Position numbers and translations under genes: made by a program | IMG/VR virus record: IMGVR_UViG_3300024262_006558 | Coordinates: 324,595 to 388,594 of that record | Strand: one strand, 5' to 3' | Length of the DNA stretch: 64,000 nucleotides | Notes under the pieces: generated by a model | Databases searched by the model: none | Seen by the model: only the letters and a program-made list of their open reading frames with translations | Told to the model about the DNA's origin: nothing | In this document: positions 1 through 64,000 of the stretch, piece after piece | Position numbering within the stretch: position 1 is the first letter of the stretch | Layout: each line of letters begins with the position of its first letter

Positions 1-138
1 CCCCTGAGTTACTTTTACCTTCTTTATTCTATCCGTTGACATAATTTATAATTGTTATTTAACAAAGTTAAACAATAAATGGTGAATCCCAAAAAGAAGT
101 TCACCATTTATTTCATCAATGTTATATGTTGTTAATCA

Positions 139-1398
139 TCATTCAAGAAAAATTCTTCTTTTAATGTTGTGGTTTTTAGGAAGAGACTTTATCCCAGTGT
201 CTCTTGCATAAAAATGAGTATTAACATATAAGCTTTCAGGGACTTCTGTTATACGGTTATTATTCGAAACATATAAGTTTCCACCTATAACGCTGTTAGC
301 GGGTAACCTCGAAAGGTTGCAACCTATCATCTTACAAGTGCCTCCTATTTTTATATTATCTGGCAGTTCTTTTAAATTACTGCAGTAATCAGCTAACAAC
401 ATTTTACCTACTTCAAGATATCCTGTTATTGATTCCACAGAGCTACCCTTTAATATTAAATCACCAGTAACCTTCAAATTATGAATTCTCTTAATATTTT
501 GAGCTCCTCCTAATTTTAAATCACCATCTATTTCTAAACCTGGAGTTAAATCTTCTATTTGAATTTTAGTTAAATCAAGGTCTCCGCTGATCTTTTTATT
601 TTCATCTTCTATTGGAAGATTGAATAAAAGTCTCATAGTAAAAGCTTGCGTATCTTTGATATTATCAATGATAGCTAATAAAATGTCTTGGTTTTTCTTT
701 AAAAAAGCCATTTCATCTATTCTATCATCAGTAGCATCCATGAATTGAGATGTCTCATAGTGAAACTGATGCTTATAAGTCTTCTTATCCTTATCATGTT
801 TATTTATGATAATTATTAAAGGACCTTGTCTATTGTAATAATCAAAATTAGATGCGCCTTTAGTTGCTGTACACCACCTAGTTCCTTTTCCATAAAGGAC
901 AGCAGCTTCTTGAGTAGTTGGCATTAATACTAACCACTCTTCATTGTCTAGCCAGACCTCAGCGCCTTCTTTAGCTACTTTATCAGCCTGACTTTGACTT
1001 ACAAATTCATCTTCTTTTCTAATTTTAGAAAGAGACTGATACAAATCTTGAAGTGATTTGTAATTTTTTATATTTCTTTTGTCTACAGGTAATTTAGAGT
1101 GATGTTTAAATAAAAAACCAAGGTCGTCTTTAGCTTTCTCTAAATCTTCAACCATTAATCTTTGAGCATCGTCTTTATTATCTAAAAACCTAAACAACAT
1201 CCACTCTAAATATTGAGAGTTGGGAGTTGGATCTGAATTAACAAAAGAGACAAATATGTCTTCAGGAGTTGGTTCAGTAAGATTACCTTTAAATTTATCA
1301 TCAGATAAAGACAGTTGAAGTTGAGCCTCCTTTAAAAAGGGGCTCGACTCAATCTTTGGTATAAACTTTTCTTTTAGAAAATGGATTCTATTTGACAT
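139..1398 (-). CDS. Hypothetical jumbo-phage protein, GTxWCTA motif plus C-terminal LRR-like/beta-solenoid repeats (paralog of next gene)
   Basis: 419 aa; YGKGTRWCTA; C-terminal LxxLPxNxxIxGxL repeats. Confidence 0.6.
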   Translation of the reverse strand: MSNRIHFLKEKFIPKIESSPFLKEAQLQLSLSDDKFKGNLTEPTPEDIFVSFVNSDPTPNSQYLEWMLFRFLDNKDDAQRLMVEDLEKAKDDLGFLFKHHSKLPVDKRNIKNYKSLQDLYQSLSKIRKEDEFVSQSQADKVAKEGAEVWLDNEEWLVLMPTTQEAAVLYGKGTRWCTATKGASNFDYYNRQGPLIIIINKHDKDKKTYKHQFHYETSQFMDATDDRIDEMAFLKKNQDILLAIIDNIKDTQAFTMRLLFNLPIEDENKKISGDLDLTKIQIEDLTPGLEIDGDLKLGGAQNIKRIHNLKVTGDLILKGSSVESITGYLEVGKMLLADYCSNLKELPDNIKIGGTCKMIGCNLSRLPANSVIGGNLYVSNNNRITEVPESLYVNTHFYARDTGIKSLPKNHNIKRRIFLE

Positions 1399-2834
1399 TA
1401 TTTTATCATTTTTCTCATTCCAGCAATTAACTCTTGATTTTTAATATCTCCTCCGATATATCTAATCTTAACATCTCTGTTAACTATCTTTAATCCATGA
1501 AGATAAAGATGGTTACCAACGCTTATATCTGGCTCTATGCGAGTGATATCGGTATTAGAAAGGTAAAGGTTTGCGCCTACTTCTAATCCTTTAGGTATAA
1601 CTTTTAATTTACTACCAACAAGCGTTATACTTCCTTTAACTGTGGTATTTTCTGGAAGGCTTTCTAATTTACAATATTTACCTTTAATAGATCTGCCAAC
1701 ATATAATGATCCAGTAATATGTGTAATTTCAGAACCTTCAAGAATTAACTCTTTTTCAACGTAAAGATTGTCTATACTAGTAGCTTTACATCCTCTAAAA
1801 TCACAATTACCTCTAACTGTCAAACCACTTGGTATCTCTACCATTTCAAGTTCAGACATAGTCAAATCTTGATCTATGATTTTATCTTCTGGAGTTAAAT
1901 TCTTGTTAAATTTAAACCTTAGTTTCAAACCATACGGAGTGCTTAACTTAGTAAAAACATCCAACAACTCTGGGTGTTGATATAACCATTCATCAACATC
2001 TCCAACACTTCTGTTTTGAGCGTTTTGGAACTGACCTGTCTCCCAGTGAAATTGAAACTTGTGATTGACTTGATCTTCTCTAGGGTCAGCATGTTTATCA
2101 ATCATAATATACAATCTTGATCCTGGGTACCTATCTTGAGTGTATGTCTTGAAATAGTTGCTACCATGCATGGATGCAGTACACCAAGTCGTACCCTTAC
2201 CATAAAGTATAGCCGCTTCTTTTGTTAAAGGAACAATGATTTTCCATCTATCTGAATCCAATAACACTTCCGCATCTTTTAACTTCTGAACTTTTAACAA
2301 TTGAGTATTAGACATCAGTTCTTCCTCTGAAAGATTTCTATAAGGAAGAACTGTGTTAAATAAATCATCAATATTTTTATAGTTCTTGATGTTTCTCTTT
2401 TTCTCGTCGAGTCTGTGCTTACACTTATCGAAAAGTAAAAGATACTCATGCATTCTTCCCATGTCTTCCATTAAAAATCTACCTTTTGCATAGATAGTTA
2501 ATACCCATTCAGAGTATTGCTTATTAGTGGAAGGATCAAGATCAACAATTTCTAAAAACGCAGACTTCTTTATAGACTCATCGTATAGCTTACGTTTTTT
2601 CTCATCAAAGTCTTCATCATTTTCTGGTATAGAAATCTTTCTACCGATATATCTATCAGAAAGAAATTCAACTCTACTTTTCTTCTGCTTTTTAACTTTT
2701 TTCTGTTGAGGTTTTTCTTCCTGTTTAGATATAGTATGACCCACTACTTTATCAGTAGTTTCTTTTACCTTTGCTTCTACTGCTTTCTTTGCAGTATTTT
2801 CTCTTTTGGATCTTCCCCAATTAATTTTGCTCAT
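1398..2834 (-). CDS. Hypothetical jumbo-phage protein, GTxWCTA motif plus LRR-like repeats
   Basis: 478 aa; YGKGTTWCTA, DPSTNKQYSEW and KFQFHWET blocks shared with 139..1398. Confidence 0.6.
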   Translation of the reverse strand: MSKINWGRSKRENTAKKAVEAKVKETTDKVVGHTISKQEEKPQQKKVKKQKKSRVEFLSDRYIGRKISIPENDEDFDEKKRKLYDESIKKSAFLEIVDLDPSTNKQYSEWVLTIYAKGRFLMEDMGRMHEYLLLFDKCKHRLDEKKRNIKNYKNIDDLFNTVLPYRNLSEEELMSNTQLLKVQKLKDAEVLLDSDRWKIIVPLTKEAAILYGKGTTWCTASMHGSNYFKTYTQDRYPGSRLYIMIDKHADPREDQVNHKFQFHWETGQFQNAQNRSVGDVDEWLYQHPELLDVFTKLSTPYGLKLRFKFNKNLTPEDKIIDQDLTMSELEMVEIPSGLTVRGNCDFRGCKATSIDNLYVEKELILEGSEITHITGSLYVGRSIKGKYCKLESLPENTTVKGSITLVGSKLKVIPKGLEVGANLYLSNTDITRIEPDISVGNHLYLHGLKIVNRDVKIRYIGGDIKNQELIAGMRKMIK

Positions 2835-2989
2835 GATAAAAACGCTTTTGGTCTAGGTTCAACTTTAGGTTTGGTTGGCCTAAAAGGTGATCTTCCAGGC
2901 TTTTTCCCTGGACTCGTGTTCGGCTTCGTACTAGGTTTAGTAGGAGTCGGCGCAGGAGCGGGAGAAGGATGATTAACAACGTATTTCAT
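2831..2989 (-). CDS. Pro/Lys/Thr-rich micro-protein (52 aa), missed by ORF track
   Basis: MKYVVNHPSPAPAPTPTKPSTKPNTSPGKKPGRSPFRPTKPKVEPRPKAFLS*; TGA overlaps next ATG (ATGA). Confidence 0.7.
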   Translation of the reverse strand: MKYVVNHPSPAPAPTPTKPSTKPNTSPGKKPGRSPFRPTKPKVEPRPKAFLS

Positions 2990-3033
2990 ATGTTAAAATT
3001 ACTGTTTTTATTTCAATTAGACAAGCTTTTGTG

Positions 3034-4554
3034 TTATTTTGTCTTTTTAATTTCTTCGATTCTATTTTTGCACTTACCTGCTAGTGAATAATCTTCATCA
3101 GCAATAGCTTGTTCTTGTAGAGTTGCAAGCTCATCCACAGTAAGTGTATCAAAGTCTTTGGAAGATAAATCCTCTTCGTGACTAAAGTCTCCACCACCTA
3201 TATCTGTTCCAGTAGGCAAAATTTCAGGTATGACACTTTCAGGTTCATACACATCTTCCTCTTCATCTTCACTAGCTTGAAGCTCTTCCATATATTCTTG
3301 AATTGCGGATACAGCTTTATCTTTGTCATGAACTATGTACACACACATTTCAGCTAATTCTTCATATGGCAATGAACATAAAAACTCTAGTGTTTCTGGA
3401 ATTTCTACCTCATCATTTAAATCTGTATTGTCAGATTTAAATTCTTCATTTATTTTGTTGACCACAGTTACCATATCAGACCAAAGTGTTGGCGCTAAGA
3501 AATAGAACCAAGGCTCTAATACATAGTCATCACTTATCTGGTAGTACAATTGTAGTTCTTTAACAGAGAAGTCTGTAGGTATAGCATGGTAAGAAATCAA
3601 TTCAACTACTCCTTTGGAAAGCTCATGAAGTAATACAGGGAAGTTCATTCCAACACCAGTTACTACTGGCACTTCTTCATCCTCATTATCTTCTGGACGT
3701 TCATCCTCATTACAATCCTCATTACAATCCTTTTGTTTGAAGCCTACTTTATTCCAACCTTGATTGACAGCTTGATTGCTTTCAATCATTTGCCTCATCT
3801 GTTCAGCAGGGAACATCCACATAAGAAATGAAACCAATGCCGCATATTTGTCATACCACTCAATTAATTGAGGATTTAACGCATTCAAACGCTCTTGCGC
3901 AATATAGTAAGAGCTTTTCCAAATATGTATAGCTGAACCATGAGCAAACCCATTCATGATAAGTCTTTTTTGAGCCTCTTCACGAACATAAGCCTCTCTC
4001 TCTGGAGATATTGGAGCATCAGGATCTTCTTGTACCTGATCTTCAATTGGAGCTTCTGAGCCCATCTCTGGAGCTTCTGATCCCATGTCAGGCATGTCTC
4101 TTTTAAAATCTGGTATTTCTTCTGAGTTTCTAGAATCGAAACCATTATTGCCTGGAGGCAAAATGTCTGGATTGAATTCTACATCTTCAGGCTCAATTCC
4201 ATAGATTTCTCTTACAACATCCTGAGAAAGAGCTAGCAACTCGTCTTTTATTGGCGCCTCTAAACGCTGTAATTCTTGATTAGCTCTCATCCACTCCATC
4301 ATTAATGGATTGAAAAAGTTTTCAGGAGTTAGGTTAGGCATGTTTGGTAATAATCGATTTTCAAATAACCTTAAACATCTTTGCCACTCTTTGTCAGCAT
4401 TATGTTGCGGACAAAAACCAAAAAACAAATTGTCAGAAATAGGAAATTGTCTATTATCTATTGCGCTTATAATACTTTGGTCTGGAGAATAATTTCCTCT
4501 ACCTGCTAATTGTCTAAAAGTTCTTACTTCTCTTATAATGTCTCTAGTATTCAT
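3034..4554 (-). CDS. Conserved jumbo-phage hypothetical protein with C-terminal UVR (UvrB/UvrC) motif
   Basis: 506 aa; KRLIMNGFAHG and FPVLLHELSKG blocks; C-term LQEQAIADEDYSLAGKCKNRIEE. Confidence 0.6.
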   Translation of the reverse strand: MNTRDIIREVRTFRQLAGRGNYSPDQSIISAIDNRQFPISDNLFFGFCPQHNADKEWQRCLRLFENRLLPNMPNLTPENFFNPLMMEWMRANQELQRLEAPIKDELLALSQDVVREIYGIEPEDVEFNPDILPPGNNGFDSRNSEEIPDFKRDMPDMGSEAPEMGSEAPIEDQVQEDPDAPISPEREAYVREEAQKRLIMNGFAHGSAIHIWKSSYYIAQERLNALNPQLIEWYDKYAALVSFLMWMFPAEQMRQMIESNQAVNQGWNKVGFKQKDCNEDCNEDERPEDNEDEEVPVVTGVGMNFPVLLHELSKGVVELISYHAIPTDFSVKELQLYYQISDDYVLEPWFYFLAPTLWSDMVTVVNKINEEFKSDNTDLNDEVEIPETLEFLCSLPYEELAEMCVYIVHDKDKAVSAIQEYMEELQASEDEEEDVYEPESVIPEILPTGTDIGGGDFSHEEDLSSKDFDTLTVDELATLQEQAIADEDYSLAGKCKNRIEEIKKTK

Positions 4555-4985
4555 AATTCGTTGTTCTTTTTATTTATCATGTCTCTATACTTTGCCGCTT
4601 CTAAATAACTTTCTTCCTTTGCAGATTTAATCATTAAATATTTCATTTCTCTAATTGATAGGTCTTCTATGTTTCCATGCTTTGGTTTGGTAAATGTATC
4701 AGACAACTCTTCAAAAACAGTTACTGGCCATCCATCATTTAAATCCAACTCTTCGGTTAATACATCTATAAACTTGGTAGGCAACTTTTCTTCACCAAAA
4801 TTATCAATTATGAAACTGATATACACTTTATCTTTTTCTTGAGTGCAAAGTATATAGTTTTCATCTGAAAAAAACAAGATAAACCTATTGTATTTGTCTA
4901 CCACGTCTTTTTCAGCGTATATAATCAAACCAAGTTCTTCGATTCGATTAATCAACTCACCATATTTCTTTTTTCTATTAAGCAT
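4551..4985 (-). CDS. Hypothetical protein with C-terminal UVR motif
   Basis: MIKSAKEESYLEAAKYRDMI. Confidence 0.6.
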   Translation of the reverse strand: MLNRKKKYGELINRIEELGLIIYAEKDVVDKYNRFILFFSDENYILCTQEKDKVYISFIIDNFGEEKLPTKFIDVLTEELDLNDGWPVTVFEELSDTFTKPKHGNIEDLSIREMKYLMIKSAKEESYLEAAKYRDMINKKNNEL

Positions 4986-5967
4986 TAATTAAGCTAAATA
5001 AGAAGTTTACGTAGTTTTCCATATTGTCTTTGTCAGCTCTAAAAACATCAGCAGGAGAATGGCACACAGACCAAGTTCCTGGGAATCCTAAAGACGCCTC
5101 TTCTGTAGGTAATATACCAAAACATACAGCTTGAGGAATTCCACTTGATCTATAATACATAGCATCACTTGGAGGGCAACGCTTCTCCACTATATTTTCA
5201 TCATACTCTCTAGCCTTTTCCATATAAACCACAGATTCTAAAGTATCTACTGATTCCATCCAAATAGATTCTCCAATAGCTGTTAATTCAGAGTTGGCAA
5301 TGAAAACAACCTCTCCATATTTACCATCTTTTATTTTAGTAGCGTTATGAGACGCTCCTCTTCCTCCTGTTTCTTCACAGTCTAAGAATATGATATACAC
5401 ATTTTTAGTTAAATCTGGTTGTTCTTGCTTTAATTTTCTAGCAAGGTCTAACAAATTAGCTACAGAAGCTCCATTATCTTGACAATTGTCAGAATCAGGC
5501 CTTACAATATCGTGATGAGCAGTAAATATGATTGATTCATCAGTTGGTTCACTAGCTTCAAACTTAACCACAATGTTGTGATAAGTAGGTACAATATCAT
5601 GAATTATACCTTGCTCTAGTAACTCTTCTGCATTGAAATTGAAGTTGAAATTACCATCTTCTTCAGTCATCTCAAATGTAGCTTTAGCACGATCAACAAA
5701 AGAAAGATTATCAATTGCTCTAAACACTTCTTGAAACATTAAAGCTTTATCATTAGACTCTCGTTCATCGCTGAAAGATTCTAATTCATAGTCTAATTTT
5801 AAGAAATCCAAAACTTCTATTATGAATTTTGCTCTCGGAGTTATATTAAGAACCCCTGAACGGGATCCTTTATAATTCCTAACGCTACATAACTGTTCTA
5901 GAACATCAACAGCTTCGAAAAGCTTTTCTTGTGATGTATTATTTTCTGCCGTTGCTGTTACGCTCAT
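4978..5967 (-). CDS. M28-family zinc peptidase
   Basis: AHHD, DNGASV, DCEE, SD, HSPAD metal-binding motifs. Confidence 0.8.
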   Translation of the reverse strand: MSVTATAENNTSQEKLFEAVDVLEQLCSVRNYKGSRSGVLNITPRAKFIIEVLDFLKLDYELESFSDERESNDKALMFQEVFRAIDNLSFVDRAKATFEMTEEDGNFNFNFNAEELLEQGIIHDIVPTYHNIVVKFEASEPTDESIIFTAHHDIVRPDSDNCQDNGASVANLLDLARKLKQEQPDLTKNVYIIFLDCEETGGRGASHNATKIKDGKYGEVVFIANSELTAIGESIWMESVDTLESVVYMEKAREYDENIVEKRCPPSDAMYYRSSGIPQAVCFGILPTEEASLGFPGTWSVCHSPADVFRADKDNMENYVNFLFSLINA

Positions 5968-5979
5968 ATTTTTAAATTT

Positions 5980-7071
5980 TTAGTCCTCCACAAAAGGAGT
6001 GTTATAAGTTGGTCTCATTTCAGACCATAAAGCACGTTTTACCGATGTTTCAGATCCATATTTCAAAGATAAGAACAAAGATGCGTCTTTCTTACTAATT
6101 TTCCTAGCGTTTATAGCAAAATCTTTTCTATCAATCTTTCCTTCAGATATCATTTTGTCATTAAAAGCTTTAAAATCAGACTTTACCACTGCTAATCTTT
6201 TTTCATATTCTTTATCGAAATCATCGAGAGTCTTATGTATCCAGTCATAAAACTCATCAGGGACCTTGTCTAATATATCATCTAAAGTAAACTTCCATTC
6301 AGGATAATATTCTGGAGCAATTTCAAACATTCTCATTCTCCAAAGGTCCAAATTTGAAATTCCAGTCATTACTCTGTGAAGTCTTACATACTCGTCAAAC
6401 TTCACCTTCAATCTAAACCCGTTCTTAAAAAGAACAACAAATCCTTCTTCATTCTCCACCTCTAAAGCTTCCAACTCTTTGATATCCTTGATACCATCGT
6501 GCTTTTTCGCTATTGGCATACCAATATCCTCTAAAGGTAAGTCTTTACCTGTATCGGTATCTAAAACAGCTAATAGAACTAATTGCCTTTTACCTCTATA
6601 GTCCACAACTATTCTATTATTTGGATAGATTATCTCAAAAATGTAAGTCTTATCTATATTTTCCAATATAGATTTAGATGCGCTTGGATATAGCTCATCC
6701 AACATCTTAGACGCTTCTACAGCCTGGTCTGATGTGAATGATCCTCTAGAGGCCGCGTAAACCTTACCATTTAATACATAAGAAACCCCATAAGATCCAT
6801 CCATCTTAGTGAATACATCAAATGATTCATTAGGTATTTCTTCAGGCTTATGCTGTGACAGGTTAAAGAATTTAGGAAGACATTGAGATACAACTTCCCC
6901 GTTACCATTAAGTATTAAGCCGCGACATGATAATGTAACCTCATTCCAATAATCCTCAAACTGAGCCTTCTTAGAATAATTGTAAATATACAGATCAGCG
7001 CTAGGGTGTTTTTGTGACATCACATAACCCTCTTTGATCATTTCTTCAAAAAGCTCTTTATTAAATACCAT
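5980..7071 (-). CDS. T4 Rnl1-like RNA ligase
   Basis: CRGLI, PKFFN, KMDGS adenylation motif, ASRGSF, FEII, EGFV, RLKVK. Confidence 0.88.
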   Translation of the reverse strand: MVFNKELFEEMIKEGYVMSQKHPSADLYIYNYSKKAQFEDYWNEVTLSCRGLILNGNGEVVSQCLPKFFNLSQHKPEEIPNESFDVFTKMDGSYGVSYVLNGKVYAASRGSFTSDQAVEASKMLDELYPSASKSILENIDKTYIFEIIYPNNRIVVDYRGKRQLVLLAVLDTDTGKDLPLEDIGMPIAKKHDGIKDIKELEALEVENEEGFVVLFKNGFRLKVKFDEYVRLHRVMTGISNLDLWRMRMFEIAPEYYPEWKFTLDDILDKVPDEFYDWIHKTLDDFDKEYEKRLAVVKSDFKAFNDKMISEGKIDRKDFAINARKISKKDASLFLSLKYGSETSVKRALWSEMRPTYNTPFVED

Positions 7072-7125
7072 TATTTCTAAAATTAAATTTAGACAAATGT
7101 AATTAATAAAAGAAGATTTAAAAAA

Positions 7126-7407
7126 TTAAATTGGTTTTATTTCAGATAAACCAATTAATTCTACAATTTCTTCTTCCTCTTCATATTCATATTGAATATA
7201 TCCATTTTTAACTTCAGTAATTTCAATTGTATTACCCTTTTTGATTCCTATTACAAACCCATTTCCGCTTGCTATTTTTCGGATAGCAATTTCCTCCTTT
7301 GAATCTTCAAGAGATTCATTTATCTCTTTATGCCACTTTTTTATTGATGAATCGCTTACTTGTGAACCATCTTCAAACGAATACATGTTATCTAATTTAG
7401 CTTTCAT
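7126..7407 (-). CDS. Hypothetical protein (start probably MKAKLDN)
   Basis: 3' part of ORF 7126..7521; this start gives an 11-nt overlap with the upstream gene. Confidence 0.55.
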   Translation of the reverse strand: MKAKLDNMYSFEDGSQVSDSSIKKWHKEINESLEDSKEEIAIRKIASGNGFVIGIKKGNTIEITEVKNGYIQYEYEEEEEIVELIGLSEIKPI

Positions 7408-7636
7408 CTTTTGTTTTTTTATCACATATTCTTTTGTAAGTAATATTACTTTCTTCATGAAACTTGTCAGAAGAAACTGGAGTGAACTCATGAGGCATTT
7501 CTCCATAAGGAATTTCTTCATCCAACTCTACCACTCCTACAATCTGAAGTATTTGATGAAATCTCAAATCAGGATGTTCTTCTACTAAAATAGTAATTTC
7601 TTCTAATATTTTCTTATTATAACCTTGTCTGCTCAT
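7397..7636 (-). CDS. Hypothetical protein
   Basis: 79 aa, HPDLRFHQIL. Confidence 0.6.
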   Translation of the reverse strand: MSRQGYNKKILEEITILVEEHPDLRFHQILQIVGVVELDEEIPYGEMPHEFTPVSSDKFHEESNITYKRICDKKTKDES

Positions 7637-7652
7637 ATGTATAATGATTAAA

Positions 7653-7681
7653 TCCCATTGCTATTAACAATGGGCTTTATT
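7653..7681 (-). terminator. Rho-independent terminator after PheRS gene
   Basis: cccattg...caatggg hairpin flanked by A/T tracts. Confidence 0.5.
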
Positions 7682-8791
7682 TTATCTTACTTCTACCCCT
7701 AAATTGTCAGTAATAGAATTTTCTATCCTATTATGAATCTCATTTATTTCATCATCTGTTAAAGTTCTGTTTGGAGATCTATATACCAATGAATAACAAA
7801 GAGAGGTTCTATTCGTCTTAGGGTTTGTGAATTTATCAGATAAACTGATAGATTCAATCAAATCATCTCCTTCAGCTCTAGAAATTTCCATGAATTCATT
7901 CTCATGGAATCCTTCAGGAGTCCAGAAAGATATATCTCTATTAACTGGAGGGTATTTAGAATATTCTTTGAACTCAACTACTTGACCTGATGCGAATTGC
8001 TTCAAGAATCTTTCGTCTTCAGTCCAAAAATATCTAATATCCTTTATGTTGAATAAAATCATAGCAAGCCTTTCAAGCCCTAGGCCGAAAGCCCAAGCTT
8101 GTTTACCACCTAACCCAATAGAGGACATTATATCTGGCTCTACAGTTCCACCTCCTAATACTTCTACCCATTTATCTTCTCCACCCATATTGAATAGCAC
8201 CTCTATTTCAGTTGAATCATAGGTGAATGGGAATTCTGTTTCTGGATCGAACTTTTCTTTCTCATATTCTTCTGCAGACAACTCTGCTTTAATAGAATCA
8301 TCAAATTCTTTATTATCTTTGAATCTATATTGTTGTCCAGGGAAAAGTGTCTCCACCATTTTAGACATCCAATGCCTTAATTCTTGAGCTGGATCTTTAT
8401 CAGCAAGACAGAACCCGTCAATCTGATGGAATACTGGAGCGTGCGTAGCGTCTACGGTGTCTTTACGGTAAACATCTCCAGTAACTAAATATTTAGTGTG
8501 ACCTGATTTTACCAAAGGTACTAAGTGAGCAGTCATTTGAGTACGAAGAACCGTTTCTTCATCTTCATAGTAAGTATCTGTAATAGCTCTTGCAGGATGG
8601 TCTTTAGGAACCAGTAACATGTCGAAGCAATGAGCTGCAGGAACTTTAGGTTCTAACCCTTCAATTTTCTCGAACCCTTCAAATACTTCGTAAATTTTTC
8701 TTTTAACAATCTCTAATGGATGGTTCTTTTGTTGGTAGAGATTTCTACCTAGTTTTTGCTTAATAGCATCTGTGATGTTGTTCATACTCAA
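7682..8791 (-). CDS. Phenylalanyl-tRNA synthetase, monomeric mitochondrial (FARS2)-like alpha plus FDX-ACB chimera
   Basis: DHPARAITDTYY, LRTQMTAH, GDVYRKDTVDATHAPVFHQ, FPFT, EVLGGG, AFGLGLERLAM, then YPPVNRDISFW anticodon-binding domain. Confidence 0.92.
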   Translation of the reverse strand: MSMNNITDAIKQKLGRNLYQQKNHPLEIVKRKIYEVFEGFEKIEGLEPKVPAAHCFDMLLVPKDHPARAITDTYYEDEETVLRTQMTAHLVPLVKSGHTKYLVTGDVYRKDTVDATHAPVFHQIDGFCLADKDPAQELRHWMSKMVETLFPGQQYRFKDNKEFDDSIKAELSAEEYEKEKFDPETEFPFTYDSTEIEVLFNMGGEDKWVEVLGGGTVEPDIMSSIGLGGKQAWAFGLGLERLAMILFNIKDIRYFWTEDERFLKQFASGQVVEFKEYSKYPPVNRDISFWTPEGFHENEFMEISRAEGDDLIESISLSDKFTNPKTNRTSLCYSLVYRSPNRTLTDDEINEIHNRIENSITDNLGVEVR

Positions 8792-8831
8792 TTGCTTTTA
8801 TTATGTATATCAAGAACAACAAATATATGGC

Positions 8832-9599
8832 TTATTTTTTTCTTCTGCTAGTTTTTCTAGTAGTTTTTTTAACAGTTTTCTTATTTTTATTCTTTTCTAA
8901 TTCAAGGTGAGGATACTGAGGTTTATACCTTCTAGAACTACCTCCTGAATTTCTTAGATCATATGGAGCATAATCTCTATTACGTACTATATCCTCTATA
9001 TGTTGTTTCTGAAGTTTACTAGGTTTTTCAGATAGGTTTTGTTGATATCTATCTATTGCTTCATCAAGCATCGCTTGATAAGCTCTTACGATTGGAGTTA
9101 TTGGATAATTAGTAGGATCTTTAACTGGATCCTTTTTGACAACTATCACCTTTTCTTTTTTAACAACCTTTGTAGAAATTACCTTTTTGACAGGCTTAGG
9201 CTTTAAAGCTACAGATGGCTTTTTAGGAGCGCTTGGTTTTTGAGCTACAGTTTTAGGTTTTACCGCTGTGCTAACTGGCTTCTTTGGAGCAACTGGTTTT
9301 GCTGTTACATTTTTAGATTTAGTTACTGTAGGTTTTTTGGGAGCAGCTGGTTTCTTAGTTACCGACTTAGTTACTGTAGGTTTTTTGGGAGCAGCTGGTT
9401 TTGCTGTTTTAGTTCTAACTGGCTTCTTTGGAGCAGTTGGTTTCTTAGTTACCGACTTAGTTACTTGTTTAGATTTAACAACAACAGCGGCTTTTTTAGG
9501 AGCCGCTGTTTTTTTTGGTGTAACTGGTTTTTTTACAGCAGGTTTCTTTGGAGCTGCAGGTTTCTTATTTACTGTTTTAGCTGTTATTTTCTTAGCCAT
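8832..9599 (-). CDS. Lys/Ala/Pro-rich histone H1-like basic protein
   Basis: Repeated KKPAAPKKPxVTKSVT; start probably MAKK at 9599. Confidence 0.65.
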   Translation of the reverse strand: MAKKITAKTVNKKPAAPKKPAVKKPVTPKKTAAPKKAAVVVKSKQVTKSVTKKPTAPKKPVRTKTAKPAAPKKPTVTKSVTKKPAAPKKPTVTKSKNVTAKPVAPKKPVSTAVKPKTVAQKPSAPKKPSVALKPKPVKKVISTKVVKKEKVIVVKKDPVKDPTNYPITPIVRAYQAMLDEAIDRYQQNLSEKPSKLQKQHIEDIVRNRDYAPYDLRNSGGSSRRYKPQYPHLELEKNKNKKTVKKTTRKTSRRKK

Positions 9600-9625
9600 A
9601 TAGTAATATAACACTTGCCATGACC

Positions 9626-10030
9626 TTATTTCAAGACTTTTTTAACATTTAAAGAATCTAAACAACATTTTTGAGGTTTAGTATAAACTCTGAATGTAAC
9701 ATATTCTAAACCATCTTCATCAAGTTCTATTTCAACATATTTACAAATACCTCTTATGCATACATTATGATAAATTAAGGTGCAATCATTTGGACCAGTC
9801 CAATCTTCAGTATTAGGTGCTCTTCCCATAATTTCCACTACTTCATTATAACTAAGTCCTCTCTTGTTTAAAGAAAAAGCAAGTTCTCCTTCTTCATAAG
9901 GAGTGTAATCGGAATCAATTCCTATTAATTTTTCAGCTTTATAATGAGGTAGTTTATTGTCATTACATGAAAACCCAAACAACACACCTATCATTAAACC
10001 AATTATTGCAATTACTGTTCTTTGAGCCAT
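9626..10030 (-). CDS. Putative lipoprotein
   Basis: Hydrophobic signal ending FGFSC; GLSYNEVVEIMGRAP resembles SmpA/OmlA-type fold. Confidence 0.5.
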   Translation of the reverse strand: MAQRTVIAIIGLMIGVLFGFSCNDNKLPHYKAEKLIGIDSDYTPYEEGELAFSLNKRGLSYNEVVEIMGRAPNTEDWTGPNDCTLIYHNVCIRGICKYVEIELDEDGLEYVTFRVYTKPQKCCLDSLNVKKVLK

Positions 10031-11589
10031 AATAATACATTTTTAATTCTAAATATTGTTTCATCTGATCCTATTAATTCCATAATTGGAAATAATTCAG
10101 GTCCGCCAGTTTCTTGTGTTATAATATACCTTAATGGTTTTAACACATCACCAAACTTCACACCAAGGTCATCACAAGTAATCTTTAAGTAATTCTTTGT
10201 TTGAGCAGTTGGGACCGTTGTATAGTCTTCATAAAAATCAGTAAGAACCTCTACAACATTATCAGTCAATTGCTTTTTAAGAATGCTCCAATCATAATCT
10301 TCTTTATTAAGTGGAAGGAATAAATACTGAGATTTTGGCATCAGATCAGTTATAAACTCTACTCGATCCTTAAGGAGATCGCAAGCTTTAGTAGCGTATA
10401 CTTCATTAAGCCTGGATAATGTAAAGTGAGGCTTATAAACCTCACCCCAACTTTCAACCTCATATTTCCAGTCTTTCAATAAAGTTTCAGCTAATACACT
10501 TGAATCAGTTTGGCGAATATACTTTCCATTCATCCAAGTAATCTTTTCATTGTCATAGCGAATACCTGCTTTGTTAACTCTATCCATAGAGAATGCATTT
10601 ACCAATTCTTCAAAGGTAAAAATCTCTTGATCGTTGCCAGGGTTCCACCCTAACATCGCCATAAAATTTACTACAGCATCTTTATCATAACCTCCCTCTT
10701 TATAACCTAAACATGTAATTTGTTGTTTCTTTTTATCGTCATACACTTGACATTGAAAAGGATAGATAGGAAAACCTAATCTATGAGCCGTTCTCTTACT
10801 TAATTTACCTTTACCATCAGGGTTTAAAACTAATGGCAAGTGGGCAAATTCAGGAATATCCCACCCTAAAGCTTCGTACAACATAATATGTAATGGAGTG
10901 GATGGTAACCACTCTTCCCCTCTTATCACATGAGATATCTTCATAAGATGATCATCTATGACAGCAGCTAAGTGATACGTTGGAACACCATCAGATTTCA
11001 TAAGCACTTTATCATCCACTTCATTAGAATTGAATGTGACTTTATCTCTGACCATGTCAGTAAATGTAATTTCTTTATCTTTTGTAACTTTAAATCTTAT
11101 TACGTAAGACGCGCCAGAAGAAATTGCTTTTTTAACATCGCTTTCCCCCATTGTAAGAGAATTAGACATCAAGTCTCTAGTGTTATGATCATATTTAGGC
11201 ATAGGATTAATATCCGTTTTAAGATCTTCTCTCATAGCATTCAATGCCGCAGGAGTATCAAAAGCGTAATAAGCATGTCCAGATTTGATTAACTCTTGAA
11301 CATATACCTCATATAACTCCAACCTCTCAGATTGTATATATGGACCATCAAGGCCGCCTATGCCTGGACCTTCATCAAACTCTATACCGCACCAATCCAT
11401 AGATTTCTTGATATATTCTTGAGCTCCTTCTACGAGCCTTGAACTATCTGTATCTTCTATTCTGAGTATTAATTCACCACCATATTTAGCTGCGAACAAA
11501 TAGTTGTAAAGGGCTGTTCTTATATTACCACAATGTATTGGACCTGTCGGGCTTGGAGCAAATCTAGTTCTAATGCGTTTTTCTTCCAT
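10012..11589 (-). CDS. gltX: Glutamyl-tRNA synthetase
   Basis: RFAPSPTGPIHCGN (HIGH-like), RIEDTD, VIRGEEW, KLSKR (KMSKS-like). Confidence 0.95.
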   Translation of the reverse strand: MEEKRIRTRFAPSPTGPIHCGNIRTALYNYLFAAKYGGELILRIEDTDSSRLVEGAQEYIKKSMDWCGIEFDEGPGIGGLDGPYIQSERLELYEVYVQELIKSGHAYYAFDTPAALNAMREDLKTDINPMPKYDHNTRDLMSNSLTMGESDVKKAISSGASYVIRFKVTKDKEITFTDMVRDKVTFNSNEVDDKVLMKSDGVPTYHLAAVIDDHLMKISHVIRGEEWLPSTPLHIMLYEALGWDIPEFAHLPLVLNPDGKGKLSKRTAHRLGFPIYPFQCQVYDDKKKQQITCLGYKEGGYDKDAVVNFMAMLGWNPGNDQEIFTFEELVNAFSMDRVNKAGIRYDNEKITWMNGKYIRQTDSSVLAETLLKDWKYEVESWGEVYKPHFTLSRLNEVYATKACDLLKDRVEFITDLMPKSQYLFLPLNKEDYDWSILKKQLTDNVVEVLTDFYEDYTTVPTAQTKNYLKITCDDLGVKFGDVLKPLRYIITQETGGPELFPIMELIGSDETIFRIKNVLLWLKEQ

Positions 11590-11669
11590 ATTTAATCATT
11601 TAACACAAAAATACAATTATAAATCTAAAAAAAACAATTTTTTATAATATTTAATTATAAAGACTTATT

Positions 11670-12623
11670 ATGAAAGATAAAATAAAAATATACCAATTAT
11701 CAAGTTCTAGGAACCCTGAAAATGTGAGATATATTGGTAAAACTTCAAATAGCATAAAGTGTAGATTGCAAAAACACTTAAGTAATTTAAAAGGAGATAC
11801 AACTTATAAAGGGAACTGGATAAGAAAAGAAATAAGTGATGGGTTTCATATAATTATAAAAAGTATTTATATCGTTTTAGAAAATGAGAACTGGCAAGAT
11901 GTGGAAATAAAACTTATTTCTGAATACAAAAAAAAAGGTTATAAATTGACAAACTTAACCCCAGGAGGAGAAGGGATGCATGGAAAAGATAATCCTTTCT
12001 ATAATAAATCACACACTGAAGAATCTAAGCAAAAGTTGAGAATATCACAACCTTCAAGAAAGGAAGTGATTCAATATAATAAAACAGGTAAAATAATTAA
12101 TAAATATGATTCAATAGCACAAGCTTCAAAAGAATGCAAAATACCTATATCATCCATTTCTAATGTATGCAAAATAAAAAAGAAATATAAGACGGCTGGA
12201 GGTTATGTTTGGAGATTTAAAGGTGATTCTTTTTCTTTAGAATATGAAAATCCAGCCAAAAATTTAAGAAAGAAGGTGGATCAATATAATAAAAAAGGTG
12301 AGTTAATTGCAACGTATAATTCAGTTTCAAAAGCTTGTGATATAACCAGTATACCTTCTGGCAATATTTCTAGATGCTGCAATAAAAACCTTAAAACTGC
12401 TGGTGGATATGTATGGAGATTTGAAAATGACCTTTTCGAAAAACCTTCTGTAAGGAAGGGTTCCAAAAATATCATTCAATTTGACGTAGATGGAAATAAA
12501 ATTATGGAATACAATTCTATATCAGATGCTGTCAAAAAAACTGGAATTAATTATTCAGGAATATACCATTGTGCTAACGGTAAGGTTAAAACTATAAAAG
12601 GATATATTTTTAAGTTTAAATAA
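11670..12623 (+). mobile_element. Free-standing GIY-YIG homing endonuclease with NUMOD1 repeats
   Basis: KIYQL...RYIGKT, R...H, E...LTN; three YxSxxxA...I..C....K.AGGYVW repeats; antisense to neighbours. Confidence 0.88.
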
Positions 12624-12637
12624 AAATTTATAAATTT

Positions 12638-12691
12638 TTATTTAAACTTACCTGTTGGCGAAGGCGCATATCTTACTCTTACTTTATTCAT
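12638..12691 (-). pseudogene. Remnant 5' end of a gltX allele (MNKVRVRYAPSPTGKFK*)
   Basis: 17-aa ORF matches GluRS N-terminus RIRTRFAPSPTG and diverges right after TG. Confidence 0.8.
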
Positions 12692-12778
12692 AATTATATA
12701 ACGAAATTATAATCATTTTGTTGCTTGACTTATTAAATGATTATGATTAAATTCTTATAAAGATACAAAATCTATGCC

Positions 12779-13498
12779 ATGAGAAAAAGATTTTACATAA
12801 AACCTGACTTAAAACTTTTCTTAGACCAAGATCCGCTTAGGTTTTCCAGAAGTCAAATAACAGATTTAATTGAAAACCACTTCAATATATATAGCAGTAG
12901 ATTTGGTAAAAACATTCCATTCAAACTAAATAATAATCAGAAACAAATTATTAAATCTGTTTCTGAAAACAAGATAACTGTTATTTCTAAAACTAGACAA
13001 TTAGGCGTTTCTACAGTTATGCAATCAATTTTAACTTTGTTAATGGCTGATGCAGATGTTACTGTTTATTATATTTGTCATAATAAACAGTCTGCTAAAT
13101 CTCGTAAACAATCGATGATATATTTACTTGAATGCTTGAAAGAGTTTGAACTTCAATACAAATCTCCTGACAACCCTTCTTCATTTGATATTATAAAAGA
13201 AACTGAAAATTCTTATACTTTATCAAACTTTAGCAAAATAAAGTTCACAACTTACGATCCTAACCTTTTTAGAGGAAGTAATGCTATGCATGTTTATTTT
13301 GATGAATGTTTACCTAACAATGTAGCTGATGCTATGATTATGTTAGGGCCAATTACGAATGCGATTAAAGGTCATAGAATTATTATATCAAACCCTACAA
13401 GTGAAGCTGAATACATTTCTCAATCTTTGAGAAACTTAAGGCATCATTTTTTAAATATACCTAGAGGTGAATACCATTTATCTCCAGCCACTTACTAG
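12779..13498 (+). CDS. MRKxFY-leader protein with terminase large subunit (gp17-like) ATPase fragment
   Basis: MRKRFY; IPFKLNNNQKQII, SKTRQLGVST, FRGSNAMHVYFDE; 239 aa, no nuclease domain. Confidence 0.72.
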   Translation: MRKRFYIKPDLKLFLDQDPLRFSRSQITDLIENHFNIYSSRFGKNIPFKLNNNQKQIIKSVSENKITVISKTRQLGVSTVMQSILTLLMADADVTVYYICHNKQSAKSRKQSMIYLLECLKEFELQYKSPDNPSSFDIIKETENSYTLSNFSKIKFTTYDPNLFRGSNAMHVYFDECLPNNVADAMIMLGPITNAIKGHRIIISNPTSEAEYISQSLRNLRHHFLNIPRGEYHLSPATY

Positions 13499-13977
13499 CC
13501 ATATGCTTTAATACATCTTAGTATGTATTCAGAATGCTCTCTCCTTCCTGAATCTTCTGGTACTAACCCAATAGATAAATGGAATCCATAAAACGGATCA
13601 CCAAGACCAGCTTCATTTCTAATAGATTGACCTTCGGGACAATTAACTTTTAACCACCAATGAGCAGCGTTTGTTCTCACATTCACATCATAGTAAAATG
13701 TTACTAGTGTTCCGTGATATTTTTCTTTTATAGCTTCAAAGTTTTTAGTTAACTCAGGAGTATTGATCCTATCATTTATGATAGTAACATGATTCCCTCT
13801 AAGAGGTGTATTAAGTTCTAAACCATATCTAGCCTTAACAAACCAAGCATAATATTCTGGAAGATCATCATTAATGATAATCATAGCAGTTCTCTTCCAA
13901 CTACTTTGTTTATTATGCTTCTTTGTTTTATTGTCTGGATCAAAGAAAATTCTACCCGTTAACTTAATTCCTTCCAT
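13495..13977 (-). CDS. Putative 2H phosphoesterase
   Basis: Two HxT/S motifs: NHVTII and FHLSIG. Confidence 0.6.
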   Translation of the reverse strand: MEGIKLTGRIFFDPDNKTKKHNKQSSWKRTAMIIINDDLPEYYAWFVKARYGLELNTPLRGNHVTIINDRINTPELTKNFEAIKEKYHGTLVTFYYDVNVRTNAAHWWLKVNCPEGQSIRNEAGLGDPFYGFHLSIGLVPEDSGRREHSEYILRCIKAYG

Positions 13978-13980
13978 TTT

Positions 13981-14289
13981 TTAAATAGAATTCATGTAAT
14001 CTAAATATCTATCTACTAACTCGTTTGAGTCAACTATTTCAACCGTAGTTAGGTTCTTAGTTGTTCTCCATCCTTTAGAAGTTTTTTTGTAAACATGATC
14101 CCCAACTAAAACAAAAGAACCTTTCTTGTTTCTGGAAATTGTGTTCATAAATACAGAATGATGCTCAACTTTATCTTTACTATCAGCTTTTTTCAATGAC
14201 TCACTAGTCAATAAAGCTTTAAAAAACACATCTACACTCTTCGGCGGTTCCACTCCAACTATATCCTCTAAAATTCGTTCATCACTCAT
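13981..14289 (-). CDS. Hypothetical protein
   Basis: 102 aa ORF in operon. Confidence 0.55.
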   Translation of the reverse strand: MSDERILEDIVGVEPPKSVDVFFKALLTSESLKKADSKDKVEHHSVFMNTISRNKKGSFVLVGDHVYKKTSKGWRTTKNLTTVEIVDSNELVDRYLDYMNSI

Positions 14290-14295
14290 ATGTTT

Positions 14296-14697
14296 CTATT
14301 TAGTTTGTTCTAAGAACTTTATTCTATCTCTACATATACTAGCAAAAGTATAATCTTCAATTTCAGTATAATAATTCATTAACTGATTTAGTTCTTCAAT
14401 ATTTAATAGCTCAAAATCTCTAGCTTGCAATTCTTGTATAGAAGAGTTTTTGTCAGCCTCAAAAGTAATATTATAAAGCGTTATAAGTTGTTGCATCTTC
14501 TGAATAGTAGCTTTATAATTTAAAGCTATTATCATCCACTCTTTACTTTTTTTCTGCTCTTTTCTTCTATCATTCTCCAGGTTTTCAATCCTAGTTTTTT
14601 GCTGAATTAAAATGTATATAAAAATAGGGGAAAACATAATCACTCCAACTAAAATAATACACACTACATTCAAAACAATAATACTTATTAATTCCAT
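14296..14697 (-). CDS. Membrane-anchored coiled-coil protein with C-terminal UVR motif
   Basis: N-terminal TM; LMNYYTEIEDYTFASICRDRI. Confidence 0.6.
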   Translation of the reverse strand: MELISIIVLNVVCIILVGVIMFSPIFIYILIQQKTRIENLENDRRKEQKKSKEWMIIALNYKATIQKMQQLITLYNITFEADKNSSIQELQARDFELLNIEELNQLMNYYTEIEDYTFASICRDRIKFLEQTK

Positions 14698-14758
14698 ATT
14701 GTTATCGACTTCACACTTATATAACGTCTATTATAGTATTTTGTTGTTATTAAATCAA

Positions 14759-14786
14759 AAAAAAAGGCGGAATATCCGCCTTTTTC
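14759..14786 (-). terminator. Rho-independent terminator after clpP
   Basis: aaaaaggcgg-aatat-ccgccttttt. Confidence 0.75.
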
Positions 14787-14802
14787 TAATAAACACTATA
14801 AA

Positions 14803-15609
14803 TTATTTAGCAACTGCTTTCTTTACGATAACAGAATCAATGATTCCATATGCTTCAGCCTCTTCAGATCTAAACCACTTATCAGTAATACAATCTTCTT
14901 CAATCTGCTCATAAGACTTGCCAGTAGCTTCTGCTAAAATCTTATAAAGATCCTCAGTGTATTTTTCTAATTCAGCCATAGTAACTTTCATGTCACTACG
15001 TTTACCTTGAGCTCCACCTGAAGCTTGGTGAATCATTGTACGAGAATACTTTAAAGAGTGTCTCTTGCCTTTTGTACCAGAAGCTAACAAAATAGCTCCC
15101 ATGCTTGCTGCCATACCTGCAACAGTTGTTCTAACGTCTGGGTTTATGTAGTTCATAACATCAACCGTTGATAGACCGTGAATAACACTTCCACCTGGAG
15201 AATCAATATACATATTGATCTCTTTCTTGCTATCCGTATTCTCTAAGAATAGAAGTTGAGCGTTAACAATATTTGTTACTTGAGAATCTACTGGTGTACC
15301 GAACCAAATAACTCTGTCTTTCATAAGACGAGAAAACACGTCTAAGATAGCCATGTTACCTGGTCTCTCTTCTACAATGTTTGGAGTTAGGTTATAAATG
15401 TCTGAAGCGCTTTGGGATATTCCAGAAACCTCCATAACGTTTGCACTAATACCTGCTTGGTACTGATGCATAGCCGCATTAGAGATACCAGCCATTACTT
15501 CAGCGGAAAATCTTTTAGGATTAAAAACCTTATTTTGATAATCCTCTAAAGTAGTTGTTGGAACACCTTGATCTTTTGCAAATAATTTAAATTCTTTTTC
15601 GATATTCAT
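14803..15609 (-). CDS. clpP: ATP-dependent Clp protease proteolytic subunit
   Basis: LDVFSRLMKDRVI, YIDSPGGSV, GMAASMGA (Ser), MIHQ (His), DKW (Asp). Confidence 0.95.
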   Translation of the reverse strand: MNIEKEFKLFAKDQGVPTTTLEDYQNKVFNPKRFSAEVMAGISNAAMHQYQAGISANVMEVSGISQSASDIYNLTPNIVEERPGNMAILDVFSRLMKDRVIWFGTPVDSQVTNIVNAQLLFLENTDSKKEINMYIDSPGGSVIHGLSTVDVMNYINPDVRTTVAGMAASMGAILLASGTKGKRHSLKYSRTMIHQASGGAQGKRSDMKVTMAELEKYTEDLYKILAEATGKSYEQIEEDCITDKWFRSEEAEAYGIIDSVIVKKAVAK

Positions 15610-15639
15610 TACTTAATATTTAATGAGTTAATATGAAAA

Positions 15640-15670
15640 CAAATATAAGACTTTATAAAAACTTGTGCAA
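15640..15670 (-). promoter_or_regulatory. Bacteroidota-type promoter for clpP
   Basis: Minus strand TTGCAC-17 nt-TATATTTG (TAnnTTTG -7 element). Confidence 0.6.
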
Positions 15671-15671
15671 T

Positions 15672-15704
15672 AAAAAAGCCCCTTTTTTTTAGGGGCTTTT
15701 TTTT
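15672..15704 (-). terminator. Rho-independent terminator
   Basis: aaaaaagcccc-tttttttta-ggggctttttt. Confidence 0.7.
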
Positions 15705-16200
15705 ATTTTTTACTAAAAAGGCTTTTAAACATGCTCCAACCAGAGCGATTCAACTTTTCTTTTTCCAGTTTAAGCAAATGCTTATACTTAGAAACAATAT
15801 TAGCAACCTCAGCGCATTCCTGAAGTAAACCATCTGTTGTGTCTATGTTAACTGCTTTTAATTCACTTTTGAATCTTGCGAATATGTTGTATCTAAAATC
15901 AATAAACTCTTGACTGTTTTGAAAGTCAGTGTGAGTATATCTCCATTTGATTTGACCCTTGATCATTACAGGTATCATTCTCATGTTAAACCCAGTGTAG
16001 TTAATAGTATCCTGTAAAGCGGCCATCTTTTCTACACTTTTTACTTTCCAACCATGTTGTAAATAGTTAAATACAAGATCTCTTGCTATTAAACCAAGTT
16101 CCTCGTTTTCATTCATGCATTTTTTAAAACCTTCATTGGTTAATGCGTACTTTGGCACAGATTTGGACTGAGCTTTAGTAAGTTTCAATTCCTTTGACAT
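15703..16200 (-). CDS. Hypothetical protein
   Basis: 165 aa ORF. Confidence 0.55.
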   Translation of the reverse strand: MSKELKLTKAQSKSVPKYALTNEGFKKCMNENEELGLIARDLVFNYLQHGWKVKSVEKMAALQDTINYTGFNMRMIPVMIKGQIKWRYTHTDFQNSQEFIDFRYNIFARFKSELKAVNIDTTDGLLQECAEVANIVSKYKHLLKLEKEKLNRSGWSMFKSLFSKK

Positions 16201-16302
16201 TTTGTTATTCTTTTTATTATTTTTAATTAAGTTATTACAAAGTTATAAAATTAAATACTTATAACTAAAATAAAACATGATATTTATTTGTTATTTTTTA
16301 TT

Positions 16303-17208
16303 TTATTTTACCCATTGAGCTAAACGACCATCTTGAGTGAAGTATAAATCTTTATCTTCCAATTCTTCTTTGATGATATATTTTTTAAAGTACTCATAAA
16401 AAATTTGTCCAGGTATTCCAACTAGACTATTATATTCATGATGACAATAGTCATTATACCTCTCCTTAAGGTACTCACCTTTTCTCATGCCATCAGCCTT
16501 CACCCATTTCAAAACAGATAGTTTGAGAGGTACACCAAGTTCATGTGAAGGTAAAGCTCTAGTTGCTATTCCAGATAATTTCATCCAATCCTCATAAGCA
16601 TTATCCGTTGACACAATAACTTCATCATTACTGATATAAGCTAAGTCAAATCCTTCTTTCTCTAATGCGTCAGCTAACTGATTCATTTTCATTAGCTGTA
16701 TCTTACCATTTCTATTAGGGTTAAGGTTTCCAAACACTACTTGCCTAAATGATTTAGATTTAACCAGAGTTGGATAAATCATTAAACTAATACAAAGCTC
16801 TTCCCAACTTTTACCTAACTCATTATCCACATCAAATGTTTTCATGGTAGAGAAATTAGCGCTCTTTATATCAATCGATATAAACATGCTTCCAGACTTA
16901 ACAAACCTTTGATCTAAAGTTCTAAACTCATGACTTGAATAATCATACTCCTGAAAACATGTATAAGCTACAGAATGTTCAATATGGTGTTTTATCTTAG
17001 AAAGACATTCTTTTTTATATCTACCAATATGTTCATAACCATGTTCTTTAACCCACTTTTCAAAACCTTTAAACTCTTCTACAAGAGCAGGTAAATGAGA
17101 AAACTCAGGTGACTTAGATAATGTTTCAATATAGTAATCGAACAACGTATCCACTGGAACACTTATTTTAAACATTTTAGCAAATTCTTTATTGTCCATA
17201 ATCTCCAA
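16303..17208 (-). CDS. Hypothetical protein with weak polymerase-palm-like motifs
   Basis: ISIDIKSANFS and YISNDEVIV. Confidence 0.45.
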   Translation of the reverse strand: MEIMDNKEFAKMFKISVPVDTLFDYYIETLSKSPEFSHLPALVEEFKGFEKWVKEHGYEHIGRYKKECLSKIKHHIEHSVAYTCFQEYDYSSHEFRTLDQRFVKSGSMFISIDIKSANFSTMKTFDVDNELGKSWEELCISLMIYPTLVKSKSFRQVVFGNLNPNRNGKIQLMKMNQLADALEKEGFDLAYISNDEVIVSTDNAYEDWMKLSGIATRALPSHELGVPLKLSVLKWVKADGMRKGEYLKERYNDYCHHEYNSLVGIPGQIFYEYFKKYIIKEELEDKDLYFTQDGRLAQWVK

Positions 17209-17470
17209 ATCTATCTTTTAAAACTTTTTTCTCACCATACCGATCTGTAAACACAATCAAGTCTGCTCTATTCATTCTATTCCTAGAGTCTACAGCCACA
17301 CCGCTTGTAAAGAACGACATACCTGTAGACCTATGGAAGTTAAAGTCATATAAATTAATATCATTTATATGCTTATATCTAGACCCTTTCACCAAATCAT
17401 TCTCAGTTAAATATATTGGTTCCCTATATGGTCTCCACTGTTTGACTGTGTGGTAAAAACGCTTTCTCAT
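17189..17470 (-). CDS. MRKxFY-leader protein; C-terminus resembles SF4 helicase/RecA-fold C-terminal strands
   Basis: MRKRFY; RADLIVF...KVLKDRFGD. Confidence 0.55.
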   Translation of the reverse strand: MRKRFYHTVKQWRPYREPIYLTENDLVKGSRYKHINDINLYDFNFHRSTGMSFFTSGVAVDSRNRMNRADLIVFTDRYGEKKVLKDRFGDYGQ

Positions 17471-18840
17471 ACAGAATAAAACTCTTTACGGATATTAAGA
17501 AGTATTTCTTTACCTTTTTTAGGATCAGAATCTTTAGGCAAATCACTTATAGCATAAGCTTTATCTGATTGCTTCATAAGATCTTCCGCTCCAGACAATA
17601 TAGTATCATAGTCTTGAGCTCCTTTGCGTATCGCTAAGAGCTCTTCTCTATTGTCACGCCTAACGTTAACACCTTTGCCTTCAGCGATCTCTAGAGACAT
17701 CTGTAGAAGCCTATAGCAATGCATCATGTTCTTGGTATCATAACCTTTCTTAGCTGAATCTTTATAACGCTCAGGATTTCTTTCTTCAACCCAGTCCCAA
17801 TATTTTTTATGAGACTTGCAGTGTTGAGTATAAGCATCCTTTGAATAAACAAAGATTGCTACAGACTCTTCAGACTTAGGAACAGAAGAAGATCTAAGAG
17901 AATTAGAAGTCTCATGCATTATCCCTTTGTATCCAAGGCCCATGAATTCACCAGCGTCCTTAGCAATTTTCTTTCTTTCTTTTCTATCCTCTTCGGGAAC
18001 CATTTCAGAAAACATGTTATGCGCAGACCAATCATAAAACAATGCGAAATTATCTTTTGCATTAGGTATACTTACTATACCGCAAAACTTTTGATCATAA
18101 CCATAATGTTCTAATACCTTCTTTAATGGAATAGTCTTATGACCTTCTATTGCATAACAGAAGTCCAATGGAGTTTTTCTAGCTTTTGGCATCTCATTAA
18201 CAATCATTTTGTTTTGCCCTCTAGCTTTTGATATTTGCTTTTTAGCATATCCACCAAATGAATCTTTACATCTTTTTGACAAGAAATCTTTAGCATTAAT
18301 TTGATCTAGTAACTCAGATTTAAATAACACACAATCATCTGGCATGTTTAACAACTCCAACACTGTTGGGTTGTTGCTAGTCAACATATCCATATACTTT
18401 CTAATTTCAAAATAAGAGTAATCATCTTTCTTTCTCAAGAAAGTTTGAATTGGCTCTATACCATCATCACTTACAACAGAAACTCCTTCCTTGTTTTCTA
18501 TAGGAAGTTTGTCTACAATTACATTTTTATATCCTACATCAGAACATTGCTCTTTTAGAAGGTTATGTAATGCTTCTTGCATTTCATCTCTATTTTCCTG
18601 GTTCTCGCTTTTCTCTTTGAATTCTTCGAAAACGTCTTTTACTTGTTTCTTTACAGTACTTTCAATTACGTCTGGATATTCACCTAACAGTACATCATCT
18701 AACTCAGCTACAAAGATACCTCTTCTATCCTCATCTGATGTTTCTATAGCCGTGTTATAAGCGTGTGATCCAGCTATAACTTCTAACAAAAGAAGTTTAT
18801 TCTCTTTGATATACTCTATAGTGTATTTGTCTTTTGACAT
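17467..18840 (-). CDS. DNA polymerase beta-superfamily nucleotidyltransferase (RlaP/YcgL-like)
   Basis: GSHAYNTAIETSDEDRRGIF; NPTVLELL; GYDTKNMMHCYRLL. Confidence 0.8.
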   Translation of the reverse strand: MSKDKYTIEYIKENKLLLLEVIAGSHAYNTAIETSDEDRRGIFVAELDDVLLGEYPDVIESTVKKQVKDVFEEFKEKSENQENRDEMQEALHNLLKEQCSDVGYKNVIVDKLPIENKEGVSVVSDDGIEPIQTFLRKKDDYSYFEIRKYMDMLTSNNPTVLELLNMPDDCVLFKSELLDQINAKDFLSKRCKDSFGGYAKKQISKARGQNKMIVNEMPKARKTPLDFCYAIEGHKTIPLKKVLEHYGYDQKFCGIVSIPNAKDNFALFYDWSAHNMFSEMVPEEDRKERKKIAKDAGEFMGLGYKGIMHETSNSLRSSSVPKSEESVAIFVYSKDAYTQHCKSHKKYWDWVEERNPERYKDSAKKGYDTKNMMHCYRLLQMSLEIAEGKGVNVRRDNREELLAIRKGAQDYDTILSGAEDLMKQSDKAYAISDLPKDSDPKKGKEILLNIRKEFYSV

Positions 18841-19928
18841 TTTTTAATATATTTATAATTAAAACAACTCTAATTGTACACTATCAACTTACTATGTGGA
18901 ACCGTATAAAATTAGACTCAGAAGAAATAGTAAAATTATATCAATCTGGATTATCTGCAGCAAAGATAGGTAAAAAATTTAACACTAGCAATACTCCAAT
19001 ATACAGAATTTTAAAAGAAGAGGGAGTTCAACTGAGATCTTTTAGTGAAATGAATAGAAAATATAAAGTAAATGAAACCTATTTTGATGTAATAAACTCT
19101 CATGAAAAAGCTTATATTTTAGGTCTGATTTATGCTGATGGATGTAATAAGGTTTATAAAAATACAATAGACATTTCTTTACATAAAAAGGATGTTGACA
19201 TTCTAAAAAAAATAAAAAATATAATTCAGCCAGATAAACCTCTAGGTTTTAGTAAAAAAATGAATCAATATTCATTTAGAATTGAAAATAAACATATCTC
19301 TAAACAACTAGAGCTAAAAGGAGTTATTCAAGCAAAGAGTTTAAAAATAACATTTCCCACTAAAAAAATTGTTCCTAAAAAATTTGTTCATTCCTTTGTA
19401 CTTGGATATTTTGATGGTGATGGCAGCTTATCTATTAGTAAACAAAAATACAATAGAGGATCTATAAATATTACTGGAACTGAAAATTTTGTAGATCATA
19501 TAATTAGATTATCAGAAAATATAAAATGCAATTGGTATAAATATCAAAGATTCCCTGAAAGGAACAATAATAACTACACTATACAAATGTGTGGATCAGT
19601 TCAAAGTATTAGATTTCTAAAATGGATGTATAAAGATTCTCCTATTTTTATGCAAAGAAAACATGATACATTTAATAAACTTTTATTTACTCAATTAGAA
19701 AAGGAAAATAGAAAACAGGAAATTAAAAACAGAAAACAGGAAGATCAAAAAAAAAAAGAAGACAAATATATTAAATATAAAAAAGAGTATAATATGGTTA
19801 TTTCTCTTTATAAGAGAGGAAAATCTATAAGAGAAATACAAGATCTAATTGGTGTCGATCGTAGGAAATCAAGTAAATATATTAAAGAACAGGGTATTAA
19901 CATTAAAATGGGAGGATGGAATAATTAA
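18834..19928 (+). mobile_element. Free-standing LAGLIDADG homing endonuclease
   Basis: AYILGLIYADG and FVLGYFDGDG; terminal HTHs; antisense. Confidence 0.85.
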
Positions 19929-20101
19929 TATTTTTTATTAATCCAAATCCTTAAAATGAAAATAAGACCTATTGGACCAATAATAAATATAAAAAATTCA
20001 TCATAATAATCTTCGCCTTTCTTTAACCTGAAATTATTAACCCAAATGTGTACAGAAAAAACTCCACATAAAAACCATATTATAATATTAGCAAATAACA
20101 T
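19925..20101 (-). CDS. Small two-TM membrane protein (58 aa), missed by ORF track
   Basis: MLFANIIIWFLCGVFSVHIWV...FFIFIIGPIGLIFILRIWINKKY*. Confidence 0.6.
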   Translation of the reverse strand: MLFANIIIWFLCGVFSVHIWVNNFRLKKGEDYYDEFFIFIIGPIGLIFILRIWINKKY

Positions 20102-20115
20102 ATATACTATAAAAA

Positions 20116-21246
20116 TTATTTAGAAATAAAAATATATTTTTCAATATACTTTTTTTCTAAATCTGGACTTAGTTCTTGATATTGTAAAACTATATTATAA
20201 AGAGTCTTTTTATTGCTAAAAACACCCCCGTTTTCTATGCCTCCAAAATAAGCATCGCCCGTTTTTTTGACTTCAGAATAATCAAGCAATGCTTCTAAAG
20301 TTTTTTCTCCTAATTGCCATTGCGACAACAACTCACTTACAAAATTATCATCAGCATATCTTTTTTTTATGATTTCAGAAAAATATTCATCGTCCTCAAT
20401 AGGATCAAGTCCAAAGTGCATTGTTTTTTCAATTAAATCAGAAGCACGTCCTCTGAAACCATGTGAAATTAAAACCCAATCAAACTTTGACCAGCCCTTT
20501 TTTTCGGCCACAAACATAGTTAAGTCCTTAATTGTTTGCTTGTTCTTTATTCTTTTTTTCAAAGAAAAGCTTCCCAAGTACATATCAATATCATGTATAT
20601 TAAACGCCCCCAAATTATTTCCTCCTCCTCTTGGTTTTTCATTAGAAAAGAAAATATTCATATATTTGTTCACTAAATCATCATTAATGTAATCATTGTG
20701 TAATAATTCTTCAGCATAAGAAAAGTCTTCATGTATATTTTTTTCTACAAAACTTATAATGTTTTTCTTACATAATTTATGGTGGGTTATAATTATAGAA
20801 AAAATCTTACTTTTTTCACCAAAAGATAACGTATCAAACATTTTAATAAAATGAGAATCGCATCCATATAAACTTATATATGAATAAATAGGAGCGTTAG
20901 ATACATAATTAGGCATGAAAAACTGATTTTTAAACTTAAGCAAATCTACCTTTTTTAGTTGCCTACGCTTTATTACAACTCTCCAATTAATTACGTCTTT
21001 ATATTTTTCTATCAGATCCATAGATAATCCAGTAACCCCATTTGCTTTTGAATAACGTATCATATCAAATTCTGATTCAAACTCATCTATGTAGCTTGTT
21101 ATATCATTTACGTCAATATAAGGAGAAAAAACAGACCAATCAATTTGGTCAGCTTTTTCTCTTACACTGTTTATAGCAGCCCCATCTCCTAAGAGATAAC
21201 CTCCTATTCTTTTAGATAATAAGAATTTTTTATTTTTTTTTAACAT
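20116..21246 (-). CDS. Hypothetical helical-repeat protein
   Basis: 376 aa; IDWSVFS/INWRVV/FDWVLIS repeats. Confidence 0.5.
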   Translation of the reverse strand: MLKKNKKFLLSKRIGGYLLGDGAAINSVREKADQIDWSVFSPYIDVNDITSYIDEFESEFDMIRYSKANGVTGLSMDLIEKYKDVINWRVVIKRRQLKKVDLLKFKNQFFMPNYVSNAPIYSYISLYGCDSHFIKMFDTLSFGEKSKIFSIIITHHKLCKKNIISFVEKNIHEDFSYAEELLHNDYINDDLVNKYMNIFFSNEKPRGGGNNLGAFNIHDIDMYLGSFSLKKRIKNKQTIKDLTMFVAEKKGWSKFDWVLISHGFRGRASDLIEKTMHFGLDPIEDDEYFSEIIKKRYADDNFVSELLSQWQLGEKTLEALLDYSEVKKTGDAYFGGIENGGVFSNKKTLYNIVLQYQELSPDLEKKYIEKYIFISK

Positions 21247-21248
21247 TA

Positions 21249-21614
21249 TTAGTCTAAACTTAAATGATGGTTTAATACATAAAGCGACTTGCTTATGTTG
21301 TCAACAATATCACATAAATCATCATTATCAAAATCTTCTCTTCTAACTAAGAACGACTTGATCTCTTTTACTTTTGTAATAAGATCACCAATTTCAAAAT
21401 CCTGCTTAACTGTAATTGTTAATGTTGGACTCGGAGTCAACCTCTTAGCAAACTTGCCTTGAAACACTTCCACGAATTCATCCACACAAGGCCTTATCTC
21501 ATCTAGAGCTTGATCTGTATATTGATGCTCTGTGTGCTTATGAGTATTCCAATGAGTAACTTGTAACTGGTTAACTACTGTAAGTAAATTACCTAAAATA
21601 TCTTCAACTTTCAT
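21249..21614 (-). CDS. Ferritin/Dps-like protein
   Basis: QLQVTHWNT...EH...DEFVEVFQG. Confidence 0.7.
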   Translation of the reverse strand: MKVEDILGNLLTVVNQLQVTHWNTHKHTEHQYTDQALDEIRPCVDEFVEVFQGKFAKRLTPSPTLTITVKQDFEIGDLITKVKEIKSFLVRREDFDNDDLCDIVDNISKSLYVLNHHLSLD

Positions 21615-21631
21615 TTTTTTTTATTTATAAA

Positions 21632-22729
21632 TTAATAATCTTCTTCTGGATTTAAATCCTCTTCTTCTAGCGACTCTCCACATACTTCGTCTCCTTCTGA
21701 TAGATATTTTGCCTTCCATTCAATATCATCTATATCATCTTCATATTCTTCAGTATCATTGTGAAATCCAGCAGCACCTCTCTTAGACTCATCATCATAA
21801 GATGAAGGTATCTCTCCAAGTTTTTTTAACTCTTCAGCTACTTTGTCCATATCCTTTCCTTTGATAACTATCTCGGCAAAGAACTCTTTACAATGAGCAA
21901 GTGTAAACATGTCAGTAACTTCAACCATTCTCTTTAAGTCAAATTTATTAACATCGTCTTCAATGAATTTGCTTTCAAAGAACCTCTTTCTAACGCTAGC
22001 TTTTGGATATCCAATTTTTATCCTTTTATCAAACCTACCTGGTCTATTAGCTACTCTTTTAGCTAATTTTTCTGGATAGTTAGTTGTGGCAATATAAGCC
22101 ACGTTTTCAATCTGATTGATTCCATCTAAAAGATTAAGGACCATTTTTTCATACCCTCTATCTCTTACTAAATCATCAATATCTTCTATGATTGCAATAA
22201 CTGGACGATCTGGCTCAATCTTTCTAAAAATAGTGGAAATGAAATCACTATATTTCCTAAGCGTGTCGGGATCTTCTATTGAAAATAGAACTCCATTCCT
22301 GTTTTCAACTAAATCTTTAACTAATAGATTAATTACACAACTCTTACCTGATCCTGGAGGTCCATAAAGTAAAACCCCTCTTTTGTGAATGAAGTTATAT
22401 CTATCATATTGACTTTTAAGGTCCCAGAAGCTTTTTACATCTTCTATAACTTCTTTAATTTCTTCGCTAGATAAATCGATTAATTCATCAGTATGAATCT
22501 CTTTCTTTTGAAGATAAGGACCTCTGTTTCTAGATATTTGTATTGTGTAATACCCTGGAGGTATCTCGTTTACAACTTTTGGCTTATTAATTGGAAAAAA
22601 TACTTCCCCATCTTTCTGTTCTTCCCATCTACAAAAACCTTCTATGAAATCTTTTTCTTTTTTTTCATTTTCAGAAACAGCCTCTTCTAAAACTTTACCC
22701 ATAACCTCTTTTAGTTCATCGTTTTTCAT
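21632..22729 (-). CDS. AAA+ ATPase
   Basis: GPPGSGKS, IIEDID, TTN, RPGRFD. Confidence 0.9.
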   Translation of the reverse strand: MKNDELKEVMGKVLEEAVSENEKKEKDFIEGFCRWEEQKDGEVFFPINKPKVVNEIPPGYYTIQISRNRGPYLQKKEIHTDELIDLSSEEIKEVIEDVKSFWDLKSQYDRYNFIHKRGVLLYGPPGSGKSCVINLLVKDLVENRNGVLFSIEDPDTLRKYSDFISTIFRKIEPDRPVIAIIEDIDDLVRDRGYEKMVLNLLDGINQIENVAYIATTNYPEKLAKRVANRPGRFDKRIKIGYPKASVRKRFFESKFIEDDVNKFDLKRMVEVTDMFTLAHCKEFFAEIVIKGKDMDKVAEELKKLGEIPSSYDDESKRGAAGFHNDTEEYEDDIDDIEWKAKYLSEGDEVCGESLEEEDLNPEEDY

Positions 22730-22765
22730 ATCACAAATTTATAGATAAAAAACAAGACAAACAAT

Positions 22766-22792
22766 AAAAACCCTATAATTTATAGGGTTTTT
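22766..22792 (-). terminator. Rho-independent terminator
   Basis: aaaaaccctata-att-tatagggttttt. Confidence 0.7.
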
Positions 22793-22795
22793 ATT

Positions 22796-23524
22796 TTATG
22801 ATAAGAAGAAATCTAATAACCCTTCCGAGGTTTTCTTTTGTTTAGACAAAACGCAATCAATAGACATCTTTTCTCCAGGCTTTATGGTAGCATATGTTAA
22901 TTTACCACCTTTATAACATCCAGTGTCTATATTAATCTTATTAAATACGGTCATATATCCGCAGGCAATATGTCCAAAAAAATGGGATGGATGAATAAGT
23001 GAAGCCTCTTGTTTCAAAAAAGAGAAAAATATTTCGATCTCTTTAATGTAAGCACTTTCTCTATCCGACATCTTTTTAGTTTTCTTGTTCACCTTCCTAT
23101 AAAAGAATTCAACAATTTTATCAACAATAGATTCTGCTCCAGGCATTTTAGGATACATTACATGTTGCTGATACTTCAAACTTTTACCGTGAAGCTTGCC
23201 GATGTATTTATTTCTACATGGAGCATGAGTAACTACAAACTCTTTATGTATATAAAATGATTTAGCATTTTCAACAAGCTCAAAGAACTTTTCTCTTAAC
23301 TCCTCATCATCTTGTAATAAAAGAACTGTGTCAAAGTAGTTCTCAATCAATCCAGGCTCAACAGATTTAGCTGGTATAATACCTTTTAAATATTTGTAAA
23401 CCCAGTTCTCATGATTTCCTACAGTAAGAAAGAACCATTCTTGGTTATTATAAATAAATTCTATAACACCTCTAGAGTCAGGCCCTTTATCTATCCAATC
23501 ACCTAATAATAATATTTTTTTCAT
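22796..23524 (-). CDS. C-terminal half of a split Pnkp-like metallophosphoesterase
   Basis: Starts at motif II LGDWIDKGPDS; GNHE, THA, FGH, IDTG; lacks GDIHG. Confidence 0.8.
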   Translation of the reverse strand: MKKILLLGDWIDKGPDSRGVIEFIYNNQEWFFLTVGNHENWVYKYLKGIIPAKSVEPGLIENYFDTVLLLQDDEELREKFFELVENAKSFYIHKEFVVTHAPCRNKYIGKLHGKSLKYQQHVMYPKMPGAESIVDKIVEFFYRKVNKKTKKMSDRESAYIKEIEIFFSFLKQEASLIHPSHFFGHIACGYMTVFNKINIDTGCYKGGKLTYATIKPGEKMSIDCVLSKQKKTSEGLLDFFLS

Positions 23525-23592
23525 ATTTATAATAGTGTTTAAAAACGCTAGTTTATATTAAAACGTAGTATTATATAAAATGTTGCAAAAAA

Positions 23593-24624
23593 ATGGGAAA
23601 AAGGTGGAATAAAAAAGAAGAAGAATTTTTAAAAGAAAACTATCCTACTCAAGGACTAGAGTATTGTCATAACAAATTAGATAGAAATAAAAAGTCTATA
23701 ATATGTAAAACGAATAAATTAAACCTAAAATTAGAAGATAAGGTTAAATCTAAAATTCTAAAAAAGTTTCGCATTAAAGATGTGAAAGAGTATAAAATAA
23801 ACCCAAATCAATTCTTTAATATCAAATCTAAAAAAGTTGCTTATTTTTTAGGTTTTTTATGGGCTGATGGACATATAACCAAAACTGGGTATAATATTAA
23901 CATAGAAATTAAAAAAGAAGACATGAATTATGTTAAGCCTATATTTGATTCGTTAGGTATATGGGGATACTATGAAAGAAATCGAAACAATTGGGCTACT
24001 CAATCTAAAATAAGTACAAACAATTATCATATACACAAATTTTTAAAAGAAAATGATTACCATATTAAATCTTATGAATCTCCAGATAAAATTTTATCTA
24101 AAATACCTGAATATTTAAAACATTATTTTTTTAGAGGATGGAGTGATGGAGATGGTTGTTTCATAAGTAATCATAATTATCACAATTTTGTTTTAACTGG
24201 TGATAAGTCTCAAAAATGGAATGCAACAAAATTTTTAGTGCAAGAGTTGGGTATTAAAAATTATAGGATAATAATAAATGAGAATAAAAAAAGTTCCTCT
24301 TCATATCTGAAAATATCAAATAAAAAAGATATAGCACTTTTAGGAGATTACCTTTATCAAGGATTCAGTAAAGATAAAATAGGATTACCTAGAAAATATC
24401 ATACATACGAAACAATAAAGGAAAAATCTTCCAAAACTAGATACCTCACACCAGAACAAAGAAATAAAGCAATAGAAAATAACTTAGGAGCAAAAAATCC
24501 AGCTTACAAAAATGTTAATGTTGGTGTGATTACGGAAATGAGAGAAAAAGGTCAAACTCTCCAAAATATAGCTGATCATTTTAATGTTAGCATTTGGACT
24601 ATAAGAACAAGGTTAAAACCTTAG
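23593..24624 (+). mobile_element. LAGLIDADG homing endonuclease inserted antisense in the phosphoesterase gene
   Basis: AYFLGFLWADG and FFRGWSDGDG. Confidence 0.85.
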
Positions 24625-25151
24625 GAGTTATTAACTCCTAAAATTTTATTGTTTACCATATCGATCTCAAACCCATTTTTAACTAATGCTTCTTTAAACT
24701 CTTCTAAGCATCCATGAATATCCCCGACAACAATCCACTCTTTTGTTTCATCTAATTTATGAGTCAACAAAGTTTCATGTGATGTAGAAACTATTTCATT
24801 ATCGATATCCTTTATGAAAATCTCAATCTCTCCTTTTTTCTTAGAGTTCTTTCCAGAAAGTAAAGCCTCATCAAATATCAAAGAAACTAAGTTGTAGTTA
24901 TTTCTATCCGCAATACTTTTGATACCTTTTTTTGTTAAACCATCTTCAGCAATTACAAAATAAGTATTCTTAGGATATTCGGTTGATTTCTCAATCTCAT
25001 CCAAATCACCTAAAATAACAACAGAAGAATCATCTAATGATTTTAATGCTGGATGCAGACGATCTTTTACGAAAGTATCTCTTTCTACATCTGTAGCTCC
25101 AACTAACATTATGATGCTGTGTACTGGAATATCGATTTTTTGTTTCTTCAT
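24621..25151 (-). CDS. N-terminal half of split Pnkp-like protein (degenerate kinase plus GDIHG motif)
   Basis: IPVHSIIMLVGATDVERDTF resembles Pnkp kinase start with a dead P-loop; ends VGDIHGCLEEFKEAL. Confidence 0.75.
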   Translation of the reverse strand: MKKQKIDIPVHSIIMLVGATDVERDTFVKDRLHPALKSLDDSSVVILGDLDEIEKSTEYPKNTYFVIAEDGLTKKGIKSIADRNNYNLVSLIFDEALLSGKNSKKKGEIEIFIKDIDNEIVSTSHETLLTHKLDETKEWIVVGDIHGCLEEFKEALVKNGFEIDMVNNKILGVNNS

Positions 25152-25183
25152 AGTTATATTTACCTTATAATAATATAACGTTA

Positions 25184-25606
25184 TTATTCACCCTTTTGTT
25201 GCTTCTTGATGTCTAATTCTTTTTCTCTGATCTCTTCATACAACTTTTCCAGGAACGCATTCTTCTCAAAAGTTAATATAGATGTTGTGAAACCATCTAT
25301 CTTATCAAAGTCAGTTGGTTGATCAACCGAGTGAAGCGGGATGTTTATTAAAGCAGCTTGAATCTCTTCTATTGTAAAAGTTTTCTTTTCTTTCTCTGGA
25401 TCATGTCCATATAATCCACCACCTCTTTTTTTAAGAGTGTTTTCGCATTGTATTATTGCGTGATCCATACCCTCTTCAGGCATAGTTTTATAGTCACCAT
25501 GCATTTTTTTAAAAAACGATTGTTCCTTTTCCGTACAATAAAATAAGAGGTTACCCAAAAGTGACCTCTTATATTCTTTTACTTTTTCTAATGTCTTGCT
25601 TTTCAT
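25184..25606 (-). CDS. Hypothetical protein
   Basis: 140 aa ORF. Confidence 0.55.
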   Translation of the reverse strand: MKSKTLEKVKEYKRSLLGNLLFYCTEKEQSFFKKMHGDYKTMPEEGMDHAIIQCENTLKKRGGGLYGHDPEKEKKTFTIEEIQAALINIPLHSVDQPTDFDKIDGFTTSILTFEKNAFLEKLYEEIREKELDIKKQQKGE

Positions 25607-25663
25607 TTTTAATTGTATGAAATTTGTTGATACGTGTTACTTCCTACAACTATATCAACAAAT

Positions 25664-26614
25664 TTATTTTTTGAAAAATGTGTCAGCATGAACAAATCCC
25701 ATCCCAAGTCTTGTAGCTGTCGTTTTATCACTGGTCTGGTCTCCTACGAAAATACTGTTTTCAATGTCTATCTCATCACGCATCACATATTTCATAACCA
25801 TACCCATTTGTGGCTTTCTACAATAACAAGAAGGTGGAACATTATGTGGACAATAAGATATTTCGATGTCAATACCAAGTTGTCTATTAGTTTCTTCAAA
25901 ACATTCTATAATGTCTTCTTCAGGTATATTATTTCTATCGATCCCACTTTGGTTGGAAATACCATAAACTTTATATCCCTTGGTAATGAAGTCTTTGATT
26001 ATTTCTGTTCTATTTTCAAGAACAACAACTTCATCTGTTTTGATTGGGAACTTATAAGGTGAACCATCAGGGACATCTCTTACTGTACCATCATAGTCCA
26101 GAAATAAAGCTTTTTGAGTAAATCTTTGATTGTATCTTCTGACAAACTTTCTTTTTTCGATGTTAGAAAACCCTTCTTTCAATTCGGGTTTTTCAAATTG
26201 TTTTTTCATTTTAAAAAGAACAACAATTGGAAACATGTTAGGATCTTTTGATGCTTCTTTATGGTCAGCAATGTCTTTTGCCACCATAAATAATTCACCA
26301 TATCTATCCCACATCCGAGTTAATGCATTGATTTGACAATCTTCTGTTGTGGTAGTCTGCCAAACACATTCGATCTCTACATTGTTTTTGATAGCTAACT
26401 CAATAAATGGTTCTCTAGAAACCTTAGTAGTAAAAGTAGCATCTAAAATAACAGAATTATCATCGTCTATGTGTTTTTGTAGTTCTGGTAATAGGTCAGC
26501 TATAAGACCGCCTGAAACATCCCTACTTAATATATCTAATGATTCGTATTTTGCTTCTTTACAAATACTAGATTTCCCACTTGCGGGGAAACCGCATAAC
26601 ATAGTTATTTTCAT
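25664..26614 (-). CDS. Polynucleotide 5'-kinase / HAD 3'-phosphatase (PNKP-like)
   Basis: GFPASGKS, LSRD, ILDAT; DYDGT, SNQ, CYCRKP, FVGD. Confidence 0.85.
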   Translation of the reverse strand: MKITMLCGFPASGKSSICKEAKYESLDILSRDVSGGLIADLLPELQKHIDDDNSVILDATFTTKVSREPFIELAIKNNVEIECVWQTTTTEDCQINALTRMWDRYGELFMVAKDIADHKEASKDPNMFPIVVLFKMKKQFEKPELKEGFSNIEKRKFVRRYNQRFTQKALFLDYDGTVRDVPDGSPYKFPIKTDEVVVLENRTEIIKDFITKGYKVYGISNQSGIDRNNIPEEDIIECFEETNRQLGIDIEISYCPHNVPPSCYCRKPQMGMVMKYVMRDEIDIENSIFVGDQTSDKTTATRLGMGFVHADTFFKK

Positions 26615-26662
26615 TTCAGCACTTTTTATAAGGTTTCAAAATTAAGTAAATAATGTTTCACA

Positions 26663-27643
26663 TTACATCTCTTCTATTTTATCTAAAATAGTTTCAGCAA
26701 TTGACCTAACCTCATAAGGTAGTTTGTTATCAAATACACTGTACGCCATTGGGTGCGTATCAGTCACGGTAACATGATCAATACCTCCACTATCAATAAT
26801 TCTAGCTAAAGAATTCTGAGGGAAAATACCATGAGTGGCAATTGCATATACATGTTTAGCTCCAGCTTCTTTGTATGCTTTACCCGCATTTATAAGACTT
26901 CCCCCAGTACGAATCATGTCATCATATATAACAACATTCTTACCCTCAACGTCTCCGTACACCGCCTTAACTTCAGTCTCTGTACCAGATATCCTTTTCT
27001 TCATTATATAAGCGGCATCAACACCCATCTCGCCAGCAAGCTTTTCAATTTGCTTAGCCCTACCTGAATCAGTTGACGCGAACACAAAATCATTACCACC
27101 TATTTTCTGAGCCGCATCCTTTATGATATGATCACATCTAATTTGTTTAACAACAGTGCTTCCTTCGAAATAATGAGTTAATCCATCAACATGAAGATCA
27201 AACAAGTAAATAGTGTTTCTGTTTGATTGAGGTATACAAGAAAGTATTCTGGCCCTTGTTTTTGCTTTAACTACTTCTCCATCTTTTACTGCCCTCTCCA
27301 TTGTAGAGTAACTGAAATAAGGAATGAATAAAGTAAGTGTATGAGCTCCATTCTTTACGGCAGCACATGCAAGATCATATATTTCCATAAGATCCATATC
27401 ATGAGGAGTCCCTCCTATAATAATAACATCTTTGTCATCTACATTAGTTGCTAATCTATGATAAGTTTCCATATCAGGAAATTCTTTCACTTCTACAGTT
27501 CCTTCAACTAGTGAATCAAACAATTTACTTGCTTCAGGATTCTCGTCAATAATTGGAGCATATACCTCATCTCTAGTTTGAAGAACTAACTCTAAAAGAG
27601 AAGCATAGTTTTTTGTGCTGAATATAATTTTTTGTCTTTCCAT
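26663..27643 (-). CDS. prs: Ribose-phosphate pyrophosphokinase family protein
   Basis: EFPDME, PYFSYSTMER, DLH, DSGR, KKR, YDDMIRTGGSL, ATHG. Confidence 0.9.
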   Translation of the reverse strand: MERQKIIFSTKNYASLLELVLQTRDEVYAPIIDENPEASKLFDSLVEGTVEVKEFPDMETYHRLATNVDDKDVIIIGGTPHDMDLMEIYDLACAAVKNGAHTLTLFIPYFSYSTMERAVKDGEVVKAKTRARILSCIPQSNRNTIYLFDLHVDGLTHYFEGSTVVKQIRCDHIIKDAAQKIGGNDFVFASTDSGRAKQIEKLAGEMGVDAAYIMKKRISGTETEVKAVYGDVEGKNVVIYDDMIRTGGSLINAGKAYKEAGAKHVYAIATHGIFPQNSLARIIDSGGIDHVTVTDTHPMAYSVFDNKLPYEVRSIAETILDKIEEM

Positions 27644-27647
27644 AATA

Positions 27648-28022
27648 TTATAATAATTTTATAATGTCAAATTTATATATAAAGTGATTAACAGCCAAGA
27701 ATATTAATAATAATATACTCAGTATAGCATCTATTTTAAACGCTTTGTTCTTTGGTACAATATATCCTAATCCTATAAGAAATAAAAACCATGGCCATTG
27801 AAATGTGAACATTCCTAATGCTGTCCATAAAATATAACAAAACTGTAAAATTATGAAGACAGCCGCTTTTTGGCTAACTTTATTAGGATCTATCTCTTTT
27901 TCATTTAATACCTTAGTTAATTCTTTAGCTTTTAAAGCATCACCATTCAAGTTAAATAATACGGTGAACTCCCAAGCTAATGGAAATACTATTAATAAAT
28001 AAAATATATTAATCATGCCCAT
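27648..28022 (-). CDS. Membrane protein
   Basis: Several hydrophobic segments. Confidence 0.6.
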   Translation of the reverse strand: MGMINIFYLLIVFPLAWEFTVLFNLNGDALKAKELTKVLNEKEIDPNKVSQKAAVFIILQFCYILWTALGMFTFQWPWFLFLIGLGYIVPKNKAFKIDAILSILLLIFLAVNHFIYKFDIIKLL

Positions 28023-28224
28023 TTTCTTTTAAAATTTTAGTGCATAACACTTCTATCTTTTTAAGATTTTTCATTTCATCTTCAGGAATTTCTCCAGAAT
28101 CTCCCAATCGATAATCTACACACATTTTTTCTAAATGCCAAACAAAGTCCAAAAATCCTTCTTCATTCATTTGTAAAATACTGTCAAATAGTTCTTGTTT
28201 AGAACTGTCAATGTATTCACTCAT
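28009..28224 (-). CDS. Hypothetical protein
   Basis: 71 aa ORF in operon. Confidence 0.5.
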   Translation of the reverse strand: MSEYIDSSKQELFDSILQMNEEGFLDFVWHLEKMCVDYRLGDSGEIPEDEMKNLKKIEVLCTKILKENGHD

Positions 28225-28228
28225 AACT

Positions 28229-28429
28229 TTATATTACTAAAGTTTTCTTAATTTCTTCATGAGTTGAAATTACCTCTTCCTTGGAAGGGCGTCTATTTCC
28301 TTTTTCACATAAAATCCTTCTTACCATTGAAGCTTCGATGGATATTAACTTATCCATCAAGTCTTCATTAGTATTGTCTTGCAATAATGCAACATATATT
28401 TTTTCCCACTTTTGTCTTAGTTTTTTCAT
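28229..28429 (-). CDS. Hypothetical protein
   Basis: 66 aa; start overlaps ligase stop. Confidence 0.5.
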   Translation of the reverse strand: MKKLRQKWEKIYVALLQDNTNEDLMDKLISIEASMVRRILCEKGNRRPSKEEVISTHEEIKKTLVI

Positions 28430-30486
28430 TAGAATAAACTTAATTGTTGTGATTGAGGCTCTTCATCCTCCTCTTCTGGCTCATCTGCAGGAGCAGCAAC
28501 GATTGCGTCAAAAGGGCCATACTTAGCTTCAAAATCTTTAGCATTCATTAAATTAGTTCCATAATTTCTAGCCTTAGACAATTTACCAGAGTTACCACTT
28601 ACATCAAGCGCTACAAGTATAGTAGTTTTCTTAGAAAGAGAACTCCCTAACTTTCCTCCTTTATCTTCAACTGCAGCTTCCCATTCAGGGTTTCTAAATC
28701 CTGTGAAGACAATTATTTCACCTTCTAATTCATCAGAACTTGCTTGTTGTTTCTGAGCTATAGTAATAGGAAGATCCTTTACAAACTCTTCATAATCAGA
28801 AAGTCCATTCAAATAGATGTCTACGCTTTTCTCAGCAAATCCACCAATCTTCAATAAAGCTTTCTTATCTAAAGCTACACCTTCTACCAATTCAAGCTTC
28901 TTACTTCCTAATCCTTCAAAGAATCCAGAAGCATGTTGTAGTTTGGCCAAAGTAACACCTTTCATTTTACTATGAATGCTTTTGTAGATAAGATCAGCTT
29001 TACGTTTTCCGAATCTATCAATAGACTCCATGTCTTTCTGAGACATTTTTAATATCTTAGGTACACTATCATACCCTGCATCAAAGAACGCTTTAATATT
29101 ACCCTCTCCAACACTATCAACATCAAGTATTTCAAAGAATGAAATAGCTTTTTGTAATAACTGATCCGAACAACCGCTATGGTTCGTACACATCAATTCA
29201 ATATTAGTTTCGTTCCAAGTTAATTCAGTACCACAACTAGGGCAATGAGTAGGAGTGTCTATATTAATATGATTACGAGTTTCAGCAAACTCTGCCACAG
29301 CCTTTTTATCAGTTGCTGGAGGAAGAGAAATTCCATCTATAGCTATCACTTGAGGTATTACCATACCACTTCTACGTACAGTTATTTCTTCACCAACAGC
29401 AAGGCCCATATTAATTAAGTAACGCTCATTGATACCTGTAACATTTTTTACCATGGCACCATCTAACGATACTCCAATAACTTCAATAATAGGTTTTAGA
29501 TAACCTTGCTTAGAAATATTTCTTTGTAATTTTTTTATCCTTGTGTCTTTTCTTTGCTCAAAATTATTTTTATAAGCTTTTGCAAAATGAGGATTATTGC
29601 TAGTATCTCTTCCTAACTCTTCTCTGAGATCATGGTCATTTACGTCAATGATAAGACCATCAATTTCATACTCAATACACCATTGATCAAATAAAGAAGC
29701 TAAATATTCTTCAGTCATTTCATCAACCGTAGCAACTTTATATGGAACTTGAACTTTGTTCATTTTGTTCAAACGATCCAACTGTTCTTCTTTAGATAAA
29801 GTAGTTTCTTTGTTTTTGTATTCCATACCATAACGGATATAGTCTACATCAACAAGTATAATATTAGGTTTGTCATCATTAAATTTTCCTCCAACCATAT
29901 TACGGCCATTAGCAAACCCTTTCTCCTCACCTAATGCTTCATGAGAGTATCTACTATCAAAAGTAGTCCTCTTCATTATAGCTTCTCCGAAACTATATAT
30001 TGGAACTGGCTTAGGATATATGTCACCCATTTTATCAAAGTGAGAATCAGAACATTGACCTTCAACACCATCACCTCTAGTCCAAGCTTGATTAGTTTCT
30101 TCATCTACACAAAGAGAAATTCCATCATATTTAGGAGTAAGTACAAACTTAGTACCTTTTGGAATCTTCTTAAGACGTAACCAATCTAATACATCTTGAT
30201 ATGACTTCATTTTATTCATTGAAGCCATTGTAATTGGAAGTTTAGATTTTCTATCACCATCAACTGTAAAACCTATTTGATGTGGATTAAACTCTAATGT
30301 TTCATCTCCTGGAGCTATCTTTCTCATCAGACCTTGTAGCTGCTCAATTTCTTCAAGCAATACATCAAATTCAGGATCAGACAAATCCGACTTACCTAAT
30401 TTTCTGTAGTCGTAATTACTTTTGATTGCTTTGGCAATTTTTTCCTGAAGTTTATTGCTAATAGTATAATAATCCATGTCTTCCAA
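28429..30486 (-). CDS. ligA: NAD-dependent DNA ligase
   Basis: SDPEFD, PKYDG, TRGDGVEG, EIDG, RSGMVIP, Zn finger CPSC, HhH, BRCT (FTG). Confidence 0.93.
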   Translation of the reverse strand: MEDMDYYTISNKLQEKIAKAIKSNYDYRKLGKSDLSDPEFDVLLEEIEQLQGLMRKIAPGDETLEFNPHQIGFTVDGDRKSKLPITMASMNKMKSYQDVLDWLRLKKIPKGTKFVLTPKYDGISLCVDEETNQAWTRGDGVEGQCSDSHFDKMGDIYPKPVPIYSFGEAIMKRTTFDSRYSHEALGEEKGFANGRNMVGGKFNDDKPNIILVDVDYIRYGMEYKNKETTLSKEEQLDRLNKMNKVQVPYKVATVDEMTEEYLASLFDQWCIEYEIDGLIIDVNDHDLREELGRDTSNNPHFAKAYKNNFEQRKDTRIKKLQRNISKQGYLKPIIEVIGVSLDGAMVKNVTGINERYLINMGLAVGEEITVRRSGMVIPQVIAIDGISLPPATDKKAVAEFAETRNHINIDTPTHCPSCGTELTWNETNIELMCTNHSGCSDQLLQKAISFFEILDVDSVGEGNIKAFFDAGYDSVPKILKMSQKDMESIDRFGKRKADLIYKSIHSKMKGVTLAKLQHASGFFEGLGSKKLELVEGVALDKKALLKIGGFAEKSVDIYLNGLSDYEEFVKDLPITIAQKQQASSDELEGEIIVFTGFRNPEWEAAVEDKGGKLGSSLSKKTTILVALDVSGNSGKLSKARNYGTNLMNAKDFEAKYGPFDAIVAAPADEPEEEDEEPQSQQLSLF

Positions 30487-30496
30487 TTGTTTATGT

Positions 30497-31399
30497 TTAA
30501 TTTAATAAATTTTTCTCAAAAGGACCAATAAATTTTTTGTCATCTGAGTAGTCAAGAACAGCAAACCTAGCTTCTTTAAAAAAGCCTTTGAACTCATTCT
30601 CTAATTTGTCCTTGAAAATTTTAGAAATAACATCAGGGTCATTGCCGAAAACTCCGCATCCCCATGCTCCTAAAATTAATTTATCATAACCTTTATCAGC
30701 CGCAAAAGTTAATACAATTTCAATTCTTTCATCCATTGTTGAGTTTATTAACCCAACATTATCTGGCTCATTTACTGTAACCGCTCCAGCGTTAACTGCG
30801 GGAGAAGTAAGAACCGATATTTGATATGGTTCATCTAAAAGATTTCCATTATCATCCTTAAAAAAGGTAACTCCTGGAGAATGTATCAAGCCATGACTAT
30901 ACAAAGATGAACCAAAATAAGCATTGTTATCATAAAAGTTATTAGAATTTTTAGTGATCAATGTGTGATACAAATCAGAAGATCTAGCTAAACATTCTTC
31001 TTGAGCTTGAGCTCCATTTAGAAAACCTCCGCCTGGATGTTTTGCTGAAGCAAAATTAAGCATTAAAGTCTTGCCATCGGTTTCAAGTAATTCTTGAGCG
31101 GCTTCCATAGTAGTTTGATTCACTACGGTAATATTCAAAGTATGGTCAGGGTTTTCTTCAGAGTGAGAAAAACATTCATAAACTTCCTTCACCAACTTTC
31201 TATCACTATTAAGTTCAATGGTAATGCCATGATCATAATAAGTGGCCAAAGTCAACGCTTGTTTAGTGTTGCCAGACAAACTAACAACTTTGCCCTTTGA
31301 ATTAGTATAAGATCCCTCTTGAACCTTTTTCATGGTGTCATTAGCAATCTCAATTCTATTATGAGATGGGTATTTTGAATTTGTCGTTTTTTGGTTCAT
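30497..31399 (-). CDS. TIGR02452/DUF2263 microbial PARG-like ADP-ribosylglycohydrolase
   Basis: LNFASAKHPGGGFLNGAQAQEECLARSS; LGAWGCGVFGN. Confidence 0.9.
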   Translation of the reverse strand: MNQKTTNSKYPSHNRIEIANDTMKKVQEGSYTNSKGKVVSLSGNTKQALTLATYYDHGITIELNSDRKLVKEVYECFSHSEENPDHTLNITVVNQTTMEAAQELLETDGKTLMLNFASAKHPGGGFLNGAQAQEECLARSSDLYHTLITKNSNNFYDNNAYFGSSLYSHGLIHSPGVTFFKDDNGNLLDEPYQISVLTSPAVNAGAVTVNEPDNVGLINSTMDERIEIVLTFAADKGYDKLILGAWGCGVFGNDPDVISKIFKDKLENEFKGFFKEARFAVLDYSDDKKFIGPFEKNLLN

Positions 31400-31434
31400 A
31401 TACTGATATAACGAAAATAATAGGCAAATGTTGC

Positions 31435-32220
31435 CTATTCTTCTAATTGAAATAATTTATTTTCATACACAGGAACTATGCTTGATAAGAATGTCCAATC
31501 CTTAGAGAATATTGGAGGCTCCAACGCTTCCCATCTAGACCTTTTAACTCCAGGCTCTTTTTCATATTCTTTTCTAGCGATCACGGTCCCTCTTTTAAAA
31601 CGAACCTCATAATCATTCCAATTAATCCCTTTCTCAAGCATTAACTTATCTTGAATCTGACCCCCATTCTTGCCTTGCAACTCCTTGTGAGAGAACTGAG
31701 CTTGACCCGCCATTGAAACTGAGTTTCTTGTACAGTCTTGCTGTCTCCAAAGAAAGTAGTTTAATACATCATTTGGATTTGGTATTAGAAAAGCTCTAGA
31801 ATCAAAGTTAGCCCAAATAAAAGAGTCTAACTTGAAACCTTCCTCGGAAATAGCTCTCTTAAGTCTAAGGTTGTTAAAGATAGTTGTTGCTAATGAAGCA
31901 GCTATAGAATTGATCTTATCCACTCTACCATCATATAATTGTTGACTCTTAATGTTCTCAAAATCAGTGAACAATAAAGATATCTCATCAGATTGAGTAT
32001 ATGCCATTCTACAACATTGCAGTTCAGAACATAACTGTCTAGCCGTCTCAATCATATCGTCAGATAAACCAGAATCAAATGGCTTTTCAACCTTTTTAGT
32101 GTACTTTGAAAATTTTTTCCCGTCTAATCTAACTAAAACATAGCTGCGAGGAGACAGTTTAATAGTGGAGGCTGATTCGTATTGTTTTATACGTTCACCT
32201 AATGTTATTTCTTTACTCAT
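31435..32220 (-). CDS. tRNA(His) guanylyltransferase Thg1-like protein
   Basis: RLDGKKFS, YTQSDEISL, FDSR, WRQQDC.RNS. Confidence 0.92.
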   Translation of the reverse strand: MSKEITLGERIKQYESASTIKLSPRSYVLVRLDGKKFSKYTKKVEKPFDSGLSDDMIETARQLCSELQCCRMAYTQSDEISLLFTDFENIKSQQLYDGRVDKINSIAASLATTIFNNLRLKRAISEEGFKLDSFIWANFDSRAFLIPNPNDVLNYFLWRQQDCTRNSVSMAGQAQFSHKELQGKNGGQIQDKLMLEKGINWNDYEVRFKRGTVIARKEYEKEPGVKRSRWEALEPPIFSKDWTFLSSIVPVYENKLFQLEE

Positions 32221-33106
32221 TACGTTCTAATTTTACTTTCGAAAATATTTCCTTAATTCCTTTTCCACCAATCCTATGTCTTTTTTCAGCCGTAGATGAA
32301 ACTCCATATTCTTGTTCCACTCCACAGATATACATAGAAAACTCACCTTCATCTCCCATAAAGAATTGTTCCCAAGACTCCTTAGAAAGGAACCTCTTAA
32401 GATTCAATTGATCTATAGCTAGATTATCAAATGAGAAAATAATCTTTTTAAAATACAAAGGCATTTTTGTATACCATTGATAGATGTTACTCTTAACATC
32501 TTCACTGTAGTAACGTTTACCTTTGCCAAATTGTTTGTAACCAAGTACAAGTATTTTTGCATTCATTTCCAAAACCTCATCTAAACATTCAATAGGGTTG
32601 ATTCCCGCAATCACGTGAAGAACAGTGTTTGGAGTTAATTCTACAAATTTCTTAACCAAAGCTACATGCTTACCTGCATAAGTAAGCCCTAGGCCCCAAA
32701 TAAGTTTCTCATTAACGAACCTTTCGATTGTATCCTCATATTTCTTGAGGTGCAATTCATTCATGGTCATATTAGCAATAATGCCGCGCTCTTTAAGCGT
32801 CTGTAAGAAACGTTCTATCTCTGGATGAGCCAATGGATTACCTCCACCAATAGCTAGCTCTACACCTGCTGGCAATTCCTCTAAACAAGAAAGAAGCTCA
32901 TCTATATCAGCATGTTTTCCTTTAAGATTAGATTGCTCATGACACCATAAACAGTGAGATCCTAAATCACAAAAATTAGTGATTTTAACATCTATGCTAC
33001 AAGGGAAATCTGGTTTAGCCTCTCCAACGTATTCTCTAATGCTGGTCCCATCTTCCATAACAGTAACTCCTACGTTACCATTAATATATTGATGAAGCCT
33101 AGACAT
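32213..33106 (-). CDS. Radical SAM protein
   Basis: CDLGSHCLWC cluster motif; GGGNP. Confidence 0.8.
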   Translation of the reverse strand: MSRLHQYINGNVGVTVMEDGTSIREYVGEAKPDFPCSIDVKITNFCDLGSHCLWCHEQSNLKGKHADIDELLSCLEELPAGVELAIGGGNPLAHPEIERFLQTLKERGIIANMTMNELHLKKYEDTIERFVNEKLIWGLGLTYAGKHVALVKKFVELTPNTVLHVIAGINPIECLDEVLEMNAKILVLGYKQFGKGKRYYSEDVKSNIYQWYTKMPLYFKKIIFSFDNLAIDQLNLKRFLSKESWEQFFMGDEGEFSMYICGVEQEYGVSSTAEKRHRIGGKGIKEIFSKVKLERNE

Positions 33107-33905
33107 CTTCTATCGTGTAGTTAAATGTTTTATCCACACCATCTTTTCCCCACCCAGACTTAGCTGTAACAGTAAGGTTTTCAGTGTTTACCATAAAACT
33201 CCACAGATCATCATCATCAATTAAAGCCTCAACTGATCTAAGTAATTCTTCCGAGCTTTCTTTATCTGTCAAGTTACCTACATTGCCAAACCCTTCAACT
33301 CTCATTTTATATTTAGCTTCATTGTCATTGCAATAGAAATTAAGAGGAGCTGAAGAGTTATCGTTACCAGTATGTAATGCAGATTTAGGATTGAATATGA
33401 ACTGTCTTATCTTTTCTTTATCAAGAAGAATTTCACCATCAGAAGCATCTTCAAATGACTGGTGATCTATGTAAGAATAATGTCCATCATTCCAATTAGT
33501 AGTTCCTAACACAACCACTTCTAATGCTCCAGTTTGCTCTTTAATAGCCTCTTCGAAATTCTTACGACATTCTAAATAATCAGATGCTGCAAATTTATAT
33601 AATCCGTACTGAGAAATTTCATCCCCAGGCTTACCTTGTATATATTTAAGCATATCTTCAAGCGTTAACAACATAGTTGCTAAATAGCTAGCTTTAGTTT
33701 GCGCATCATTAAATTTTTCCCATTGCCATCCGAATTCATCACCCTTAATTATAATTGCATTCTGAACTACTTCTTCTAATTCATCTATGTACCCACTTTC
33801 AATAGGTAATGTTTCATACACATCAACACTATCATCAATATGTAAACTATGACTACTGGAGCTGTTTGTTTCAAATACAGCTTTTCTAATTTTCTTGTTC
33901 TTCAT
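33099..33905 (-). CDS. Conserved phage hypothetical protein (FETNSSSxHS family)
   Basis: IRKAVFETNSSSSHS; YIDHQS; TGNDN. Confidence 0.65.
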   Translation of the reverse strand: MKNKKIRKAVFETNSSSSHSLHIDDSVDVYETLPIESGYIDELEEVVQNAIIIKGDEFGWQWEKFNDAQTKASYLATMLLTLEDMLKYIQGKPGDEISQYGLYKFAASDYLECRKNFEEAIKEQTGALEVVVLGTTNWNDGHYSYIDHQSFEDASDGEILLDKEKIRQFIFNPKSALHTGNDNSSAPLNFYCNDNEAKYKMRVEGFGNVGNLTDKESSEELLRSVEALIDDDDLWSFMVNTENLTVTAKSGWGKDGVDKTFNYTIEDV

Positions 33906-34248
33906 CGAATAATTCATCTTTACCGTATTCAACAATATCTCTAATCAAGTAATCTATGATTACTTGATTAAAATCTTTTTCAGCTTTCTTCTCACCTTCT
34001 TCACAGAATACGCTGTACACACCTTTGTGTTTTTTACCATTCATAATAGCATTGTATTCAAAGGTGTGATTATTTGCAGCATCTACTGAAATTAACACAT
34101 ACTGAACTATAATATTACCTTTAACCCATTTAACTAAGTCAGCATCAATCGATTCTTGATCTAAACAATCATCTACATCCAATACGCTTTCAATGTAAGA
34201 ATTTTTGTTACCTTTAAAATTAGCATAGAATAAAAGTTTACTTCCCAT
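33886..34248 (-). CDS. Hypothetical protein
   Basis: 120 aa ORF. Confidence 0.5.
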   Translation of the reverse strand: MGSKLLFYANFKGNKNSYIESVLDVDDCLDQESIDADLVKWVKGNIIVQYVLISVDAANNHTFEYNAIMNGKKHKGVYSVFCEEGEKKAEKDFNQVIIDYLIRDIVEYGKDELFDEEQEN

Positions 34249-35168
34249 TATAGTTTTATATTTTCAAGTTTAACAAACTCAACTCCCATATCTCTAGCTT
34301 CCTGAAATATGTCATCAGCAATATTTTCAAACCCAGGAACTGAACTCATACAATCTTCTACAATTACCACCCTATCTAATAGCCTTTTGAAATCATCGTC
34401 TTCTTTTGAAAAGTCAATTATTTGTTTAATTGAAGTGGCTACACAATGCGACTTTGCTTCACCGCATAAATATATTTTATCCATTCCATTATCATAGCCA
34501 AACTGAGCCGTTCCAACAAGATAATTTACTAGATTCTGAACCATCATAGAATGCCTTGTTGTTTCTGATACTTGTGGCACAGGAACTTCAGCTTCAAAAA
34601 TTCCATAATGCTCAGAAAACGCGAACTGACCTTTATATAGTATTTTGTGATTATTAGCTGTAGCTATACTCCAGTCTTTAATGACTTTCATTAACGGATC
34701 ATATATAGCGTGCCCCCAACTACCCGACACGCAGTGTATAGGCCAAATTGTATGCTCTTTACCTGCTTCCTCAAGATCGCTCAAATACTCCACAGAACCT
34801 CTTTGATATGTCATGTGAGTATCGAAGTCGTAACTTGGATCTTTCAAGTCTACTTTTTTAATGCCTCCAAACTCATCTTGAGTAATAGCTGCAGTATATT
34901 TTCTACCTTTAGCCTCTTTGTGTTTGATTGTGGTAAATGGCTCAACTGGATTACCCTCTGGATCCATCCAGAAAGTGGGGTGCGATATATCAATCACATC
35001 ATGCGTATCTAATGATACAGCTATCCCGCTAATCTTATCTTGATTAGCTGCTATGAACTTGGATAATCTATCCATGTCATCATCCGCCCCTGGAACATAT
35101 AAAGATCCTTTTGGGTCAACGAAGTCATTTTGTGGATCTATACAAAGTATTGAAATTCTCTTTTTCAT
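34248..35168 (-). CDS. Isochorismatase/nicotinamidase (PncA-like), paralog 1
   Basis: IDPQNDF, DTH, WPIHC, KG, GEAKSHCV. Confidence 0.85.
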   Translation of the reverse strand: MKKRISILCIDPQNDFVDPKGSLYVPGADDDMDRLSKFIAANQDKISGIAVSLDTHDVIDISHPTFWMDPEGNPVEPFTTIKHKEAKGRKYTAAITQDEFGGIKKVDLKDPSYDFDTHMTYQRGSVEYLSDLEEAGKEHTIWPIHCVSGSWGHAIYDPLMKVIKDWSIATANNHKILYKGQFAFSEHYGIFEAEVPVPQVSETTRHSMMVQNLVNYLVGTAQFGYDNGMDKIYLCGEAKSHCVATSIKQIIDFSKEDDDFKRLLDRVVIVEDCMSSVPGFENIADDIFQEARDMGVEFVKLENIKL

Positions 35169-35178
35169 ATAATTTTAC

Positions 35179-35676
35179 TTATTTTATTAATTCTTCTTTT
35201 TTGATTCCTAGAAACTCTTGATAGATGTTTTCTGTCCTATCTTGGCATATTCCCTCCCACACTAGATAGAAACTACGACCTTCGGAATAAATCATTGAAA
35301 CCGTTGGTTTACCTATTTTTGTGATATGTGTAAATTTATGGTGCCTACTATTATATGTCAATATAAGAGAATCTTTTATATTAATCAAGCTTTCAGTGTT
35401 TTCGTCTTTCACCCAATCATCTGGATATAACTCAAACCTATCTCTCATCTGACTTATTCCTGGTCGTAAATAATCTAGCGTATTATGTTTAAAAGTTAGA
35501 ATAGAAACTGTAACTACTATTACAACTGTTAAAGCTGTATACAGTTTTCTTTTATCCTCATATAACTGTTCTCTTTTAGTGTATAGGAACTCCCAAGTTC
35601 CCCATAATGTAAATGCACCTATGGCTAATCCACCAAAAATACAATATAACATGAAACTATCAAAACTAATAATCAT
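35179..35676 (-). CDS. Membrane protein
   Basis: Two N-terminal TMs. Confidence 0.55.
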   Translation of the reverse strand: MIISFDSFMLYCIFGGLAIGAFTLWGTWEFLYTKREQLYEDKRKLYTALTVVIVVTVSILTFKHNTLDYLRPGISQMRDRFELYPDDWVKDENTESLINIKDSLILTYNSRHHKFTHITKIGKPTVSMIYSEGRSFYLVWEGICQDRTENIYQEFLGIKKEELIK

Positions 35677-35683
35677 AATACTT

Positions 35684-36172
35684 TTATTTTATTAACTCTT
35701 CTACTTTAGAGTTTTCTTCAAACTCTTTATATCTATTTTTATCGGCATCTTCACTCCTCTTGTATATTGCTAATTTAAGAAAAGAATCTTCTATTTCAGT
35801 AAGTTTAAATGAATTTTTGCCATATGGAGCCATCCAATCTCTATCTTTATTAAACCTTAAACCATCACTCTTTCTAATCCAAACATCTCCAGATAGACTC
35901 CAATTTTCTGGATTCTCTCTAAATTCTATATAAACCGATTCCACTGCTGGTCTCATTTTTATGTGATATGTTTCTATCCATAAATAAAATAATGATACTA
36001 TAACAAAAGAAATCACTGGAGCCATTATAAAAATGTTTTCACTTACCCAATCACATGCTTCATTATTATAAGAAGTTTTACCATTATCGAAAATTCCATG
36101 TCTAATTATAGCCGCTAATACAACAAACAAAACCACGCAAAAGCATATACAAAATTCTTGCAAACCTATCAT
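35684..36172 (-). CDS. Membrane protein
   Basis: Two N-terminal TMs. Confidence 0.55.
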   Translation of the reverse strand: MIGLQEFCICFCVVLFVVLAAIIRHGIFDNGKTSYNNEACDWVSENIFIMAPVISFVIVSLFYLWIETYHIKMRPAVESVYIEFRENPENWSLSGDVWIRKSDGLRFNKDRDWMAPYGKNSFKLTEIEDSFLKLAIYKRSEDADKNRYKEFEENSKVEELIK

Positions 36173-36173
36173 A

Positions 36174-37868
36174 CTATTTTTTATTTAAAAGATAAACATC
36201 ATCTTCCCACGCTATGATTCCAGCGTTAGTTACATACAAAGATGTGGAATCTGAAGTAAAACTGCAAGAGATTGAAGCTATTTCTTGAAAATCTGATGTT
36301 CTAATAACTTTAATACCTCCATCATTCGGTTCAAATATCATACCCGCAGCCTTTCCTCCGAACTCATACATTCTCTTAACTTCATTTGGAGAAAATACAA
36401 CCTTCATCCCATCTATTTTGAAATACTTGTATTTCAACTCTGGGCCTTCTATATATTGAGCTATTCCTAAATTAGCTTTTTGGAAAACTAATTTTACATT
36501 ATCCTGAAACGCTACATTATTCATAGCTTTGCCTGAATTATATAACAACCTCTTTTTGCCTCCAAGATTTTGCATATACGCTCCACGATTGATAAATCCT
36601 TTTGAGAAAACATCTTGAACTTCTACTCTCAATCTATCATTAGATGGCTGAAAAATCTCATCAAGATACACGTTGGTCATTTTATCATCCCCAATCATAA
36701 CCAACATATTTTCATATTGATTAAATGAAGGTTCATCATCAAAAGTGAAGTTTTTTATCTTAGTTCTTTCTTTTTCCGATTTGATATAATATAAACTATT
36801 CCCTCTCTTTCCATAAATAAATTTATCTGTAAGGAAGATGAATTCATATTCATCTCTAGAAAGAGCAAATTTCTGTCTTACATGCCCTTTGTTGGAGCTG
36901 TCATAAATGATGTAATTTTCATCGGTAGCTATATAGCCTTGATTCTCCATAAAAAAGACATTGTTCACCTCTAGTGAACTAGTAATGCAGCTCACGTTTA
37001 CATCTTTGTCAGAGAACTGTGCAGGCTTTATTTTTTTAACTTTCTTAGTAGCAGCTACTGGAGTTCCAGCTAATGACATGAGAAATCTGTCACCTTCACA
37101 GTATAACAAATCATATTGATTGGTTAAAGATACATCCGTTATAGGCTCATACGCTTTGGGTATTTTTATATCGGGATCTTTTTTAAATACGGGGAGCTTC
37201 AACTTCATACGATCCTCAATTTTCTTATGCACTTTATGCACTCCTTTAAATGGGTGTATGTGCGTAAGCATGTTGAATATGAGGACAGACAACGCGAAGA
37301 AGTCGCTAGTTTCAGCAACTGTTCCTCCATGTAAATAATCTCTTATGTCTTGCAGTAAAATTCCAGAGTGAGGATGGTTTGGAGTCTGATAAGAATCCAC
37401 ATCAATCAGTCTTAAATCACCTTTGTTATTGATCATAACATTGAACTGGTTTAGATCTCCTATAACCACTTCATTCTTATGAGCGTATTCAACGGATTTA
37501 ATTAATGCTTCACCAATCTTTCTCTTTATCTTGTCAGTGATATTGTTTCTTCCGCAAAAGTTCTTGGCAAATATACTAGACAAAGGAAAGAATCCTTGCC
37601 CTAAATACTCCATGGTAAACCCAACGATCTGGTCGTTCTGATTCATTAACAGCTCTCTAGGGGACACGAATAGAGTCTGATCTAAACCACTAAGGTAATC
37701 AAACTGATCTTCCGTTATAGGGGTTATATTGTCATGATATATTTTCGCAACAATACTTGAATCGCTCTTGATAGATATGATTCTACCTTCCCCTCCTCTA
37801 TGTATCTCATCTACCTCGTCAATCGCATATCGATTCCCTAAAGGTGTCTTTAACTGAAGTAATGCCAT
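36174..37868 (-). CDS. Ser/Thr protein kinase of TerY-P-like triad
   Basis: GGEGRI, AKIYH, IGDLNQFNV, IDVDSYQ, SDFFALSVL, HPFKG. Confidence 0.8.
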   Translation of the reverse strand: MALLQLKTPLGNRYAIDEVDEIHRGGEGRIISIKSDSSIVAKIYHDNITPITEDQFDYLSGLDQTLFVSPRELLMNQNDQIVGFTMEYLGQGFFPLSSIFAKNFCGRNNITDKIKRKIGEALIKSVEYAHKNEVVIGDLNQFNVMINNKGDLRLIDVDSYQTPNHPHSGILLQDIRDYLHGGTVAETSDFFALSVLIFNMLTHIHPFKGVHKVHKKIEDRMKLKLPVFKKDPDIKIPKAYEPITDVSLTNQYDLLYCEGDRFLMSLAGTPVAATKKVKKIKPAQFSDKDVNVSCITSSLEVNNVFFMENQGYIATDENYIIYDSSNKGHVRQKFALSRDEYEFIFLTDKFIYGKRGNSLYYIKSEKERTKIKNFTFDDEPSFNQYENMLVMIGDDKMTNVYLDEIFQPSNDRLRVEVQDVFSKGFINRGAYMQNLGGKKRLLYNSGKAMNNVAFQDNVKLVFQKANLGIAQYIEGPELKYKYFKIDGMKVVFSPNEVKRMYEFGGKAAGMIFEPNDGGIKVIRTSDFQEIASISCSFTSDSTSLYVTNAGIIAWEDDVYLLNKK

Positions 37869-37872
37869 ACTA

Positions 37873-38649
37873 TTAAAATTCTAAGTGTAATTGATCATCA
37901 GATATTACAATTCTGTAAATACCCAAATCATCTCTATGATTCCATCCTTTATTTCTAAGGATGTTTACTTTTCTCTCCAACATTGTTGGGTTACCTAAAA
38001 ACCTTATGTCTTCTGAAAGATAAGCGGCTGGATCCTCTATATCTGGAGAAACGCCATGGTTAGGAACATATGAAGTAATCCCATCTGTAGCAATAGTCAC
38101 GTCTCTAATTTGAGGCACAGTGAAGTCTATTACATTCTTTGCAAATCTAGGAGTTTCTACTATTCCATCATACCAATTCTCAAAAGAAGACAGGTCATTA
38201 ATATCTCCCAAATGATATGCAATATAATTGGGAGCATTACTTTGCTCTATTTCATGGCGTTGACCATTAATTGAAACAAAACCATCTCCAATAACAGCGA
38301 TGTAACCACTATTATCTCTCACATCTCTTACTAGAAGTATGATAGTCGCTAGAAGATCGTTAGTGTTTAATCCTAAATCTTCTTTAACTCTTTTGAGTCT
38401 ACAAGAAAATGAGTAAAGCAATTGTTTCGAAAGTTCTTTTGGAGTTTCATCTCCAAGAACCATATGCTCTTTACAAGTGTTTTCAAATAATCTAGCAAAT
38501 AAAGTAGAGGCAAAATGTGAATCTCTACCGCTTGAACAACCATCAAATACAGCGGATACAAAATACTGCCCCTCATAATCATGAAAGAAATTGAAATCTT
38601 CGCACCAATTTTTGTGATCGGCGCCTTGTTTTAACAAACTATATATCAT
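37873..38649 (-). CDS. PP2C-like phosphatase of TerY-P-like triad
   Basis: CED, AVFDGCSS, ATI, IGDG, ATDG, DDL. Confidence 0.8.
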   Translation of the reverse strand: MIYSLLKQGADHKNWCEDFNFFHDYEGQYFVSAVFDGCSSGRDSHFASTLFARLFENTCKEHMVLGDETPKELSKQLLYSFSCRLKRVKEDLGLNTNDLLATIILLVRDVRDNSGYIAVIGDGFVSINGQRHEIEQSNAPNYIAYHLGDINDLSSFENWYDGIVETPRFAKNVIDFTVPQIRDVTIATDGITSYVPNHGVSPDIEDPAAYLSEDIRFLGNPTMLERKVNILRNKGWNHRDDLGIYRIVISDDQLHLEF

Positions 38650-38653
38650 TTAA

Positions 38654-39004
38654 TTATATTTGCGTAAATTCTGTGTCACTAAAATCAGCTGCTTCATATG
38701 GAGCATAATAGAAAGAAAAGCTGAACGCTATCCCATAATCAATAAACTCACATACATTTTTTACACATCCATCAGATTTTTTATTCCAATCAGGAGTACT
38801 TACAGCTTTAAGTTTATACTTATCTTTCAAAGCAATATAAACATCGTGTAAATGATTATCTTCTGGTTCAGATTCGTCCTCGCCAGTTATATAATTAAGG
38901 AACTGTTCATGTAAACCAAGGTTGTGATTAACAACAAAAGTTTTAAAATTTATTCCTGAATCTTCAATGTCTTTTTTTATTTCTTCTAATGTCATGATTA
39001 ACAA
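38654..39004 (-). CDS. Hypothetical protein
   Basis: 116 aa ORF. Confidence 0.5.
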   Translation of the reverse strand: MLIMTLEEIKKDIEDSGINFKTFVVNHNLGLHEQFLNYITGEDESEPEDNHLHDVYIALKDKYKLKAVSTPDWNKKSDGCVKNVCEFIDYGIAFSFSFYYAPYEAADFSDTEFTQI

Positions 39005-39018
39005 TGTTTAAAGATAAT

Positions 39019-39041
39019 AAAAAGGGGCTTAGGCCCCTTTT
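39019..39041 (-). terminator. Rho-independent terminator
   Basis: aaaaggggc-tta-ggcccctttt. Confidence 0.7.
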
Positions 39042-39043
39042 GA

Positions 39044-39787
39044 TTAGAAGTCTATATCTGGAATTCCTTGACCGCTTGATACGGATGAAATAGATTGAGA
39101 AATAAACCCAATCATATCTCTGATATCTTTTGCGCTATTACCCATCTTAGCTAAGTGATGGATGCCCATATCTTGCTGAGCTCTAGTGAAGTCACCTTCA
39201 TCCCCTAAACCAAAAAGGATAGTAGTGAAAGAGAATGCGCTACGCTCTTCAGCCGATAAAGCATCGATCTTTTGCTTAACAATATGAGCAGGGTTACGAG
39301 AAGAATTATCATCTCCATCAGTAATGACGAAAACAAGAGTCTTCACATCAATACCAGCATCTTCCTGATCTTCTCTATAAGCAACAGCTTTATCAATCGC
39401 TGAAGCAACAGCATCATAAAGAGCCGTTGATCCCCCAAGACCACTTGCTCCAAAATCAACATCTTGTAAAGTATTGATTGGCTGGAACCCGTTTCTTACA
39501 AGAATGTTTTGAGGTTCAGAGAACTCAACAACGGATACAAACAAATTGTTTGCTACGTGTGAATTACCCATCTCTTGAACAAACTCATTATAAGCTTTGC
39601 TCATGTCCCCTAGCACTCCATGCATAGAGTAAGACTTATCAATTACGAATACCGCATTGATGATGTCGGTAACTTCGATATCATCAATATTAAAATTACC
39701 CGTAGCATCGCCAAAGGTTACCCCTCCAAAATCGGGCGCATCATTCTGAGGCGCTACGCTTTGGACATTTTGTGTTTCATCTGCCAT
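39044..39787 (-). CDS. TerY-like von Willebrand factor A domain protein
   Basis: MIDAS DKSYSM, GGSTALYDA, ITDGDDN. Confidence 0.82.
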   Translation of the reverse strand: MADETQNVQSVAPQNDAPDFGGVTFGDATGNFNIDDIEVTDIINAVFVIDKSYSMHGVLGDMSKAYNEFVQEMGNSHVANNLFVSVVEFSEPQNILVRNGFQPINTLQDVDFGASGLGGSTALYDAVASAIDKAVAYREDQEDAGIDVKTLVFVITDGDDNSSRNPAHIVKQKIDALSAEERSAFSFTTILFGLGDEGDFTRAQQDMGIHHLAKMGNSAKDIRDMIGFISQSISSVSSGQGIPDIDF

Positions 39788-39814
39788 GACAGTATTTTTT
39801 TATGTTAAAATTTA

Positions 39815-40645
39815 TTAAACTTGCGTTTGAGAAGTTGACTTAACAGTCCTGCCTTCTAATGCATCATTCGTGTTAGAAAAACGAATGTTATTTTGTCTAG
39901 CTCGATCATATATTGGATCAGCAAGAGTTTCAAACCCTGGAACAACACTCATAGCATCTTCCAAAATGATAAACTTGCTTGCTAAGTCTGGAGCTAAATC
40001 CATCGCTTGCTTAAGCGTATTAGCTACACAGTGAGACTCGGCCTCTCCAGCAAAATAAACGTTTTGGAATTTCTCCAAACTTCTAATAAGCTTTTGATTT
40101 AATTGAGTTGACTGTTCCCCTTGAACTTCAACGTTAGCCCTAAAAGCTCCGAAGTGTTCAACTAAAGGATATTCCCCTTTTTGTACATATTGTACGAATT
40201 TACCTGGAGAAGCATTTACCCATTGCGCTAAAGCGTCAGCTAAAGGTCCGTAGATTGCATGACCTTCAGTACCTCTGATACAGTGAGTAGGCCATATACA
40301 GTGAGGATATTCCCCTTGATCTTCAAGATCAGCGATATACTTAACAACTTGAGGACCAAAAGCTTTTGGAGTCCAAGTTCCATTCTCGATATCTTCAGAA
40401 GTGATAATTGTGAAAGGATTTGGACTGTTTCCATCTTTATCTTCCCAAAGAGTTGGGTGAGCAATGTCGTTAATGTGATGCGTGTCAAGCGTTACCGCTA
40501 TAGCATCAATAGTCTCAATGTTGTTGAGAATCCATTCAGCAAGACGTTCCATGTCTTTATCCGCTCCAGGTACATATAAGGACCCTTTTGGATCACAAAA
40601 ATCTACTTGAGGATCTATACAAAGTAATGCATTTTTAGTTGCCAT
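39815..40645 (-). CDS. Isochorismatase/nicotinamidase (PncA-like), paralog 2
   Basis: IDPQVDF, DTH, WPTHC, GEAESHCV. Confidence 0.85.
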   Translation of the reverse strand: MATKNALLCIDPQVDFCDPKGSLYVPGADKDMERLAEWILNNIETIDAIAVTLDTHHINDIAHPTLWEDKDGNSPNPFTIITSEDIENGTWTPKAFGPQVVKYIADLEDQGEYPHCIWPTHCIRGTEGHAIYGPLADALAQWVNASPGKFVQYVQKGEYPLVEHFGAFRANVEVQGEQSTQLNQKLIRSLEKFQNVYFAGEAESHCVANTLKQAMDLAPDLASKFIILEDAMSVVPGFETLADPIYDRARQNNIRFSNTNDALEGRTVKSTSQTQV

Positions 40646-40656
40646 AATTTTTCTTT

Positions 40657-41250
40657 TTAGTTTATGTAAAATTTCATTTCTTGTTCAGTGTCACAATTGT
40701 AACTTTTCAAATGCCCTTCTTCACCTTGCATGCCGATGGTGCAAAGAACATACTGAACACCTTCTCTGCCTTCATCTAATTGGGATAATTTGAATTTTTT
40801 TAAAACATCTTCACGATCGGAAATGTATGAATTACGCTGTATTTGTTGAGTAACAATAACTTCATACCCATCTTCTTCCTGAGAAATATTATAAAGGTCT
40901 TCATCTATCTTACCTATAATTTCAAGATAGCTAAGATCATTTTCTGACCCATCTCCTAGAGTTAAATTACCTATACCATCAATAACAATAGAGTCATATC
41001 CTGGATAATTTTTTAACTTCCTAATAATATCATTAACGCTAGATCCTAAATCCAACTCTACAATTTTTATGTTATTACCACCACTTAATAAATTATTACT
41101 ATTAAGTAACATATCCATCCTATTGAGCACATCTTTCATTCTCCACTCAGACACAAAGAAAACAAAATTAGTTTCTGGTCTAGATATCATATGAGCAAGC
41201 AATGAAATGTTATTACCACTCCCAACAGTTCCGCAAAATTTCTTATACAT
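40657..41250 (-). CDS. Degenerate RecA/DnaB-fold protein
   Basis: GTVGSGNN P-loop-like; IVIDGIGNL; VTQQIQR. Confidence 0.45.
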   Translation of the reverse strand: MYKKFCGTVGSGNNISLLAHMISRPETNFVFFVSEWRMKDVLNRMDMLLNSNNLLSGGNNIKIVELDLGSSVNDIIRKLKNYPGYDSIVIDGIGNLTLGDGSENDLSYLEIIGKIDEDLYNISQEEDGYEVIVTQQIQRNSYISDREDVLKKFKLSQLDEGREGVQYVLCTIGMQGEEGHLKSYNCDTEQEMKFYIN

Positions 41251-41773
41251 TTTTTATATATTTTAAAGGTACAAACTCCGTTAAATAAACTCCATTCTCA
41301 GAACGATAAAACACATATCCATCGTTATGCATTCTCTTAGCTTCAATAGTTAATATTGAATGCTCTCCTTTACGAGATCCTACATTATCTGCAGTCTCTA
41401 CATCTTCAGAAAGATGTACAGCATGTCGTTTCATTTTACTAATACCGTCTTCCATAATTAAAGGTACAGTTTTAGTTGCGGTCCCATGATATAGATCAAA
41501 TGGAGGAATAACTGCCTCAAGTTGTAAATCTATATTTTCAACCGAGTGCCCTTGATTCGCTCTTATCTTAGATTTATCTTCACTGAAAGCGAATCTCTTT
41601 TTATTATTTGTTTCAACGATTTCTTCTAATATCTCCATAGTTAACCCTTCAATCTTATCCAGTAGAAAAGACACATCGGCCCAACCATTTTTATCCAACT
41701 CTAAACCAATAGCCTCTGGCTTATGTCTAAGTACTTTTGAAAGTAGTCTAGATGTATTGTTTTTGTTTCCCAT
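41243..41773 (-). CDS. kptA: RNA 2'-phosphotransferase Tpt1/KptA
   Basis: SKVLRHKP, KKRF, IRANQGHS, LYHGT, RHAVHLS, NGVYL. Confidence 0.93.
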   Translation of the reverse strand: MGNKNNTSRLLSKVLRHKPEAIGLELDKNGWADVSFLLDKIEGLTMEILEEIVETNNKKRFAFSEDKSKIRANQGHSVENIDLQLEAVIPPFDLYHGTATKTVPLIMEDGISKMKRHAVHLSEDVETADNVGSRKGEHSILTIEAKRMHNDGYVFYRSENGVYLTEFVPLKYIKNV

Positions 41774-41774
41774 T

Positions 41775-42074
41775 TTAGAATAAAATAAGTGCAGTTACCC
41801 AAGTAAACAATAGAGAAATTAAACATATAAATCCTCCATTTAAAATTTGCTTAAGTAAAATTGTGGTGACATCTTCACCTTCATCTTTGGGAGTCTTGTA
41901 AAATAATAAACCTTTTACAGCAAATAATATATAAGCTTGTGTAGCTGTTATTTTGAAAATGCCAAATGCTGGCACCATCAAAGAATTCCATTGATATGCA
42001 AATACATTTGCGAATGCAATAGCCATTAATGCTCCTACTATAATAGCTACTGTTATTTGTCCTATTGCTTTCAT
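41775..42074 (-). CDS. Membrane protein
   Basis: Three hydrophobic segments. Confidence 0.55.
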   Translation of the reverse strand: MKAIGQITVAIIVGALMAIAFANVFAYQWNSLMVPAFGIFKITATQAYILFAVKGLLFYKTPKDEGEDVTTILLKQILNGGFICLISLLFTWVTALILF

Positions 42075-42077
42075 TTT

Positions 42078-42293
42078 TTAATCTTTATAAATTACACATG
42101 TTAAAATTACCGATAAATACAACGTAATACCAAACCAATATAAAGGATCAAATATACCATCTATTTCTGATAAAACCCATGAAACTACATATATGACGCA
42201 GGAACTATAGAAAATAATTTTCCTTATTTTCCATCTACCCTGCTTGGTCTCCATTAATTTGTCTATTGATATTTTACTAATCTTTTCTATCAT
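42078..42293 (-). CDS. Small membrane protein
   Basis: Two TMs. Confidence 0.5.
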   Translation of the reverse strand: MIEKISKISIDKLMETKQGRWKIRKIIFYSSCVIYVVSWVLSEIDGIFDPLYWFGITLYLSVILTCVIYKD

Positions 42294-42351
42294 TCTATGG
42301 AACCTACATTACCTTACTATATCTAACGTTGTTTTCCATTAAATGTTGCAT

Positions 42352-43029
42352 TTAATATGCGCCAATATTGAATATGTATGCTACACGATCTAATTTTCCT
42401 TTGTTACCATCTGATCCATGTATAGTCCCGCCTAAATGCATAGTAAACCCTCCAGCTTTAATGGGGAATGATATTGGGTCTCCAAAATTGCCAACTGCTT
42501 CTATTATTCTATCTGGAGCATAAGGATCACCTGCCGCAACTATATGTTCAACCGTTTCGCGAAACCTTTTTGGAACATAATACAAACAACCAGTCTCCTC
42601 CGTTGTATCAATCAATGGCACCCAAAATTGAAGGGTTCTATCTATTTTTGTTCCAGCATCAGTTGACGGTTCTTTAGAGTATGCAAAATCTTGATGTAAA
42701 GCCACTTTTGATGGTGACTCCGCACCTTTCACCACTAACATAGACCAGTTAAATGTTTCATCTAACCCAAACACCTCTTTATAAACTGCTAAGGCTTTAT
42801 CTATAATTTCATTTCCTTTAAAATACTCATCTACATCCTCAGGTCTCATTAATTGCTTATGAGTACCTCCTAATACTCTATCATTTTCTCCAAGCTTACT
42901 ATCTCCAGACATTAAGTTGTGACAATGGTTTCTTAACTCTTCAAGAGCTTTATTACTAAAAGCTTCTTGAAGAACAGCAAAACCATGTTCAGGTATCCTA
43001 GAAGGGGAATATAATTCGTATTTATCCAT
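42352..43029 (-). CDS. PhyH-family 2OG-Fe(II) dioxygenase
   Basis: LHQDFAY, FWVPLID, GCLYYVP, IHGS, R.AY. Confidence 0.85.
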   Translation of the reverse strand: MDKYELYSPSRIPEHGFAVLQEAFSNKALEELRNHCHNLMSGDSKLGENDRVLGGTHKQLMRPEDVDEYFKGNEIIDKALAVYKEVFGLDETFNWSMLVVKGAESPSKVALHQDFAYSKEPSTDAGTKIDRTLQFWVPLIDTTEETGCLYYVPKRFRETVEHIVAAGDPYAPDRIIEAVGNFGDPISFPIKAGGFTMHLGGTIHGSDGNKGKLDRVAYIFNIGAY

Positions 43030-43549
43030 TTAACATTTCAATTATTTGATCCGCTATCTTCTTAGCATTCTCTGGAGAGCTGGAAATCTTTGTAAATGTT
43101 ACGTCATTTTCTACTAATATGTTTTCAATATCCTTATCCAAATCTTTAGCCTCATCTTCATTTTGATATCTACCTGTTTGTTGATACTCATGTTCTCTAA
43201 ACAGAAGTATATCAAAACTATTTAGCTTTTTATGTTCACTAATAGCTAAAGCTCTAAGCTCTTTGTTATTATCTGAATCATAAAGAATAGTATTCAACAA
43301 AGGAGAGTCACATATAACTACATCATTTTGTTTTAATAAACGAAATAATCTATGATGCTGTTTTCCAAATATATAAATCTGATTTGTAAGGGTTGTAAAA
43401 CTCTCTTCATAAACTTTGTCTTTAGCATACTCTGGAGACTCTTCACATATAACCCCTTTATACTTTAACTCGGTAAATAACCTAGCTCTAAATGTTGATT
43501 TTCCAGCTCCTGGGCCACCGTAGATTTGCACGATTATAGCTTTTTTCAT
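43022..43549 (-). CDS. NadR/Ttd14-like P-loop kinase (AAA_28)
   Basis: GGPGAGKST, EYAKD, ICDSPL. Confidence 0.8.
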   Translation of the reverse strand: MKKAIIVQIYGGPGAGKSTFRARLFTELKYKGVICEESPEYAKDKVYEESFTTLTNQIYIFGKQHHRLFRLLKQNDVVICDSPLLNTILYDSDNNKELRALAISEHKKLNSFDILLFREHEYQQTGRYQNEDEAKDLDKDIENILVENDVTFTKISSSPENAKKIADQIIEMLNG

Positions 43550-44007
43550 TTTCTATTATTTTGATATATGTTATACAATCCTAACACTAAATATAAAACG
43601 CTAAAGAACAACATTGAATATCTCAAAACGTTATAAGTCAGTAATTTATTTTTACATGAAGCTCTCAACTCTACTAAATTATCTGCTTCTTTTATTTGTT
43701 CATCTCTCATTTTTACAAATACATCAAATCTTCCTGAGTATGAACCTTTGTGAAAAATAAATACACTCTGCTCATCTAAAGTCATAGATCTATACTCGTT
43801 TTGAACCTGTATAGCTGAATCGGCAAAGCATTCCAACTCTTGTAACTCAGCATTTAAACTAGACATGTTATTAATTAATAGTTCAGATCTCACATCATAA
43901 GTCGTAATATCTATTAATATATCACTTTTTTTAAACATTACAACGAAAAACAAAACTAAGAATAGGATAAGCGAAATATTCTTAATTATTATTATTTTTT
44001 TTTCCAT
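43546..44007 (-). CDS. Membrane protein
   Basis: N- and C-terminal TMs. Confidence 0.55.
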   Translation of the reverse strand: MEKKIIIIKNISLILFLVLFFVVMFKKSDILIDITTYDVRSELLINNMSSLNAELQELECFADSAIQVQNEYRSMTLDEQSVFIFHKGSYSGRFDVFVKMRDEQIKEADNLVELRASCKNKLLTYNVLRYSMLFFSVLYLVLGLYNIYQNNRK

Positions 44008-44011
44008 AATT

Positions 44012-44935
44012 TTATAATCCCATATGAGAGGTTATTGTTTTATTGTTAATAGATGTTGCCTTTTCACCAAGAGTATCTAACATTTTTTCTAGTGTAAGAT
44101 CACAATACTCATCAATCCAATCGGCAATGAAATAAAGCTTAGTACTGTTTTGCATTACGCCAAAAAGTATTGGATCTTTCTCTATTTCCTTTTCAGCTTT
44201 CGTGCTATCACTACCATTACCTAATGGATCATAATGCAAAATCACATAGTTGTCGAAGATGTTAAGATCATCCGCCTTCTTCTTCAAAGCAATTACATCA
44301 GAAGGGATAACCCTAGTGAAATTCTTAATGAAATTCATTTTAAGATTAGCTGGCATGCCTACCTTCTTGTAGAAATCAATCACCTGCTTCTCCGTTACAT
44401 ATTTCTTTACCCCACCCTCTTTCAAAGCGCATTCATTAAGTATTGCCCCCAATTGATCTTTTAATTTCTCAGCTAAAGCAACTTGACCTAACTCTATGGC
44501 TTGCTCCATGTTTTTCACATAGCTTTTCTCAACCTCTTTTGAACCATCTATCTCCGCGAAGTTGCCTTTGACTCCGTCAAAGAATTGTTTAATATCAATA
44601 GTTGGAGCCTTTTTGAAATCTCCTTTTTGGAAATTAATACATCTCGTTATAAGGAAGTATTTCAACTTGTTTTTCCAAGTAGGTTGAATATCTCTAATGT
44701 TTCTGAAGAAGAACTTTAACTCTTGAGCTCTTGTTTGAGCTGGACCCTCTAAACCATTTTCTGTATTAACAAATGTCCAAGGGTTTGTGCCCGATATGTT
44801 AACCCTAGTATCTCCATCAAAGCTAACATTAGTTAATTCTGACGACTCATCATGCTCTTTTTTGAATTTTGGTAAATTAGTATCCGCATGGAAATTCTCA
44901 AACACTTCTAACCTTCTTAAACTTGTAGTTAACAT
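44012..44935 (-). CDS. Conserved jumbo-phage hypothetical protein
   Basis: FDNYVILHYDP...KDPILFG...YFIADWIDEYCDLTL. Confidence 0.6.
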   Translation of the reverse strand: MLTTSLRRLEVFENFHADTNLPKFKKEHDESSELTNVSFDGDTRVNISGTNPWTFVNTENGLEGPAQTRAQELKFFFRNIRDIQPTWKNKLKYFLITRCINFQKGDFKKAPTIDIKQFFDGVKGNFAEIDGSKEVEKSYVKNMEQAIELGQVALAEKLKDQLGAILNECALKEGGVKKYVTEKQVIDFYKKVGMPANLKMNFIKNFTRVIPSDVIALKKKADDLNIFDNYVILHYDPLGNGSDSTKAEKEIEKDPILFGVMQNSTKLYFIADWIDEYCDLTLEKMLDTLGEKATSINNKTITSHMGL

Positions 44936-44939
44936 ATAA

Positions 44940-45416
44940 TTATTTTTGTTGTAATTTTTCTCTTGCTTCCATCCAAATCTTACCTAATATATTGTCACCT
45001 TTCCAATATCCAGTCTGCTCATCTTTAGCTGCGCCCCAAAACTGATGCCTTCCTCCAATTCTGCTGGTTGTATCTTCCACAATCCATTTATCTTTTGTAA
45101 GTATCAAGCCGTCACGAAGCTCCTGATGGAACTTTAGCTTCAACTCTACACATAGCTTCATATTATCCACATCCTGCTCAGACATAGGCTTTATGGACAT
45201 CTTACTAGTTTTCTCCATCGCCAACTCTTTAGCTAACATTGGATTGCTTACAAGACGTATTTTTTCCCTAATTACTTCATCGTCAAAACGGAGAGCTTGG
45301 AACAAACCTTCAGTATGTTCCCAGCGTTTACCATCATGCTCGACAGGATATGGAGCCATGTTACTCATCCATCCGTATGGTAACTTAACTTTCGTAAATG
45401 CTATAATTTCACTCAT
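44940..45416 (-). CDS. NADAR (YbiA-like) family protein
   Basis: WMSNM, EGLFQALRF, LKFHQ, FWG, G.NILGKIWME.R. Confidence 0.85.
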   Translation of the reverse strand: MSEIIAFTKVKLPYGWMSNMAPYPVEHDGKRWEHTEGLFQALRFDDEVIREKIRLVSNPMLAKELAMEKTSKMSIKPMSEQDVDNMKLCVELKLKFHQELRDGLILTKDKWIVEDTTSRIGGRHQFWGAAKDEQTGYWKGDNILGKIWMEAREKLQQK

Positions 45417-45805
45417 AGATAATAAGCCCTATGTCTTTTAAATTTAACTCTATCACGCATAATTTCTTTTACCAAATTAGCGTGACCCAACATGGACTCA
45501 TCCCATGTTTCATATCTTATCTGCAATTCATTCCATTTATGATCATCTGAAAATGTCATGGTTTCAAATATAAGTGGTTGATAATCTTCCTTTTGCATGT
45601 CTTCTTTTGAAGCTCCATAGAAATGATCGACTCCAAGAAATACTGTAGACATAAGAACTTCATTAGCTTTACCTTTATCGATGATTGTTGTTTTAACTCT
45701 TCTTTTAGAATCATCCCCAAAGAACTCGCCCCAAACTTGGACATCACTTTCCCTAACGGATTTCTTATCAACAAGTATATAATTTGTTAAGATTATAAAA
45801 CTCAT
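45413..45805 (-). CDS. Conserved phage hypothetical protein
   Basis: STVFLGVDH...FETM...RY.TW. Confidence 0.6.
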   Translation of the reverse strand: MSFIILTNYILVDKKSVRESDVQVWGEFFGDDSKRRVKTTIIDKGKANEVLMSTVFLGVDHFYGASKEDMQKEDYQPLIFETMTFSDDHKWNELQIRYETWDESMLGHANLVKEIMRDRVKFKRHRAYYL

Positions 45806-46344
45806 TCCATAGAATCAGCTAAATTGTAGTTCTTAAACTCTTCAAATTCAGACACTTCCATTATGAGAACATCTTTTATAGATTGAGGCATCTCAAATTC
45901 TTGACTTTCTGATTCTAATTCTACCTCTACGGTTACAAGATCCATGTTCATGAATTTATCTATTTCCCATTTCAAACCTTGATGGTTCATAATGTATCTT
46001 AATTTGCCAATTCTTTTACTTGAAGCTCTAAATTGTTTAACGAATTCATCTTTAACAATATCTTCTTCAGCCTCATTGTTTACGATAGCTCCAGAACCCT
46101 CTCCTTCAACTGGAGTCTTAATAGTTGTATAGAAAGATTCTTCTCCTCCATGAGTTCTTTCAGCTCTATATCTAATGTGATTTTGAAGAACATCATCCCA
46201 CACGTAGCACTGCTCTATAATTTTAGGAGGCTCCTGCATATCTAGCTTAGGCAAACCTCTTAGTAAAAACTTTCTTTCTATTTCTAAATTCTCTGTATGC
46301 ATGCTTAATTTCTTTGTCACAAATATAAAAAACTTTTGGGACAA
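45802..46344 (-). CDS. CYTH-domain (triphosphate tunnel) protein
   Basis: EIERKFLL, K.R, WEIDKF, VEVEL; start probably at 46302. Confidence 0.85.
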   Translation of the reverse strand: MSQKFFIFVTKKLSMHTENLEIERKFLLRGLPKLDMQEPPKIIEQCYVWDDVLQNHIRYRAERTHGGEESFYTTIKTPVEGEGSGAIVNNEAEEDIVKDEFVKQFRASSKRIGKLRYIMNHQGLKWEIDKFMNMDLVTVEVELESESQEFEMPQSIKDVLIMEVSEFEEFKNYNLADSME

Positions 46345-46367
46345 AAAAAAGGCCCGAAGGCCTTTTT
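46343..46367 (-). terminator. Rho-independent terminator
   Basis: aaaaaaggcc-cgaa-ggcctttttg. Confidence 0.75.
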
Positions 46368-46390
46368 GTTAATTATATAACATTTACTGT

Positions 46391-46930
46391 TTATGTAGTA
46401 CTTTTGTTAAGTGCATAATCGGCTGCACATGTAGCTGCGAAAGCATCTGGTTTTATCTTAACTCTATACCCTTCGCCTTTAAGCCAGTCAATAGTAGCTT
46501 TGTATACTTTATAAGATTTATTCTCTTGGTAAACCTTTCTAACTCTACGTCCAGCTTGAGCATTGTAATCCAAATGTATTTCGCAAAGCTTATCATGCCC
46601 GCCCCTTGGGATAACTCCCTCAAGTTCAATCTCTAGCATATCAGCAATTTCTTTTGATAATTCCGCTTCTTTCCAAAGTCTAACAAAGTTATCTGTTATT
46701 CTTGGGAAACTCTGATCTATACGAACAATATGCACTCCAGCTCTTATGTCTTCATTATAAAGACAGATAGCTGTAATATAGGCAGTCTTAGTCCCTTGCT
46801 GATCAGAGTCAGTTCCGATATACACTTTATGTGTTGGGTTTTCCTTTAAGTATTCCCTTAAATACTCCCCAAGATCATTCATGCTTTTTCCTTTCCAAAG
46901 CGTGAATGGGATTTTGCCTATGTTACTCAT
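46391..46930 (-). CDS. RNase H-like YkuK family protein
   Basis: VYIGTDS, RLWKE...S, EIHLDYN, KP.AFAATCAAD. Confidence 0.8.
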   Translation of the reverse strand: MSNIGKIPFTLWKGKSMNDLGEYLREYLKENPTHKVYIGTDSDQQGTKTAYITAICLYNEDIRAGVHIVRIDQSFPRITDNFVRLWKEAELSKEIADMLEIELEGVIPRGGHDKLCEIHLDYNAQAGRRVRKVYQENKSYKVYKATIDWLKGEGYRVKIKPDAFAATCAADYALNKSTT

Positions 46931-46978
46931 TTTACCTACATTTATTAAACTACTACTCTTGTATTGATATTACATATT

Positions 46979-47197
46979 TTATCTATCACTTCCTAATAAG
47001 CCACGTTGTAAAGTTCTCCATCCACCTTCTTCATAAATCTGAAGCGTTTGAAATGTTGAATTGAATAACATGATACCAGGTGTCGGTTGTGAAATGTTTT
47101 CCCTTTCTCTTTGTGTATAAATTTGAAAATTTATAGCTTTAACCTCCCTTACTTTAAAAGGCATATAAAACCTTTTACGAATTGTCTTGTGCGCCAT
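46979..47197 (-). CDS. MRKxFY-family protein (MAHKTIRKRFY) with tail-fibre-like T.xR..I..P..G...FN motif
   Basis: TQRERENISQPTPGIMLFNSTFQTLQIYEEGGW. Confidence 0.6.
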   Translation of the reverse strand: MAHKTIRKRFYMPFKVREVKAINFQIYTQRERENISQPTPGIMLFNSTFQTLQIYEEGGWRTLQRGLLGSDR

Positions 47198-47393
47198 TGT
47201 TATCTATTATGTTTCCATAATAAATAGGATTCACTTCTGCAAGGGCGTATCTAGATCTCAAATTTACCTTTGAGCTAAATGAAGGATCACATATAACCTT
47301 CGTAGTATTAACCATTATATATGGCATAAACACAAGCCCAGGCATACTTAGATCCACACACTTATTATACGCAAAGTAAAATCTCTTTCTCAT
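47175..47393 (-). CDS. MRKxFY-leader protein with major capsid protein C-terminal fragment
   Basis: PGLVFMPYI...DPSFSSKVNLRSRYAL vs recalled gp23 AGIYYAPYV...DPKNFQPVMGFKTRYGI. Confidence 0.75.
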   Translation of the reverse strand: MRKRFYFAYNKCVDLSMPGLVFMPYIMVNTTKVICDPSFSSKVNLRSRYALAEVNPIYYGNIIDNNGAQDNS

Positions 47394-47464
47394 TACACTA
47401 AATTTGCTTGAGCCTCTAGTTCAGCCCAATAGTCTATGCCAAATGTTTCAGCATTATACCTGAT

Positions 47465-47914
47465 TTAACTCGTGGTTTGCTCAACTCTACGAACTTCATC
47501 ACCAACCCTTACATTAGTAAAGAAAGTCATTGGTTCAGCAAATACATGATAAAACTTTTTAATAGTCCTCCCGTCTGCATGTGCCTTATGATCCAAGTCT
47601 CTTCTAATTTTCCAAATATACCAAGGCTCATCTTCTGAACATGTATTTGAGGCTGAATAAACGAAGTCTAAATAATTCAAAATTCCTATAGGCCCATTCA
47701 TAGGCCGTACTTCAACAAGTTCTTGAGCTAGCAGTGTAGAAACAGGTCTTCTAGCTACAATAGATCCCTCATCTCTTGACGAGCGTCCTTCTTGCAATTT
47801 TCTCATACTATACCATTCACTAATGGAACACTCTTTTTCTATAGGAACATACCAGTCTTCATCAATGAATAAATCTGGATAAACATTATATCCTACATAG
47901 AAATTCTTTCTCAC
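47465..47914 (-). CDS. MRKxFY-leader protein with major capsid Gol-region fragment
   Basis: RRPVSTLLAQELVEVRPMNGPIGILNYLDFVY vs recalled gp23 RRAIPNLIAFDICGVQPMNSPTGQVFALRAVY. Confidence 0.8.
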   Translation of the reverse strand: MRKNFYVGYNVYPDLFIDEDWYVPIEKECSISEWYSMRKLQEGRSSRDEGSIVARRPVSTLLAQELVEVRPMNGPIGILNYLDFVYSASNTCSEDEPWYIWKIRRDLDHKAHADGRTIKKFYHVFAEPMTFFTNVRVGDEVRRVEQTTS

Positions 47915-47961
47915 TATTATGCTTTTATTAAAACATAATGATAAATAATATAAAAATCAAA

Positions 47962-48183
47962 TTAAGACTTTGGTTTACAGAAGTGTTCTTCTCTAAAATT
48001 CATGTATGTAGACATCATTACAGCATCACACATGTCAGTAAGATCATGGTTCTCTTTCAAGGCGTCTAACAGTCCTGTTTCAGACCATTTAGTTACTAAA
48101 TGTTCACGTTGAATTTGTAAAGTTCTACTACCCCACAATTCTTTTGGAGCTGGATTGTATGCATGATAAAAGTACTTCCTCAT
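47962..48183 (-). CDS. MRKxFY-leader protein with major capsid N-terminal-like fragment
   Basis: EHLVTKWSETGLLDAL vs gp23-type L..KW...GLLEGL. Confidence 0.7.
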   Translation of the reverse strand: MRKYFYHAYNPAPKELWGSRTLQIQREHLVTKWSETGLLDALKENHDLTDMCDAVMMSTYMNFREEHFCKPKS

Positions 48184-48185
48184 TA

Positions 48186-48431
48186 TTATAAATTCAAATC
48201 TTCTATATTAATACCAAAACTGCTCAAATTAATTGTAGCTTTCATACGTTCTCTTGTTTGCTCATTGTTTGGTTCTCCAACAAACTGTTCCAAGGCTACC
48301 CTCATTTGTTCTTGAGCATCAACTCCAAACACATTAAAATTGCTATCTGGAAGATTTAGTTCAATGGGAAAACGTACAGACACACTTGGAAACTTGTATT
48401 TGTTATACGCATGGTAAAATTGCTTTCTCAT
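48186..48431 (-). CDS. MRKxFY-leader protein (capsid-helix-like FGVDA.E and sheath-like FVGEPNNEQTR)
   Basis: MRKQFYHAYN; start overlaps upstream stop (ATGA). Confidence 0.6.
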   Translation of the reverse strand: MRKQFYHAYNKYKFPSVSVRFPIELNLPDSNFNVFGVDAQEQMRVALEQFVGEPNNEQTRERMKATINLSSFGINIEDLNL

Positions 48432-48673
48432 ACTCTAGTCATCTTAAAAGGCATAATTTTAGACAGTTGCCTAAAAGAATCTGGAGCCCCTCTAAGAACT
48501 TTAAATGTTGTGAAATCATTCTCACTTACAAGAGTGTCAGATATATCAACATTATATTTGTTACATATCTGCTCTATGCTAATCCCGCTGATCATAATTA
48601 AGTCCTGAACACTTTCAAGACTTATCTTCATTTTTATTTTATAAGGATGACCTATATAGAATCTCTTTCTCAT
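48428..48673 (-). CDS. MRKxFY-leader protein with capsid SxExxQDL-like fragment
   Basis: True start MRKRFY at 48673 (ATGA coupling); ISLESVQDLIMISG vs gp23 YSIELAQDLRAVHG. Confidence 0.65.
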   Translation of the reverse strand: MRKRFYIGHPYKIKMKISLESVQDLIMISGISIEQICNKYNVDISDTLVSENDFTTFKVLRGAPDSFRQLSKIMPFKMTRV

Positions 48674-48882
48674 GCTACAACTTGGACCCATCGTCCATTT
48701 AAATAAATTTTAACAGAACCTTCATCCCTATCATAAATAGACTGACCATCAAATGGGCTTGCCACCTCTTCAGGTAAATAACCAGGTAAAGTATCTTCTA
48801 TAATAACTTGATGGTGTCTTTCTAACTCTTCTAAAGTTATAACTGCTTTAAGATTTCCGTTTAAATAGAAGCGTTTTCTCAT
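48670..48882 (-). CDS. MRKxFY-leader protein with tail-fibre-like P..GQ.IYD....VKIY.NG.W motif
   Basis: MRKRFY; SPFDGQSIYDRDEGSVKIYLNGRW. Confidence 0.6.
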   Translation of the reverse strand: MRKRFYLNGNLKAVITLEELERHHQVIIEDTLPGYLPEEVASPFDGQSIYDRDEGSVKIYLNGRWVQVVA

Positions 48883-49021
48883 ATGCGTGTTCTCTCATTT
48901 CTTTTGCTAATAAATCACGTTTCTCTACACTTATTTCAATTCCATATTGAGACAACTGATCCCAAGGAACTCCCAATACTGTAAGCGCTGGCATATATGC
49001 AAAATAAAACTTCTTTCTCAT
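48848..49021 (-). CDS. MRKxFY-leader protein (57 aa, missed by track) with capsid HGxDAxxEL-like helix
   Basis: MRKKFYFAYMPALTVLGVPWDQLSQYGIEISVEKRDLLAKEMREHAYEKTLLFKRKS*. Confidence 0.68.
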   Translation of the reverse strand: MRKKFYFAYMPALTVLGVPWDQLSQYGIEISVEKRDLLAKEMREHAYEKTLLFKRKS

Positions 49022-49023
49022 TG

Positions 49024-49107
49024 TACTCGAAGAGGGAGTCGAACCCTCATGCCCATAAGGGCGCTAGATCCTAAGTCTAGTGCGTCTACCAATTCCGCCA
49101 TCCGAGC
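49024..49107 (-). tRNA. tRNA-Leu(TAG), canonical type II
   Basis: CTAGA-CT TAG GA-TCTAG, long V arm, A73. Confidence 0.92.
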
Positions 49108-49213
49108 AAGTAAATAAATTTAAACTTTTTTTATGATATTATCAAATTATGCTAATACAAAAAAGCGAAGACTCACGCCCTCGCTTTTAAACTACTATTA
49201 TTTCAAAATGTGA

Positions 49214-49618
49214 TTATTTCTTCTTCAGCATTCTATAAATAGGTTCGAAACCTATTCCAAACGCTAATCTCAATATAACAAAGTCAATAACTAGATTATC
49301 TGTAATAGGTTGAAATAACACCATTCCAGCAAAGAAACATAAAAACATTGCAGCTTGAGCAAAATGCCACCCATCCGTTAATGAGACAAACACTGTCGCG
49401 CTTAATGGAAAACGTTCTTTATATTCTGGAGTAAATTTCCATAAATAATACCATCGCTTTTTATATTCTTTAACTCTTCTTCCCCCTGAGTTGATCTTCC
49501 ACTTTTTCTTCCAACTTTTGGATTTATTCCAGTAGTTGTTTAAGAAACCGTCTTCGGAGCTAACGTCCATTATGGCGTTTGCAGCTCCAGCAAATAATGC
49601 AAATAAAATTGACAACAT
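49214..49618 (-). CDS. Membrane protein
   Basis: Hydrophobic segments; TDGWH motif. Confidence 0.6.
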   Translation of the reverse strand: MLSILFALFAGAANAIMDVSSEDGFLNNYWNKSKSWKKKWKINSGGRRVKEYKKRWYYLWKFTPEYKERFPLSATVFVSLTDGWHFAQAAMFLCFFAGMVLFQPITDNLVIDFVILRLAFGIGFEPIYRMLKKK

Positions 49619-49626
49619 GTTTTTAT

Positions 49627-49812
49627 TTATAAATATGTTGTGTTTTTTGTGCCTCCAGAATTATAATATGTACTTCCAGAATTATAATATGTACTTCCAG
49701 AATTAGGTATATAAGGATCTATACACTCTCTTTCACAACTAAACAATGTCGGGATAAAAATTGTCCCCAATGTTACAATTGATGCTTTTTTTAAAAAATC
49801 TCTCCTATTCAT
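49627..49812 (-). CDS. Small Tat-signal lipoprotein
   Basis: MNRRDFLKK...LFSC; NSGSTYY repeats. Confidence 0.65.
   Translation of the reverse strand: MNRRDFLKKASIVTLGTIFIPTLFSCERECIDPYIPNSGSTYYNSGSTYYNSGGTKNTTYL
49654..49704. repeat. 21-nt tandem repeat inside Tat lipoprotein gene
   Basis: ccagaattataatatgtactt x2 plus partial copy. Confidence 0.8.
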
Positions 49813-49837
49813 AGTATATAAATATACTTATTTTTTG

Positions 49838-49917
49838 TACCCCTGGAGAGACTCGAACTCTCAAAAGCTCTGGGTTTGAACCAGTTATCTGTACCGATTT
49901 GAATAAGCCACAGGGGC
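49838..49917 (-). tRNA. Atypical tRNA with CAA (Leu) anticodon, short V arm, enlarged D region
   Basis: GCCCCTG/CAGGGGT acceptor, CTGG-TT CAA AC-CCAG, GAGAG-TTCGAGT-CTCTC. Confidence 0.75.
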
Positions 49918-49922
49918 GGGAT

Positions 49923-50165
49923 TTAAATTCTTCTTATTAGTTTTTTAAACTTAACACTTATTACTTTGATAGGGTTTATTTTATATGCATGAAAATACAA
50001 CCCAAAAAAGCAAGCTGATAACAGGTAAAAAAAGAAGGTTGTACTCCAGTAAGAATCTGTTAACTTCATCAGCATTGCGAATGCTATATCGTATCCTAGA
50101 GGGTTGAAGAATGTCCCCATTACTAATGCTAGTGTTCCGATCGTTTTTCTGTTCACCTTCATCAT
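49923..50165 (-). CDS. Small membrane protein
   Basis: FFNPLGYD...two TMs. Confidence 0.6.
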   Translation of the reverse strand: MMKVNRKTIGTLALVMGTFFNPLGYDIAFAMLMKLTDSYWSTTFFFYLLSACFFGLYFHAYKINPIKVISVKFKKLIRRI

Positions 50166-50202
50166 CCATTGTTTTCATATTTCGTTTAACATTTATTTAG
50201 TG

Positions 50203-50282
50203 TACCCCTGGAGAGACTCGAACTCTCAAAAGATCTGGGTCTAAGCCAGTTAGCTGTACCGATTTGCATAATCCACAGGGGC
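50203..50282 (-). tRNA. Atypical tRNA with TAG (Leu) anticodon, short V arm
   Basis: Paralog of 49838..49917; loop CT TAG AC. Confidence 0.75.
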
Positions 50283-50350
50283 ATATAATTATAAATAGTC
50301 GTGACTTGTATCCACGGATGTAACCTCTCAACTTTGCGTTCTATTCATTG

Positions 50351-50433
50351 TACCTCAGACAGGATTTGAACCTGCACGCCCATTACGGGCACTGGATTTT
50401 AAGTCCAGCGTGTCTGCGTTCCACCACCGAGGC
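50351..50433 (-). tRNA. tRNA-Leu(TAA), type II
   Basis: CTGGA-CT TAA AA-TCCAG, long V arm, A73. Confidence 0.9.
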
Positions 50434-50446
50434 GTGATGTTTGTTG

Positions 50447-50526
50447 TACCCCTGGCGAGACTCGAACTCGCAATAGCTCTGGGTTTAAGCCAGTTATCTG
50501 TACCGATTTGAATAAGCCACAGGGGC
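50447..50526 (-). tRNA. Atypical tRNA with TAA (Leu) anticodon, short V arm
   Basis: Paralog; loop CT TAA AC; T stem GCGAG/CTCGC covaries. Confidence 0.75.
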
Positions 50527-50531
50527 ATGCT

Positions 50532-50744
50532 TTATTTTTTTACTACCTTTTCAAAAAAGCTAACGGGCATGTCTCCGTTAATTTTCATAAACTCTTCTTC
50601 CGTTAAGCAATCACCATTAGCTTGCCAAGCCGCTTGGCAGAAATCTCTATATTCCCTACCATACTTTCTAGTGATATCCTTAAAGCTGATCTTAAAGTTG
50701 GATTCATCCGACTCAAAGTCAATAATTTCAAATATTCTTTTCAT
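50532..50744 (-). CDS. Hypothetical protein (start MKRIFE; longer ORF call overlaps tRNA)
   Basis: ATG 3 nt after tRNA-Leu(AAG) discriminator. Confidence 0.55.
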   Translation of the reverse strand: MKRIFEIIDFESDESNFKISFKDITRKYGREYRDFCQAAWQANGDCLTEEEFMKINGDMPVSFFEKVVKK

Positions 50745-50746
50745 AG

Positions 50747-50834
50747 TACCTCTACCCAGACTCGAACTGGGAACGTTTCTCATGTTTGCCACGGGTTCTT
50801 AGCCCGCCAGCTTTGCCAATTTGCTCATAGAGGT
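50747..50834 (-). tRNA. tRNA-Leu(AAG), A34
   Basis: GCGGG-CT AAG AA-CCCGT, long V arm, A73. Confidence 0.85.
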
Positions 50835-50843
50835 ATGAATAAA

Positions 50844-50962
50844 TGTTTCAAACAGGACTCGAACCTATATTGTTACGTACCAATCAAGTCAGAGTCAGAG
50901 CCTCCTTCAATATGAGGAAACTAACTTCCAACCTGTGCGCCTACCAATTTCGCCATTGAAAC
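50844..50962 (-). ncRNA. Type II tRNA-like RNA with ~34-nt insertion in anticodon loop
   Basis: GTTTCAA/TTGAAAC acceptor, Leu-like D arm, CAGGT/ACTTG stem enclosing 41 nt, V arm, T arm. Confidence 0.7.
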
Positions 50963-50967
50963 ATTTG

Positions 50968-51040
50968 AGCCTATGACAGGAATCGAACCTGCGACATCTT
51001 CCACACCAAGGAAGTGCTCTACCGACTGAGCTACATAGGC
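50968..51040 (-). tRNA. tRNA-Thr(GGT), G37
   Basis: CTTCC-TT GGT GT-GGAAG. Confidence 0.9.
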
Positions 51041-51045
51041 ATTAG

Positions 51046-51181
51046 TGGAACAGCGGGGAATCGAACCCCTTGCAAGATTTACATTTGACACCTTAAGATA
51101 TCAACAATACTCACTAGGATTTATCACCACTTAACCAAGAGCGATCTTAAGCTCACTAGAGGCTGCAGATAAAACTGCTCC
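51046..51181 (-). ncRNA. 136-nt tRNA-like RNA resembling a tmRNA tRNA-like domain (acceptor plus T arm, no D stem)
   Basis: GGAGCAG/CTGTTCC-A, GGGG-TTCGATT-CCCC, TGCAG/TTGCA closing stem. Confidence 0.65.
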
Positions 51182-51187
51182 GTTTAG

Positions 51188-51259
51188 AGCTACATGCAGG
51201 AATCGAACCCGCCTCTGAAGCTTACAAGGCTCCTGCATCACCGACAATGCTTATGTAGC
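51188..51259 (-). tRNA. tRNA-Thr(TGT)
   Basis: GGAGC-CT TGT AA-GCTTC. Confidence 0.9.
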
Positions 51260-51272
51260 AAGAATAATTTTG

Positions 51273-51403
51273 GGGAGGGGGCTGGACTCGAACCAGCGAC
51301 CTTCTGCTTAACAGGCAATTAGAAGGAAGACAAAACATAGCCTTATTTTTAAGGGGATCATTAAATCTTTTAAGATGCTCTAACCAACTGAGCTACCCCT
51401 CCC
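51273..51403 (-). tRNA. tRNA-Asn(GTT) interrupted by 56-nt insertion in 5' strand of anticodon stem
   Basis: TC[56 nt]TGC-CT GTT AA-GCAGA; intact D, T and acceptor arms; G-1 and C73. Confidence 0.78.
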
Positions 51404-51417
51404 ATTTATTATACTTG

Positions 51418-51505
51418 AGGTACTAGTAAGATTCGAACTTACGATGGAGGATCTCTCCTCGACAGATTTGCAGCCTGCCCCTTTCGCCCACTCAGGCATA
51501 GTACC
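51418..51505 (-). tRNA. tRNA-Cys(GCA) with long variable arm
   Basis: GCAGG-CT GCA AA-TCTGT; V arm GAGGA-GAGA-TCCTC; U73. Confidence 0.85.
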
Positions 51506-51516
51506 ATATATTTTTG

Positions 51517-51590
51517 TGGAGGCACTCGGTAACGATCCGAGATCTCTGGGACTTCAATCCAGCGCATAGACCAATCTTTGCTATGCCTCC
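51517..51590 (-). tRNA. tRNA-Phe(GAA) copy 1, G37
   Basis: CTGGA-TT GAA GT-CCCAG; T loop ATCGTTA. Confidence 0.85.
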
Positions 51591-51604
51591 CTATTATTTT
51601 ATTG

Positions 51605-51789
51605 TGGAGGAAGACGGAATCGAACCGCCGACCAACCCCTCCTACGGGGCCACTCTACCAAGACACCTTTTCAAAACCACCATACAACTTAAACACTTTC
51701 CAAAACCATTATTCATGACTAATGGCTAATTACTTATGTCGTTCTCTAGCTGAATCTACTCCGTTGAAATGTCACTGAGTTACTCCTCC
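51605..51789 (-). ncRNA. tRNA-like RNA with ~113-nt insertion in D loop and irregular anticodon loop (GTAGGA)
   Basis: GGAGGAG/TTCCTCC acceptor, ACTC/GAGT D stem, insert closed by GACATTT/AGGTGTC, intact T arm. Confidence 0.7.
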
Positions 51790-51846
51790 ATGGGTCCCGT
51801 TATTTTCTAGACAGCAAGCACGGGACCACACCGCTGTAAGACGTTG

Positions 51847-51921
51847 TGCTGTGTACTGGATTCGAACCAGTGATCTTCTCGGCTTCAACGAAACGCTTTA
51901 GACCAACTAAGCTAACACAGC
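51847..51921 (-). tRNA. tRNA-Phe(GAA) copy 2, G37
   Basis: TTTCG-TT GAA GC-CGAGA. Confidence 0.9.
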
Positions 51922-51928
51922 ATTTTTG

Positions 51929-52002
51929 GGTGATGGACGGGCTACGACCCCGCGACCTTTGGCGCCACAAGCCAATGCTCTACCAACTGAGCTACCACCA
52001 CC
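51929..52002 (-). tRNA. tRNA-His(GTG) copy 1, encoded G-1
   Basis: TTGGC-TT GTG GC-GCCAA; G-1:C73. Confidence 0.88.
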
Positions 52003-52071
52003 ATATTCATAAACTGAGGAATTCCTAAGTTTACGATTTGTAATACCAATACGTCAAAGAACTATTCTTTG

Positions 52072-52144
52072 GGTGTCGATGGGGTTCGAACCCTACCATC
52101 CAGATTCACAGTCTGGGACTCTCTCCAAGTGAGCTACCGACACC
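52072..52144 (-). tRNA. tRNA-His(GTG) copy 2, encoded G-1
   Basis: CCAGA-CT GTG AA-TCTGG; G-1:C73; irregular T stem. Confidence 0.85.
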
Positions 52145-52188
52145 ATATAAATTTGACAACCGTTTGTTATCAAAAAGGGTTATAAAAC

Positions 52189-52220
52189 AAAAAACCCCAA
52201 CTCTTTCGAGATGGGGTTTT
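52189..52220 (-). terminator. Attenuator terminator upstream of tRNA operon
   Basis: AAAACCCCATCTC-GAAA-GAGTTGGGGTTTTTT. Confidence 0.85.
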
Positions 52221-52248
52221 GAATGCTTTAAGTTTTATCTAAATCAAC

Positions 52249-52350
52249 TCAATTTGTTGATTTTTTAAACACGGACATACCCATCTCGGCTGACGTACTA
52301 AACGTTGTCAGACAATGTAATGATGTAGTATGTAAATTCGTGTTTTTCAT
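52249..52350 (-). promoter_or_regulatory. Leader peptide ORF (33 aa, 7 Thr) containing antiterminator CGAGATGGG
   Basis: MKNTNLHTTSLHCLTTFSTSAEMGMSVFKKSTN*; 9-nt perfect complement to terminator 5' arm CCCATCTCG. Confidence 0.75.
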
Positions 52351-52401
52351 TTTCTTATTATTAAATAGGTTAATTTTTTGTTTTCCTGATTAACTATACG
52401 A

Positions 52402-52432
52402 CAAACTTATACTTTTTGTTTCACTTTGTCAA
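52402..52432 (-). promoter_or_regulatory. Promoter for leader/tRNA operon
   Basis: Minus strand TTGACA-17 nt-TAAGTTTG. Confidence 0.65.
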
Positions 52433-52448
52433 GTCTTTTATGAAATTA

Positions 52449-53340
52449 TTTTAAATTTCCTTTCAAAATAATGGTATAAACACTTTATGTTCAAGTATAT
52501 AATATGAACATCATGTTGTGATTTCCTTTCAAAATAATGGTATACATACTGCGTCTAATATATTTAGGCATGCCTCAAATGTTGTGATTTCCTTTCAAAA
52601 TAATGGTATACATACTTTTCTACTCTTTATACTGAAGAAGCAAAGGGTTGTGATTTCCTTTCAAAATAATGGTATACATACTTTAAGCTTTTACAGGCCT
52701 CATCTTACGACTGTTGTGATTTCCTTTCAAAATAATGGTATACATACTATGGGTACATAGTTCCTCTCTCATACTTCGGTTGTGATTTCCTTTCAAAATA
52801 ATGGTATACATACTGCGTCTAATATATTTAGGCATGCCTCAAATGTTGTGATTTCCTTTCAAAATAATGGTATACATACTTTCGACATGAATACATCGCC
52901 TTTCAAAGTGGTTGTGATTTCCTTTCAAAATAATGGTATACATGCTGATTGAGCTTATGGGTGTTATGGATTCTTCGTTGTGATTTCCTTTCAAAATAAT
53001 GGTATAAATACTCTATCTTTGGAACAATAAACGATAAGGGGTTGTGATTTCCTTTCAAAATAATGGTATACATACTATTTGGCATCGAATTCCTGTTTGA
53101 GTGATAGTTGTGATTTCCTTTCAAAATAATGGTATACATACTATTTAAATACTTGCACATTAATATATACCCGTTGTGATTTCCTTTCAAAATAATGGTA
53201 TACATACTAAAGCCTGTTGACTATATGAGGCAACTAGTGTTGTGATTTCCTTTCAAAATAATGGTATACATACTTAAAAACAAAAAATGGCTTTTGCGAT
53301 ACTCGTTGTGATTTCCTTTCAAAATAATGGTATACATACT
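52449..53340 (-). CRISPR. CRISPR array: 13 repeats of 36 nt (52515..53340) plus a degenerate distal repeat; 30-nt spacers
   Basis: Plus-strand repeat GTTGTGATTTCCTTTCAAAATAATGGTATACATACT, period 66 (one 28-nt spacer); degenerate copy at 52449..52484 implies leader at right and minus-strand transcription. Confidence 0.97.
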
Positions 53341-53454
53341 AGGCCCTATCATAATCGATTAATAGATAGGTGATTATAAAGTATATTGAGTTAAAAAACT
53401 GGAGACTTATTATATAGTAACATATATTTACGATCAGTTTTCTCATTATAATTT
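53341..53454 (-). promoter_or_regulatory. CRISPR leader
   Basis: AT-rich 114 nt between cas6 stop and first repeat; cctatc...gatagg hairpin. Confidence 0.6.
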
Positions 53455-54183
53455 CTATTTAGCCAGGTATTGTCTATTATTTTCAATGTTGAATATTGAT
53501 CCAAACCCTATACCAGTAGAGCTTCCAATTCCAATAGCATATAAGGTATCCATAACTTTTTTATTTGCAAAAATTTCTAAATTACATTGATTTGCTATGT
53601 TAAATACTCTTTTTCCATTTATTGATTGTTTAATATCAATATGTCGAGTTCTATTTCTTTTTGATTTCCTTACTTTTACTTTAAATTTATCTAATTTCAA
53701 ATCGGAATTAACTTTACTCAACTTGTTTATAATATGCTTATGGAGCTCCTCTTCAAAATCATCATCATTTAAAGTATGTATAATGTCAGATTTATTCTTT
53801 GTGGTCTTTAAAAAAATTGGAGATAACATACCTACATGATTCCATCCATTTTTGAAATTATCTATTCTAAAATCATATCCATCATATTTCATACCATAAC
53901 ACAATTCAATCGTATTTGCATTGATAATAAGAAAATTAATTATGGCAGATATGAATTCTGCATCCAGAGATGAAACAGTAATATAGCATCCGCTACTCAT
54001 ATCTAAGAAATTCTCACCTTTAATCTTTTTTCCGCCCTGGATTGTAGATAAAGAATAGTTTGAGGATCTATCATGATAATGATTATTTTTTCCTAAACAT
54101 TTATGTAAGAAAGATATTACATGATATTGATTATTAAAAGGAACTCCCTCTTTGGTGCCTTTAAATTTAATTTTTATACGCAT
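53455..54183 (-). CDS. cas6: CRISPR-associated endoribonuclease Cas6
   Basis: C-terminal GIGSSTGIGFG loop; YSLSTIQGG; LSPI. Confidence 0.9.
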   Translation of the reverse strand: MRIKIKFKGTKEGVPFNNQYHVISFLHKCLGKNNHYHDRSSNYSLSTIQGGKKIKGENFLDMSSGCYITVSSLDAEFISAIINFLIINANTIELCYGMKYDGYDFRIDNFKNGWNHVGMLSPIFLKTTKNKSDIIHTLNDDDFEEELHKHIINKLSKVNSDLKLDKFKVKVRKSKRNRTRHIDIKQSINGKRVFNIANQCNLEIFANKKVMDTLYAIGIGSSTGIGFGSIFNIENNRQYLAK

Positions 54184-55157
54184 AAAATTTCTGTTTTTAA
54201 ATCACTATTAATGTCTCCAACTCTTTTAAAATCATCAAAATTTAGATCTCTATCTTTATAGATACCCTTTATTTTTACGAAACCACCGTCTAAAATCGTA
54301 GCACACCCTTTACTGTTTCTAACTCTTTCAATATCTTCTTCAGAAAAAGGAATGTATAATATACCATTATATATCTCAGTATAGCCAATGCTCTTAGGAA
54401 CATTTAACCTAGTATCTTTTTTCTTGTTTGAATTAGTTATTAACTCTTTTGCTTTTGTATCGCTTACTTTTGCAATATAATTATAGAACTGTGTTAAGCC
54501 TCTTTCTTTTGCTAATGTAAAGAAATTTTTATATTCATTTTCTATATCTCCAGTAACTCCATTTACAAATATTTTTTGTAATTTTAATAAGAGTTCTATA
54601 CATGTATACTGTTTCTTAATATTCTCTATTGTATCCACATTTAAAACCACCTTAGATAACTCCATCAAGGAATAAAAAACATCATATGTACCTAGTATAT
54701 CTTTACAATATCTCCTTATAGTTTCATAATTTATATTATTATATTTAGAAGTTGAATTCCAATGAGCCTTTCTAAGTGAAGTAACCTCAGTCCTCACATG
54801 TCTATTGCCACTCTTATCAATATTTACATTAGAAATATCTAATTTTAGATACGAATCTTCTGCAACGCTCATCAAATCTTCACGATTTTTATAATGAACC
54901 TCCCTTAGAGAAGGCTTTGGTCTATCACCGACCAAAACCTGTAGAAGATTATTTATTTGCTTTTTAGTAATAGGTTCTTCAAAATATTTAGTGATAACTT
55001 TTTTGGGTATATTATTTTCCTTGTCAGCTGCTTGAACAACTGTTCTTGATCTAAATTTACCATTTTCAATAACTAAATCTTTTTCATTTTTGTTACCATA
55101 TTTATTAACTCTAAATAATTTAGCGTTCTTGAACTCTACTACCAAATAGTTTTTCAT
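54174..55157 (-). CDS. cas5fv: Cas5fv-like Cascade subunit
   Basis: INNLLQVLVGDRPK, TEVTSLRK and C-terminal GCATILDGG align with recalled Cas5fv blocks; position between cas7fv and cas6. Confidence 0.65.
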   Translation of the reverse strand: MKNYLVVEFKNAKLFRVNKYGNKNEKDLVIENGKFRSRTVVQAADKENNIPKKVITKYFEEPITKKQINNLLQVLVGDRPKPSLREVHYKNREDLMSVAEDSYLKLDISNVNIDKSGNRHVRTEVTSLRKAHWNSTSKYNNINYETIRRYCKDILGTYDVFYSLMELSKVVLNVDTIENIKKQYTCIELLLKLQKIFVNGVTGDIENEYKNFFTLAKERGLTQFYNYIAKVSDTKAKELITNSNKKKDTRLNVPKSIGYTEIYNGILYIPFSEEDIERVRNSKGCATILDGGFVKIKGIYKDRDLNFDDFKRVGDINSDLKTEILCV

Positions 55158-56230
55158 TTCTTTTTTGATTTAGTTTTTTTAGATTCTGATTTATCCTCTT
55201 TTTCAGCATAAACTTTCATCGCTTCACGTAATTCTTTTGATATTTTTTCATCTGCCTCAGAGTAAAATATTTCAAAATCGCACTCAAAATCTTCAATATC
55301 TTTTCTTTTTTCTAAAGAAACCCAACCGTTTTCTTTATCAAAAACATCATCAATTGGATCATATACCAATTTATATTCCAATTTAGATGTTTTTGCAAAT
55401 GCATGAGTTCTTTTTACTTGGGCCTCCATCATCATTTCCAATATTCTTCTTACTAAGAAGTTAATATCATCGTTTGATAATAAACATCCATACTCAGGAG
55501 TTTTATCTGAACCTGAGTTAAGCGTAAAGTAATTTATGTCAGAATTAAATGATGGTAATTTACTTTTTAAAAAATATTTGAATTTTTCAAAGTCATCGGG
55601 ATTAATCATCTGTCTATCATACAATAAATCAAATGATAAGAATTGCATAGATTGTATATCAATATCACCCTCACTCATATAAGTGATCTCTCCAACTTCT
55701 TCTTTTTTGTGCAAGGTTATACCAGATTTGTCTTTATCACCTGTTTCTTTTTCTGATCTTCTTGAGTGAAAACCTAAGACACTTTTGGCGTCATTAGTTT
55801 GTTCAGCATATGATAAATTAAGGCAACTCTTCTTTTTCTCACCCGCTCCACCGCTAATAGTTGTCATAAATCCTCTAACTAACATTTCAGGCGTAGCATA
55901 GTACATTAATTTCAAATCTTTGTTTGAATTTATACTTGAATTATAACCTTCATCAGGAAAAATGGCGCTCTTTAAGCATTGGGAGGAAATAGCAATTTTA
56001 TAATTAGCCGCCTTTACTTCTTCACCTTTGTCATTTATAACAATGTTTTCATAGATATTTTTTTTGGCATATGAAACGTTATCATTTAAATCAATTAAAT
56101 GATTTAAACCATCAACTGGTTTACCTTTATTCCAAAAAGCTAACGTTTGTTTTTTATCATCGTAATTAACAATTCCTCGACCTTCTAATTTCCATCTAAG
56201 TAGAATGTTTTTAACTTTTCTTTTCATCAT
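55154..56230 (-). CDS. cas7fv: Cas7fv-like Cascade backbone subunit
   Basis: LEGRGIVNYD, ISSQCLKSAIF, LVRGF, TYMSEGDIDIQSMQFLSFDLLYDR, EYGCLLSNDD align with recalled Shewanella Cas7fv. Confidence 0.8.
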   Translation of the reverse strand: MMKRKVKNILLRWKLEGRGIVNYDDKKQTLAFWNKGKPVDGLNHLIDLNDNVSYAKKNIYENIVINDKGEEVKAANYKIAISSQCLKSAIFPDEGYNSSINSNKDLKLMYYATPEMLVRGFMTTISGGAGEKKKSCLNLSYAEQTNDAKSVLGFHSRRSEKETGDKDKSGITLHKKEEVGEITYMSEGDIDIQSMQFLSFDLLYDRQMINPDDFEKFKYFLKSKLPSFNSDINYFTLNSGSDKTPEYGCLLSNDDINFLVRRILEMMMEAQVKRTHAFAKTSKLEYKLVYDPIDDVFDKENGWVSLEKRKDIEDFECDFEIFYSEADEKISKELREAMKVYAEKEDKSESKKTKSKKK

Positions 56231-56271
56231 TTTTTATATTTAAGAGTAGTAAGTTTATATTTTTTTCCCAA

Positions 56272-58494
56272 TTAAACAAATGTTTCTAACATTTTCTTAT
56301 CAATTAACCCATAAGTTTCGCTATAAACATTATTATAAGTGATGTATGGAGTGTTGCTAAACACTGCACATCTCCTGAAAGAATCTATTGTCATCTTATC
56401 GTTTTTGTATTTATTCCCATAATCAAACCTATCATCGCCTTTTAAAGATTTAATAGTCTTCTTTATGTTTGACAATGTTTTACTGGTCTCTTTAAAATGC
56501 TGATCAAATCCATATGTAACACTTTTAGTGAAAGGGTCTGACCAAGTACCACACTCTCTCTTGCATATATAAAATACTTGCGCATTTGAACATCTCAACT
56601 TATTAGATCCAGATTTAATAATATCACTTTCAGATTTAGAAGACTTTGTATACACAAAGCTAATTTTTTTCAAATTAGCTAAAGACTCTCTGTGTACATT
56701 ACTTAAATACTTACTGAAAGCATTTACTTCTTTCACGGAATACTCATTATATAACTCATAGAATTCATCTAGAGTTATATACTTTATGTCTTTTGATTCA
56801 AGAAATGTATACCAACTATCCATTAACTCTGTATTGTATAATTTGGAAACAGTTTCCTTCTCTATATGATTGTGCGATTTAAAGATGTTTATAGTACACT
56901 CCTCTGATATATCACCCCAGCGATTGACTCTACCAATTCTTTGAGCTGTAGCTAAATGAGACATAACAGATTCATATAAATGATTGAAGCTTATATCGAT
57001 AGAAGCTTGTATTATTAACGTAGAGCATAAAGAATTCTTTACTATATTTCTTGAGCTTTTTTTATTGTATGTTTTATAGATAGAATCAAACATCTCTTCT
57101 TTTTTCTTATTTTCAAATTTGCTATGAAATAAGTCTAATTTATTATTCTCAAATTTAAATCTTTGAGAATTTGAAACATTATTAAAAACATATAAAGAGT
57201 TATCTTTAACTTCTACATTACCATAATCTATTAAGCTTACTTTATACTCTTTAGAGTGAGCTGAGGGATAGTGCGTATTTTCAGATGGTAATATTTTAGT
57301 ACATTTTAATGTTGGATCTATTATAGAGTGTATATTTATTGGAGTAGCACTAAGAAGCATAGTCTTGCTATTGGTAAACATTGTTCTCATCTTAAGCATA
57401 TTTGTGAACAAGGAAAAGTAAGCTTCTCTAGTTATGAACTCATGGTATTCATCGAAAACAACATCACATTTTGCAATATAATAAAGCCTTGATAAAATAG
57501 GGTTTTTTAGGTTTGGAGATAGAAAATTATCTATATTGGTAATTATAATATCTGAATTAAACTCTTCTGTATCATTGTGATTTTTCTTTTTGGTTTCTGA
57601 TGTTAAAAATAACTCAACTTTTAAATTGCAATTTATATTTTCCAACTCAGACAAAATGCTATAATAAACAGATTCAGCAACAGTGTTTCTAGGGCATACC
57701 CAAATGAGTTTTTTGTCAGAAGATTTTATATTCCACAATAAACCAGTTAAAGTTTTTCCAAATCCTGCAGCTGCATTAACTATTAAATTTTTTGATTTAT
57801 CTTCTGATATTTTTATTTGATTGTCTAACCTTTCATTCTTATCGAAAGTATCTAGATTATATAAGGGATTTTCTCTATATATATTTGATTGAGAGCTTGT
57901 GTCGATCATTCTATCTGCAGATACTAGAATAGTTCTGAAGAACATTTTTTTGATATCTTCATTTATATCATCTCTAAGCACGTTTTCACCGTAATATTTT
58001 GGCAACACATAATCAACAGTTACTTCTTTTAGATAATCTTTACTTAATACCGTTGTTAAATACTTCTTCATAATATTTTTATCACTAATAGATATGGTAT
58101 CTAAAATAGATTCAGAAGTAGGTAAAGTTTTAGGATAATTTTTTATTCCATGATGATATAAAACACAATCAGTCACAAAATGTTTATAGCTAGAATCAAA
58201 TTTTAAATATTTCTCCAAAAAAGCCCATCCAATTTCATTATGTAAAAAAACATCTTTCCTAGTTTCATTTTTGCTTTTTAAATTTTCCTGAAATGCTGTT
58301 GTGCATTTACCTATATCATGCAATAAAGCTGATACTTTTACAATATCGATAAAAACTTTTTTCTCATCTGCATCAAAATAGTAATCACTTTCTTCTAAAT
58401 ACATTTCTTCTAATATATACAAAGCTCTCTCTGCAACATATGAAGAGTGTTCTATTAATGTGACACCATTGCTTTTTGCTAAAATTTTTTTCAT
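56272..58494 (-). CDS. cas3: Cas3 HD nuclease-helicase (stand-alone, no Cas2 fusion)
   Basis: LLHDIGK, HN..G, YHHG, SADR; AAAGFGKT, DEYH, SATP, QASIDIS, QRIGRVNRWG. Confidence 0.93.
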   Translation of the reverse strand: MKKILAKSNGVTLIEHSSYVAERALYILEEMYLEESDYYFDADEKKVFIDIVKVSALLHDIGKCTTAFQENLKSKNETRKDVFLHNEIGWAFLEKYLKFDSSYKHFVTDCVLYHHGIKNYPKTLPTSESILDTISISDKNIMKKYLTTVLSKDYLKEVTVDYVLPKYYGENVLRDDINEDIKKMFFRTILVSADRMIDTSSQSNIYRENPLYNLDTFDKNERLDNQIKISEDKSKNLIVNAAAGFGKTLTGLLWNIKSSDKKLIWVCPRNTVAESVYYSILSELENINCNLKVELFLTSETKKKNHNDTEEFNSDIIITNIDNFLSPNLKNPILSRLYYIAKCDVVFDEYHEFITREAYFSLFTNMLKMRTMFTNSKTMLLSATPINIHSIIDPTLKCTKILPSENTHYPSAHSKEYKVSLIDYGNVEVKDNSLYVFNNVSNSQRFKFENNKLDLFHSKFENKKKEEMFDSIYKTYNKKSSRNIVKNSLCSTLIIQASIDISFNHLYESVMSHLATAQRIGRVNRWGDISEECTINIFKSHNHIEKETVSKLYNTELMDSWYTFLESKDIKYITLDEFYELYNEYSVKEVNAFSKYLSNVHRESLANLKKISFVYTKSSKSESDIIKSGSNKLRCSNAQVFYICKRECGTWSDPFTKSVTYGFDQHFKETSKTLSNIKKTIKSLKGDDRFDYGNKYKNDKMTIDSFRRCAVFSNTPYITYNNVYSETYGLIDKKMLETFV

Positions 58495-58504
58495 TGCTTA
58501 TTAT

Positions 58505-58987
58505 TTAATCTACAAACTCACACTCTTCATATAAGAAAAACATGCCTCCAGGACATTCTTCGAACCATATAGAATAATCCCAGTACCCATCATTGCTAGA
58601 CCCTACAACTTCACTTACAGTGAGATATTCATACTTAGATAATTCAACCGCTAATTTAGCTCCAACACTATCGTCCCATTTAATAACCCTCATCTTGTCC
58701 CCTATCTTAGGCTCTCTTTCACCAGGTTTATTTACAACATCATGATTGTTTGTGTTATTAGCTTCCCATTCATCCCATGACTCCTGAACTAAAGCAGGCG
58801 ATCCATTATCAACTTTTACAGTCATAAAAAATTCTTCTTCTTTATCGATTCCTTCTCCAGATTCTTTTAACTCAGAAATTCTATCCTTAACTCTAGCGGC
58901 TAAGAAATATTCTTCTTTTTCAGAGTACTCATTCATTAACCTATTGAGAGTTACAAAGTTTCTGATGTTTTCTATTTTCATTTCCAA
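58505..58987 (-). CDS. Hypothetical protein with N-terminal UVR motif
   Basis: LMNEYSEKEEYFLAARVKDRISE. Confidence 0.6.
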   Translation of the reverse strand: MEMKIENIRNFVTLNRLMNEYSEKEEYFLAARVKDRISELKESGEGIDKEEEFFMTVKVDNGSPALVQESWDEWEANNTNNHDVVNKPGEREPKIGDKMRVIKWDDSVGAKLAVELSKYEYLTVSEVVGSSNDGYWDYSIWFEECPGGMFFLYEECEFVD

Positions 58988-59328
58988 AATATTTGAATTA
59001 ATATCAATAAAAGAGCTATAGATAAAGATACTCCAGCTTTCATGTTAAATGGCTGATTTAGTATTATACTAGTGAATATAGCGAACACTACCATACCAGC
59101 CGAGAATGTTAGGATTCTTATTGGCCAAGCTTCTCCATCGAAACCTTCTCTAGCATATTTAGTTCCATACATAAATACAATAGTTATAGGAACCGATGTC
59201 ACTATTGGGATCCACATATTGGAACCCATAAGAGATGGCCACTTAATCTGACCAAAGACTTGAAACCAAGTCATTGTCTGCCCTACTAGAAATAGAGCAA
59301 ACGCTATAATTACACTTTTGACATCCAT
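58978..59328 (-). CDS. Four-TM membrane protein (SMR/DMT-like)
   Basis: Four hydrophobic helices, 116 aa. Confidence 0.55.
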   Translation of the reverse strand: MDVKSVIIAFALFLVGQTMTWFQVFGQIKWPSLMGSNMWIPIVTSVPITIVFMYGTKYAREGFDGEAWPIRILTFSAGMVVFAIFTSIILNQPFNMKAGVSLSIALLLILIQIFWK

Positions 59329-59329
59329 A

Positions 59330-59551
59330 TTATTCCTCTTCCTGTTTTGGCGCTTTGTCGCACATCAATTCCATGTGAGCATAATGATCATTAATAATGT
59401 ATGTTATCAATCCGCAATATGGGCAGTGGTGCCCAGGTTCTTTTTCAGACTCTTCTTTTTCAGACTTGTGAATGCAAGGCCCTTCACCTTTACAATATTT
59501 TGGATTTGCAATATCAGAGCAGCCACATTTAATACACTTAAGATAAAACAT
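59330..59551 (-). CDS. Small Cys-rich zinc-binding protein
   Basis: CIKC, CPYC. Confidence 0.55.
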   Translation of the reverse strand: MFYLKCIKCGCSDIANPKYCKGEGPCIHKSEKEESEKEPGHHCPYCGLITYIINDHYAHMELMCDKAPKQEEE

Positions 59552-59553
59552 AA

Positions 59554-60105
59554 TTATAAATTTGCTTTTTTAACTTGATCTGTGATATCTTTATATGTCA
59601 TTGACTTATAACCTGAATACTCTTCATGATCTCTTAATATTTTACCAAGGCATTCATTTGGTGCATCCCAGTAATCAGCAGTTTCACCACTTGGTATCAT
59701 AACTCTGCATCCATGTAATTCACCTGCTGATGAAATATATCTACCAGTTGCATTTCTACATATCTTGATCCACGGCCAAACCTTATCTTCATTTAGAAAG
59801 TATTTAATCTTACCTCCAATATCTTCTGTTTTGAAATCTGCTATCTCATTAGTTACTGGATCTTCATCACCATTTTTTACAAGAGCAGTTTCATACATGT
59901 AAAACTGTTCCTCATCTTCCACATCTTGAAGTACTCCTAAAACTGTTATAGGGTATTTATCCTCATAGTTACTTTCTATAGGATTCTCAAATTTACCGAC
60001 CAATAACAATTCGTCTTTTAATCTAATCACACCTTCAATGTGTAAGATAGAAAACTCTCCAGTGCAAGCTCTTTCGTATTTAATTTCCATACCTAAATAT
60101 AACAA
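59554..60105 (-). CDS. Hypothetical protein
   Basis: 183 aa; MYETAL. Confidence 0.55.
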   Translation of the reverse strand: MLYLGMEIKYERACTGEFSILHIEGVIRLKDELLLVGKFENPIESNYEDKYPITVLGVLQDVEDEEQFYMYETALVKNGDEDPVTNEIADFKTEDIGGKIKYFLNEDKVWPWIKICRNATGRYISSAGELHGCRVMIPSGETADYWDAPNECLGKILRDHEEYSGYKSMTYKDITDQVKKANL

Positions 60106-60129
60106 TTAACAAAGACTTAAACAAGACTG

Positions 60130-60333
60130 CTACTTAATGACTTCACTTAAACATACTCCAGTAACAGAATAAGAAGTTCCAAACTCACTGTCTTTATCTC
60201 CTTCAAAATATTTTTTCACTTTATTCTCCGCCTCTTTTTCAGAGTCGGCCTCAACAAGTCGAATACTATCTCCATTTATTGGGTCACACATGTACTCGTA
60301 CATCACAAAACTAATTTGCGCTAAATATAACAT
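60130..60333 (-). CDS. Hypothetical protein
   Basis: RLVEADSEKEAE common phage motif. Confidence 0.55.
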   Translation of the reverse strand: MLYLAQISFVMYEYMCDPINGDSIRLVEADSEKEAENKVKKYFEGDKDSEFGTSYSVTGVCLSEVIK

Positions 60334-60334
60334 A

Positions 60335-60817
60335 TTATTCTTCAGTTAATGTTTTAACTCTTTCCTCTCTAATTTCGTTTGCAGAGATTCTAATTTTTAA
60401 ATCTTGAGATCTATAAACCTCCAATTCTTTTAAGAGAACTTTTATTTGTGTCTTATTTTTTTCACCCGCTATTCTATCAGGATCTTTGAGCCTTTCAATT
60501 ATTTTTTTTTGATGATCAATTCTTTGATTTTTCTTATCTATAATCTCATTAACATACCCTTTCATCTTACTCTTTAAATGACTATTAACTTTTTTAGCAT
60601 TTATAGGTAAATCAAAATGATCTAGCTCATGTTGAATTAAATCAATTTCCTTAGGCGTTAATTCAACAATATTTAAAATAGCGCTAATCACCTTCTGACT
60701 CTTTTCATACATTTGGATATTGTGCAGATTTTCTTTTTGAATATTTTCAAGTTTATCCTCTTGATATTTTATCTGCTTATATAATTGCGATAATCTAAAT
60801 TTCAAATCCATTTCCAT
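60335..60817 (-). CDS. Coiled-coil hypothetical protein
   Basis: 160 aa. Confidence 0.55.
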   Translation of the reverse strand: MEMDLKFRLSQLYKQIKYQEDKLENIQKENLHNIQMYEKSQKVISAILNIVELTPKEIDLIQHELDHFDLPINAKKVNSHLKSKMKGYVNEIIDKKNQRIDHQKKIIERLKDPDRIAGEKNKTQIKVLLKELEVYRSQDLKIRISANEIREERVKTLTEE

Positions 60818-60832
60818 ATCTATATATTTTAA

Positions 60833-61405
60833 TTATTCTTCAGTTAATGATTTGATCTGTTCTAAACTTTCCAAATGAATATCTCCATCATGAGGATGAA
60901 TCCAAACTATTTTATGATTTACAAGAACCTCTTCGAATTTCTTGTTCATAGCTAACTTAAACTTTTTCTCTTCCTCATAACTAAGGTTGTCATCAGCAAT
61001 CTCGCTTCTCCATTCATCTATATACTCAATAAATGAATTAGGAAGACTATAAACGGACATTCTAATCTCAAAGTTCTTATCCTTTAATTTGGTAAGAAGA
61101 TTGATCATTAATTCTAATTGCATGAAACCATCGAAAACTGTAGATAAACAGAAAAGTTGACCCTCAGGAAGTTCATTGAAGAACTTAAGAGTCTCATCTC
61201 TATTGTCTGGCCAGAATCGTTCTCTCATATCATAATGAGTGAACTCAATATCGTTTCTTTTCATATACTTAAGAAGTCTCTTAGGTATATCTCTTTCAAA
61301 TCCGTTTTCTAATACTATTGCTTTCATATCATCAATTATTTTCATTATACCATTTAACAAAATCCACGCAAGCCTTATAATAAGCTTTCTTGCGATCCAA
61401 AACAC
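60833..61405 (-). CDS. Hypothetical protein
   Basis: 190 aa; real start may be MKIIDD. Confidence 0.55.
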   Translation of the reverse strand: MFWIARKLIIRLAWILLNGIMKIIDDMKAIVLENGFERDIPKRLLKYMKRNDIEFTHYDMRERFWPDNRDETLKFFNELPEGQLFCLSTVFDGFMQLELMINLLTKLKDKNFEIRMSVYSLPNSFIEYIDEWRSEIADDNLSYEEEKKFKLAMNKKFEEVLVNHKIVWIHPHDGDIHLESLEQIKSLTEE

Positions 61406-61697
61406 CCTTCACCTCAAGTATTGTTTTAGAACTAAGAGTAGAGTTTTCCTTAATGCATATTTCAGATTTAAAAGTAAACCATGGAAAACCTTTCCCATGC
61501 TCTATTTCATCCACAACGGGCATTAACCAATCCCATGAACTATCAAACCTTAATTCTCCAGCTGGAGTTCTATGAGTGACAAAATCACAGCCCCTTTTAT
61601 ATAGATCAGAGCTGGGATCATTTATATAACCCAGGCTTCCATTCTCTATACCCATGAAATCGGCTATAAGAATATTATTTTCTATACTTCCCTCCAT
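61332..61697 (-). CDS. Conserved phage hypothetical protein
   Basis: N.LIADFMG...F.SSWDWLMPVV..IE. Confidence 0.6.
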   Translation of the reverse strand: MEGSIENNILIADFMGIENGSLGYINDPSSDLYKRGCDFVTHRTPAGELRFDSSWDWLMPVVDEIEHGKGFPWFTFKSEICIKENSTLSSKTILEVKGVLDRKKAYYKACVDFVKWYNENN

Positions 61698-62515
61698 TAT
61701 TTCAATAAATTTTTAACGTTCTCCAAATGTTCTTGACTCATGATTCTACCATTTGTATTAACTCGAATAAACAACTCAATCAACTGATTTTTATTAAGCT
61801 CGTTAACTTCGGCTACATTTACCGTAAAACCTCTGAATTGGTTTTGATCACGTATAGACATTTGAGAAAATAATAAACCTTTGTACGCAAATCTATCTTC
61901 ATAGAATTCTATCAAAGCGGTCATTCTTTGCTTCCCATCAACAATCTCATATAACTCTCCTTTTTCTGAATAAGATCTTCTGTTAAATAAGAACTTTCCC
62001 AAATCATAGTTTTTCATGAGGGAATCTATAAGAGCTACCTTATCATCTATATCCCATACATGATCTCTTTGGTATTCGGGATCCATATCTACTCCAAAGT
62101 AATAATGTTTATGAAGAAGTGAATCGATATCTTGTTGCATATAACTCAAATGAAACTCATCTTTCTCGCAAAGTATTTCTGTAGAATTACCCGTGACAGG
62201 CCTTAAGACTGTCCAATGAACATAGTCAATATCTACCTTAGTTTCTTTCTCTCTACTGTGAGCTCCAGGAACACTAGTCTTTTCAATTTTATAATAAAGA
62301 CCTCCATCAAACACTTCAAGGACTACAGTTTTTGTGACAGCTCCATACTTAACCTCTTCACCCGCTTTGAATGAATACGTTGTTTTTTTTGAACCAAACA
62401 TACCTTTAACTCTATTCAGAGAAGCTTCAAGGTTTTGTTGTTTTCTTTCAGCCTCAACCTTAGCTTCTTTCTCTATTTTCCTTTGAGCTTTTTGCTCTTC
62501 CGTCATCTTAGCCAT
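61697..62515 (-). CDS. DUF262 (ParB/GmrS-like) domain protein
   Basis: PEYQRDHVW, LIDSL, EIVDGKQRMT, F.RVN..G. Confidence 0.82.
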   Translation of the reverse strand: MAKMTEEQKAQRKIEKEAKVEAERKQQNLEASLNRVKGMFGSKKTTYSFKAGEEVKYGAVTKTVVLEVFDGGLYYKIEKTSVPGAHSREKETKVDIDYVHWTVLRPVTGNSTEILCEKDEFHLSYMQQDIDSLLHKHYYFGVDMDPEYQRDHVWDIDDKVALIDSLMKNYDLGKFLFNRRSYSEKGELYEIVDGKQRMTALIEFYEDRFAYKGLLFSQMSIRDQNQFRGFTVNVAEVNELNKNQLIELFIRVNTNGRIMSQEHLENVKNLLK

Positions 62516-62561
62516 AATAATGTTTTTAGATAATTAAAATATGTAATTAATTTGCTATATA

Positions 62562-63017
62562 TTAATCATAATATTGTGATTCTTCAATATCCATAGTAGG
62601 TGAAAGATGCTTAAAATAATGTTCAACTACATAAAACGTCATGCTTTCATTATAAACATCATCATGATCAACTATGTACCCTCCTTTTATGTAATAAGTG
62701 TTCTGCATCTTCTTAGCAGAAGATTTAGATAAAATAGATTTACTAGATTTTCTATAAACTCCGTAACTTAAAAAGTATTCTCTCTTACCTGATTTCGTAA
62801 AATCTCCTTCATCGCACCCTGGACACCTAAAGGTGGAATATACAATAGTAACTGAATTTTCATTTAGAATTTCAATTTCAAGCCTAGCTGAATTTCCATC
62901 TTTTAGGTTTTGCTGACAAATATAAACTTCAATCTCTTTTTGAGCAAAAGATATAGATGTTAATAAAACGCAAATAGATAATAGTAAATTTTTCATAATA
63001 ATAAGTTTTAGCTTCAC
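62562..63017 (-). CDS. Secreted/periplasmic hypothetical protein
   Basis: MKNLLLSICVLLTSISFAQ Bacteroidota-type signal peptide. Confidence 0.55.
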   Translation of the reverse strand: MKLKLIIMKNLLLSICVLLTSISFAQKEIEVYICQQNLKDGNSARLEIEILNENSVTIVYSTFRCPGCDEGDFTKSGKREYFLSYGVYRKSSKSILSKSSAKKMQNTYYIKGGYIVDHDDVYNESMTFYVVEHYFKHLSPTMDIEESQYYD

Positions 63018-63064
63018 TTACTATAACGAATATTTTCTTATAATGTTTCCTAAATGGAAACTTT

Positions 63065-64000
63065 TTATTTTTTTAGCCAAGGAAAGTCGTGAGATACATT
63101 AGTATCATATATGGCAAATTCGGTAATAACCTTTTCATATGAAAACTGTTTAGACAATAAAGAATCTTTCAACTTTTCTAGATTAGCATCAAAAACTTCT
63201 CTGGTGCCTTTTTTCTCTCTAAGAGTAACCATCATTACACTTGATCCATCTGGATTCTTCTTGAATGCATTGCTCGACAGATGTGAGTCATTAGATTTAG
63301 CAATTTCCTCTAAAGAAGCCTTCTCTTCAAGGTTTTTAATCAATACTCCAATGTGAGCTTCAAAATAACAATCTTGAGGCATCTTTGTAGAATGAGAGTC
63401 ATTCGATGGAGCCATTGGATGCCATGGAACTGATTCTATTTTTTCTCTTACCACCTCATAACCCAACGTTAGCAATTCAAATGAAAGCCTTTTAGCTTCT
63501 ATATAAGAAGAAGCATTAGTTCCATAACAATGAGAAGATGTCATAACATCTTCTATAATTACTTCTCCTCCGTTTTGCAAGTCTAACACTATAGGCTTAA
63601 CTTTAAGCTTGTCTTTACAATCTGAAACAAATTTACTTATATTTTCAGGCCTCTTAACTGTGATATGTATTTCAAATGGTAATGGATAATCAACAGACTC
63701 TTCTTTAGTTTGAATCTTTTGCCATTTTATAGACTTATGTCTAATCATACTGACTAAATCTTCAAATTCAAATCCCATAGATAATGGAATAGACATAGCG
63801 GTAAGCATTACATCCGCAGATTCTTCAAGTATCTTTTCTTTTTCTATAAATCTATGAGTTGTTCCTGGAGCATTATCAAAAGGAAGTATAACTCTTGCCA
63901 GTTCACCAGTTTCTTCCGCTACTTTCAAAGCTTTTTCAGATAGCGTTTTTTTATCTCTCATTGAGAGATCAGCAATATAATTAATTAGATCTTGATCCAT
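63065..64000 (-). CDS. MazG-like nucleotide pyrophosphohydrolase fused to C-terminal domain
   Basis: KVAEETGELA...EESADV; C-term FEIHIT / FEAHI duplicated motif. Confidence 0.75.
   Translation of the reverse strand: MDQDLINYIADLSMRDKKTLSEKALKVAEETGELARVILPFDNAPGTTHRFIEKEKILEESADVMLTAMSIPLSMGFEFEDLVSMIRHKSIKWQKIQTKEESVDYPLPFEIHITVKRPENISKFVSDCKDKLKVKPIVLDLQNGGEVIIEDVMTSSHCYGTNASSYIEAKRLSFELLTLGYEVVREKIESVPWHPMAPSNDSHSTKMPQDCYFEAHIGVLIKNLEEKASLEEIAKSNDSHLSSNAFKKNPDGSSVMMVTLREKKGTREVFDANLEKLKDSLLSKQFSYEKVITEFAIYDTNVSHDFPWLKK

What the first reader, a model, noticed from the sequence alone, without database searches (positions are those of the whole stretch)
5980..51789. Dispersed fungal-type heal-and-seal enzyme set together with interrupted tRNAs
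Seen: Rnl1 ligase (5980..7071), 2H phosphoesterase (13495..13977), PNK/HAD (25664..26614), Tpt1/KptA (41243..41773), Thg1-like (31435..32220), split Pnkp-like, plus three tRNA genes with hairpin-closed insertions too short for group I/II introns. Known: fungal tRNA splicing uses Trl1 (ligase, kinase, 2H CPDase) then Tpt1; T4 uses Rnl1/Pnk to repair PrrC-cut tRNA. Inference: the phage may splice protein-dependent tRNA introns, perhaps using a host anticodon nuclease or unknown endonuclease as trigger. No splicing endonuclease is recognisable in the window.
Basis: inference. Interest (0 to 1): 0.8.

Follow-up and report, generated by a model that had tools for sequence, protein, structure and literature searches.

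The report
Phage RNA-repair kit plus interrupted tRNAs
A giant phage carries the usual set of RNA-mending enzymes and, separately, a tRNA gene split by a short insert at a spot (after nucleotide 28) that turns out to be used again and again in phage tRNA genes, often beside a Ro60-like RNA-binding protein, so it is either a new kind of tRNA intron or a tRNA carrying a built-in protein-docking module.

Summary
All the enzyme genes named are real: T4-type Rnl1, kinase-HAD Pnkp-like, 2H, Tpt1, Thg1-like, a split metallophosphoesterase, plus RlaP. This is the RNA-repair kit already described for jumbo phages. The ligase is T4-Rnl1-like, not Trl1-like. The window is the last 64 kb of a 389-494 kb phage contig.

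One gene in the tRNA cluster is a clean interrupted tRNA: Asn(GUU) with a 56-nt insert after nt 28. Three further genes (50844-50962, 51605-51789, 51046-51181) are tRNA-like, but removing one block gives no canonical tRNA. I found no BHB motif, group I intron, known ribozyme, splicing endonuclease or spliced read.

New result: the nt 28/29 site recurs in about 18 independent phage lineages, including cultured Erwinia jumbo phages. The inserts there are conserved 40-57-nt modules, and the split anticodon stem covaries. In 8 lineages a Ro60/TROVE-like gene lies beside them. Their ACAGCAA motif also flanks YrlA-type tRNA-like RNAs next to the same protein family.

The inserts therefore look like tRNA-embedded Ro-binding (Y-RNA-like) modules, or else a new intron class. 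A link to the repair enzymes is unproven.

The parts
5980..7071 (-). T4-type RNA ligase 1 (Rnl1)
   Evidence: Pfam RNA_lig_T4_1 E 1.4e-13. PDB best hits are T4 Rnl1 2c5u/5tt6, E 1e-19, with the KxDG motif aligned and no Trl1 hit. Homologues occur in 1804 cultured phage records.
13495..13977 (-). Probable 2H phosphoesterase
   Evidence: Pfam 2H-SAK E 2.2e-4, below the cut-off. HVT and HLS motifs are about 70 aa apart. PHROG 12204, function unknown. No PDB hit.
17467..18840 (-). RlaP-family nucleotidyltransferase (the family that accompanies RNA ligases)
   Evidence: Pfam RlaP E 1e-13. PHROG 388 nucleotidyltransferase E 2.6e-44.
22796..25151 (-). Metallophosphoesterase split into two ORFs (24621-25151 and 22796-23524) by a LAGLIDADG endonuclease ORF on the + strand (23593-24624)
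   Evidence: Metallophos and NinI-like phosphatase hits. Motif I lies in the first ORF and motifs II/III in the second. LAGLIDADG_3 E 6.7e-8.
25664..26614 (-). Bifunctional polynucleotide kinase / HAD 3'-phosphatase (same domain order as T4 Pnkp)
   Evidence: AAA_33 at residues 4-96 and PNK3P at 172-314. PDB hits to PNKP phosphatase domains and to a Mucorales kinase.
31435..32220 (-). Thg1-like 3'-5' nucleotidyltransferase
   Evidence: Pfam Thg1 E 7.4e-31 and Thg1C E 1.2e-5.
41243..41773 (-). Tpt1/KptA RNA 2'-phosphotransferase. It overlaps by 8 nt a 197-aa RecA/DnaB-C-like ORF (40657-41250).
   Evidence: Pfam PTS_2-RNA E 1.9e-49. PDB 7kw8 E 2e-54 with the catalytic R, H, R, R aligned. The same gene pair is kept in a relative with 90% aa identity.
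49023..52144 (-). tRNA cluster: 10 standard tRNAs (Leu x3, Thr x2, Cys, Phe x2, His x2) plus the aberrant genes listed below
   Evidence: ARAGORN; Rfam.
51273..51402 (-). tRNA-Asn(GUU) gene with a 56-nt insert (51318-51373) after nt 28. The exons are 51374-51402 and 51273-51317. The junction is ambiguous by 1 nt.
   Evidence: Rfam tRNA 49.3 bits with the insert looped out. A scan of all block removals gives a perfect 16/16 cloverleaf only at nt 28/29 or 29/30. tRNA-Asn contigs from other organisms align to both exons and skip the insert.
50844..50962 (-). Class-II tRNA-like gene (A73; D arm 91% like the cluster's Leu-UAG). Its anticodon arm is replaced by a hairpin of about 24 bp (50885-50935).
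   Evidence: Rfam tRNA 34.2 bits. ARAGORN -i reads it as Ser(GGA) with a 36-nt intron. The best single-block removal scores 13.5/16 and lacks U33. The hairpin has z -2.8. An unspliced copy is present in an RNA-library contig.
51605..51789 (-). tRNA-like element with a 7-bp acceptor stem, a T arm, a D arm split by 113 nt (51662-51774) and a 6-nt 'anticodon' loop
   Evidence: Parsed from the sequence. It gives only weak tmRNA-acceptor-piece hits in Rfam. The insert is not more structured than shuffled sequence.
51046..51181 (-). tRNA-like element with an acceptor stem and a T arm only. The middle 97 nt are not tRNA-like.
   Evidence: Its 3' part is conserved in an ~89%-identical relative seen in two runs. 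ARAGORN -m makes a weak permuted-tmRNA call.

Best explanation
Two separate things share this 46-kb stretch.

(1) The dispersed Rnl1, kinase-phosphatase, 2H, Tpt1, Thg1-like, RlaP and metallophosphoesterase genes are the RNA-end repair kit of a huge phage. Most likely they mend tRNAs cut by host anticodon nucleases. In a T4-type branch the kinase-phosphatase heals the ends and Rnl1 seals them. In an NAD-dependent branch 2H opens the 2',3'-cyclic phosphate to a 2'-phosphate, which Tpt1 then removes. Thg1-like and RlaP refill lost end nucleotides. All of this is inferred from family membership.

(2) The tRNA cluster holds one canonical tRNA gene, Asn-GUU, carrying a 56-nt insert after nt 28, and three tRNA-like genes with non-canonical arms. 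The nt 28/29 site defines a widespread class of phage tRNA genes that carry 40-57-nt conserved modules. This class is not described in the library I could search. In 8 of about 18 lineages the modules lie beside a Ro60/TROVE-like RNA-binding protein gene, and they share the ACAGCAA motif with YrlA-type tRNA-like RNAs.

I therefore read the interrupted and aberrant genes as tRNA-derived RNAs that carry a protein-docking module. They would be kin of bacterial Y RNAs that work as RNPs alongside RNA repair, rather than classical introns spliced by the repair enzymes. Whether the window's own insert binds such a protein, and whether it is ever excised, is not shown.
For: Enzyme identities. The same kit is described in jumbo phages as repair (PMC7824862; PMC9503650).

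Insert site: one search gives 24 unique and 4 near-unique parses at nt 28/29 among 122 IMG/VR hits. Cultured Erwinia phage pEa_SNUABM_50 has tRNA-Lys and tRNA-Glu genes with the same site.

Split stem: 98.7% of cells are paired and 0/500 shuffles reach that value. L042 and L046 have an identical insert but a compensatory change at pair 29:41.

Protein link: DUF2828/PHROG 850 'RNA-binding protein' lies next to type 1 inserts in 5 lineages, and TROVE+vWA_Ro60 next to type 2 inserts in 3 lineages. DUF2828 proteins match a TROVE profile. ACAGCAA flanks permuted tRNA-like domains next to the same protein in FelixO1-like and mycobacteriophages. Y RNAs beside Ro60 are known to mimic tRNA (PMC4201824).

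Negative results in the window: no BHB, group I or ribozyme hit and no endonuclease.
Against: The window's insert has neither the ACWGCAA nor the GUUACUU motif. Its fold is no better than shuffled sequence (z -1.3).

No Ro60 or DUF2828 gene lies in the 64-kb window or in the next 10 kb. The other ~420 kb of the genome could not be read.

The exons of the Asn gene and of most class members keep a perfect 7-nt anticodon loop with U33 and R37. A pure docking RNA would not need these; YrlA lacks an anticodon arm. This favours a decoding tRNA, and hence removal of the insert.

The Asn gene is the only tRNA-Asn in the cluster.

The repair role of the enzymes is inferred from homology only.
Confidence: 0.42

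Rival explanations
1. True protein-dependent tRNA introns. An unknown endonuclease cuts both sides of the insert at the three-way junction in the anticodon stem. The phage kinase-phosphatase or 2H heals the ends, Rnl1 seals them, and Tpt1 clears any 2'-phosphate. The result is a decoding tRNA.
For: Removing the insert gives a perfect canonical tRNA. The site is constant across many tRNA identities, as expected of an enzyme that measures from the tRNA body. The split stem covaries. The interrupted gene is the only Asn tRNA in the cluster. A complete heal-and-seal set is encoded. Serratia phage BF, whose genus carries such inserts, is reported to link 2H, cREC and a PIN endoRNase (PMC9503650).
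Against: No endonuclease candidate and no BHB motif were found. The ligase is T4-like and needs no 2'-phosphate. The enzymes are scattered and occur in thousands of phages that have no such inserts. The only RNA-library contig over an aberrant gene is unspliced. The Erwinia phage has an uninterrupted Glu(UUC) gene beside the interrupted one. The largest sub-family has anticodon GCU but no long variable arm, so it is unlikely to be a working tRNA-Ser.
Confidence: 0.25
2. Dead or decaying tRNA genes. The inserts would be scars of mobile DNA, for example events linked to the homing endonucleases common in phage tRNA clusters, with no RNA-level function.
For: HNH endonuclease ORFs sit next to interrupted tRNAs in 4 lineages. 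The window is rich in homing endonucleases that split genes. Three of the four aberrant window genes give no canonical tRNA. The window's insert is weakly structured.
Against: The exons are intact in about 18 lineages. Insert motifs are invariant while the hairpin varies in a compensatory way within the 12-member sub-family. There is a compensatory exon change at pair 29:41. No other copy of any insert exists in the window.
Confidence: 0.2
3. A small self-processing RNA: an unknown ribozyme in the insert cuts and rejoins the tRNA without protein.
For: Sub-families share a conserved single-stranded motif next to a hairpin. Self-cleaving ribozymes leave the 5'-OH and cyclic-phosphate ends that the encoded enzymes heal.
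Against: Rfam gives no match to any known ribozyme even at E up to 1-10. Two cuts plus a ligation by a 40-57-nt RNA has no precedent. The sub-families and the window's insert share no common motif.
Confidence: 0.05

Closest known systems
Jumbo-phage RNA repair kit (Iyer, Anantharaman, Krishnan, Burroughs & Aravind 2021, PMC7824862; 2022, PMC9503650)
   Same: The same families occur together: Rnl1, PNK-HAD, 2H, KptA/Tpt1, RlaP and Thg1, alongside many tRNAs and NAD/ADP-ribose enzymes.
   Different: Nothing essential differs. Here the genes are dispersed rather than in one operon, and one phosphoesterase is split by a homing endonuclease.
Phage T4 Rnl1 + Pnkp repair of PrrC-cut tRNA-Lys
   Same: The ligase is closest to T4 Rnl1. 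The kinase-phosphatase has the T4 domain order.
   Different: The phosphatase is closer to the PNKP/HisB HAD type. A 2H/Tpt1 branch, Thg1-like and RlaP are added. The host nuclease is unknown.
Fungal/plant Trl1-Tpt1 tRNA splicing
   Same: A kinase, a 2H-type esterase, an ATP-dependent ligase and Tpt1 are all encoded. An interrupted tRNA gene is present.
   Different: There is no Sen/EndA endonuclease. The insert is not at nt 37/38. The ligase is not of Trl1 type. The three activities are on separate proteins.
Bacterial and phage Y RNAs (YrlA) with Ro60 (Chen et al. 2014, PMC4201824; Thermus phage phiLo, PMC12135203)
   Same: These are tRNA-mimicking RNAs encoded beside a Ro60-like protein and tied to RNA repair operons. 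One known Y RNA has a 6-nt 'anticodon' loop, as does the window element at 51605-51789.
   Different: YrlA is circularly permuted and lacks an anticodon arm. The class found here is a full tRNA in normal order with the module inserted after nt 28. The window itself shows no Ro60 gene and no known Ro-binding motif.
Archaeal non-canonical BHB tRNA introns
   Same: They are short introns at positions other than 37/38, including inside stems.
   Different: No bulge-helix-bulge can be drawn at any of the window junctions, and no EndA is found. The hosts of the cultured examples are bacteria.

Membership tests
Fungal/plant heal-and-seal tRNA splicing (Trl1 + Tpt1 + Sen) | tRNA splicing endonuclease (Sen/EndA) | tested here: not met
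   No tRNA_int_endo or related domain in any window ORF of 100 aa or more. The rest of the genome was not readable.
Fungal/plant heal-and-seal tRNA splicing (Trl1 + Tpt1 + Sen) | Intron one nucleotide 3' of the anticodon (37/38) | tested here: not met
   The Asn gene's insert is at nt 28/29. The 50844-50962 gene fits 37/38 only with a 4-bp stem and a mismatch.
Fungal/plant heal-and-seal tRNA splicing (Trl1 + Tpt1 + Sen) | Trl1-type ligase domain that requires a 2'-phosphate | tested here: not met
   The PDB sequence search returns only T4 Rnl1 entries, although Trl1 ligase structures are in the PDB. 2'-phosphate dependence itself cannot be tested here.
Fungal/plant heal-and-seal tRNA splicing (Trl1 + Tpt1 + Sen) | Tpt1 with the R-H-R-R catalytic tetrad | tested here: met
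   Pfam E 1.9e-49. The alignment to 7kw8 keeps RH, R and R.
Fungal/plant heal-and-seal tRNA splicing (Trl1 + Tpt1 + Sen) | 2H cyclic phosphodiesterase with two HxT/S motifs | tested here: inconclusive
   Both motifs are present, but the Pfam score is below the cut-off and there is no PDB relative.
T4 Rnl1/Pnkp tRNA repair | Rnl1 adenylyltransferase with the KxDG lysine motif | tested here: met
   KMDG aligns with T4 KEDG, E 1e-19.
T4 Rnl1/Pnkp tRNA repair | Bifunctional 5'-kinase / 3'-phosphatase, kinase at the N end | tested here: met
   AAA_33 at residues 4-96 and PNK3P at 172-314.
T4 Rnl1/Pnkp tRNA repair | A host anticodon nuclease that makes the breaks | not testable with these tools
   The host is unknown. 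The source is a metagenomic contig from a subsurface sample.
Archaeal BHB introns | Two 3-nt bulges separated by a 4-bp helix at the splice sites | tested here: not met
   Junction sequences and minimum-energy folds allow no such motif for any of the three genes.
Group I / known self-cleaving ribozymes | Match to the family's covariance model; length of 200 nt or more for group I | tested here: not met
   The inserts are 36-113 nt. There is no Rfam hit at E up to 1-10.
Y RNA / YrlA with Ro60 | Ro60/TROVE gene within about 4 kb on the same strand | tested here: not met
   Local TROVE and DUF2828 profiles find nothing in the window. None is present in the 10 kb beyond its end.
Y RNA / YrlA with Ro60 | tRNA-like domain | tested here: met
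   Acceptor stem, T arm and D arm are present in the aberrant genes. No permuted YrlA-type arrangement was found.
Y RNA / YrlA with Ro60 | Ro-binding motif (GNCGAA type, or the ACAGCAA found here next to DUF2828 genes) | tested here: not met
   No ACWGCAA on the gene strand in 48500-52500.
nt 28/29-insert tRNA genes of phages (class defined here) | Canonical tRNA restored by removing one block after nt 28; insert of 40-57 nt | tested here: met
   The window's Asn gene scores 16/16 at nt 28/29 or 29/30 with a 56-nt insert.
nt 28/29-insert tRNA genes of phages (class defined here) | Sub-family motif (ACWGCAA after a hairpin, or ACCUGUCC...GGGUUACUU) | tested here: not met
   Neither motif is in the window's insert.

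The most novel reading that the evidence does not exclude
Phages of many lineages, including cultured Erwinia jumbo phages, carry a previously unrecognised class of short tRNA introns placed after nt 28 in the anticodon stem. These would be removed by a protein machinery that uses a Ro60-like RNA-binding protein to mark the insert and phage RNA-repair enzymes (Rnl1/Pnkp or 2H/Tpt1) to rejoin the exons. That would be a bacterial-virus counterpart of eukaryotic and archaeal enzymatic tRNA splicing.
Probability: 0.2. Interest if true: 0.9.

Novelty: new variant of a known kind. Interest (0 to 1): 0.62.

Why it matters
Enzymatic tRNA splicing is thought to be absent from bacteria and their viruses; their tRNA introns are self-splicing group I RNAs. 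A site-specific, structured 40-57-nt insert after nt 28 occurs in many phage tRNA genes, including those of phages that can be grown in the laboratory.

If the insert is excised, bacterial viruses have a protein-dependent tRNA splicing pathway. That would finally give a natural substrate for phage and bacterial Tpt1 and 2H enzymes.

If the insert is retained, these RNAs are a new architecture of Ro60-partnered Y RNA built on a complete tRNA. That would help explain what the tRNA-like half of bacterial Y RNAs is for, and what the very common phage DUF2828 'RNA-binding protein' binds.

In practice, these genes are now mis-annotated. In the Erwinia phage a Glu tRNA is labelled Phe(aaa).

Tried and rejected
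BHB motif at all junctions: none.

Group I introns and all Rfam ribozymes, at permissive E-values: none.

Inserts as repeated mobile elements: no second copy of any insert in the window.

Similarity of the inserts to the adjacent CRISPR repeat, as a possible Cas6 substrate: only a 9-nt chance match.

tmRNA reading of 51046-51181 and 51605-51789: weak ARAGORN and Rfam partial hits, no G3:U70, no pseudoknots, so rejected.

Close relatives carrying the same tRNA: exact-exon scans of IMG/VR and JGI metagenomes returned only this genome. The one relative at 90% aa identity has a contig that ends before the tRNA cluster.

Public reads: no run holds more than about 10% of the region apart from the source sample. 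No spliced joint was seen; the listed joints are tRNAs of other organisms.

The 197-aa ORF coupled to Tpt1 as the missing endonuclease: it has a RecA/DnaB-C-like fold.

Ro60/DUF2828 in the window: none.

Literature searches for phage tRNA introns of this kind, or for a DUF2828 RNA partner: nothing found in the held library.

Full report
Setting. The window is the last 64 kb of IMG/VR contig IMGVR_UViG_3300024262_006558 (388.6 kb). The same sequence is part of JGI contig Ga0210003_1000004 (494 kb), from a subsurface metagenome. Nearly all genes are on the minus strand. No cultured phage is close at the DNA level. One relative with 90% protein identity exists in a Logan assembly and keeps the Tpt1 neighbourhood, but its contig stops before the tRNA cluster.

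The enzymes.
- 5980-7071 is a T4-type RNA ligase 1: Pfam E 1.4e-13, and T4 Rnl1 structures are the only PDB hits at E 1e-19, with the KxDG lysine motif aligned.
- 25664-26614 has a P-loop kinase at the N end and a PNKP-type HAD phosphatase at the C end, the T4 Pnkp domain order.
- 41243-41773 is a strong Tpt1/KptA: E 1.9e-49, and 7kw8 at E 2e-54 with the catalytic R-H-R-R residues in place.
- 31435-32220 is Thg1-like.
- 13495-13977 is only a weak 2H match, but it carries both HxT/S motifs.
- The 'split Pnkp-like' gene is a metallophosphoesterase. Motif I lies in 24621-25151 and motifs II/III in 22796-23524, with a LAGLIDADG ORF on the other strand between them.
- I add an RlaP nucleotidyltransferase at 17467-18840.

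Context of the enzymes. The surrounding genes include a monomeric PheRS, a GluRS, an NAD-dependent DNA ligase, PARG, NADAR and a PRPP-synthetase-like gene. This combination is what Iyer et al. describe for jumbo phages as RNA repair and NAD-linked counter-defence. They name Rnl1, PNK-HAD, 2H, KptA, RlaP and Thg1 explicitly (PMC7824862; PMC9503650). Rnl1 homologues occur in 1804 cultured phage records. The enzyme half of the finding is therefore real but already known. 'Fungal-type' is not the right label, because the ligase is T4-like and a T4-style healing enzyme is present.

The tRNA cluster (49023-52144, minus strand). ARAGORN finds ten ordinary tRNAs. Rfam adds three more.

The clean case is 51273-51402. 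Its exons make a textbook tRNA-Asn(GUU) with U8, A14, G18G19, a CUGUUAA loop and a TTCGAGT T loop, interrupted by 56 nt. I tried every possible single-block removal. A perfect 5-bp anticodon stem with a 7-nt loop (16/16) arises only if the block lies after nt 28 or nt 29. ARAGORN's alternative, Gly(GCC) with the intron in the loop, gives a worse cloverleaf. In the read-laying experiment, tRNA-Asn contigs of other organisms aligned to both exons and skipped the insert, which confirms the exon assignment.

The second gene, 50844-50962, has a class-II body, A73 and a D arm 91% like the cluster's Leu-UAG gene. However, its anticodon arm plus insert folds into one ~24-bp hairpin (z -2.8), and no single removal gives a loop with U33.

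The third gene, 51605-51789, has a 7-bp acceptor stem, a T arm and a D arm (ACTC-AG...TTGGTA-GAGT) split by 113 nt. Its 'anticodon' hairpin has a 6-nt loop, and Rfam does not score it as tRNA. Its insert is no more structured than shuffled sequence.

A fourth element, 51046-51181, has only an acceptor stem and a T arm. I found no BHB motif, no group I or ribozyme match and no second copy of any insert.

Reads. Only the source sample holds most of the region. One metatranscriptome contig (355 nt, one mismatch) covers 50579-50933 in unspliced form. Another, 157 nt long, matches 51264-51316 exactly and then diverges at the 3' exon boundary of the Asn gene. No spliced joint was listed. This neither shows nor excludes splicing.

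The wider class. I scanned IMG/VR for a class-I D arm followed 55-85 nt later by a T loop. Of 122 matches, 24 have a unique best parse with the insert after nt 28. Four more, including the window's gene, are ambiguous between nt 28/29 and 29/30. Nine have the canonical 37/38 site, mostly Tyr genes of giant-virus type. Most of the rest are adjacent-tRNA artefacts. The 28/29 genes fall into about 18 independent lineages with many anticodons (Asn, Asp, Phe, Gly, Cys, Thr, Arg, Pro, Lys, Glu), on contigs of 5-427 kb.

The same architecture is present in a cultured jumbo phage, Erwinia phage pEa_SNUABM_50. It has a 122-nt tRNA-Lys(UUU), and a 116-nt gene annotated Phe(aaa) that is really Glu(UUC).

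The split anticodon stem is kept paired across the insert: 98.7% of cells are paired, no shuffle out of 500 reaches this, and slid controls give 31-47%. Two 412-kb contigs have identical 54-nt inserts but a compensatory T-A to A-T change at pair 29:41.

Two insert sub-families stand out.
- Type 1 is an A-rich leader, a variable 6-8-bp hairpin, the motif ACWGCAA and a U-rich tail.
- Type 2 is TAAAAA-ACCUGUCC...GGGUUACUU.

The window's insert has neither motif.

Link to Ro60-like proteins. Clustering the ORFs around these genes gave one dominant neighbour. In five type 1 lineages it is a ~500-aa DUF2828+DUF7788(vWA) protein, PHROG 850 'RNA-binding protein', usually within 1 kb. In three type 2 lineages it is a genuine Ro60 (TROVE + vWA_Ro60). 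A TROVE profile built from the latter matches the DUF2828 proteins.

The DUF2828 protein occurs in 711 cultured phage records. These include Eneladusvirus, the genus of the Erwinia phage, as well as FelixO1-like phages and mycobacteriophages, where it is annotated 'Ro-like RNA binding protein'. In Escherichia phage finno and Mycobacterium phage Appletree2, the gap next to this gene holds two or three copies of the ACAGCAA motif or a near variant of it. These flank a circularly permuted tRNA-like domain, which is the known YrlA layout.

Bacterial and phage Y RNAs are known to be encoded beside Ro60, to mimic tRNA and to sit in RNA-repair operons (PMC4201824; PMC12135203). The published search discarded candidates that overlapped tRNA genes. 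I found no paper on tRNAs with embedded modules or on the RNA partner of DUF2828.

Interpretation. The 28/29 inserts are functional RNA modules, and in many phages they are tied to a Ro60-like protein. The simplest reading is that they are docking sites and the RNAs are a new, non-permuted form of tRNA-like Y RNA. Several observations fit this reading:
- several such genes cluster at one Ro locus;
- an uninterrupted Glu gene sits beside the interrupted one in the Erwinia phage;
- the largest sub-family has anticodon GCU without the long arm that SerRS needs.

Against it, the anticodon loops stay canonical in nearly all members, which a pure docking RNA should not need. The window's Asn gene is also the only Asn tRNA in its cluster. 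Excision therefore remains a live possibility.

For the window itself the link is by insertion site only. There is no Ro-like gene in the window or in the 10 kb beyond it, no shared motif, and a weakly structured insert. About 420 kb of the genome could not be inspected. Nothing ties the repair enzymes to the inserts. The ORF translationally coupled to Tpt1 has a RecA/DnaB-like fold and is not a nuclease. The other nuclease-like genes near the cluster are Cas6 of a phage-borne type I-F-variant CRISPR system and a YkuK-type RNase H-like protein. I give the repair-kit-plus-docking-module reading 0.42, true enzymatic splicing 0.25, dead genes 0.2 and a self-processing RNA 0.05.

Verdict. The enzyme set is ordinary for a huge phage. 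The interrupted tRNA is real and led to a recurrent class of nt 28/29 inserts, apparently undescribed, that can be tested directly in cultured phages.

Noticed in passing
window 52455-58494 (minus strand): Phage-borne type I-F-variant CRISPR-Cas directly upstream of the tRNA cluster. It comprises Cas3 HD-helicase 56272-58494, Cas7fv-like 55154-56230, a 327-aa ORF 54174-55157, Cas6 53455-54183, a leader, and an array of about 13 repeats of 36 nt with 30-nt spacers at 52455-53345. No cas1/cas2 was seen. One spacer occurs twice.
   Followed up: partly
window 49836-49917, 50201-50282, 50446-50527 (minus); L003 about 1355-1432 (minus): Three paralogous odd tRNA-like genes have Leu-type acceptor ends (A73) and anticodons CAA, UAG and UAA, but a short variable arm and an enlarged D region. 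A fourth member, with anticodon CAG, is in an unrelated GC-rich viral contig. They stand beside normal tRNA-Leu genes with the same anticodons.
   Followed up: partly
window 51417-51505 (minus): A tRNA-Cys(GCA) with U73 but a long, class-II-like variable arm (89 nt).
   Followed up: no
window 46979-49021 (minus); L005 79-1967: A run of eight small ORFs that all begin MRKxFY (mostly MRKxFYxxYN) and are otherwise unrelated. The same run is kept in the relative. The shared start may be a DNA or RNA signal rather than a protein motif.
   Followed up: partly
window 7682-8791 and 10012-11589 (minus): The phage encodes a monomeric, mitochondrial-type PheRS (class II core plus FDX-ACB domain) and a GluRS/GlnRS-family enzyme.
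   Followed up: no
window 11670-13498, 18834-19928, 23593-24624 (plus): Three homing-endonuclease ORFs (one NUMOD type, two LAGLIDADG) lie on the opposite strand to the surrounding genes. One splits a phosphoesterase gene. A truncated Terminase_6N-like ORF sits next to the NUMOD one, as reported for RaK2-like jumbo phages.
   Followed up: partly
window 26663-45416 (minus): An NAD/ADP-ribose island surrounds Tpt1: a PRPP-synthetase-like gene, an NAD-dependent DNA ligase, microbial PARG, isochorismatase-like ORFs, an AAA_28 kinase and NADAR. It also holds a vWA-PP2C-Ser/Thr kinase module, whose genes are homologous to those that follow the Ro-like gene in the L065 group of viral contigs.
   Followed up: partly
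window 51131-51166 (minus): Inside the tRNA-like element 51046-51181, ARAGORN reads a tag-like ORF, AASSELKIALG*, starting with GCA and calls a weak permuted tmRNA. There is no G3:U70 and there are no pseudoknots.
   Followed up: partly
window 51264-51316: A 157-nt contig from a marine metatranscriptome (run X7) matches the 3' exon of the interrupted Asn gene plus 9 nt of flank exactly. It then diverges right at the exon boundary. This could be a relative with another insert, an intron-less allele or a chimera. The contig sequence could not be retrieved.
   Followed up: no
L126 5769-6202 (Escherichia phage finno); L127 4410-4773 (Mycobacterium phage Appletree2): Unannotated gaps next to the DUF2828 'Ro-like' gene hold the ACAGCAA motif, or a one-base variant of it, two or three times. 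The copies flank a circularly permuted tRNA-like domain (T arm, closed acceptor hairpin, D arm). These are probably Y-RNA-like partners of this protein family.
   Followed up: partly
L122 1349-1464 (Erwinia phage pEa_SNUABM_50, record 294098-294213): The gene annotated tRNA-Phe(aaa) is a tRNA-Glu(UUC) with a 42-nt insert after nt 28. The annotation follows a wrong intron placement.
   Followed up: yes

Follow-up and report, generated by a model that had tools for sequence, protein, structure and literature searches.

A 64,000-nucleotide stretch of DNA from a huge T4-like phage (the window) carries three members of a conserved family of phage leucine tRNAs, previously unannotated, in which the long variable arm is missing and a small extra helix is present in the core. 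The family comprises 15 distinct sequences from 13 phage genomes or contigs, 12 of these besides the source phage, and every sequence is exactly 80 nt long with a leucine anticodon (UAG in 10, CAA in three, UAA and CAG in one each). We consider it probable that the three genes in the window are working tRNA-Leu genes of an unusual architecture that is conserved and borne by phages.

Three leucine tRNA genes in the window

The three genes, termed tA, tB and tC, have the 80-nt length and the CAA, TAG and TAA anticodons that the original prediction gave them, all lie on the minus strand, and are surrounded by 12 ordinary tRNA genes. The two canonical type II genes that it listed, Leu(TAG) and Leu(TAA), are indeed present, together with a third, Leu(AAG), that it did not mention. 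The features of this region are given below, with tRNA gene length counted from G1 to the discriminator A.

49023-49107, minus strand: canonical type II tRNA-Leu(TAG), with G1.U72 and A73
49214-49618, minus strand: ORF of 134 aa, predicted conserved small membrane protein, used as a synteny anchor
49838-49917, minus strand: tA, 80-nt non-canonical tRNA-Leu, anticodon CAA (model R1, 108.9 bits)
49923-50165, minus strand: ORF of 80 aa between tB and tA; an 82-aa ORF has the same place in relative L089
50203-50282, minus strand: tB, 80-nt non-canonical tRNA-Leu, anticodon TAG (model R1, 108.8 bits)
50350-50433, minus strand: canonical type II tRNA-Leu(TAA), with G1.U72 and A73, between tC and tB
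50447-50526, minus strand: tC, 80-nt non-canonical tRNA-Leu, anticodon TAA (model R1, 109.8 bits)
50746-50834, minus strand: canonical type II tRNA-Leu(AAG), D loop AAAUUGGCAAA

The span 49838-50526 thus also holds the type II Leu(TAA) gene and the 80-aa ORF. In relatives the 134-aa ORF lies between the Leu tRNA genes and an RNA ligase gene; it has no Pfam or PHROG match, and the same two collections gave nothing useful for the small ORFs that separate the tRNA genes.

The bodies of the three genes are about 90% identical to one another, in agreement with the shared body described at the outset, and all differences between them outside the loops are paired complementary changes. Thus tB has A11-U50 and G16-C30, and tC has C57-G71 in the T stem, pair 57-71 being the site of the compensatory change (GAGAG/CTCTC versus GCGAG/CTCGC) that had been noticed first. 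CCA is not encoded; the trailer 3′ of the discriminator A in tA is CAAAA, and N73-C followed by an A-rich stretch is common to family members and to the rest of the tRNA cluster. Two features tie the odd genes to the type II Leu genes beside them: G1.U72 is found in two of the three type II Leu genes, in all three odd genes and in no other tRNA of the cluster, and the D loop of Leu(AAG), AAAUUGGCAAA, is nearly that of the family, AAAUCGGUACA. The evidence from RNA libraries consists of one assembled metatranscriptome contig, which spans 50242-50432 exactly, including part of tB, and could be DNA carry-over.

Standard finders mostly overlook these genes. ARAGORN in default mode called none of tA, tB and tC, and in mitochondrial mode called all three as Leu, tA being given as Leu(caa). 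The gathering score of the Rfam tRNA model RF00005 is 29 bits, which tC passes at 33.9 bits in a 5-kb search and falls below at 27.4 bits when searched alone, and tB and tA give partial matches of 20.8 and 19.7 bits. There is an annotation gap, at least for the two finders run, in which ARAGORN by default and the Rfam tRNA model mostly miss a conserved class of phage tRNA; phage tRNA repertoires, and the codon-usage arguments drawn from them, are left without a Leu(CUN) reader in these genomes.

Architecture and spread of the family

Numbered from G1, the family has a 7-bp acceptor stem with the discriminator A after it, a 5-bp T arm closed by a UUCGA loop, a 7-nt anticodon loop with U33 and A37, and a D hairpin with an 11-nt loop typical of tRNA-Leu, GG included. 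The variable region is short, as had been claimed, with 6 nt and no hairpin or arm. The original prediction also spoke of an enlarged D region, and there are 26 nt between the acceptor and anticodon stems, though the enlargement is more aptly seen as 5 nt inserted upstream of U8 and paired with the variable loop. Relative to type I tRNA-Leu five extra nucleotides stand after the acceptor stem, ahead of the U8 equivalent, and one in the variable loop, giving 7 nt upstream of the D stem where two (8 and 9) are usual, and the extra nucleotides form a new helix with one another, termed Px (9-12 against 49-52), adjoining the anticodon stem. In the subgroup found in the window, pair 33-49 (equivalent to 27-43) is A.A and is lost, with 49 pairing instead with U12, and an anticodon stem of 4 bp rather than the usual 5 is continued by the 4-bp Px.

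When the 15 sequences are aligned with the Px structure, all 330 pair cells are standard and 13 of the 22 pairs show compensatory change on both sides, including three of the four in Px; none of 500 shuffles reaches any of the pairing measures. Within Px, pair 9-52 is GU in 14 sequences and GC in one, 10-51 is AU in nine and GC in six, 11-50 is CG in 12 and AU in three, and 12-49 is UG in nine, UA in five and AU in one. Positions invariant across the family include A80 (A73 in standard numbering), the U8-like U13, A14 in gene numbering, the A18-A20 run with A19 and A20 as the equivalents of A14 and A15, G23G24 (G18G19), U55 (U48) and the pair C3-G77 (C3-G70), and U12 is kept in 14 of the 15. 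The D stem consists of two Watson-Crick pairs and a U.U. Because changes between the copies are paired, and because 12 further phage genomes or contigs carry the same 80-nt build, the resemblance is more than chance, and conservation of the exact build across divergent phages argues for selection on the architecture itself. The family is best seen as derived from type I tRNA-Leu.

Energy folding singles out no model, with z-scores of about -1.15 to -1.34 and candidate models less than 4 kcal/mol apart. A first model, with an extended D stem (U12-A33, U13-A32, A14-U31) and a 2-bp Px, fitted four or five sequences. Its 12-33 pair is ruled out by A12/A33 in the Rhizobium phage and U12/C33 in cyanophage-type members, forming in only five of the 15; pairs 13-32 and 14-31 could still form, with no compensatory change at either. 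A limited search of the literature gave no precedent for a covariation-supported helix that joins the 5′ connector to the variable loop, and Px bears on how far the tRNA core can be rebuilt and yet serve RNase P, LeuRS, EF-Tu and the ribosome.

The phages that carry the family differ widely in GC content and in host, the hosts being Rhizobium, Synechococcus and probably a member of the Bacteroidota. Two of the phages are in culture: Rhizobium phage RHph_I1_18, with a locus at 9263-9342 of MN988519.1, and Synechococcus phage BUCT-ZZ01, with loci at 122324-122403 and 116566-116645 of ON615601.1; nothing is annotated at these loci in GenBank. The former infects R. phaseoli, and the latter infects S. 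elongatus PCC 7942, which serves as a genetic model, so that the questions raised here are testable at once. Early exact-pattern scans based on the window core found one outside member in viral contigs (L004) and none in metagenomes and genomes, and L063, L064, L071, L072 and 54 other loci from the pattern scans were set aside as chance matches. A later pattern, built from the columns invariant across eight members, recovered eight more. The tRNA cluster had no megablast match in the phage collection, and the distant homologs of the 134-aa ORF (L093-L099) are accompanied by no family members. A related Logan contig was followed to a point just short of its tRNA cluster.

The family model separates members, which score 70-110 bits, from type I tRNA-Leu genes, which score at most 56; the closest non-members are Leu tRNAs, the best of them type I at 42-56 bits. 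That the same architecture might be standard in the host had been raised at the outset as part of what would overturn the proposal. This was not seen, since among 151 sampled Bacteroidia genomes the best score is 49.9 bits and the matches are ordinary or type I tRNAs, and in this sample of the likely host group the family is not standard.

Gene order in relatives links the family to type II Leu genes. An identical copy of tB lies at 76-155 of the related phage contig L089. The order in the window is Leu(TAA), tB(TAG), ORF, tA(CAA), ORFs, Leu(TAG), and in relative L091 it is Leu(TAA), Leu(TAG), Leu(CAA), ORF, RNA ligase, Leu(TAG); the slots of tB and tA are thus occupied in related phages by type II Leu(TAG) and Leu(CAA). 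In four contigs (L126, L127, L128 and L131) ARAGORN finds type II Leu(TAA) and no Leu(TAG), the family member there being UAG. Several phages besides the source phage, with sets of 10-24 tRNAs, have no Leu tRNA for CUN codons other than a family member. Reverse oddities are also seen in these phages, for example Cys, Gln, Met, Asn and Lys tRNAs that have long arms.

Probable leucine identity and alternative readings

The identity set of bacterial LeuRS consists of A73, A14, A15-U48 and the G18G19 elbow, the anticodon not being read (PMC6614811), and all of these determinants are present in 15 of 15 sequences. The phage genome contains neither PF00133 (Leu/Ile/Val synthetase) nor PF01743 (PolyA_pol, the CCA-adding enzyme family). 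Following RNase P and 3′ processing, CCA would be added by the host enzyme, because the genome is without a PF01743-type nucleotidyltransferase; the host LeuRS, blind to the anticodon, would then leucylate the tRNAs through A73 and the Leu-type elbow (A14, A15-U48, G18G19), and they would decode leucine, CAA and UAA reading UUR and UAG reading CUN. A precedent is found in Streptomyces coelicolor, whose type I tRNA-Leu(CAA) is leucylated by its own LeuRS (PMC6614811). Other bacterial LeuRS enzymes failed to charge the Streptomyces type I tRNA-Leu (PMC6614811), and charging by the host of the source phage is for that reason not assured. If host LeuRS enzymes do charge the family, the view that most bacterial LeuRS accept type II tRNA-Leu only would need revision, since the family turns up in phages that infect Rhizobium, Synechococcus and probably a member of the Bacteroidota. 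A second Leu set, one of the two explanations originally put forward, is supported by the leucine anticodons and A73 in all 15 sequences, the Leu(AAG)-like D loop, the synteny with type II Leu genes and the role as sole CUN reader elsewhere.

Though probably leucine tRNAs, the genes need not owe their form to anything beyond decoding. It is quite possible, if on balance doubtful, that they are ordinary decoders in a neutral or merely stabilising type I variant, kept for a match to codon usage and with no part in defence. Leucine is among the most used amino acids in the phage (7.8% of codons), and its six Leu tRNA genes cover the codons TTA, CTT, TTG and CTA, which make up 44%, 23%, 14% and 12% of leucine codons; in other phages a family member just fills the UAG slot. 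Px would then only offset the weak D stem, with its two Watson-Crick pairs and U.U, and in the window subgroup the lost 27-43 pair, making the extra helix purely structural. What this reading accounts for less well is that the 80-nt build with Px and U12/U13/A14 is kept across very different GC contents and hosts, pointing to selection on the architecture, and that the source phage has UAG and UAA anticodons in both architectures.

A plausible motive for this build would be escape from a nuclease, the resistance that the original prediction had in mind. The weakest step is that leucine decoding may here be independent of the long variable arm and the type II core; tRNAs of this kind would then outlast factors, from the host or a competitor, by which type II Leu tRNAs are inactivated. 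The phage invests heavily in tRNA repair, encoding Pnkp, RlaP, Thg1 and an RNA ligase, relatives keep an RNA ligase gene among the Leu tRNA genes, and a search of a syntenic relative found a Tpt1-like gene. Factors sensitive to the tRNA body are known, for instance the MenT3 toxin, which requires the long variable arm (PMC11541572), and human SLFN11, which favours type II tRNAs (PMC13462974). Bacterial Schlafen nucleases, also considered as the selective agent, have no direct support, as two papers report cleavage in the anticodon arm or T loop with no type II preference (PMC13056530, PMC13462974). If the family had simply replaced the type II genes, there would be no need for the type II Leu(TAG) and Leu(TAA) that the window retains. 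In its broadest form, which we put forward tentatively and regard as rather unlikely, the proposal is of a distinct natural architecture in which Px replaces the long arm and which has spread in phages of at least three bacterial phyla through immunity to host or rival systems recognising type II tRNAs by arm or core. The long arms on other tRNAs of these phages would then be explained by this conflict as well.

That the genes do not serve translation at all, and are tRNA-like decoys for a nuclease, toxin or modification enzyme directed at tRNA-Leu, or regulators of LeuRS or the stringent response, strikes us as improbable. The sub-threshold scores with standard tRNA models fit such a role, as do the canonical Leu tRNAs with the same anticodons in the window, the large tRNA-repair repertoire and several decoding oddities, namely the 4-bp anticodon stem and the absence of the usual 37/38 modification signatures (A37 follows G36, hence no m1G37, and C38 makes for no MiaA substrate). 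However, a decoy that is never decoded would have no need for anticodons that vary only inside the Leu box across 15 sequences, nor to be the sole CUN reader within a nearly full tRNA set in several phages, and the family retains U33 within a 7-nt loop, as well as the T loop, G18G19 and A73.

The other original explanation, that a synthetase such as the phage PheRS or GluRS loads the tRNAs with a different amino acid and leucine codons are partly recoded during infection, is very unlikely. The phage does encode a single-chain PheRS (7682-8791), as had been claimed, and a GluRS (10012-11589), the CAA and UAA anticodons are one base off GAA, and the core architecture is unlike that of every host tRNA-Leu. 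PheRS, however, reads G34-A35-A36 and GluRS a UUC anticodon with modified U34, and a single body under four anticodons (CAA, UAA, UAG and CAG) with only A35 in common fits neither; no member has the GAA anticodon of tRNA-Phe. Among anticodon-independent identities, AlaRS needs G3:U70 and SerRS the long arm, and both are excluded, as the C3-G70 equivalent is invariant and the arm is absent. The leucine codons of the phage GluRS gene also fall mainly on leucine in 118 bacterial homologs, TTA (n=23), TTG (9), CTT (12) and CTC (4) aligning to Leu at 0.47-0.65 and to Phe at no more than 0.20, and recoding is for this reason not supported; the family is moreover found in Rhizobium and Synechococcus phages. 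Decaying pseudogenes or repeat debris from tRNA genes, to which the failure of tRNA finders, the missing CCA and the breaks of short-read assemblies at the three copies might point, can practically be dismissed given 330 of 330 pair cells kept, 13 covarying pairs and an exact 80-nt length conserved in all 15 sequences from distant phages.

Comparison with known tRNA systems

The leucine tRNA family is nearest to type I tRNA-Leu, of which examples are S. coelicolor tRNA-Leu(CAA) (PMC6614811) and the 74-77-nt genes annotated as tRNA-Leu in Cellulophaga phage phi19:1 and Vibrio phage vB_ValS_X1; short Leu tRNAs also occur in tRNA arrays of Bacteroidia genomes. The statement in the original prediction that bacterial tRNA-Leu is type II was thus too strong. 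Type I genes share with the family a leucine anticodon, A73, the absence of the long variable arm and a Leu-type D loop, and in several the variable loop and T arm (AUUUU GAGAG UUCGAGU CUCUC) are almost the same, but they are 74-77 nt long with a 2-nt connector and a variable loop of 4-5 nt, whereas the family has 80 nt, five more before U8, a 6-nt variable loop and Px. Type II tRNA-Leu is like the family in A73, in G1.U72 within this phage group, in the D loop AAAU(U/C)GG(C/U)A(A/C)A, and in genomic slots and anticodons in related phages; it differs in having a long variable arm (>10 nt, a hairpin) and 2 nt rather than 7 between acceptor and D stems, and the anticodon stem in the window is 4 bp. 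Animal mitochondrial tRNA-Leu, also type I, has a short variable loop, UAA/UAG anticodons and A73, and the mitochondrial mode of ARAGORN is the only one to call the three genes, while the family is phage-borne and has Px and a canonical elbow of G18G19 and T loop.

Allo-tRNAs were reportedly described by Mukai and colleagues in 2017. Along with tRNA-Sec and tRNA-Pyl they are natural departures from the 7/2/4/5/5 rule (reviewed in PMC7609411), as is the family. They depart, however, by acceptor/T stems of 8/5 or 9/4, 6-bp D or anticodon stems, or shortened connectors, and the family, with 7/5 stems and no arm, falls outside tRNA-Sec and allo-tRNAs as defined by 8/5 or 9/4 stems and a long arm. 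The same review mentions no tRNA whose acceptor-D connector is lengthened and pairs with the variable loop (PMC7609411). The family scaffold could help in the engineering of orthogonal tRNAs.

A final comparison is with phage tRNAs that escape defences, such as T5 tRNA-Lys, which evades PARIS, tRNA-Tyr, which evades retron Ec78, and variants of the anticodon loop (PMC10264068, PMC11464382, PMC11555353). These too are phage-encoded isoacceptors that differ from the host at features read by nucleases, and tRNA repair enzymes are found in the phage here as well. Their escape is demonstrated and works through changes in the anticodon loop, whereas in the present family it is proposed and the difference lies in the core and variable arm; if the family does evade a defence directed at tRNA-Leu, it would be the first case in which the body of the tRNA, and not its anticodon loop, is remodelled to that end.

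The odd leucine tRNA genes and their surroundings

The window is the final 64 kb of a 388,594-bp IMG/VR virus record (G000), which is labelled "provirus" and was excised from the 494,080-bp metagenome contig Ga0210003_1000004. Marked by several features, G000 is a huge phage, of ~32% GC and with a T4-like large terminase whose nearest GenBank relative is that of the uncultured phage LR756508.1 (484 kb; 31.5% identity). Its GluRS lies nearest to those of Cytophagales and other Bacteroidota (48-50%), a similarity that suggests Bacteroidota as the host phylum. All tRNA genes of the genome fall in a single minus-strand cluster (49023-52144), and a 3′ trailer is common to every gene there, including the three odd ones, tA, tB and tC.

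49838-49917, minus strand: tA, 80 nt, anticodon CAA
50203-50282, minus strand: tB, 80 nt, anticodon TAG
50447-50526, minus strand: tC, 80 nt, anticodon TAA
50746-50834, minus strand: type II tRNA-Leu, anticodon AAG
50844-50962, minus strand: tRNA with anticodon-arm insert (34.2 bits; ARAGORN Ser(gga), 36-nt intron)
51273-51402, minus strand: tRNA with 67-nt anticodon-arm insert (Rfam tRNA 49.3 bits; ARAGORN Gly(gcc) with intron)
51417-51505, minus strand: long-arm (type II shape) tRNA, Cys anticodon GCA, discriminator U73
49214-49618: 134-aa ORF of a conserved small membrane protein family, with homologs at phage loci L089-L092
49654-49705: perfect 21-nt tandem repeat, 2.5 copies, in a 61-aa ORF between tA and the 134-aa ORF
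52455-53341, 53455-54183, 56272-58494: CRISPR array with adjoining cas genes, immediately next to the tRNA cluster
7682-8791, 10012-11589, 31435-32220, 25664-26614, 17467-18840 and G000:319463-319960: translation and tRNA-maintenance genes

Each odd gene opens its 7-bp acceptor stem with G1.U72 and has A at the discriminator position; the T stem is 5 bp long with the loop UUCGAGU, the 7-nt anticodon loop contains U33, and the variable arm is absent. ARAGORN calls none of the three in default mode and all three as Leu in mitochondrial mode, while the Rfam tRNA model scores them at or below its 29-bit threshold. Structure and software behaviour thus bear out the original prediction of three 80-nt paralogs with Leu anticodons and no long variable arm; the type II (long-arm) Leu(TAG) and Leu(TAA) genes it also reported are in the same cluster, together with Leu(AAG). 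One metatranscriptome contig, with Leu(TAA) plus half of tB (its 5′ side), matches 50242-50432 exactly; a second matches 50579-50933. Both are assembled sequences that may be DNA carry-over. Assembled contigs also place the phage or close kin in runs of several studies.

Among the neighbouring tRNA genes, the one at 50844-50962 resembles Leu tRNAs in its D arm and has A73, and the Phe, His and Thr genes are duplicated, with one divergent copy in each pair. Bacterial A34 is normally confined to tRNA-Arg(ACG); a 99-nt Leu(AAG) gene is found in LR756508.1 as well. An unrelated contig (G001, locus L069) carries a CTA suppressor together with tRNAs that combine the long arm with a Gln, Met, Asn or Lys anticodon, and among these phages the arm seems both to be gained and to be lost often. 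The 134-aa ORF family has a W-rich motif (WYYLW...YKERF...TDGWH). In its three closest relatives (L089-L091) the ORF directly follows Leu tRNA genes and directly precedes an RNA ligase gene; near the more distant homologs no Leu tRNA genes were found. Short-read contigs break at the tandem repeat.

The CRISPR array has ~12 repeats of 36 nt at 66-nt spacing, and beside it lie Cas6 and the HD-helicase Cas3 with two ORFs without assignment between; ORFs listed within 52518-53205 are artefacts of the array. The trimming may be wrong: the cut site of G000, where the window ends, has phage-type genes as well as the tRNA cluster and CRISPR-Cas locus close by.

A family with an extra helix

With their relatives, the three genes form a family of 15 distinct sequences, all of 80 nt. 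A pattern made from the invariant columns gave nine matches, all true members, including the already known CAG member (L004) on G001, a viral contig of 57% GC that carries over 26 tRNA genes. Two copies come from the L089 phage, whose proteins share 73-79% identity with those of the window phage: a TAG copy that matches tB exactly and a CAA copy of new sequence. Rhizobium phage RHph_I1_18 has one copy (TAG) and Synechococcus phage BUCT-ZZ01 two (TAG and CAA), the GenBank annotation being blank at these cultured-phage loci, and eight further IMG/VR contigs also hold members.

The family is collinear with short-variable-loop Leu tRNAs except for five additional nucleotides before the equivalent of U8 and one in the variable loop. 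Helix Px, as we call it, arises from pairing of the extra bases at 9-12 with 49-52 (numbering from G1, A80 being canonical A73). The structure tested comprised the acceptor stem 1-7/73-79, Px 9-12/49-52, D stem 16-17/29-30, anticodon stem 34-37/45-48 and T stem 56-60/68-72. In an alignment of the 15 sequences, many of them related, standard pairs fill 330 of 330 pair cells, both sides change in 13 of the 22 pairs, and none of 500 shuffles reaches any pairing measure; sliding the partner columns lowers pairing to 29%-56%. Since many members come from related cyanophage-type contigs, the pair-cell counts overstate independent events, and the more robust part of the structural evidence is the counts of pair types and the three separate host groups. 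Within Px, pair 9-52 is GU in 14 members and GC in one, 10-51 AU in nine and GC in six, 11-50 CG in 12 and AU in three, and 12-49 UG in nine, UA in five and AU in one.

Px may be 3 bp long in the cyanophage-type members, because 33-49 (canonical 27-43) is C-G there. In the window subgroup 33-49 is A.A and 12-49 U-A, so that a 4-bp anticodon stem is continued by a 4-bp Px. An extended D stem was ruled out at pair 12-33, which forms in only 5 of the 15 members; energy folding does not discriminate between the structural models.

Probable leucine identity

Several independent lines point to the family being leucine tRNAs, as far as sequence can tell. All 15 members have Leu anticodons despite a common body, and therefore the charging enzyme must ignore the anticodon. 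The canonical synthetases that do so are LeuRS, AlaRS and SerRS, as is established (PMC11028032). Across the 15 members G3:U70 and the long arm are absent and A73 is invariant, which excludes AlaRS and SerRS. The equivalents of A14, A15-U48 and G18G19, listed as LeuRS determinants (PMC6614811), are invariant in the family. The D loop differs little from the one in the phage's type II Leu(AAG) gene, and within the cluster G1.U72 occurs in Leu genes only.

Gene order agrees with this reading: Leu(TAA), Leu(TAG), Leu(CAA), ORF, RNA ligase, Leu(TAG), all type II, at L091, compared with Leu(TAA), tB(TAG), ORF, tA(CAA), ORFs, Leu(TAG) in the window. Four other phage loci with 10-24 tRNA genes each (L126, L127, L128 and L131) have a type II Leu(TAA), and their Leu(TAG) slot is filled by the family member alone. 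Neither a Leu/Ile/Val-type synthetase nor a PF01743-type (PolyA_pol) CCA-adding enzyme was found in the phage genome, and thus host enzymes would have to charge and finish the tRNAs.

Possible roles and known short leucine tRNAs

The translation and tRNA-maintenance loci encode a single-chain PheRS, GluRS, a Thg1-like guanylyltransferase adjoining two tRNA-His genes, a polynucleotide kinase-phosphatase, RlaP and an RNA ligase. The maintenance set of the phage and a syntenic relative comprises the kinase-phosphatase, RlaP, the Thg1-like enzyme and RNA ligase(s), with NADAR and PARG-like genes; a Tpt1/KptA-like gene was seen in the relative, in a search of that relative. In relatives an RNA ligase gene sits amid Leu tRNA genes. 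Together with the relative's 2′-phosphotransferase, the ligase and kinase-phosphatase of the phage lineage would form a pathway for splicing or repair.

An armless leucine tRNA with a rebuilt core would suit escape from tRNA-targeting factors. We know of no arm-reading factor for the hosts of these phages. Precedents for reading the long variable arm are the toxin MenT3 (PMC11541572) and, as cited in PMC13462974, SLFN11 of humans, and there are documented cases of phage tRNAs escaping defences that target tRNAs (PMC10264068, PMC11464382, PMC11555353). The bacterial Schlafens described so far show no type II tRNA preference (PMC13056530, PMC13462974), and the role may instead be purely structural or one of codon supply.

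The original prediction also raised recoding of Leu codons by way of a phage PheRS. That enzyme is real, a single chain with tRNA-synt_2d and FDX-ACB domains, a layout (catalytic core plus FDX-ACB) resembling that of mitochondrial PheRS; as the charging enzyme it cannot explain UAG or CAG anticodons. From an alignment of the phage GluRS to 118 bacterial homologs we read the homolog residue opposite each phage Leu codon. The Leu share was 0.65 for TTA (n=23), 0.61 for TTG (n=9), 0.47 for CTT (n=12) and 0.56 for CTC (n=4), conservation equal to that of codons for Phe, Ile or Val, with Phe never the main partner. Because the GluRS Leu codons behave as Leu and PheRS misfits UAG and CAG, we reject recoding as the main reading; given a test on a single gene, low-level or stage-specific recoding may occur.

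For leucine tRNAs, lack of the arm is not new in itself, since type I (short variable loop) forms are known in mitochondria and S. coelicolor (PMC6614811), in phages and in Bacteroidia. The S. coelicolor tRNA is charged by its own LeuRS, whereas other bacterial LeuRS do not charge it (PMC6614811). Leu tRNAs of 74-77 nt are annotated in Cellulophaga phage phi19:1 and a Vibrio phage, short ones occur also in LR756508.1 and G001, and tRNA arrays with short Leu tRNAs were present in 5 of 151 sampled Bacteroidia genomes. In LR756508.1 these are a 75-nt type I Leu(TAG) gene (3009-3083, L080) and, at 25067-25146 (L079/L081), an 80-nt UAA tRNA that ARAGORN misses, whose 7-nt variable loop and large D loop make a build unlike the family's. 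A 5-nt connector insertion paired with the variable loop was not found in a review of non-canonical tRNAs (PMC7609411) or the literature searched. The family thus shares the missing arm with type I tRNA-Leu, and differs from it in adding this insertion, paired to the variable loop.

What the first reader, a model, noticed from the sequence alone, without database searches (positions are those of the whole stretch)
51273..51403. tRNA-Asn with 56-nt insertion in the anticodon stem and His-like G-1:C73
Seen: removing 56 nt restores a perfect TCTGC/GCAGA stem with loop CT-GTT-AA. The insert ends can pair (TTAAAAG with CTTCTAA). The discriminator is C with an opposing 5' G. Known: introns at 28/29-29/30 occur in some archaea, not bacteria; Asn tRNAs normally have G73 and G-1:C73 is a His identity element. 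Inference: a spliced tRNA, possibly with altered charging.
Basis: partly seen in the sequence, partly recalled or inferred. Interest (0 to 1): 0.65.

Follow-up and report, generated by a model that had tools for sequence, protein, structure and literature searches.

The report
tRNA carrying a Ro-like-protein RNA module
A huge phage has a tRNA-shaped gene whose anticodon stem is interrupted by 56 bases, and those bases are a rearranged copy of a widespread, uncatalogued RNA motif that always sits beside a Ro60-like protein gene, so it is probably a protein-docking module rather than an archaeal-type intron.

Summary
On the minus strand, 51402-51273 is a full tRNA (Rfam 49.3 bits) interrupted by 56 nt (51372-51317). 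Removing them restores UCUGC/GCAGA with loop CUGUUAA. G-1 (51403) faces C73, as in the two tRNA-His genes of the same array.

The window is the end of a 388.6-kb phage record. The insert is neither a bulge-helix-bulge (BHB) intron nor a group I intron. It is a circular permutation of a motif, GGCUA-[10-bp helix]-UCCUUCUA-loop-[helix]-NUUUCC plus a basal helix. The motif has strong covariation and no Rfam match. It occurs in more than 200 phage and bacterial loci. In 48 of 51 clean bacterial loci it lies next to a ~700-aa protein gene. The phage's copy of that protein folds as a Ro60-like ring plus a TerD domain. Its gene lies directly upstream of a second tRNA (Gly-like) with the same insert.

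Best reading (0.45): a tRNA-shaped, Y-RNA-like ligand of that protein, comparable to YrlA-Rsr. Main rival (0.35): a true intervening sequence, cut out and sealed by the phage's Pnkp and Rnl1/Rnl2 ligases. Splicing is unproven. The acceptor features do not fit Asn identity.

The parts
51403..51403 (-). G-1, opposite the discriminator C73
   Evidence: Direct reading. The same upstream 'AUG|G' plus C73 occurs only at the two tRNA-His genes of the array.
51373..51402 (-). 5' part of the tRNA body: acceptor 5' strand, D arm, A26, and U27-C28-U29 of the anticodon stem
   Evidence: Rfam RF00005 alignment; direct reading.
51317..51372 (-). The 56-nt intervening module, a circularly permuted copy of the Ro-like-protein-associated RNA motif
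   Evidence: It shares GGCUAUG-N6-CUUCCUUCUA with the insert of the Gly-like tRNA. It carries 21 of the family's 23 invariant alignment positions, in permuted order (direct reading). The MFE fold recovers helices P1 and P2.
51359..51368 (-). P2 3' strand, AGAUUUAAUG
   Evidence: Pairs with 51337-51328 at 8 of 10 positions (two U-U). It takes the place of AG-N6-CR in the family.
51341..51358 (-). Internal-loop 3' side AUCC (51358-51355) and P1 closed by a loop: CCUU (51354-51351), AAAAAU (51350-51345), AAGG (51344-51341)
   Evidence: Equivalent to NUUU + CC-NN...NN-GG of the family. Here the basal helix is closed by a hexaloop instead of carrying the RNA ends.
51328..51340 (-). CUA (51340-51338) and P2 5' strand UGUUUUGUCU (51337-51328)
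   Evidence: Invariant GG-CUA-UG...CU of the family.
51317..51327 (-). Invariant UCCUUCUA (51327-51320) plus linker AUU (51319-51317)
   Evidence: Invariant in all 46 aligned units. CCUUCU can also pair with A41-G46 of the tRNA in the MFE fold.
51273..51316 (-). 3' part of the tRNA body: G30-C31, loop CUGUUAA, GCAGA, variable loop, T arm, acceptor 3' strand, C73
   Evidence: A contig from an RNA library starts exactly at 51316 and matches without a mismatch down to 51264.
50844..50962 (-). Second interrupted tRNA-like gene of the array. Its insert is about 50890-50925 and holds a degenerate copy of the module (AGUUAG-UUUCC-UC...GA-GG-CUC-...CUGACU) without UCCUUCUA
   Evidence: Rfam tRNA 34.2 bits. 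ARAGORN -i gives Ser(GGA) with a 36-nt intron. The module parse is by inspection only.
5980..7071 (-). T4 Rnl1-type RNA ligase, a candidate sealing enzyme only if the module is excised
   Evidence: Pfam PF09511, 51.7 bits. The matching Pnkp (309 aa, kinase + HAD_PNKP) ends at the window's left edge, G000 323707-324636.

Best explanation
The gene encodes a tRNA-shaped RNA that carries, grafted into the 5' strand of its anticodon stem, a circularly permuted copy of a conserved two-helix RNA module. Everywhere else this module accompanies the gene of a ~700-aa protein. The predicted structure of that protein is a Ro60-like helical ring plus a TerD domain.

Shown: the module family is real (covariation). 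It is linked to that protein gene in bacteria and phages. This phage has the protein, whose gene lies immediately upstream of a second tRNA-like gene with the same module. In other family members the apical loop of the module holds tRNA-like domains (T arm, closed acceptor, D arm), which is the architecture of YrlA Y RNAs.

Inferred: the transcript is cut out of the tRNA array by RNase P and RNase Z like its neighbours, and then works as a Y-RNA-like ligand. The module docks the Ro-like protein. The tRNA body, with an 8-bp His-type acceptor end and an exposed GUU anticodon hairpin, mimics a tRNA to bring that protein to tRNA-handling partners, within the phage's RNA quality-control or repair toolkit. 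In the Asn-like gene the insert branches from one strand only, so all five anticodon-stem pairs can still form as a three-way junction.

The identity of the module is about 0.85 likely. The claim that it stays in the mature RNA is about 0.45.
For: (1) The Asn and Gly inserts share GGCUAUG-N6-CUUCCUUCUA. Both show the full motif in permuted order.
(2) On 46 units, 94.6% of cells pair against 66.6% when shuffled; covariation is 0.741 against 0.179, with 0 of 500 shuffles as high, and slid controls give 0.12-0.17.
(3) In 48 of 51 clean bacterial loci the protein gene follows the motif on the same strand, at a median 58 nt. tblastn finds the protein in 58 motif-bearing phage loci and in this genome at G000 295692-297653(-).
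(4) The AF2 model has pLDDT 86.8. TerD matches at Z 15.5. Ro60 of phage phiLo matches at Z 9.3 over 301 aa and D. radiodurans Rsr at Z 8.3 over 312 aa. These are the top long matches in an all-PDB search.
(5) tRNA-like apical domains occur in family members: L081 (YrlA model 34 bits), L042 and L013.
(6) All uninterrupted tRNAs of the array that have a strong discriminator rule fit bacterial identity rules (Leu A73 three times, Phe A73 twice, His G-1:C73 twice, Cys U73). The two Thr genes have U73 with G1:C72 and C2:G71, which does not conflict. The three interrupted genes do not fit: Asn-like C73 with G1-C72, Gly-like G73 with U2:A71 and U3:A70, Ser-like A73.
(7) The phage has no EndA or RtcB.
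(8) The operon order is Ro-like gene, then Gly-like tRNA with module, then a tRNA-like RNA, then a DEDDh exonuclease gene.
Against: The split anticodon stem (UCU...AGA and GC...GC) and the canonical loop CUGUUAA are intact, which a stable chimera does not obviously need. The module enters at different places in the three genes (29/30, 32/33, 37/38); this looks more like introns than like one fixed RNP geometry, and in the Gly-like gene it opens the anticodon loop. A contig from an RNA library begins exactly at the first base of the 3' exon. The phage has a full healing-and-sealing set: Pnkp, Rnl1-like and Rnl2-like. Lak megaphages have tRNA introns that are present or absent between near-identical genomes (PMC6784885). 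The Ro60 likeness rests on a predicted fold at Z 8-9, with no sequence or Pfam TROVE signal. Binding of the module by the protein has not been tested.
Confidence: 0.45

Rival explanations
1. It is a true intervening sequence. The precursor is cut at both junctions by an endonuclease not yet identified, possibly recruited by the Ro-like protein. The halves are healed and sealed by the phage's T4-type Pnkp and Rnl1-like or Rnl2-like ligases. The products are a ~74-nt decoding tRNA (anticodon GUU, His-type acceptor end) and a free Y-like hairpin. This would resemble the archaeal tRNA-Trp intron that contains a C/D box guide RNA.
For: Removal restores a perfect anticodon arm. The insertion sites differ among the phage's interrupted tRNAs. 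Pnkp, Rnl1-like and Rnl2-like genes are present. An RNA-library contig starts exactly at G30 (51316), and another starts within 1 nt of the 5' end of tRNA-Leu. There is precedent for unexplained tRNA introns in Lak megaphages, and other conserved inserts occur in tRNA-like genes of two further huge phages. The phage has no other GUU or UCC tRNA gene.
Against: No spliced junction was seen in any run. No endonuclease candidate was found, and EndA and RtcB are absent. The acceptor identity of all three interrupted genes does not match their apparent anticodons. For the Gly-like and Ser-like genes the 7-nt 'loops' can be produced in silico by free choice of cut sites, so only the Asn-like case is strong. 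A contig end at the junction can also come from a reverse-transcriptase stop at a three-way junction or from a branch in the assembly graph.
Confidence: 0.35
2. It is a tRNA pseudogene, disrupted by a recent insertion of a small mobile copy of the motif and without function.
For: The motif occurs in tandem, multi-copy arrays and in many genomes. No expression data exist for this phage.
Against: There are no terminal inverted repeats or target duplications. The Asn and Gly copies have diverged with compensatory changes in P2 and different P1 loops, yet they keep all but two (Asn) or one (Gly) of the 23 invariant positions. The tRNA body shows no decay (49.3 bits). The Gly copy sits inside an operon next to the partner protein gene.
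Confidence: 0.08
3. It is an archaeal- or eukaryal-type non-canonical tRNA intron, recognised through a bulge-helix-bulge motif and removed by EndA plus RtcB.
For: Position 29/30 is known for archaeal non-canonical introns (established knowledge). The insert ends can pair at 6 of 7 positions.
Against: No pair of 3-nt bulges separated by a 4-bp helix can be drawn. The MFE fold shows the module's own P1 and P2 helices instead. EndA and RtcB are absent from the phage. The virus has bacterial hallmarks. The insert belongs to a bacterial and phage RNA family.
Confidence: 0.02
4. The module is a small self-cleaving or self-splicing ribozyme that excises itself.
For: It has a compact, highly conserved core with invariant single-stranded stretches. 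It lies close to tRNAs, as the HDV-like theta ribozymes of gut phages do (PMC10879173).
Against: No Rfam ribozyme family matches it at E up to 1. The fold is a simple two-helix hairpin without the pseudoknots of HDV-like ribozymes. Its strict linkage to one protein gene argues for a protein partner. In bacteria it lies 4-60 nt upstream of the start codon, and no cleavage rationale is evident there.
Confidence: 0.05

Closest known systems
YrlA-type bacterial Y RNAs with Ro60/Rsr (Rfam RF02553; Chen et al. 2014, PMC4201824)
   Same: Both are modular non-coding RNAs with a conserved protein-binding stem plus a tRNA-like domain. Both are encoded next to the gene of a ring-shaped Ro-type protein, are often present in several copies, and occur in bacteria and phages. 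Permuted arrangements of the tRNA-like part are known (Yrn1 versus YrlA). One family member (L081) matches the tRNA-like part of the YrlA model at 34 bits.
   Different: The stem module has a different sequence and loop layout (GGCUA / UCCUUCUA / NUUUCC) and does not match RF02553. The partner protein has no Pfam TROVE signal, and it carries TerD where Ro60 carries vWA. In this gene the tRNA part is complete, with free acceptor ends and an anticodon hairpin, and it is the module that is closed by a loop.
'Enigmatic' tRNA introns of Lak megaphages (Devoto et al. 2019, PMC6784885)
   Same: Both are huge phages with tRNA genes interrupted by 50-115-nt inserts that no Rfam family explains. Gly(TCC) and Phe(GAA) are among the affected genes in both.
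   Different: The Lak inserts are reported at 37/38, contain a tRNA-like minihelix, and lack GGCUA...UCCUUCUA. Here the strongest case sits inside the anticodon stem and is a protein-linked motif.
Archaeal and eukaryal BHB introns and permuted tRNA genes (EndA/RtcB; Cyanidioschyzon merolae)
   Same: In both, one RNA signal appears as an insert in ordinary tRNAs and as the flanks of permuted tRNA-like sequences. Non-canonical positions such as 29/30 occur in both.
   Different: There is no BHB geometry, no EndA and no RtcB here. The context is bacterial and phage. Excision has not been shown.
T4 Pnkp-Rnl1 tRNA repair and yeast Trl1 healing-and-sealing
   Same: The phage encodes Pnkp, an Rnl1-type ligase and an Rnl2-type ligase. 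This is the chemistry that joins tRNA halves broken in the anticodon loop.
   Different: In T4 the pathway repairs damage made by a host nuclease. A role in intron removal here is only an inference.
tRNA-His identity set and histidine-accepting viral tRNA-like structures
   Same: G-1 paired with C73 gives an 8-bp acceptor stem, as in the phage's own two tRNA-His genes.
   Different: The anticodon is GUU, not GUG. Charging has not been tested.

Membership tests
tRNA (Rfam RF00005) | Cloverleaf scoring above the gathering threshold of 29 bits | tested here: met
   49.3 bits, model positions 1-71, with a 67-nt local insert in the anticodon arm.
Bacterial tRNA-Asn | GUU anticodon in a CUGUUAA loop | tested here: met
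   Direct reading of 51314-51308. The same loop occurs in 12 of 13 phage tRNA-Asn genes used for comparison.
Bacterial tRNA-Asn | G73 discriminator and U1-A72 (AsnRS and GatCAB identity; established knowledge) | tested here: not met
   This gene has C73, G1-C72 and G-1. In the 13 reference genes the first base is U in 12 and A in 1, never G, and at least 12 have G73 followed by an encoded CCA.
tRNA-His identity set | G-1 opposite C73 | tested here: met
   G at 51403 and C at 51273. Both tRNA-His genes of the array have the same layout.
tRNA-His identity set | GUG anticodon | tested here: not met
   The anticodon is GUU.
BHB (archaeal/eukaryal) tRNA intron | Two 3-nt bulges separated by a 4-bp helix at the exon-intron junctions | tested here: not met
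   Inspection of both junctions. The MFE fold shows the insert's own P1 and P2 helices and an insert/3'-exon helix. No formal BHB scanner was run.
BHB (archaeal/eukaryal) tRNA intron | Splicing endonuclease EndA and RtcB ligase available | tested here: inconclusive
   PF01974 and PF01139 are absent from the 388.6-kb phage record, and the controls worked. The host is unknown.
Group I intron in tRNA | A ribozyme core of about 200 nt or more (P3-P9), inserted in the anticodon loop | tested here: not met
   The insert is 56 nt, lies in the stem, and has no Rfam intron hit at E up to 1.
Ro-like-protein-associated RNA motif (model R1, defined here) | Invariant GG-CUA-UG...CU-UCCUUCUA ... AG...CR-NUUU-CC with helices P1 and P2 | tested here: met
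   All segments are present in permuted order. The Asn copy carries 21 of the 23 invariant alignment positions and the Gly copy 22 of 23. P1 and P2 are recovered by the MFE fold.
Ro-like-protein-associated RNA motif (model R1, defined here) | Full-length match to covariance model R1 | tested here: not met
   Only a 12.2-bit partial hit (G000 375897-375924), as expected for a circular permutation. A standard unit elsewhere in the genome scores 34.5 bits.
Ro-like-protein-associated RNA motif (model R1, defined here) | Partner ~700-aa protein gene in the same genome, adjacent | tested here: met
   The gene is present at G000 295692-297653(-), adjacent to the Gly-like copy. The Asn-like copy lies about 78 kb away.
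Y RNA / YrlA (RF02553) with Ro60 | Match to the YrlA model | tested here: not met
   No hit in the window. One relative (L081) scores 34 bits against a cut-off of 69, through its tRNA-like part only.
Y RNA / YrlA (RF02553) with Ro60 | Partner protein has a TROVE domain | tested here: not met
   PF05731 is absent from the genome and the protein has no Pfam hit. The only likeness is in fold: Z 9.3 and 8.3 to Ro60 structures.
Y RNA / YrlA (RF02553) with Ro60 | The RNA is bound by the protein | not testable with these tools
   This needs EMSA, CLIP or co-purification.
Lak-type phage tRNA intron | Insert at 37/38 with an internal acceptor/T-arm minihelix | tested here: not met
   The Lak intron sequences in Table S6 lack the motif and have a different layout.

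The most novel reading that the evidence does not exclude
Bacterial viruses may have their own protein-dependent tRNA splicing pathway. In it, a Y-RNA-like module embedded in the anticodon arm is recognised by a Ro60-like/TerD protein, cut out, and the tRNA halves are sealed by phage Pnkp and Rnl1/Rnl2. One precursor would then yield both a free Y-like RNA and a decoding tRNA that joins a His-type acceptor end to an Asn anticodon. The same signal would also flank permuted tRNA-like sequences in other phages and bacteria.
Probability: 0.3. Interest if true: 0.9.

Novelty: new variant of a known kind. Interest (0 to 1): 0.75.

Why it matters
Three things follow.

(1) The analysis brings out an RNA family with very strong covariation, in at least ten bacterial phyla and many large phages. 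It is absent from Rfam 15. It is tied to a widespread ~700-aa protein of unknown function (NCBIfam NF041916 relatives, PHROG 33734) that now appears to be a Ro60-like ring with a TerD domain. If so, Ro/Y-RNA-type RNPs would be far more common than TROVE-based searches suggest.

(2) It gives the first concrete handle on at least one class of the 'enigmatic' inserts in huge-phage tRNA genes: a defined module, a candidate protein partner, and candidate sealing enzymes. All of these can be tested in E. coli.

(3) A tRNA-shaped RNA with a His-type acceptor end and an Asn anticodon is either a deliberate tRNA mimic or a mis-decoding tRNA. Either would bear on how large phages manipulate or protect the translation apparatus.

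Tried and rejected
- Known ribozymes and other Rfam families: no hit on the insert or on clean motif units at E up to 1. The HDV-like theta ribozyme fold was checked by eye and does not fit.
- Mobile element (MITE or IS200-type ends): no terminal repeats or target duplication.
- Promoter or Shine-Dalgarno-type DNA signal: rejected because the helices covary.
- CRISPR-repeat mimic: the array repeat shares only AUUUCC with the motif, on the opposite strand, so this is judged to be chance.
- SRP RNA likeness of the reverse complement: rejected by eye and by Rfam.
- Cas6 as the cutting enzyme: the junctions do not resemble the repeat.
- Relatives of this very gene: exact exon patterns found nothing in viral contigs and only the source contig in metagenomes. 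A second assembly is 100% identical over 12.4 kb. So there is no with-or-without-insert comparison.
- Other permuted (intron-like) copies: two pattern scans of viral contigs gave only tandem arrays or YrlA-like units.
- Reads: the two RNA runs hold mostly other organisms' tRNAs. Uninterrupted Asn tRNAs of other organisms align with a net 56-nt gap, but these are not spliced products of this gene.
- Conserved neighbours of the protein gene other than the RNA: none.
- PADLOC: no hit for the protein. PDB by sequence or by profile: nothing.
The exons were examined by reference only, and the spliced form is argued from direct reading.

Full report
WHERE THE WINDOW LIES. The window is the last 64 kb of a 388,594-bp IMG/VR virus record (G000:C1:324595-388594), about 33% G+C. 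The record was cut from a 494-kb subsurface-metagenome contig. Its genes are those of a large bacterial virus:
- NAD-dependent DNA ligase, ClpP and a protein kinase.
- A type I-F-like CRISPR-Cas system: Cas3, Cas7fv-like, Cas6 and a 14-repeat array.
- A monomeric PheRS-like enzyme and RNA-repair enzymes.

On the minus strand between 49,023 and 52,144 lies an array of at least 13 tRNA or tRNA-like genes.

THE OBSERVATION. It is correct. On the minus strand the 5' exon is 51402-51373, the insert is 51372-51317 (56 nt) and the 3' exon is 51316-51273. Without the insert the anticodon arm reads UCUGC-CUGUUAA-GCAGA. Rfam's tRNA model matches end to end at 49.3 bits, keeping the outer three stem pairs and skipping 67 nt. 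G-1 (51403) faces C73 (51273). In the whole array only the two tRNA-His genes share this 'AUG|G...C73' layout.

WHAT THE INSERT IS. ARAGORN with introns allowed found three further interrupted tRNA-like genes in the genome:
- G000 295538-295672 (Gly-like, 61-nt insert at 32/33).
- G000 295386-295531.
- Window 50844-50962.

The Asn and Gly inserts share GGCUAUG-N6-CUUCCUUCUA, and a third copy follows a tRNA-like gene at G000 264858-264880. A scan of IMG/VR with that pattern returned 80 loci, mostly from contigs of 100-460 kb, often in tandem and beside tRNAs. These came from Pseudomonadota, Bacillota, Acidobacteriota, Cyanobacteriota/Melainabacteria, Planctomycetota, Bacteroidota, Chloroflexota, Myxococcota and others.

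The unit reads 5'-N5-GG-CUA-[UG-N6-CU]-UCCUUCUA-loop-[AG-N6-CR]-NUUU-CC-N5-3'. The bracketed strands form a 10-bp helix (P2). The flanks, including GG/CC, form a basal helix (P1).

Covariation on 46 units:

| Measure | Observed | Control |
|---|---|---|
| Cells that pair | 94.6% | 66.6% (shuffled) |
| Cells changed on both sides | 233 | 68 (shuffled) |
| Covariation score | 0.741 | 0.179 (0 of 500 shuffles as high) |
| Covariation score, partner slid | - | 0.12-0.17 |

The six central P2 pairs and the five outer P1 pairs were not constrained by my selection pattern. No Rfam 15 family matches these units. A covariance model built from them (R1) finds 104 units in 53 phage sources. They typically form arrays of 2-5. 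Their apical loops are variable and sometimes hold hairpins or tRNA-like domains.

THE INSERT IS A CIRCULAR PERMUTATION OF THAT UNIT. In the Asn-like gene the order is: exon | UAAA | AGAUUUAAUG (P2 3' strand) | AUCC | CCUU-AAAAAU-AAGG (P1, here closed by a loop) | CUA | UGUUUUGUCU (P2 5' strand) | UCCUUCUA | AUU | exon.

The Gly-like gene has the same order with different, compensating P2 sequences. In effect the tRNA body replaces the apical loop, and the RNA ends move from P1 to the acceptor stem. The thermodynamic fold of the precursor recovers P1 and P2 on its own (z = -3.1). R1 gives only a 12-bit partial hit there, as expected for a permutation. The single standard unit of this genome (G000 264810-264887) scores 34.5 bits.

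THE PARTNER PROTEIN. In 48 of 51 clean bacterial loci a ~700-aa ORF follows the RNA on the same strand (median gap 58 nt, sometimes 4-16 nt). The same family is found by tblastn in 58 of the motif-bearing phage loci. In this genome it lies at G000 295692-297653(-), an ORF of 691-699 aa depending on the start codon.

What the libraries say about the family:
- NCBIfam NF041916 ('MXAN_6230/SCO0854 family RING domain-containing protein') at E 1e-147, below its cut-off.
- No Pfam or PADLOC hit. PHROG 33734 is of unknown function.
- No PDB relative by sequence or profile. Atlas clusters are named only 'TerD family'.

An AlphaFold model built on 38 homologues has pLDDT 86.8 and pTM 0.85. Residues ~458-630 are a TerD fold (Z 15.5). 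Across residues ~140-690 the best long matches are all Ro60 proteins:

| Structure | Z | Residues aligned |
|---|---|---|
| Thermus phage phiLo Ro60 | 9.3 | 301 |
| D. radiodurans Rsr | 8.3 | 312 |
| Xenopus Ro60 | 6.2 | 330 |
| Ro60 with misfolded pre-5S rRNA (9nep) | 6.0 | 323 |

They hold this place both among Foldseek's candidates and in an unbiased scan of 48,161 chains. In that scan every other hit above Z 5 covers no more than about 120 residues. Z of 8-9 for a helical repeat is suggestive, not proof. In this phage the order is promoter-like site, Ro-like gene, hairpin, Gly-like tRNA with module, a further tRNA-like RNA, then a DEDDh exonuclease gene.

HOW IT MOST LIKELY WORKS. The closest known system is Ro60/Rsr with YrlA-type Y RNAs. 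These have a conserved protein-binding stem plus a tRNA-like domain and are encoded beside the protein, in bacteria and phages (PMC4201824; jumbo-phage review PMC7824862). Members of the present family show that architecture outright. L081 has a T arm, a closed acceptor and a D arm in the apical loop, and it hits the YrlA model through that part. L042, L013 and bacterial L106 are similar. My leading reading is therefore that the Asn-like gene encodes a permuted member. It would be a tRNA-shaped RNA that is matured like its neighbours and docks the Ro-like protein through the module.

Three facts favour a stable chimera over a decoding tRNA:
- The uninterrupted tRNAs of the array fit, or do not conflict with, bacterial identity rules. 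The three interrupted ones do not fit. Thirteen tRNA-Asn genes from other motif-bearing phages all begin with a base other than G (U in 12), and at least 12 have G73 followed by an encoded CCA. This gene has G1-C72, C73, G-1 and no CCA.
- No splicing endonuclease or RtcB is encoded.
- The Gly-like copy sits in an operon with the protein.

THE MAIN RIVAL. The module may be a real intervening sequence. The evidence for this:
- The split stem and the canonical Asn loop are intact.
- The module enters at three different positions in the three genes.
- The phage encodes a T4-type Pnkp (G000 323707-324636), an Rnl1-type ligase (window 5980-7071) and an Rnl2-type ligase (G000 ~319.3-320.1 kb).
- In a marine metatranscriptome run, a 157-nt contig begins exactly at 51316, the first base of the 3' exon. 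It matches 53 nt without a mismatch, and a second contig begins within 1 nt of the 5' end of tRNA-Leu.

That contig is a single low-depth record. A reverse-transcriptase stop or a graph branch at the junction would look the same. No junction-spanning record was listed. Lak megaphages set a precedent for unexplained phage tRNA introns, but their inserts are unrelated in sequence. Two other huge phages carry a different conserved 46-47-nt insert in an Arg-like tRNA. I put the chimera at 0.45 and excision at 0.35. Pseudogene, ribozyme and BHB-intron readings share the rest.

LIMITS. Several things were not available:
- No relative of this particular gene, with or without the insert, was found.
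- Protein-RNA binding, processing and charging are untested.
- The Ro60 likeness rests on a predicted structure.
- The module parse of the window's second interrupted gene (50844-50962) is by eye.

VERDICT. The finding is real and leads well beyond its coordinates: to an uncatalogued RNA family, to its Ro-like protein partner, and to tRNA genes that carry it. The suspicion of unusual charging is reasonable.

Noticed in passing
window 52439-58494: The phage encodes a type I-F-like CRISPR-Cas system directly beside the tRNA array, all on the minus strand: Cas3 (HD + helicase) at 56272-58494, Cas7fv-like at 55154-56230, an unassigned 327-aa ORF at 54174-55157, and Cas6 at 53455-54183. The array at 52439-53340 has 14 repeats with a 66-nt period.
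   Followed up: partly
window 50844-50962 (-): A second interrupted tRNA-like gene (Rfam 34.2 bits; ARAGORN gives Ser(GGA) with a 36-nt insert). Its insert looks like a degenerate copy of the same module (UUUCC, closed P1, GG-CUC, 6-bp P2) but lacks UCCUUCUA. The discriminator A73 does not fit Ser.
   Followed up: partly
G000 295386-295531 (-) = L001:5387-5532: A tRNA-like gene right after the Gly-like one. Its acceptor, D and T arms and long variable arm are good, but a ~54-nt insert of another kind replaces a proper anticodon loop. A DEDDh exonuclease gene follows (L001:4883-5371).
   Followed up: partly
G000 264700-265000 (-) = L002: Two tandem copies (~196-nt period) of a tRNA-like gene with a ~22-nt hairpin inserted in the D loop and an odd anticodon arm. 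The first copy is followed by the genome's only standard unit of the motif (264810-264887).
   Followed up: no
window 51418-51505 (-): The 'tRNA-Cys(GCA)' gene is a type II tRNA (88 nt, long variable arm) with U73. That is an unusual body for a Cys acceptor.
   Followed up: no
window 49023-52144 (-): None of the tRNA genes encodes CCA, and each is followed by CAA or CA after the discriminator. tRNA genes of other phages that carry the motif mostly do encode CCA. One Leu tRNA has an A34 anticodon (AAG).
   Followed up: no
window ~51600-51660 (-) and 50447-50526 (-): Further tRNA-like pieces that ARAGORN does not call: an acceptor/T-arm minihelix (GGAGG...GGCGGUUCGAUUCCGUC..CCUCC) between the two Phe genes, and an 80-nt Rfam tRNA hit (33.9 bits) next to tRNA-Leu(UAA).
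   Followed up: no
window 1-42, 5980-7071, 7682-8791, 17467-18840: An RNA-repair and translation kit: the end of a T4-type Pnkp gene at the window edge, an Rnl1-type RNA ligase, a monomeric PheRS-like enzyme (alongside two tRNA-Phe genes), and an RlaP nucleotidyltransferase. An Rnl2-type ligase lies just outside the window (G000 ~319.3-320.1 kb).
   Followed up: partly
window 18834-19928 (+) and 23593-24624 (+): Two LAGLIDADG-type homing-endonuclease-like ORFs lie on the plus strand amid minus-strand genes. The first overlaps the end of the RlaP gene by a few bases. They may be free-standing or intron- or intein-borne.
   Followed up: no
L233:13832-13950 (G002) and L241:5461-5582 (G005): Two other huge phages carry an Arg(CCG)-like tRNA gene with a 46-47-nt insert that is better conserved than the exons. 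The insert contains a T-arm-like hairpin (GAGGUUCGAUUCCUC). This is a different class of phage tRNA insert, closer to the Lak type.
   Followed up: no
window 52439-53340 (+ strand reading): Read on the plus strand, the CRISPR repeat starts GUUGUGAUUUCC. This resembles the motif's 'CR-AUUUCC' segment. The array is probably transcribed from the other strand, so I take it for chance.
   Followed up: partly
bacterial loci L084-L203 (e.g. L098, L029, L169): In bacteria and some phages the last RNA unit ends only 4-16 nt before the start codon of the Ro-like/TerD gene. Many units are followed by U runs. The RNA may therefore also act as a leader or attenuator of its partner's gene.
   Followed up: partly
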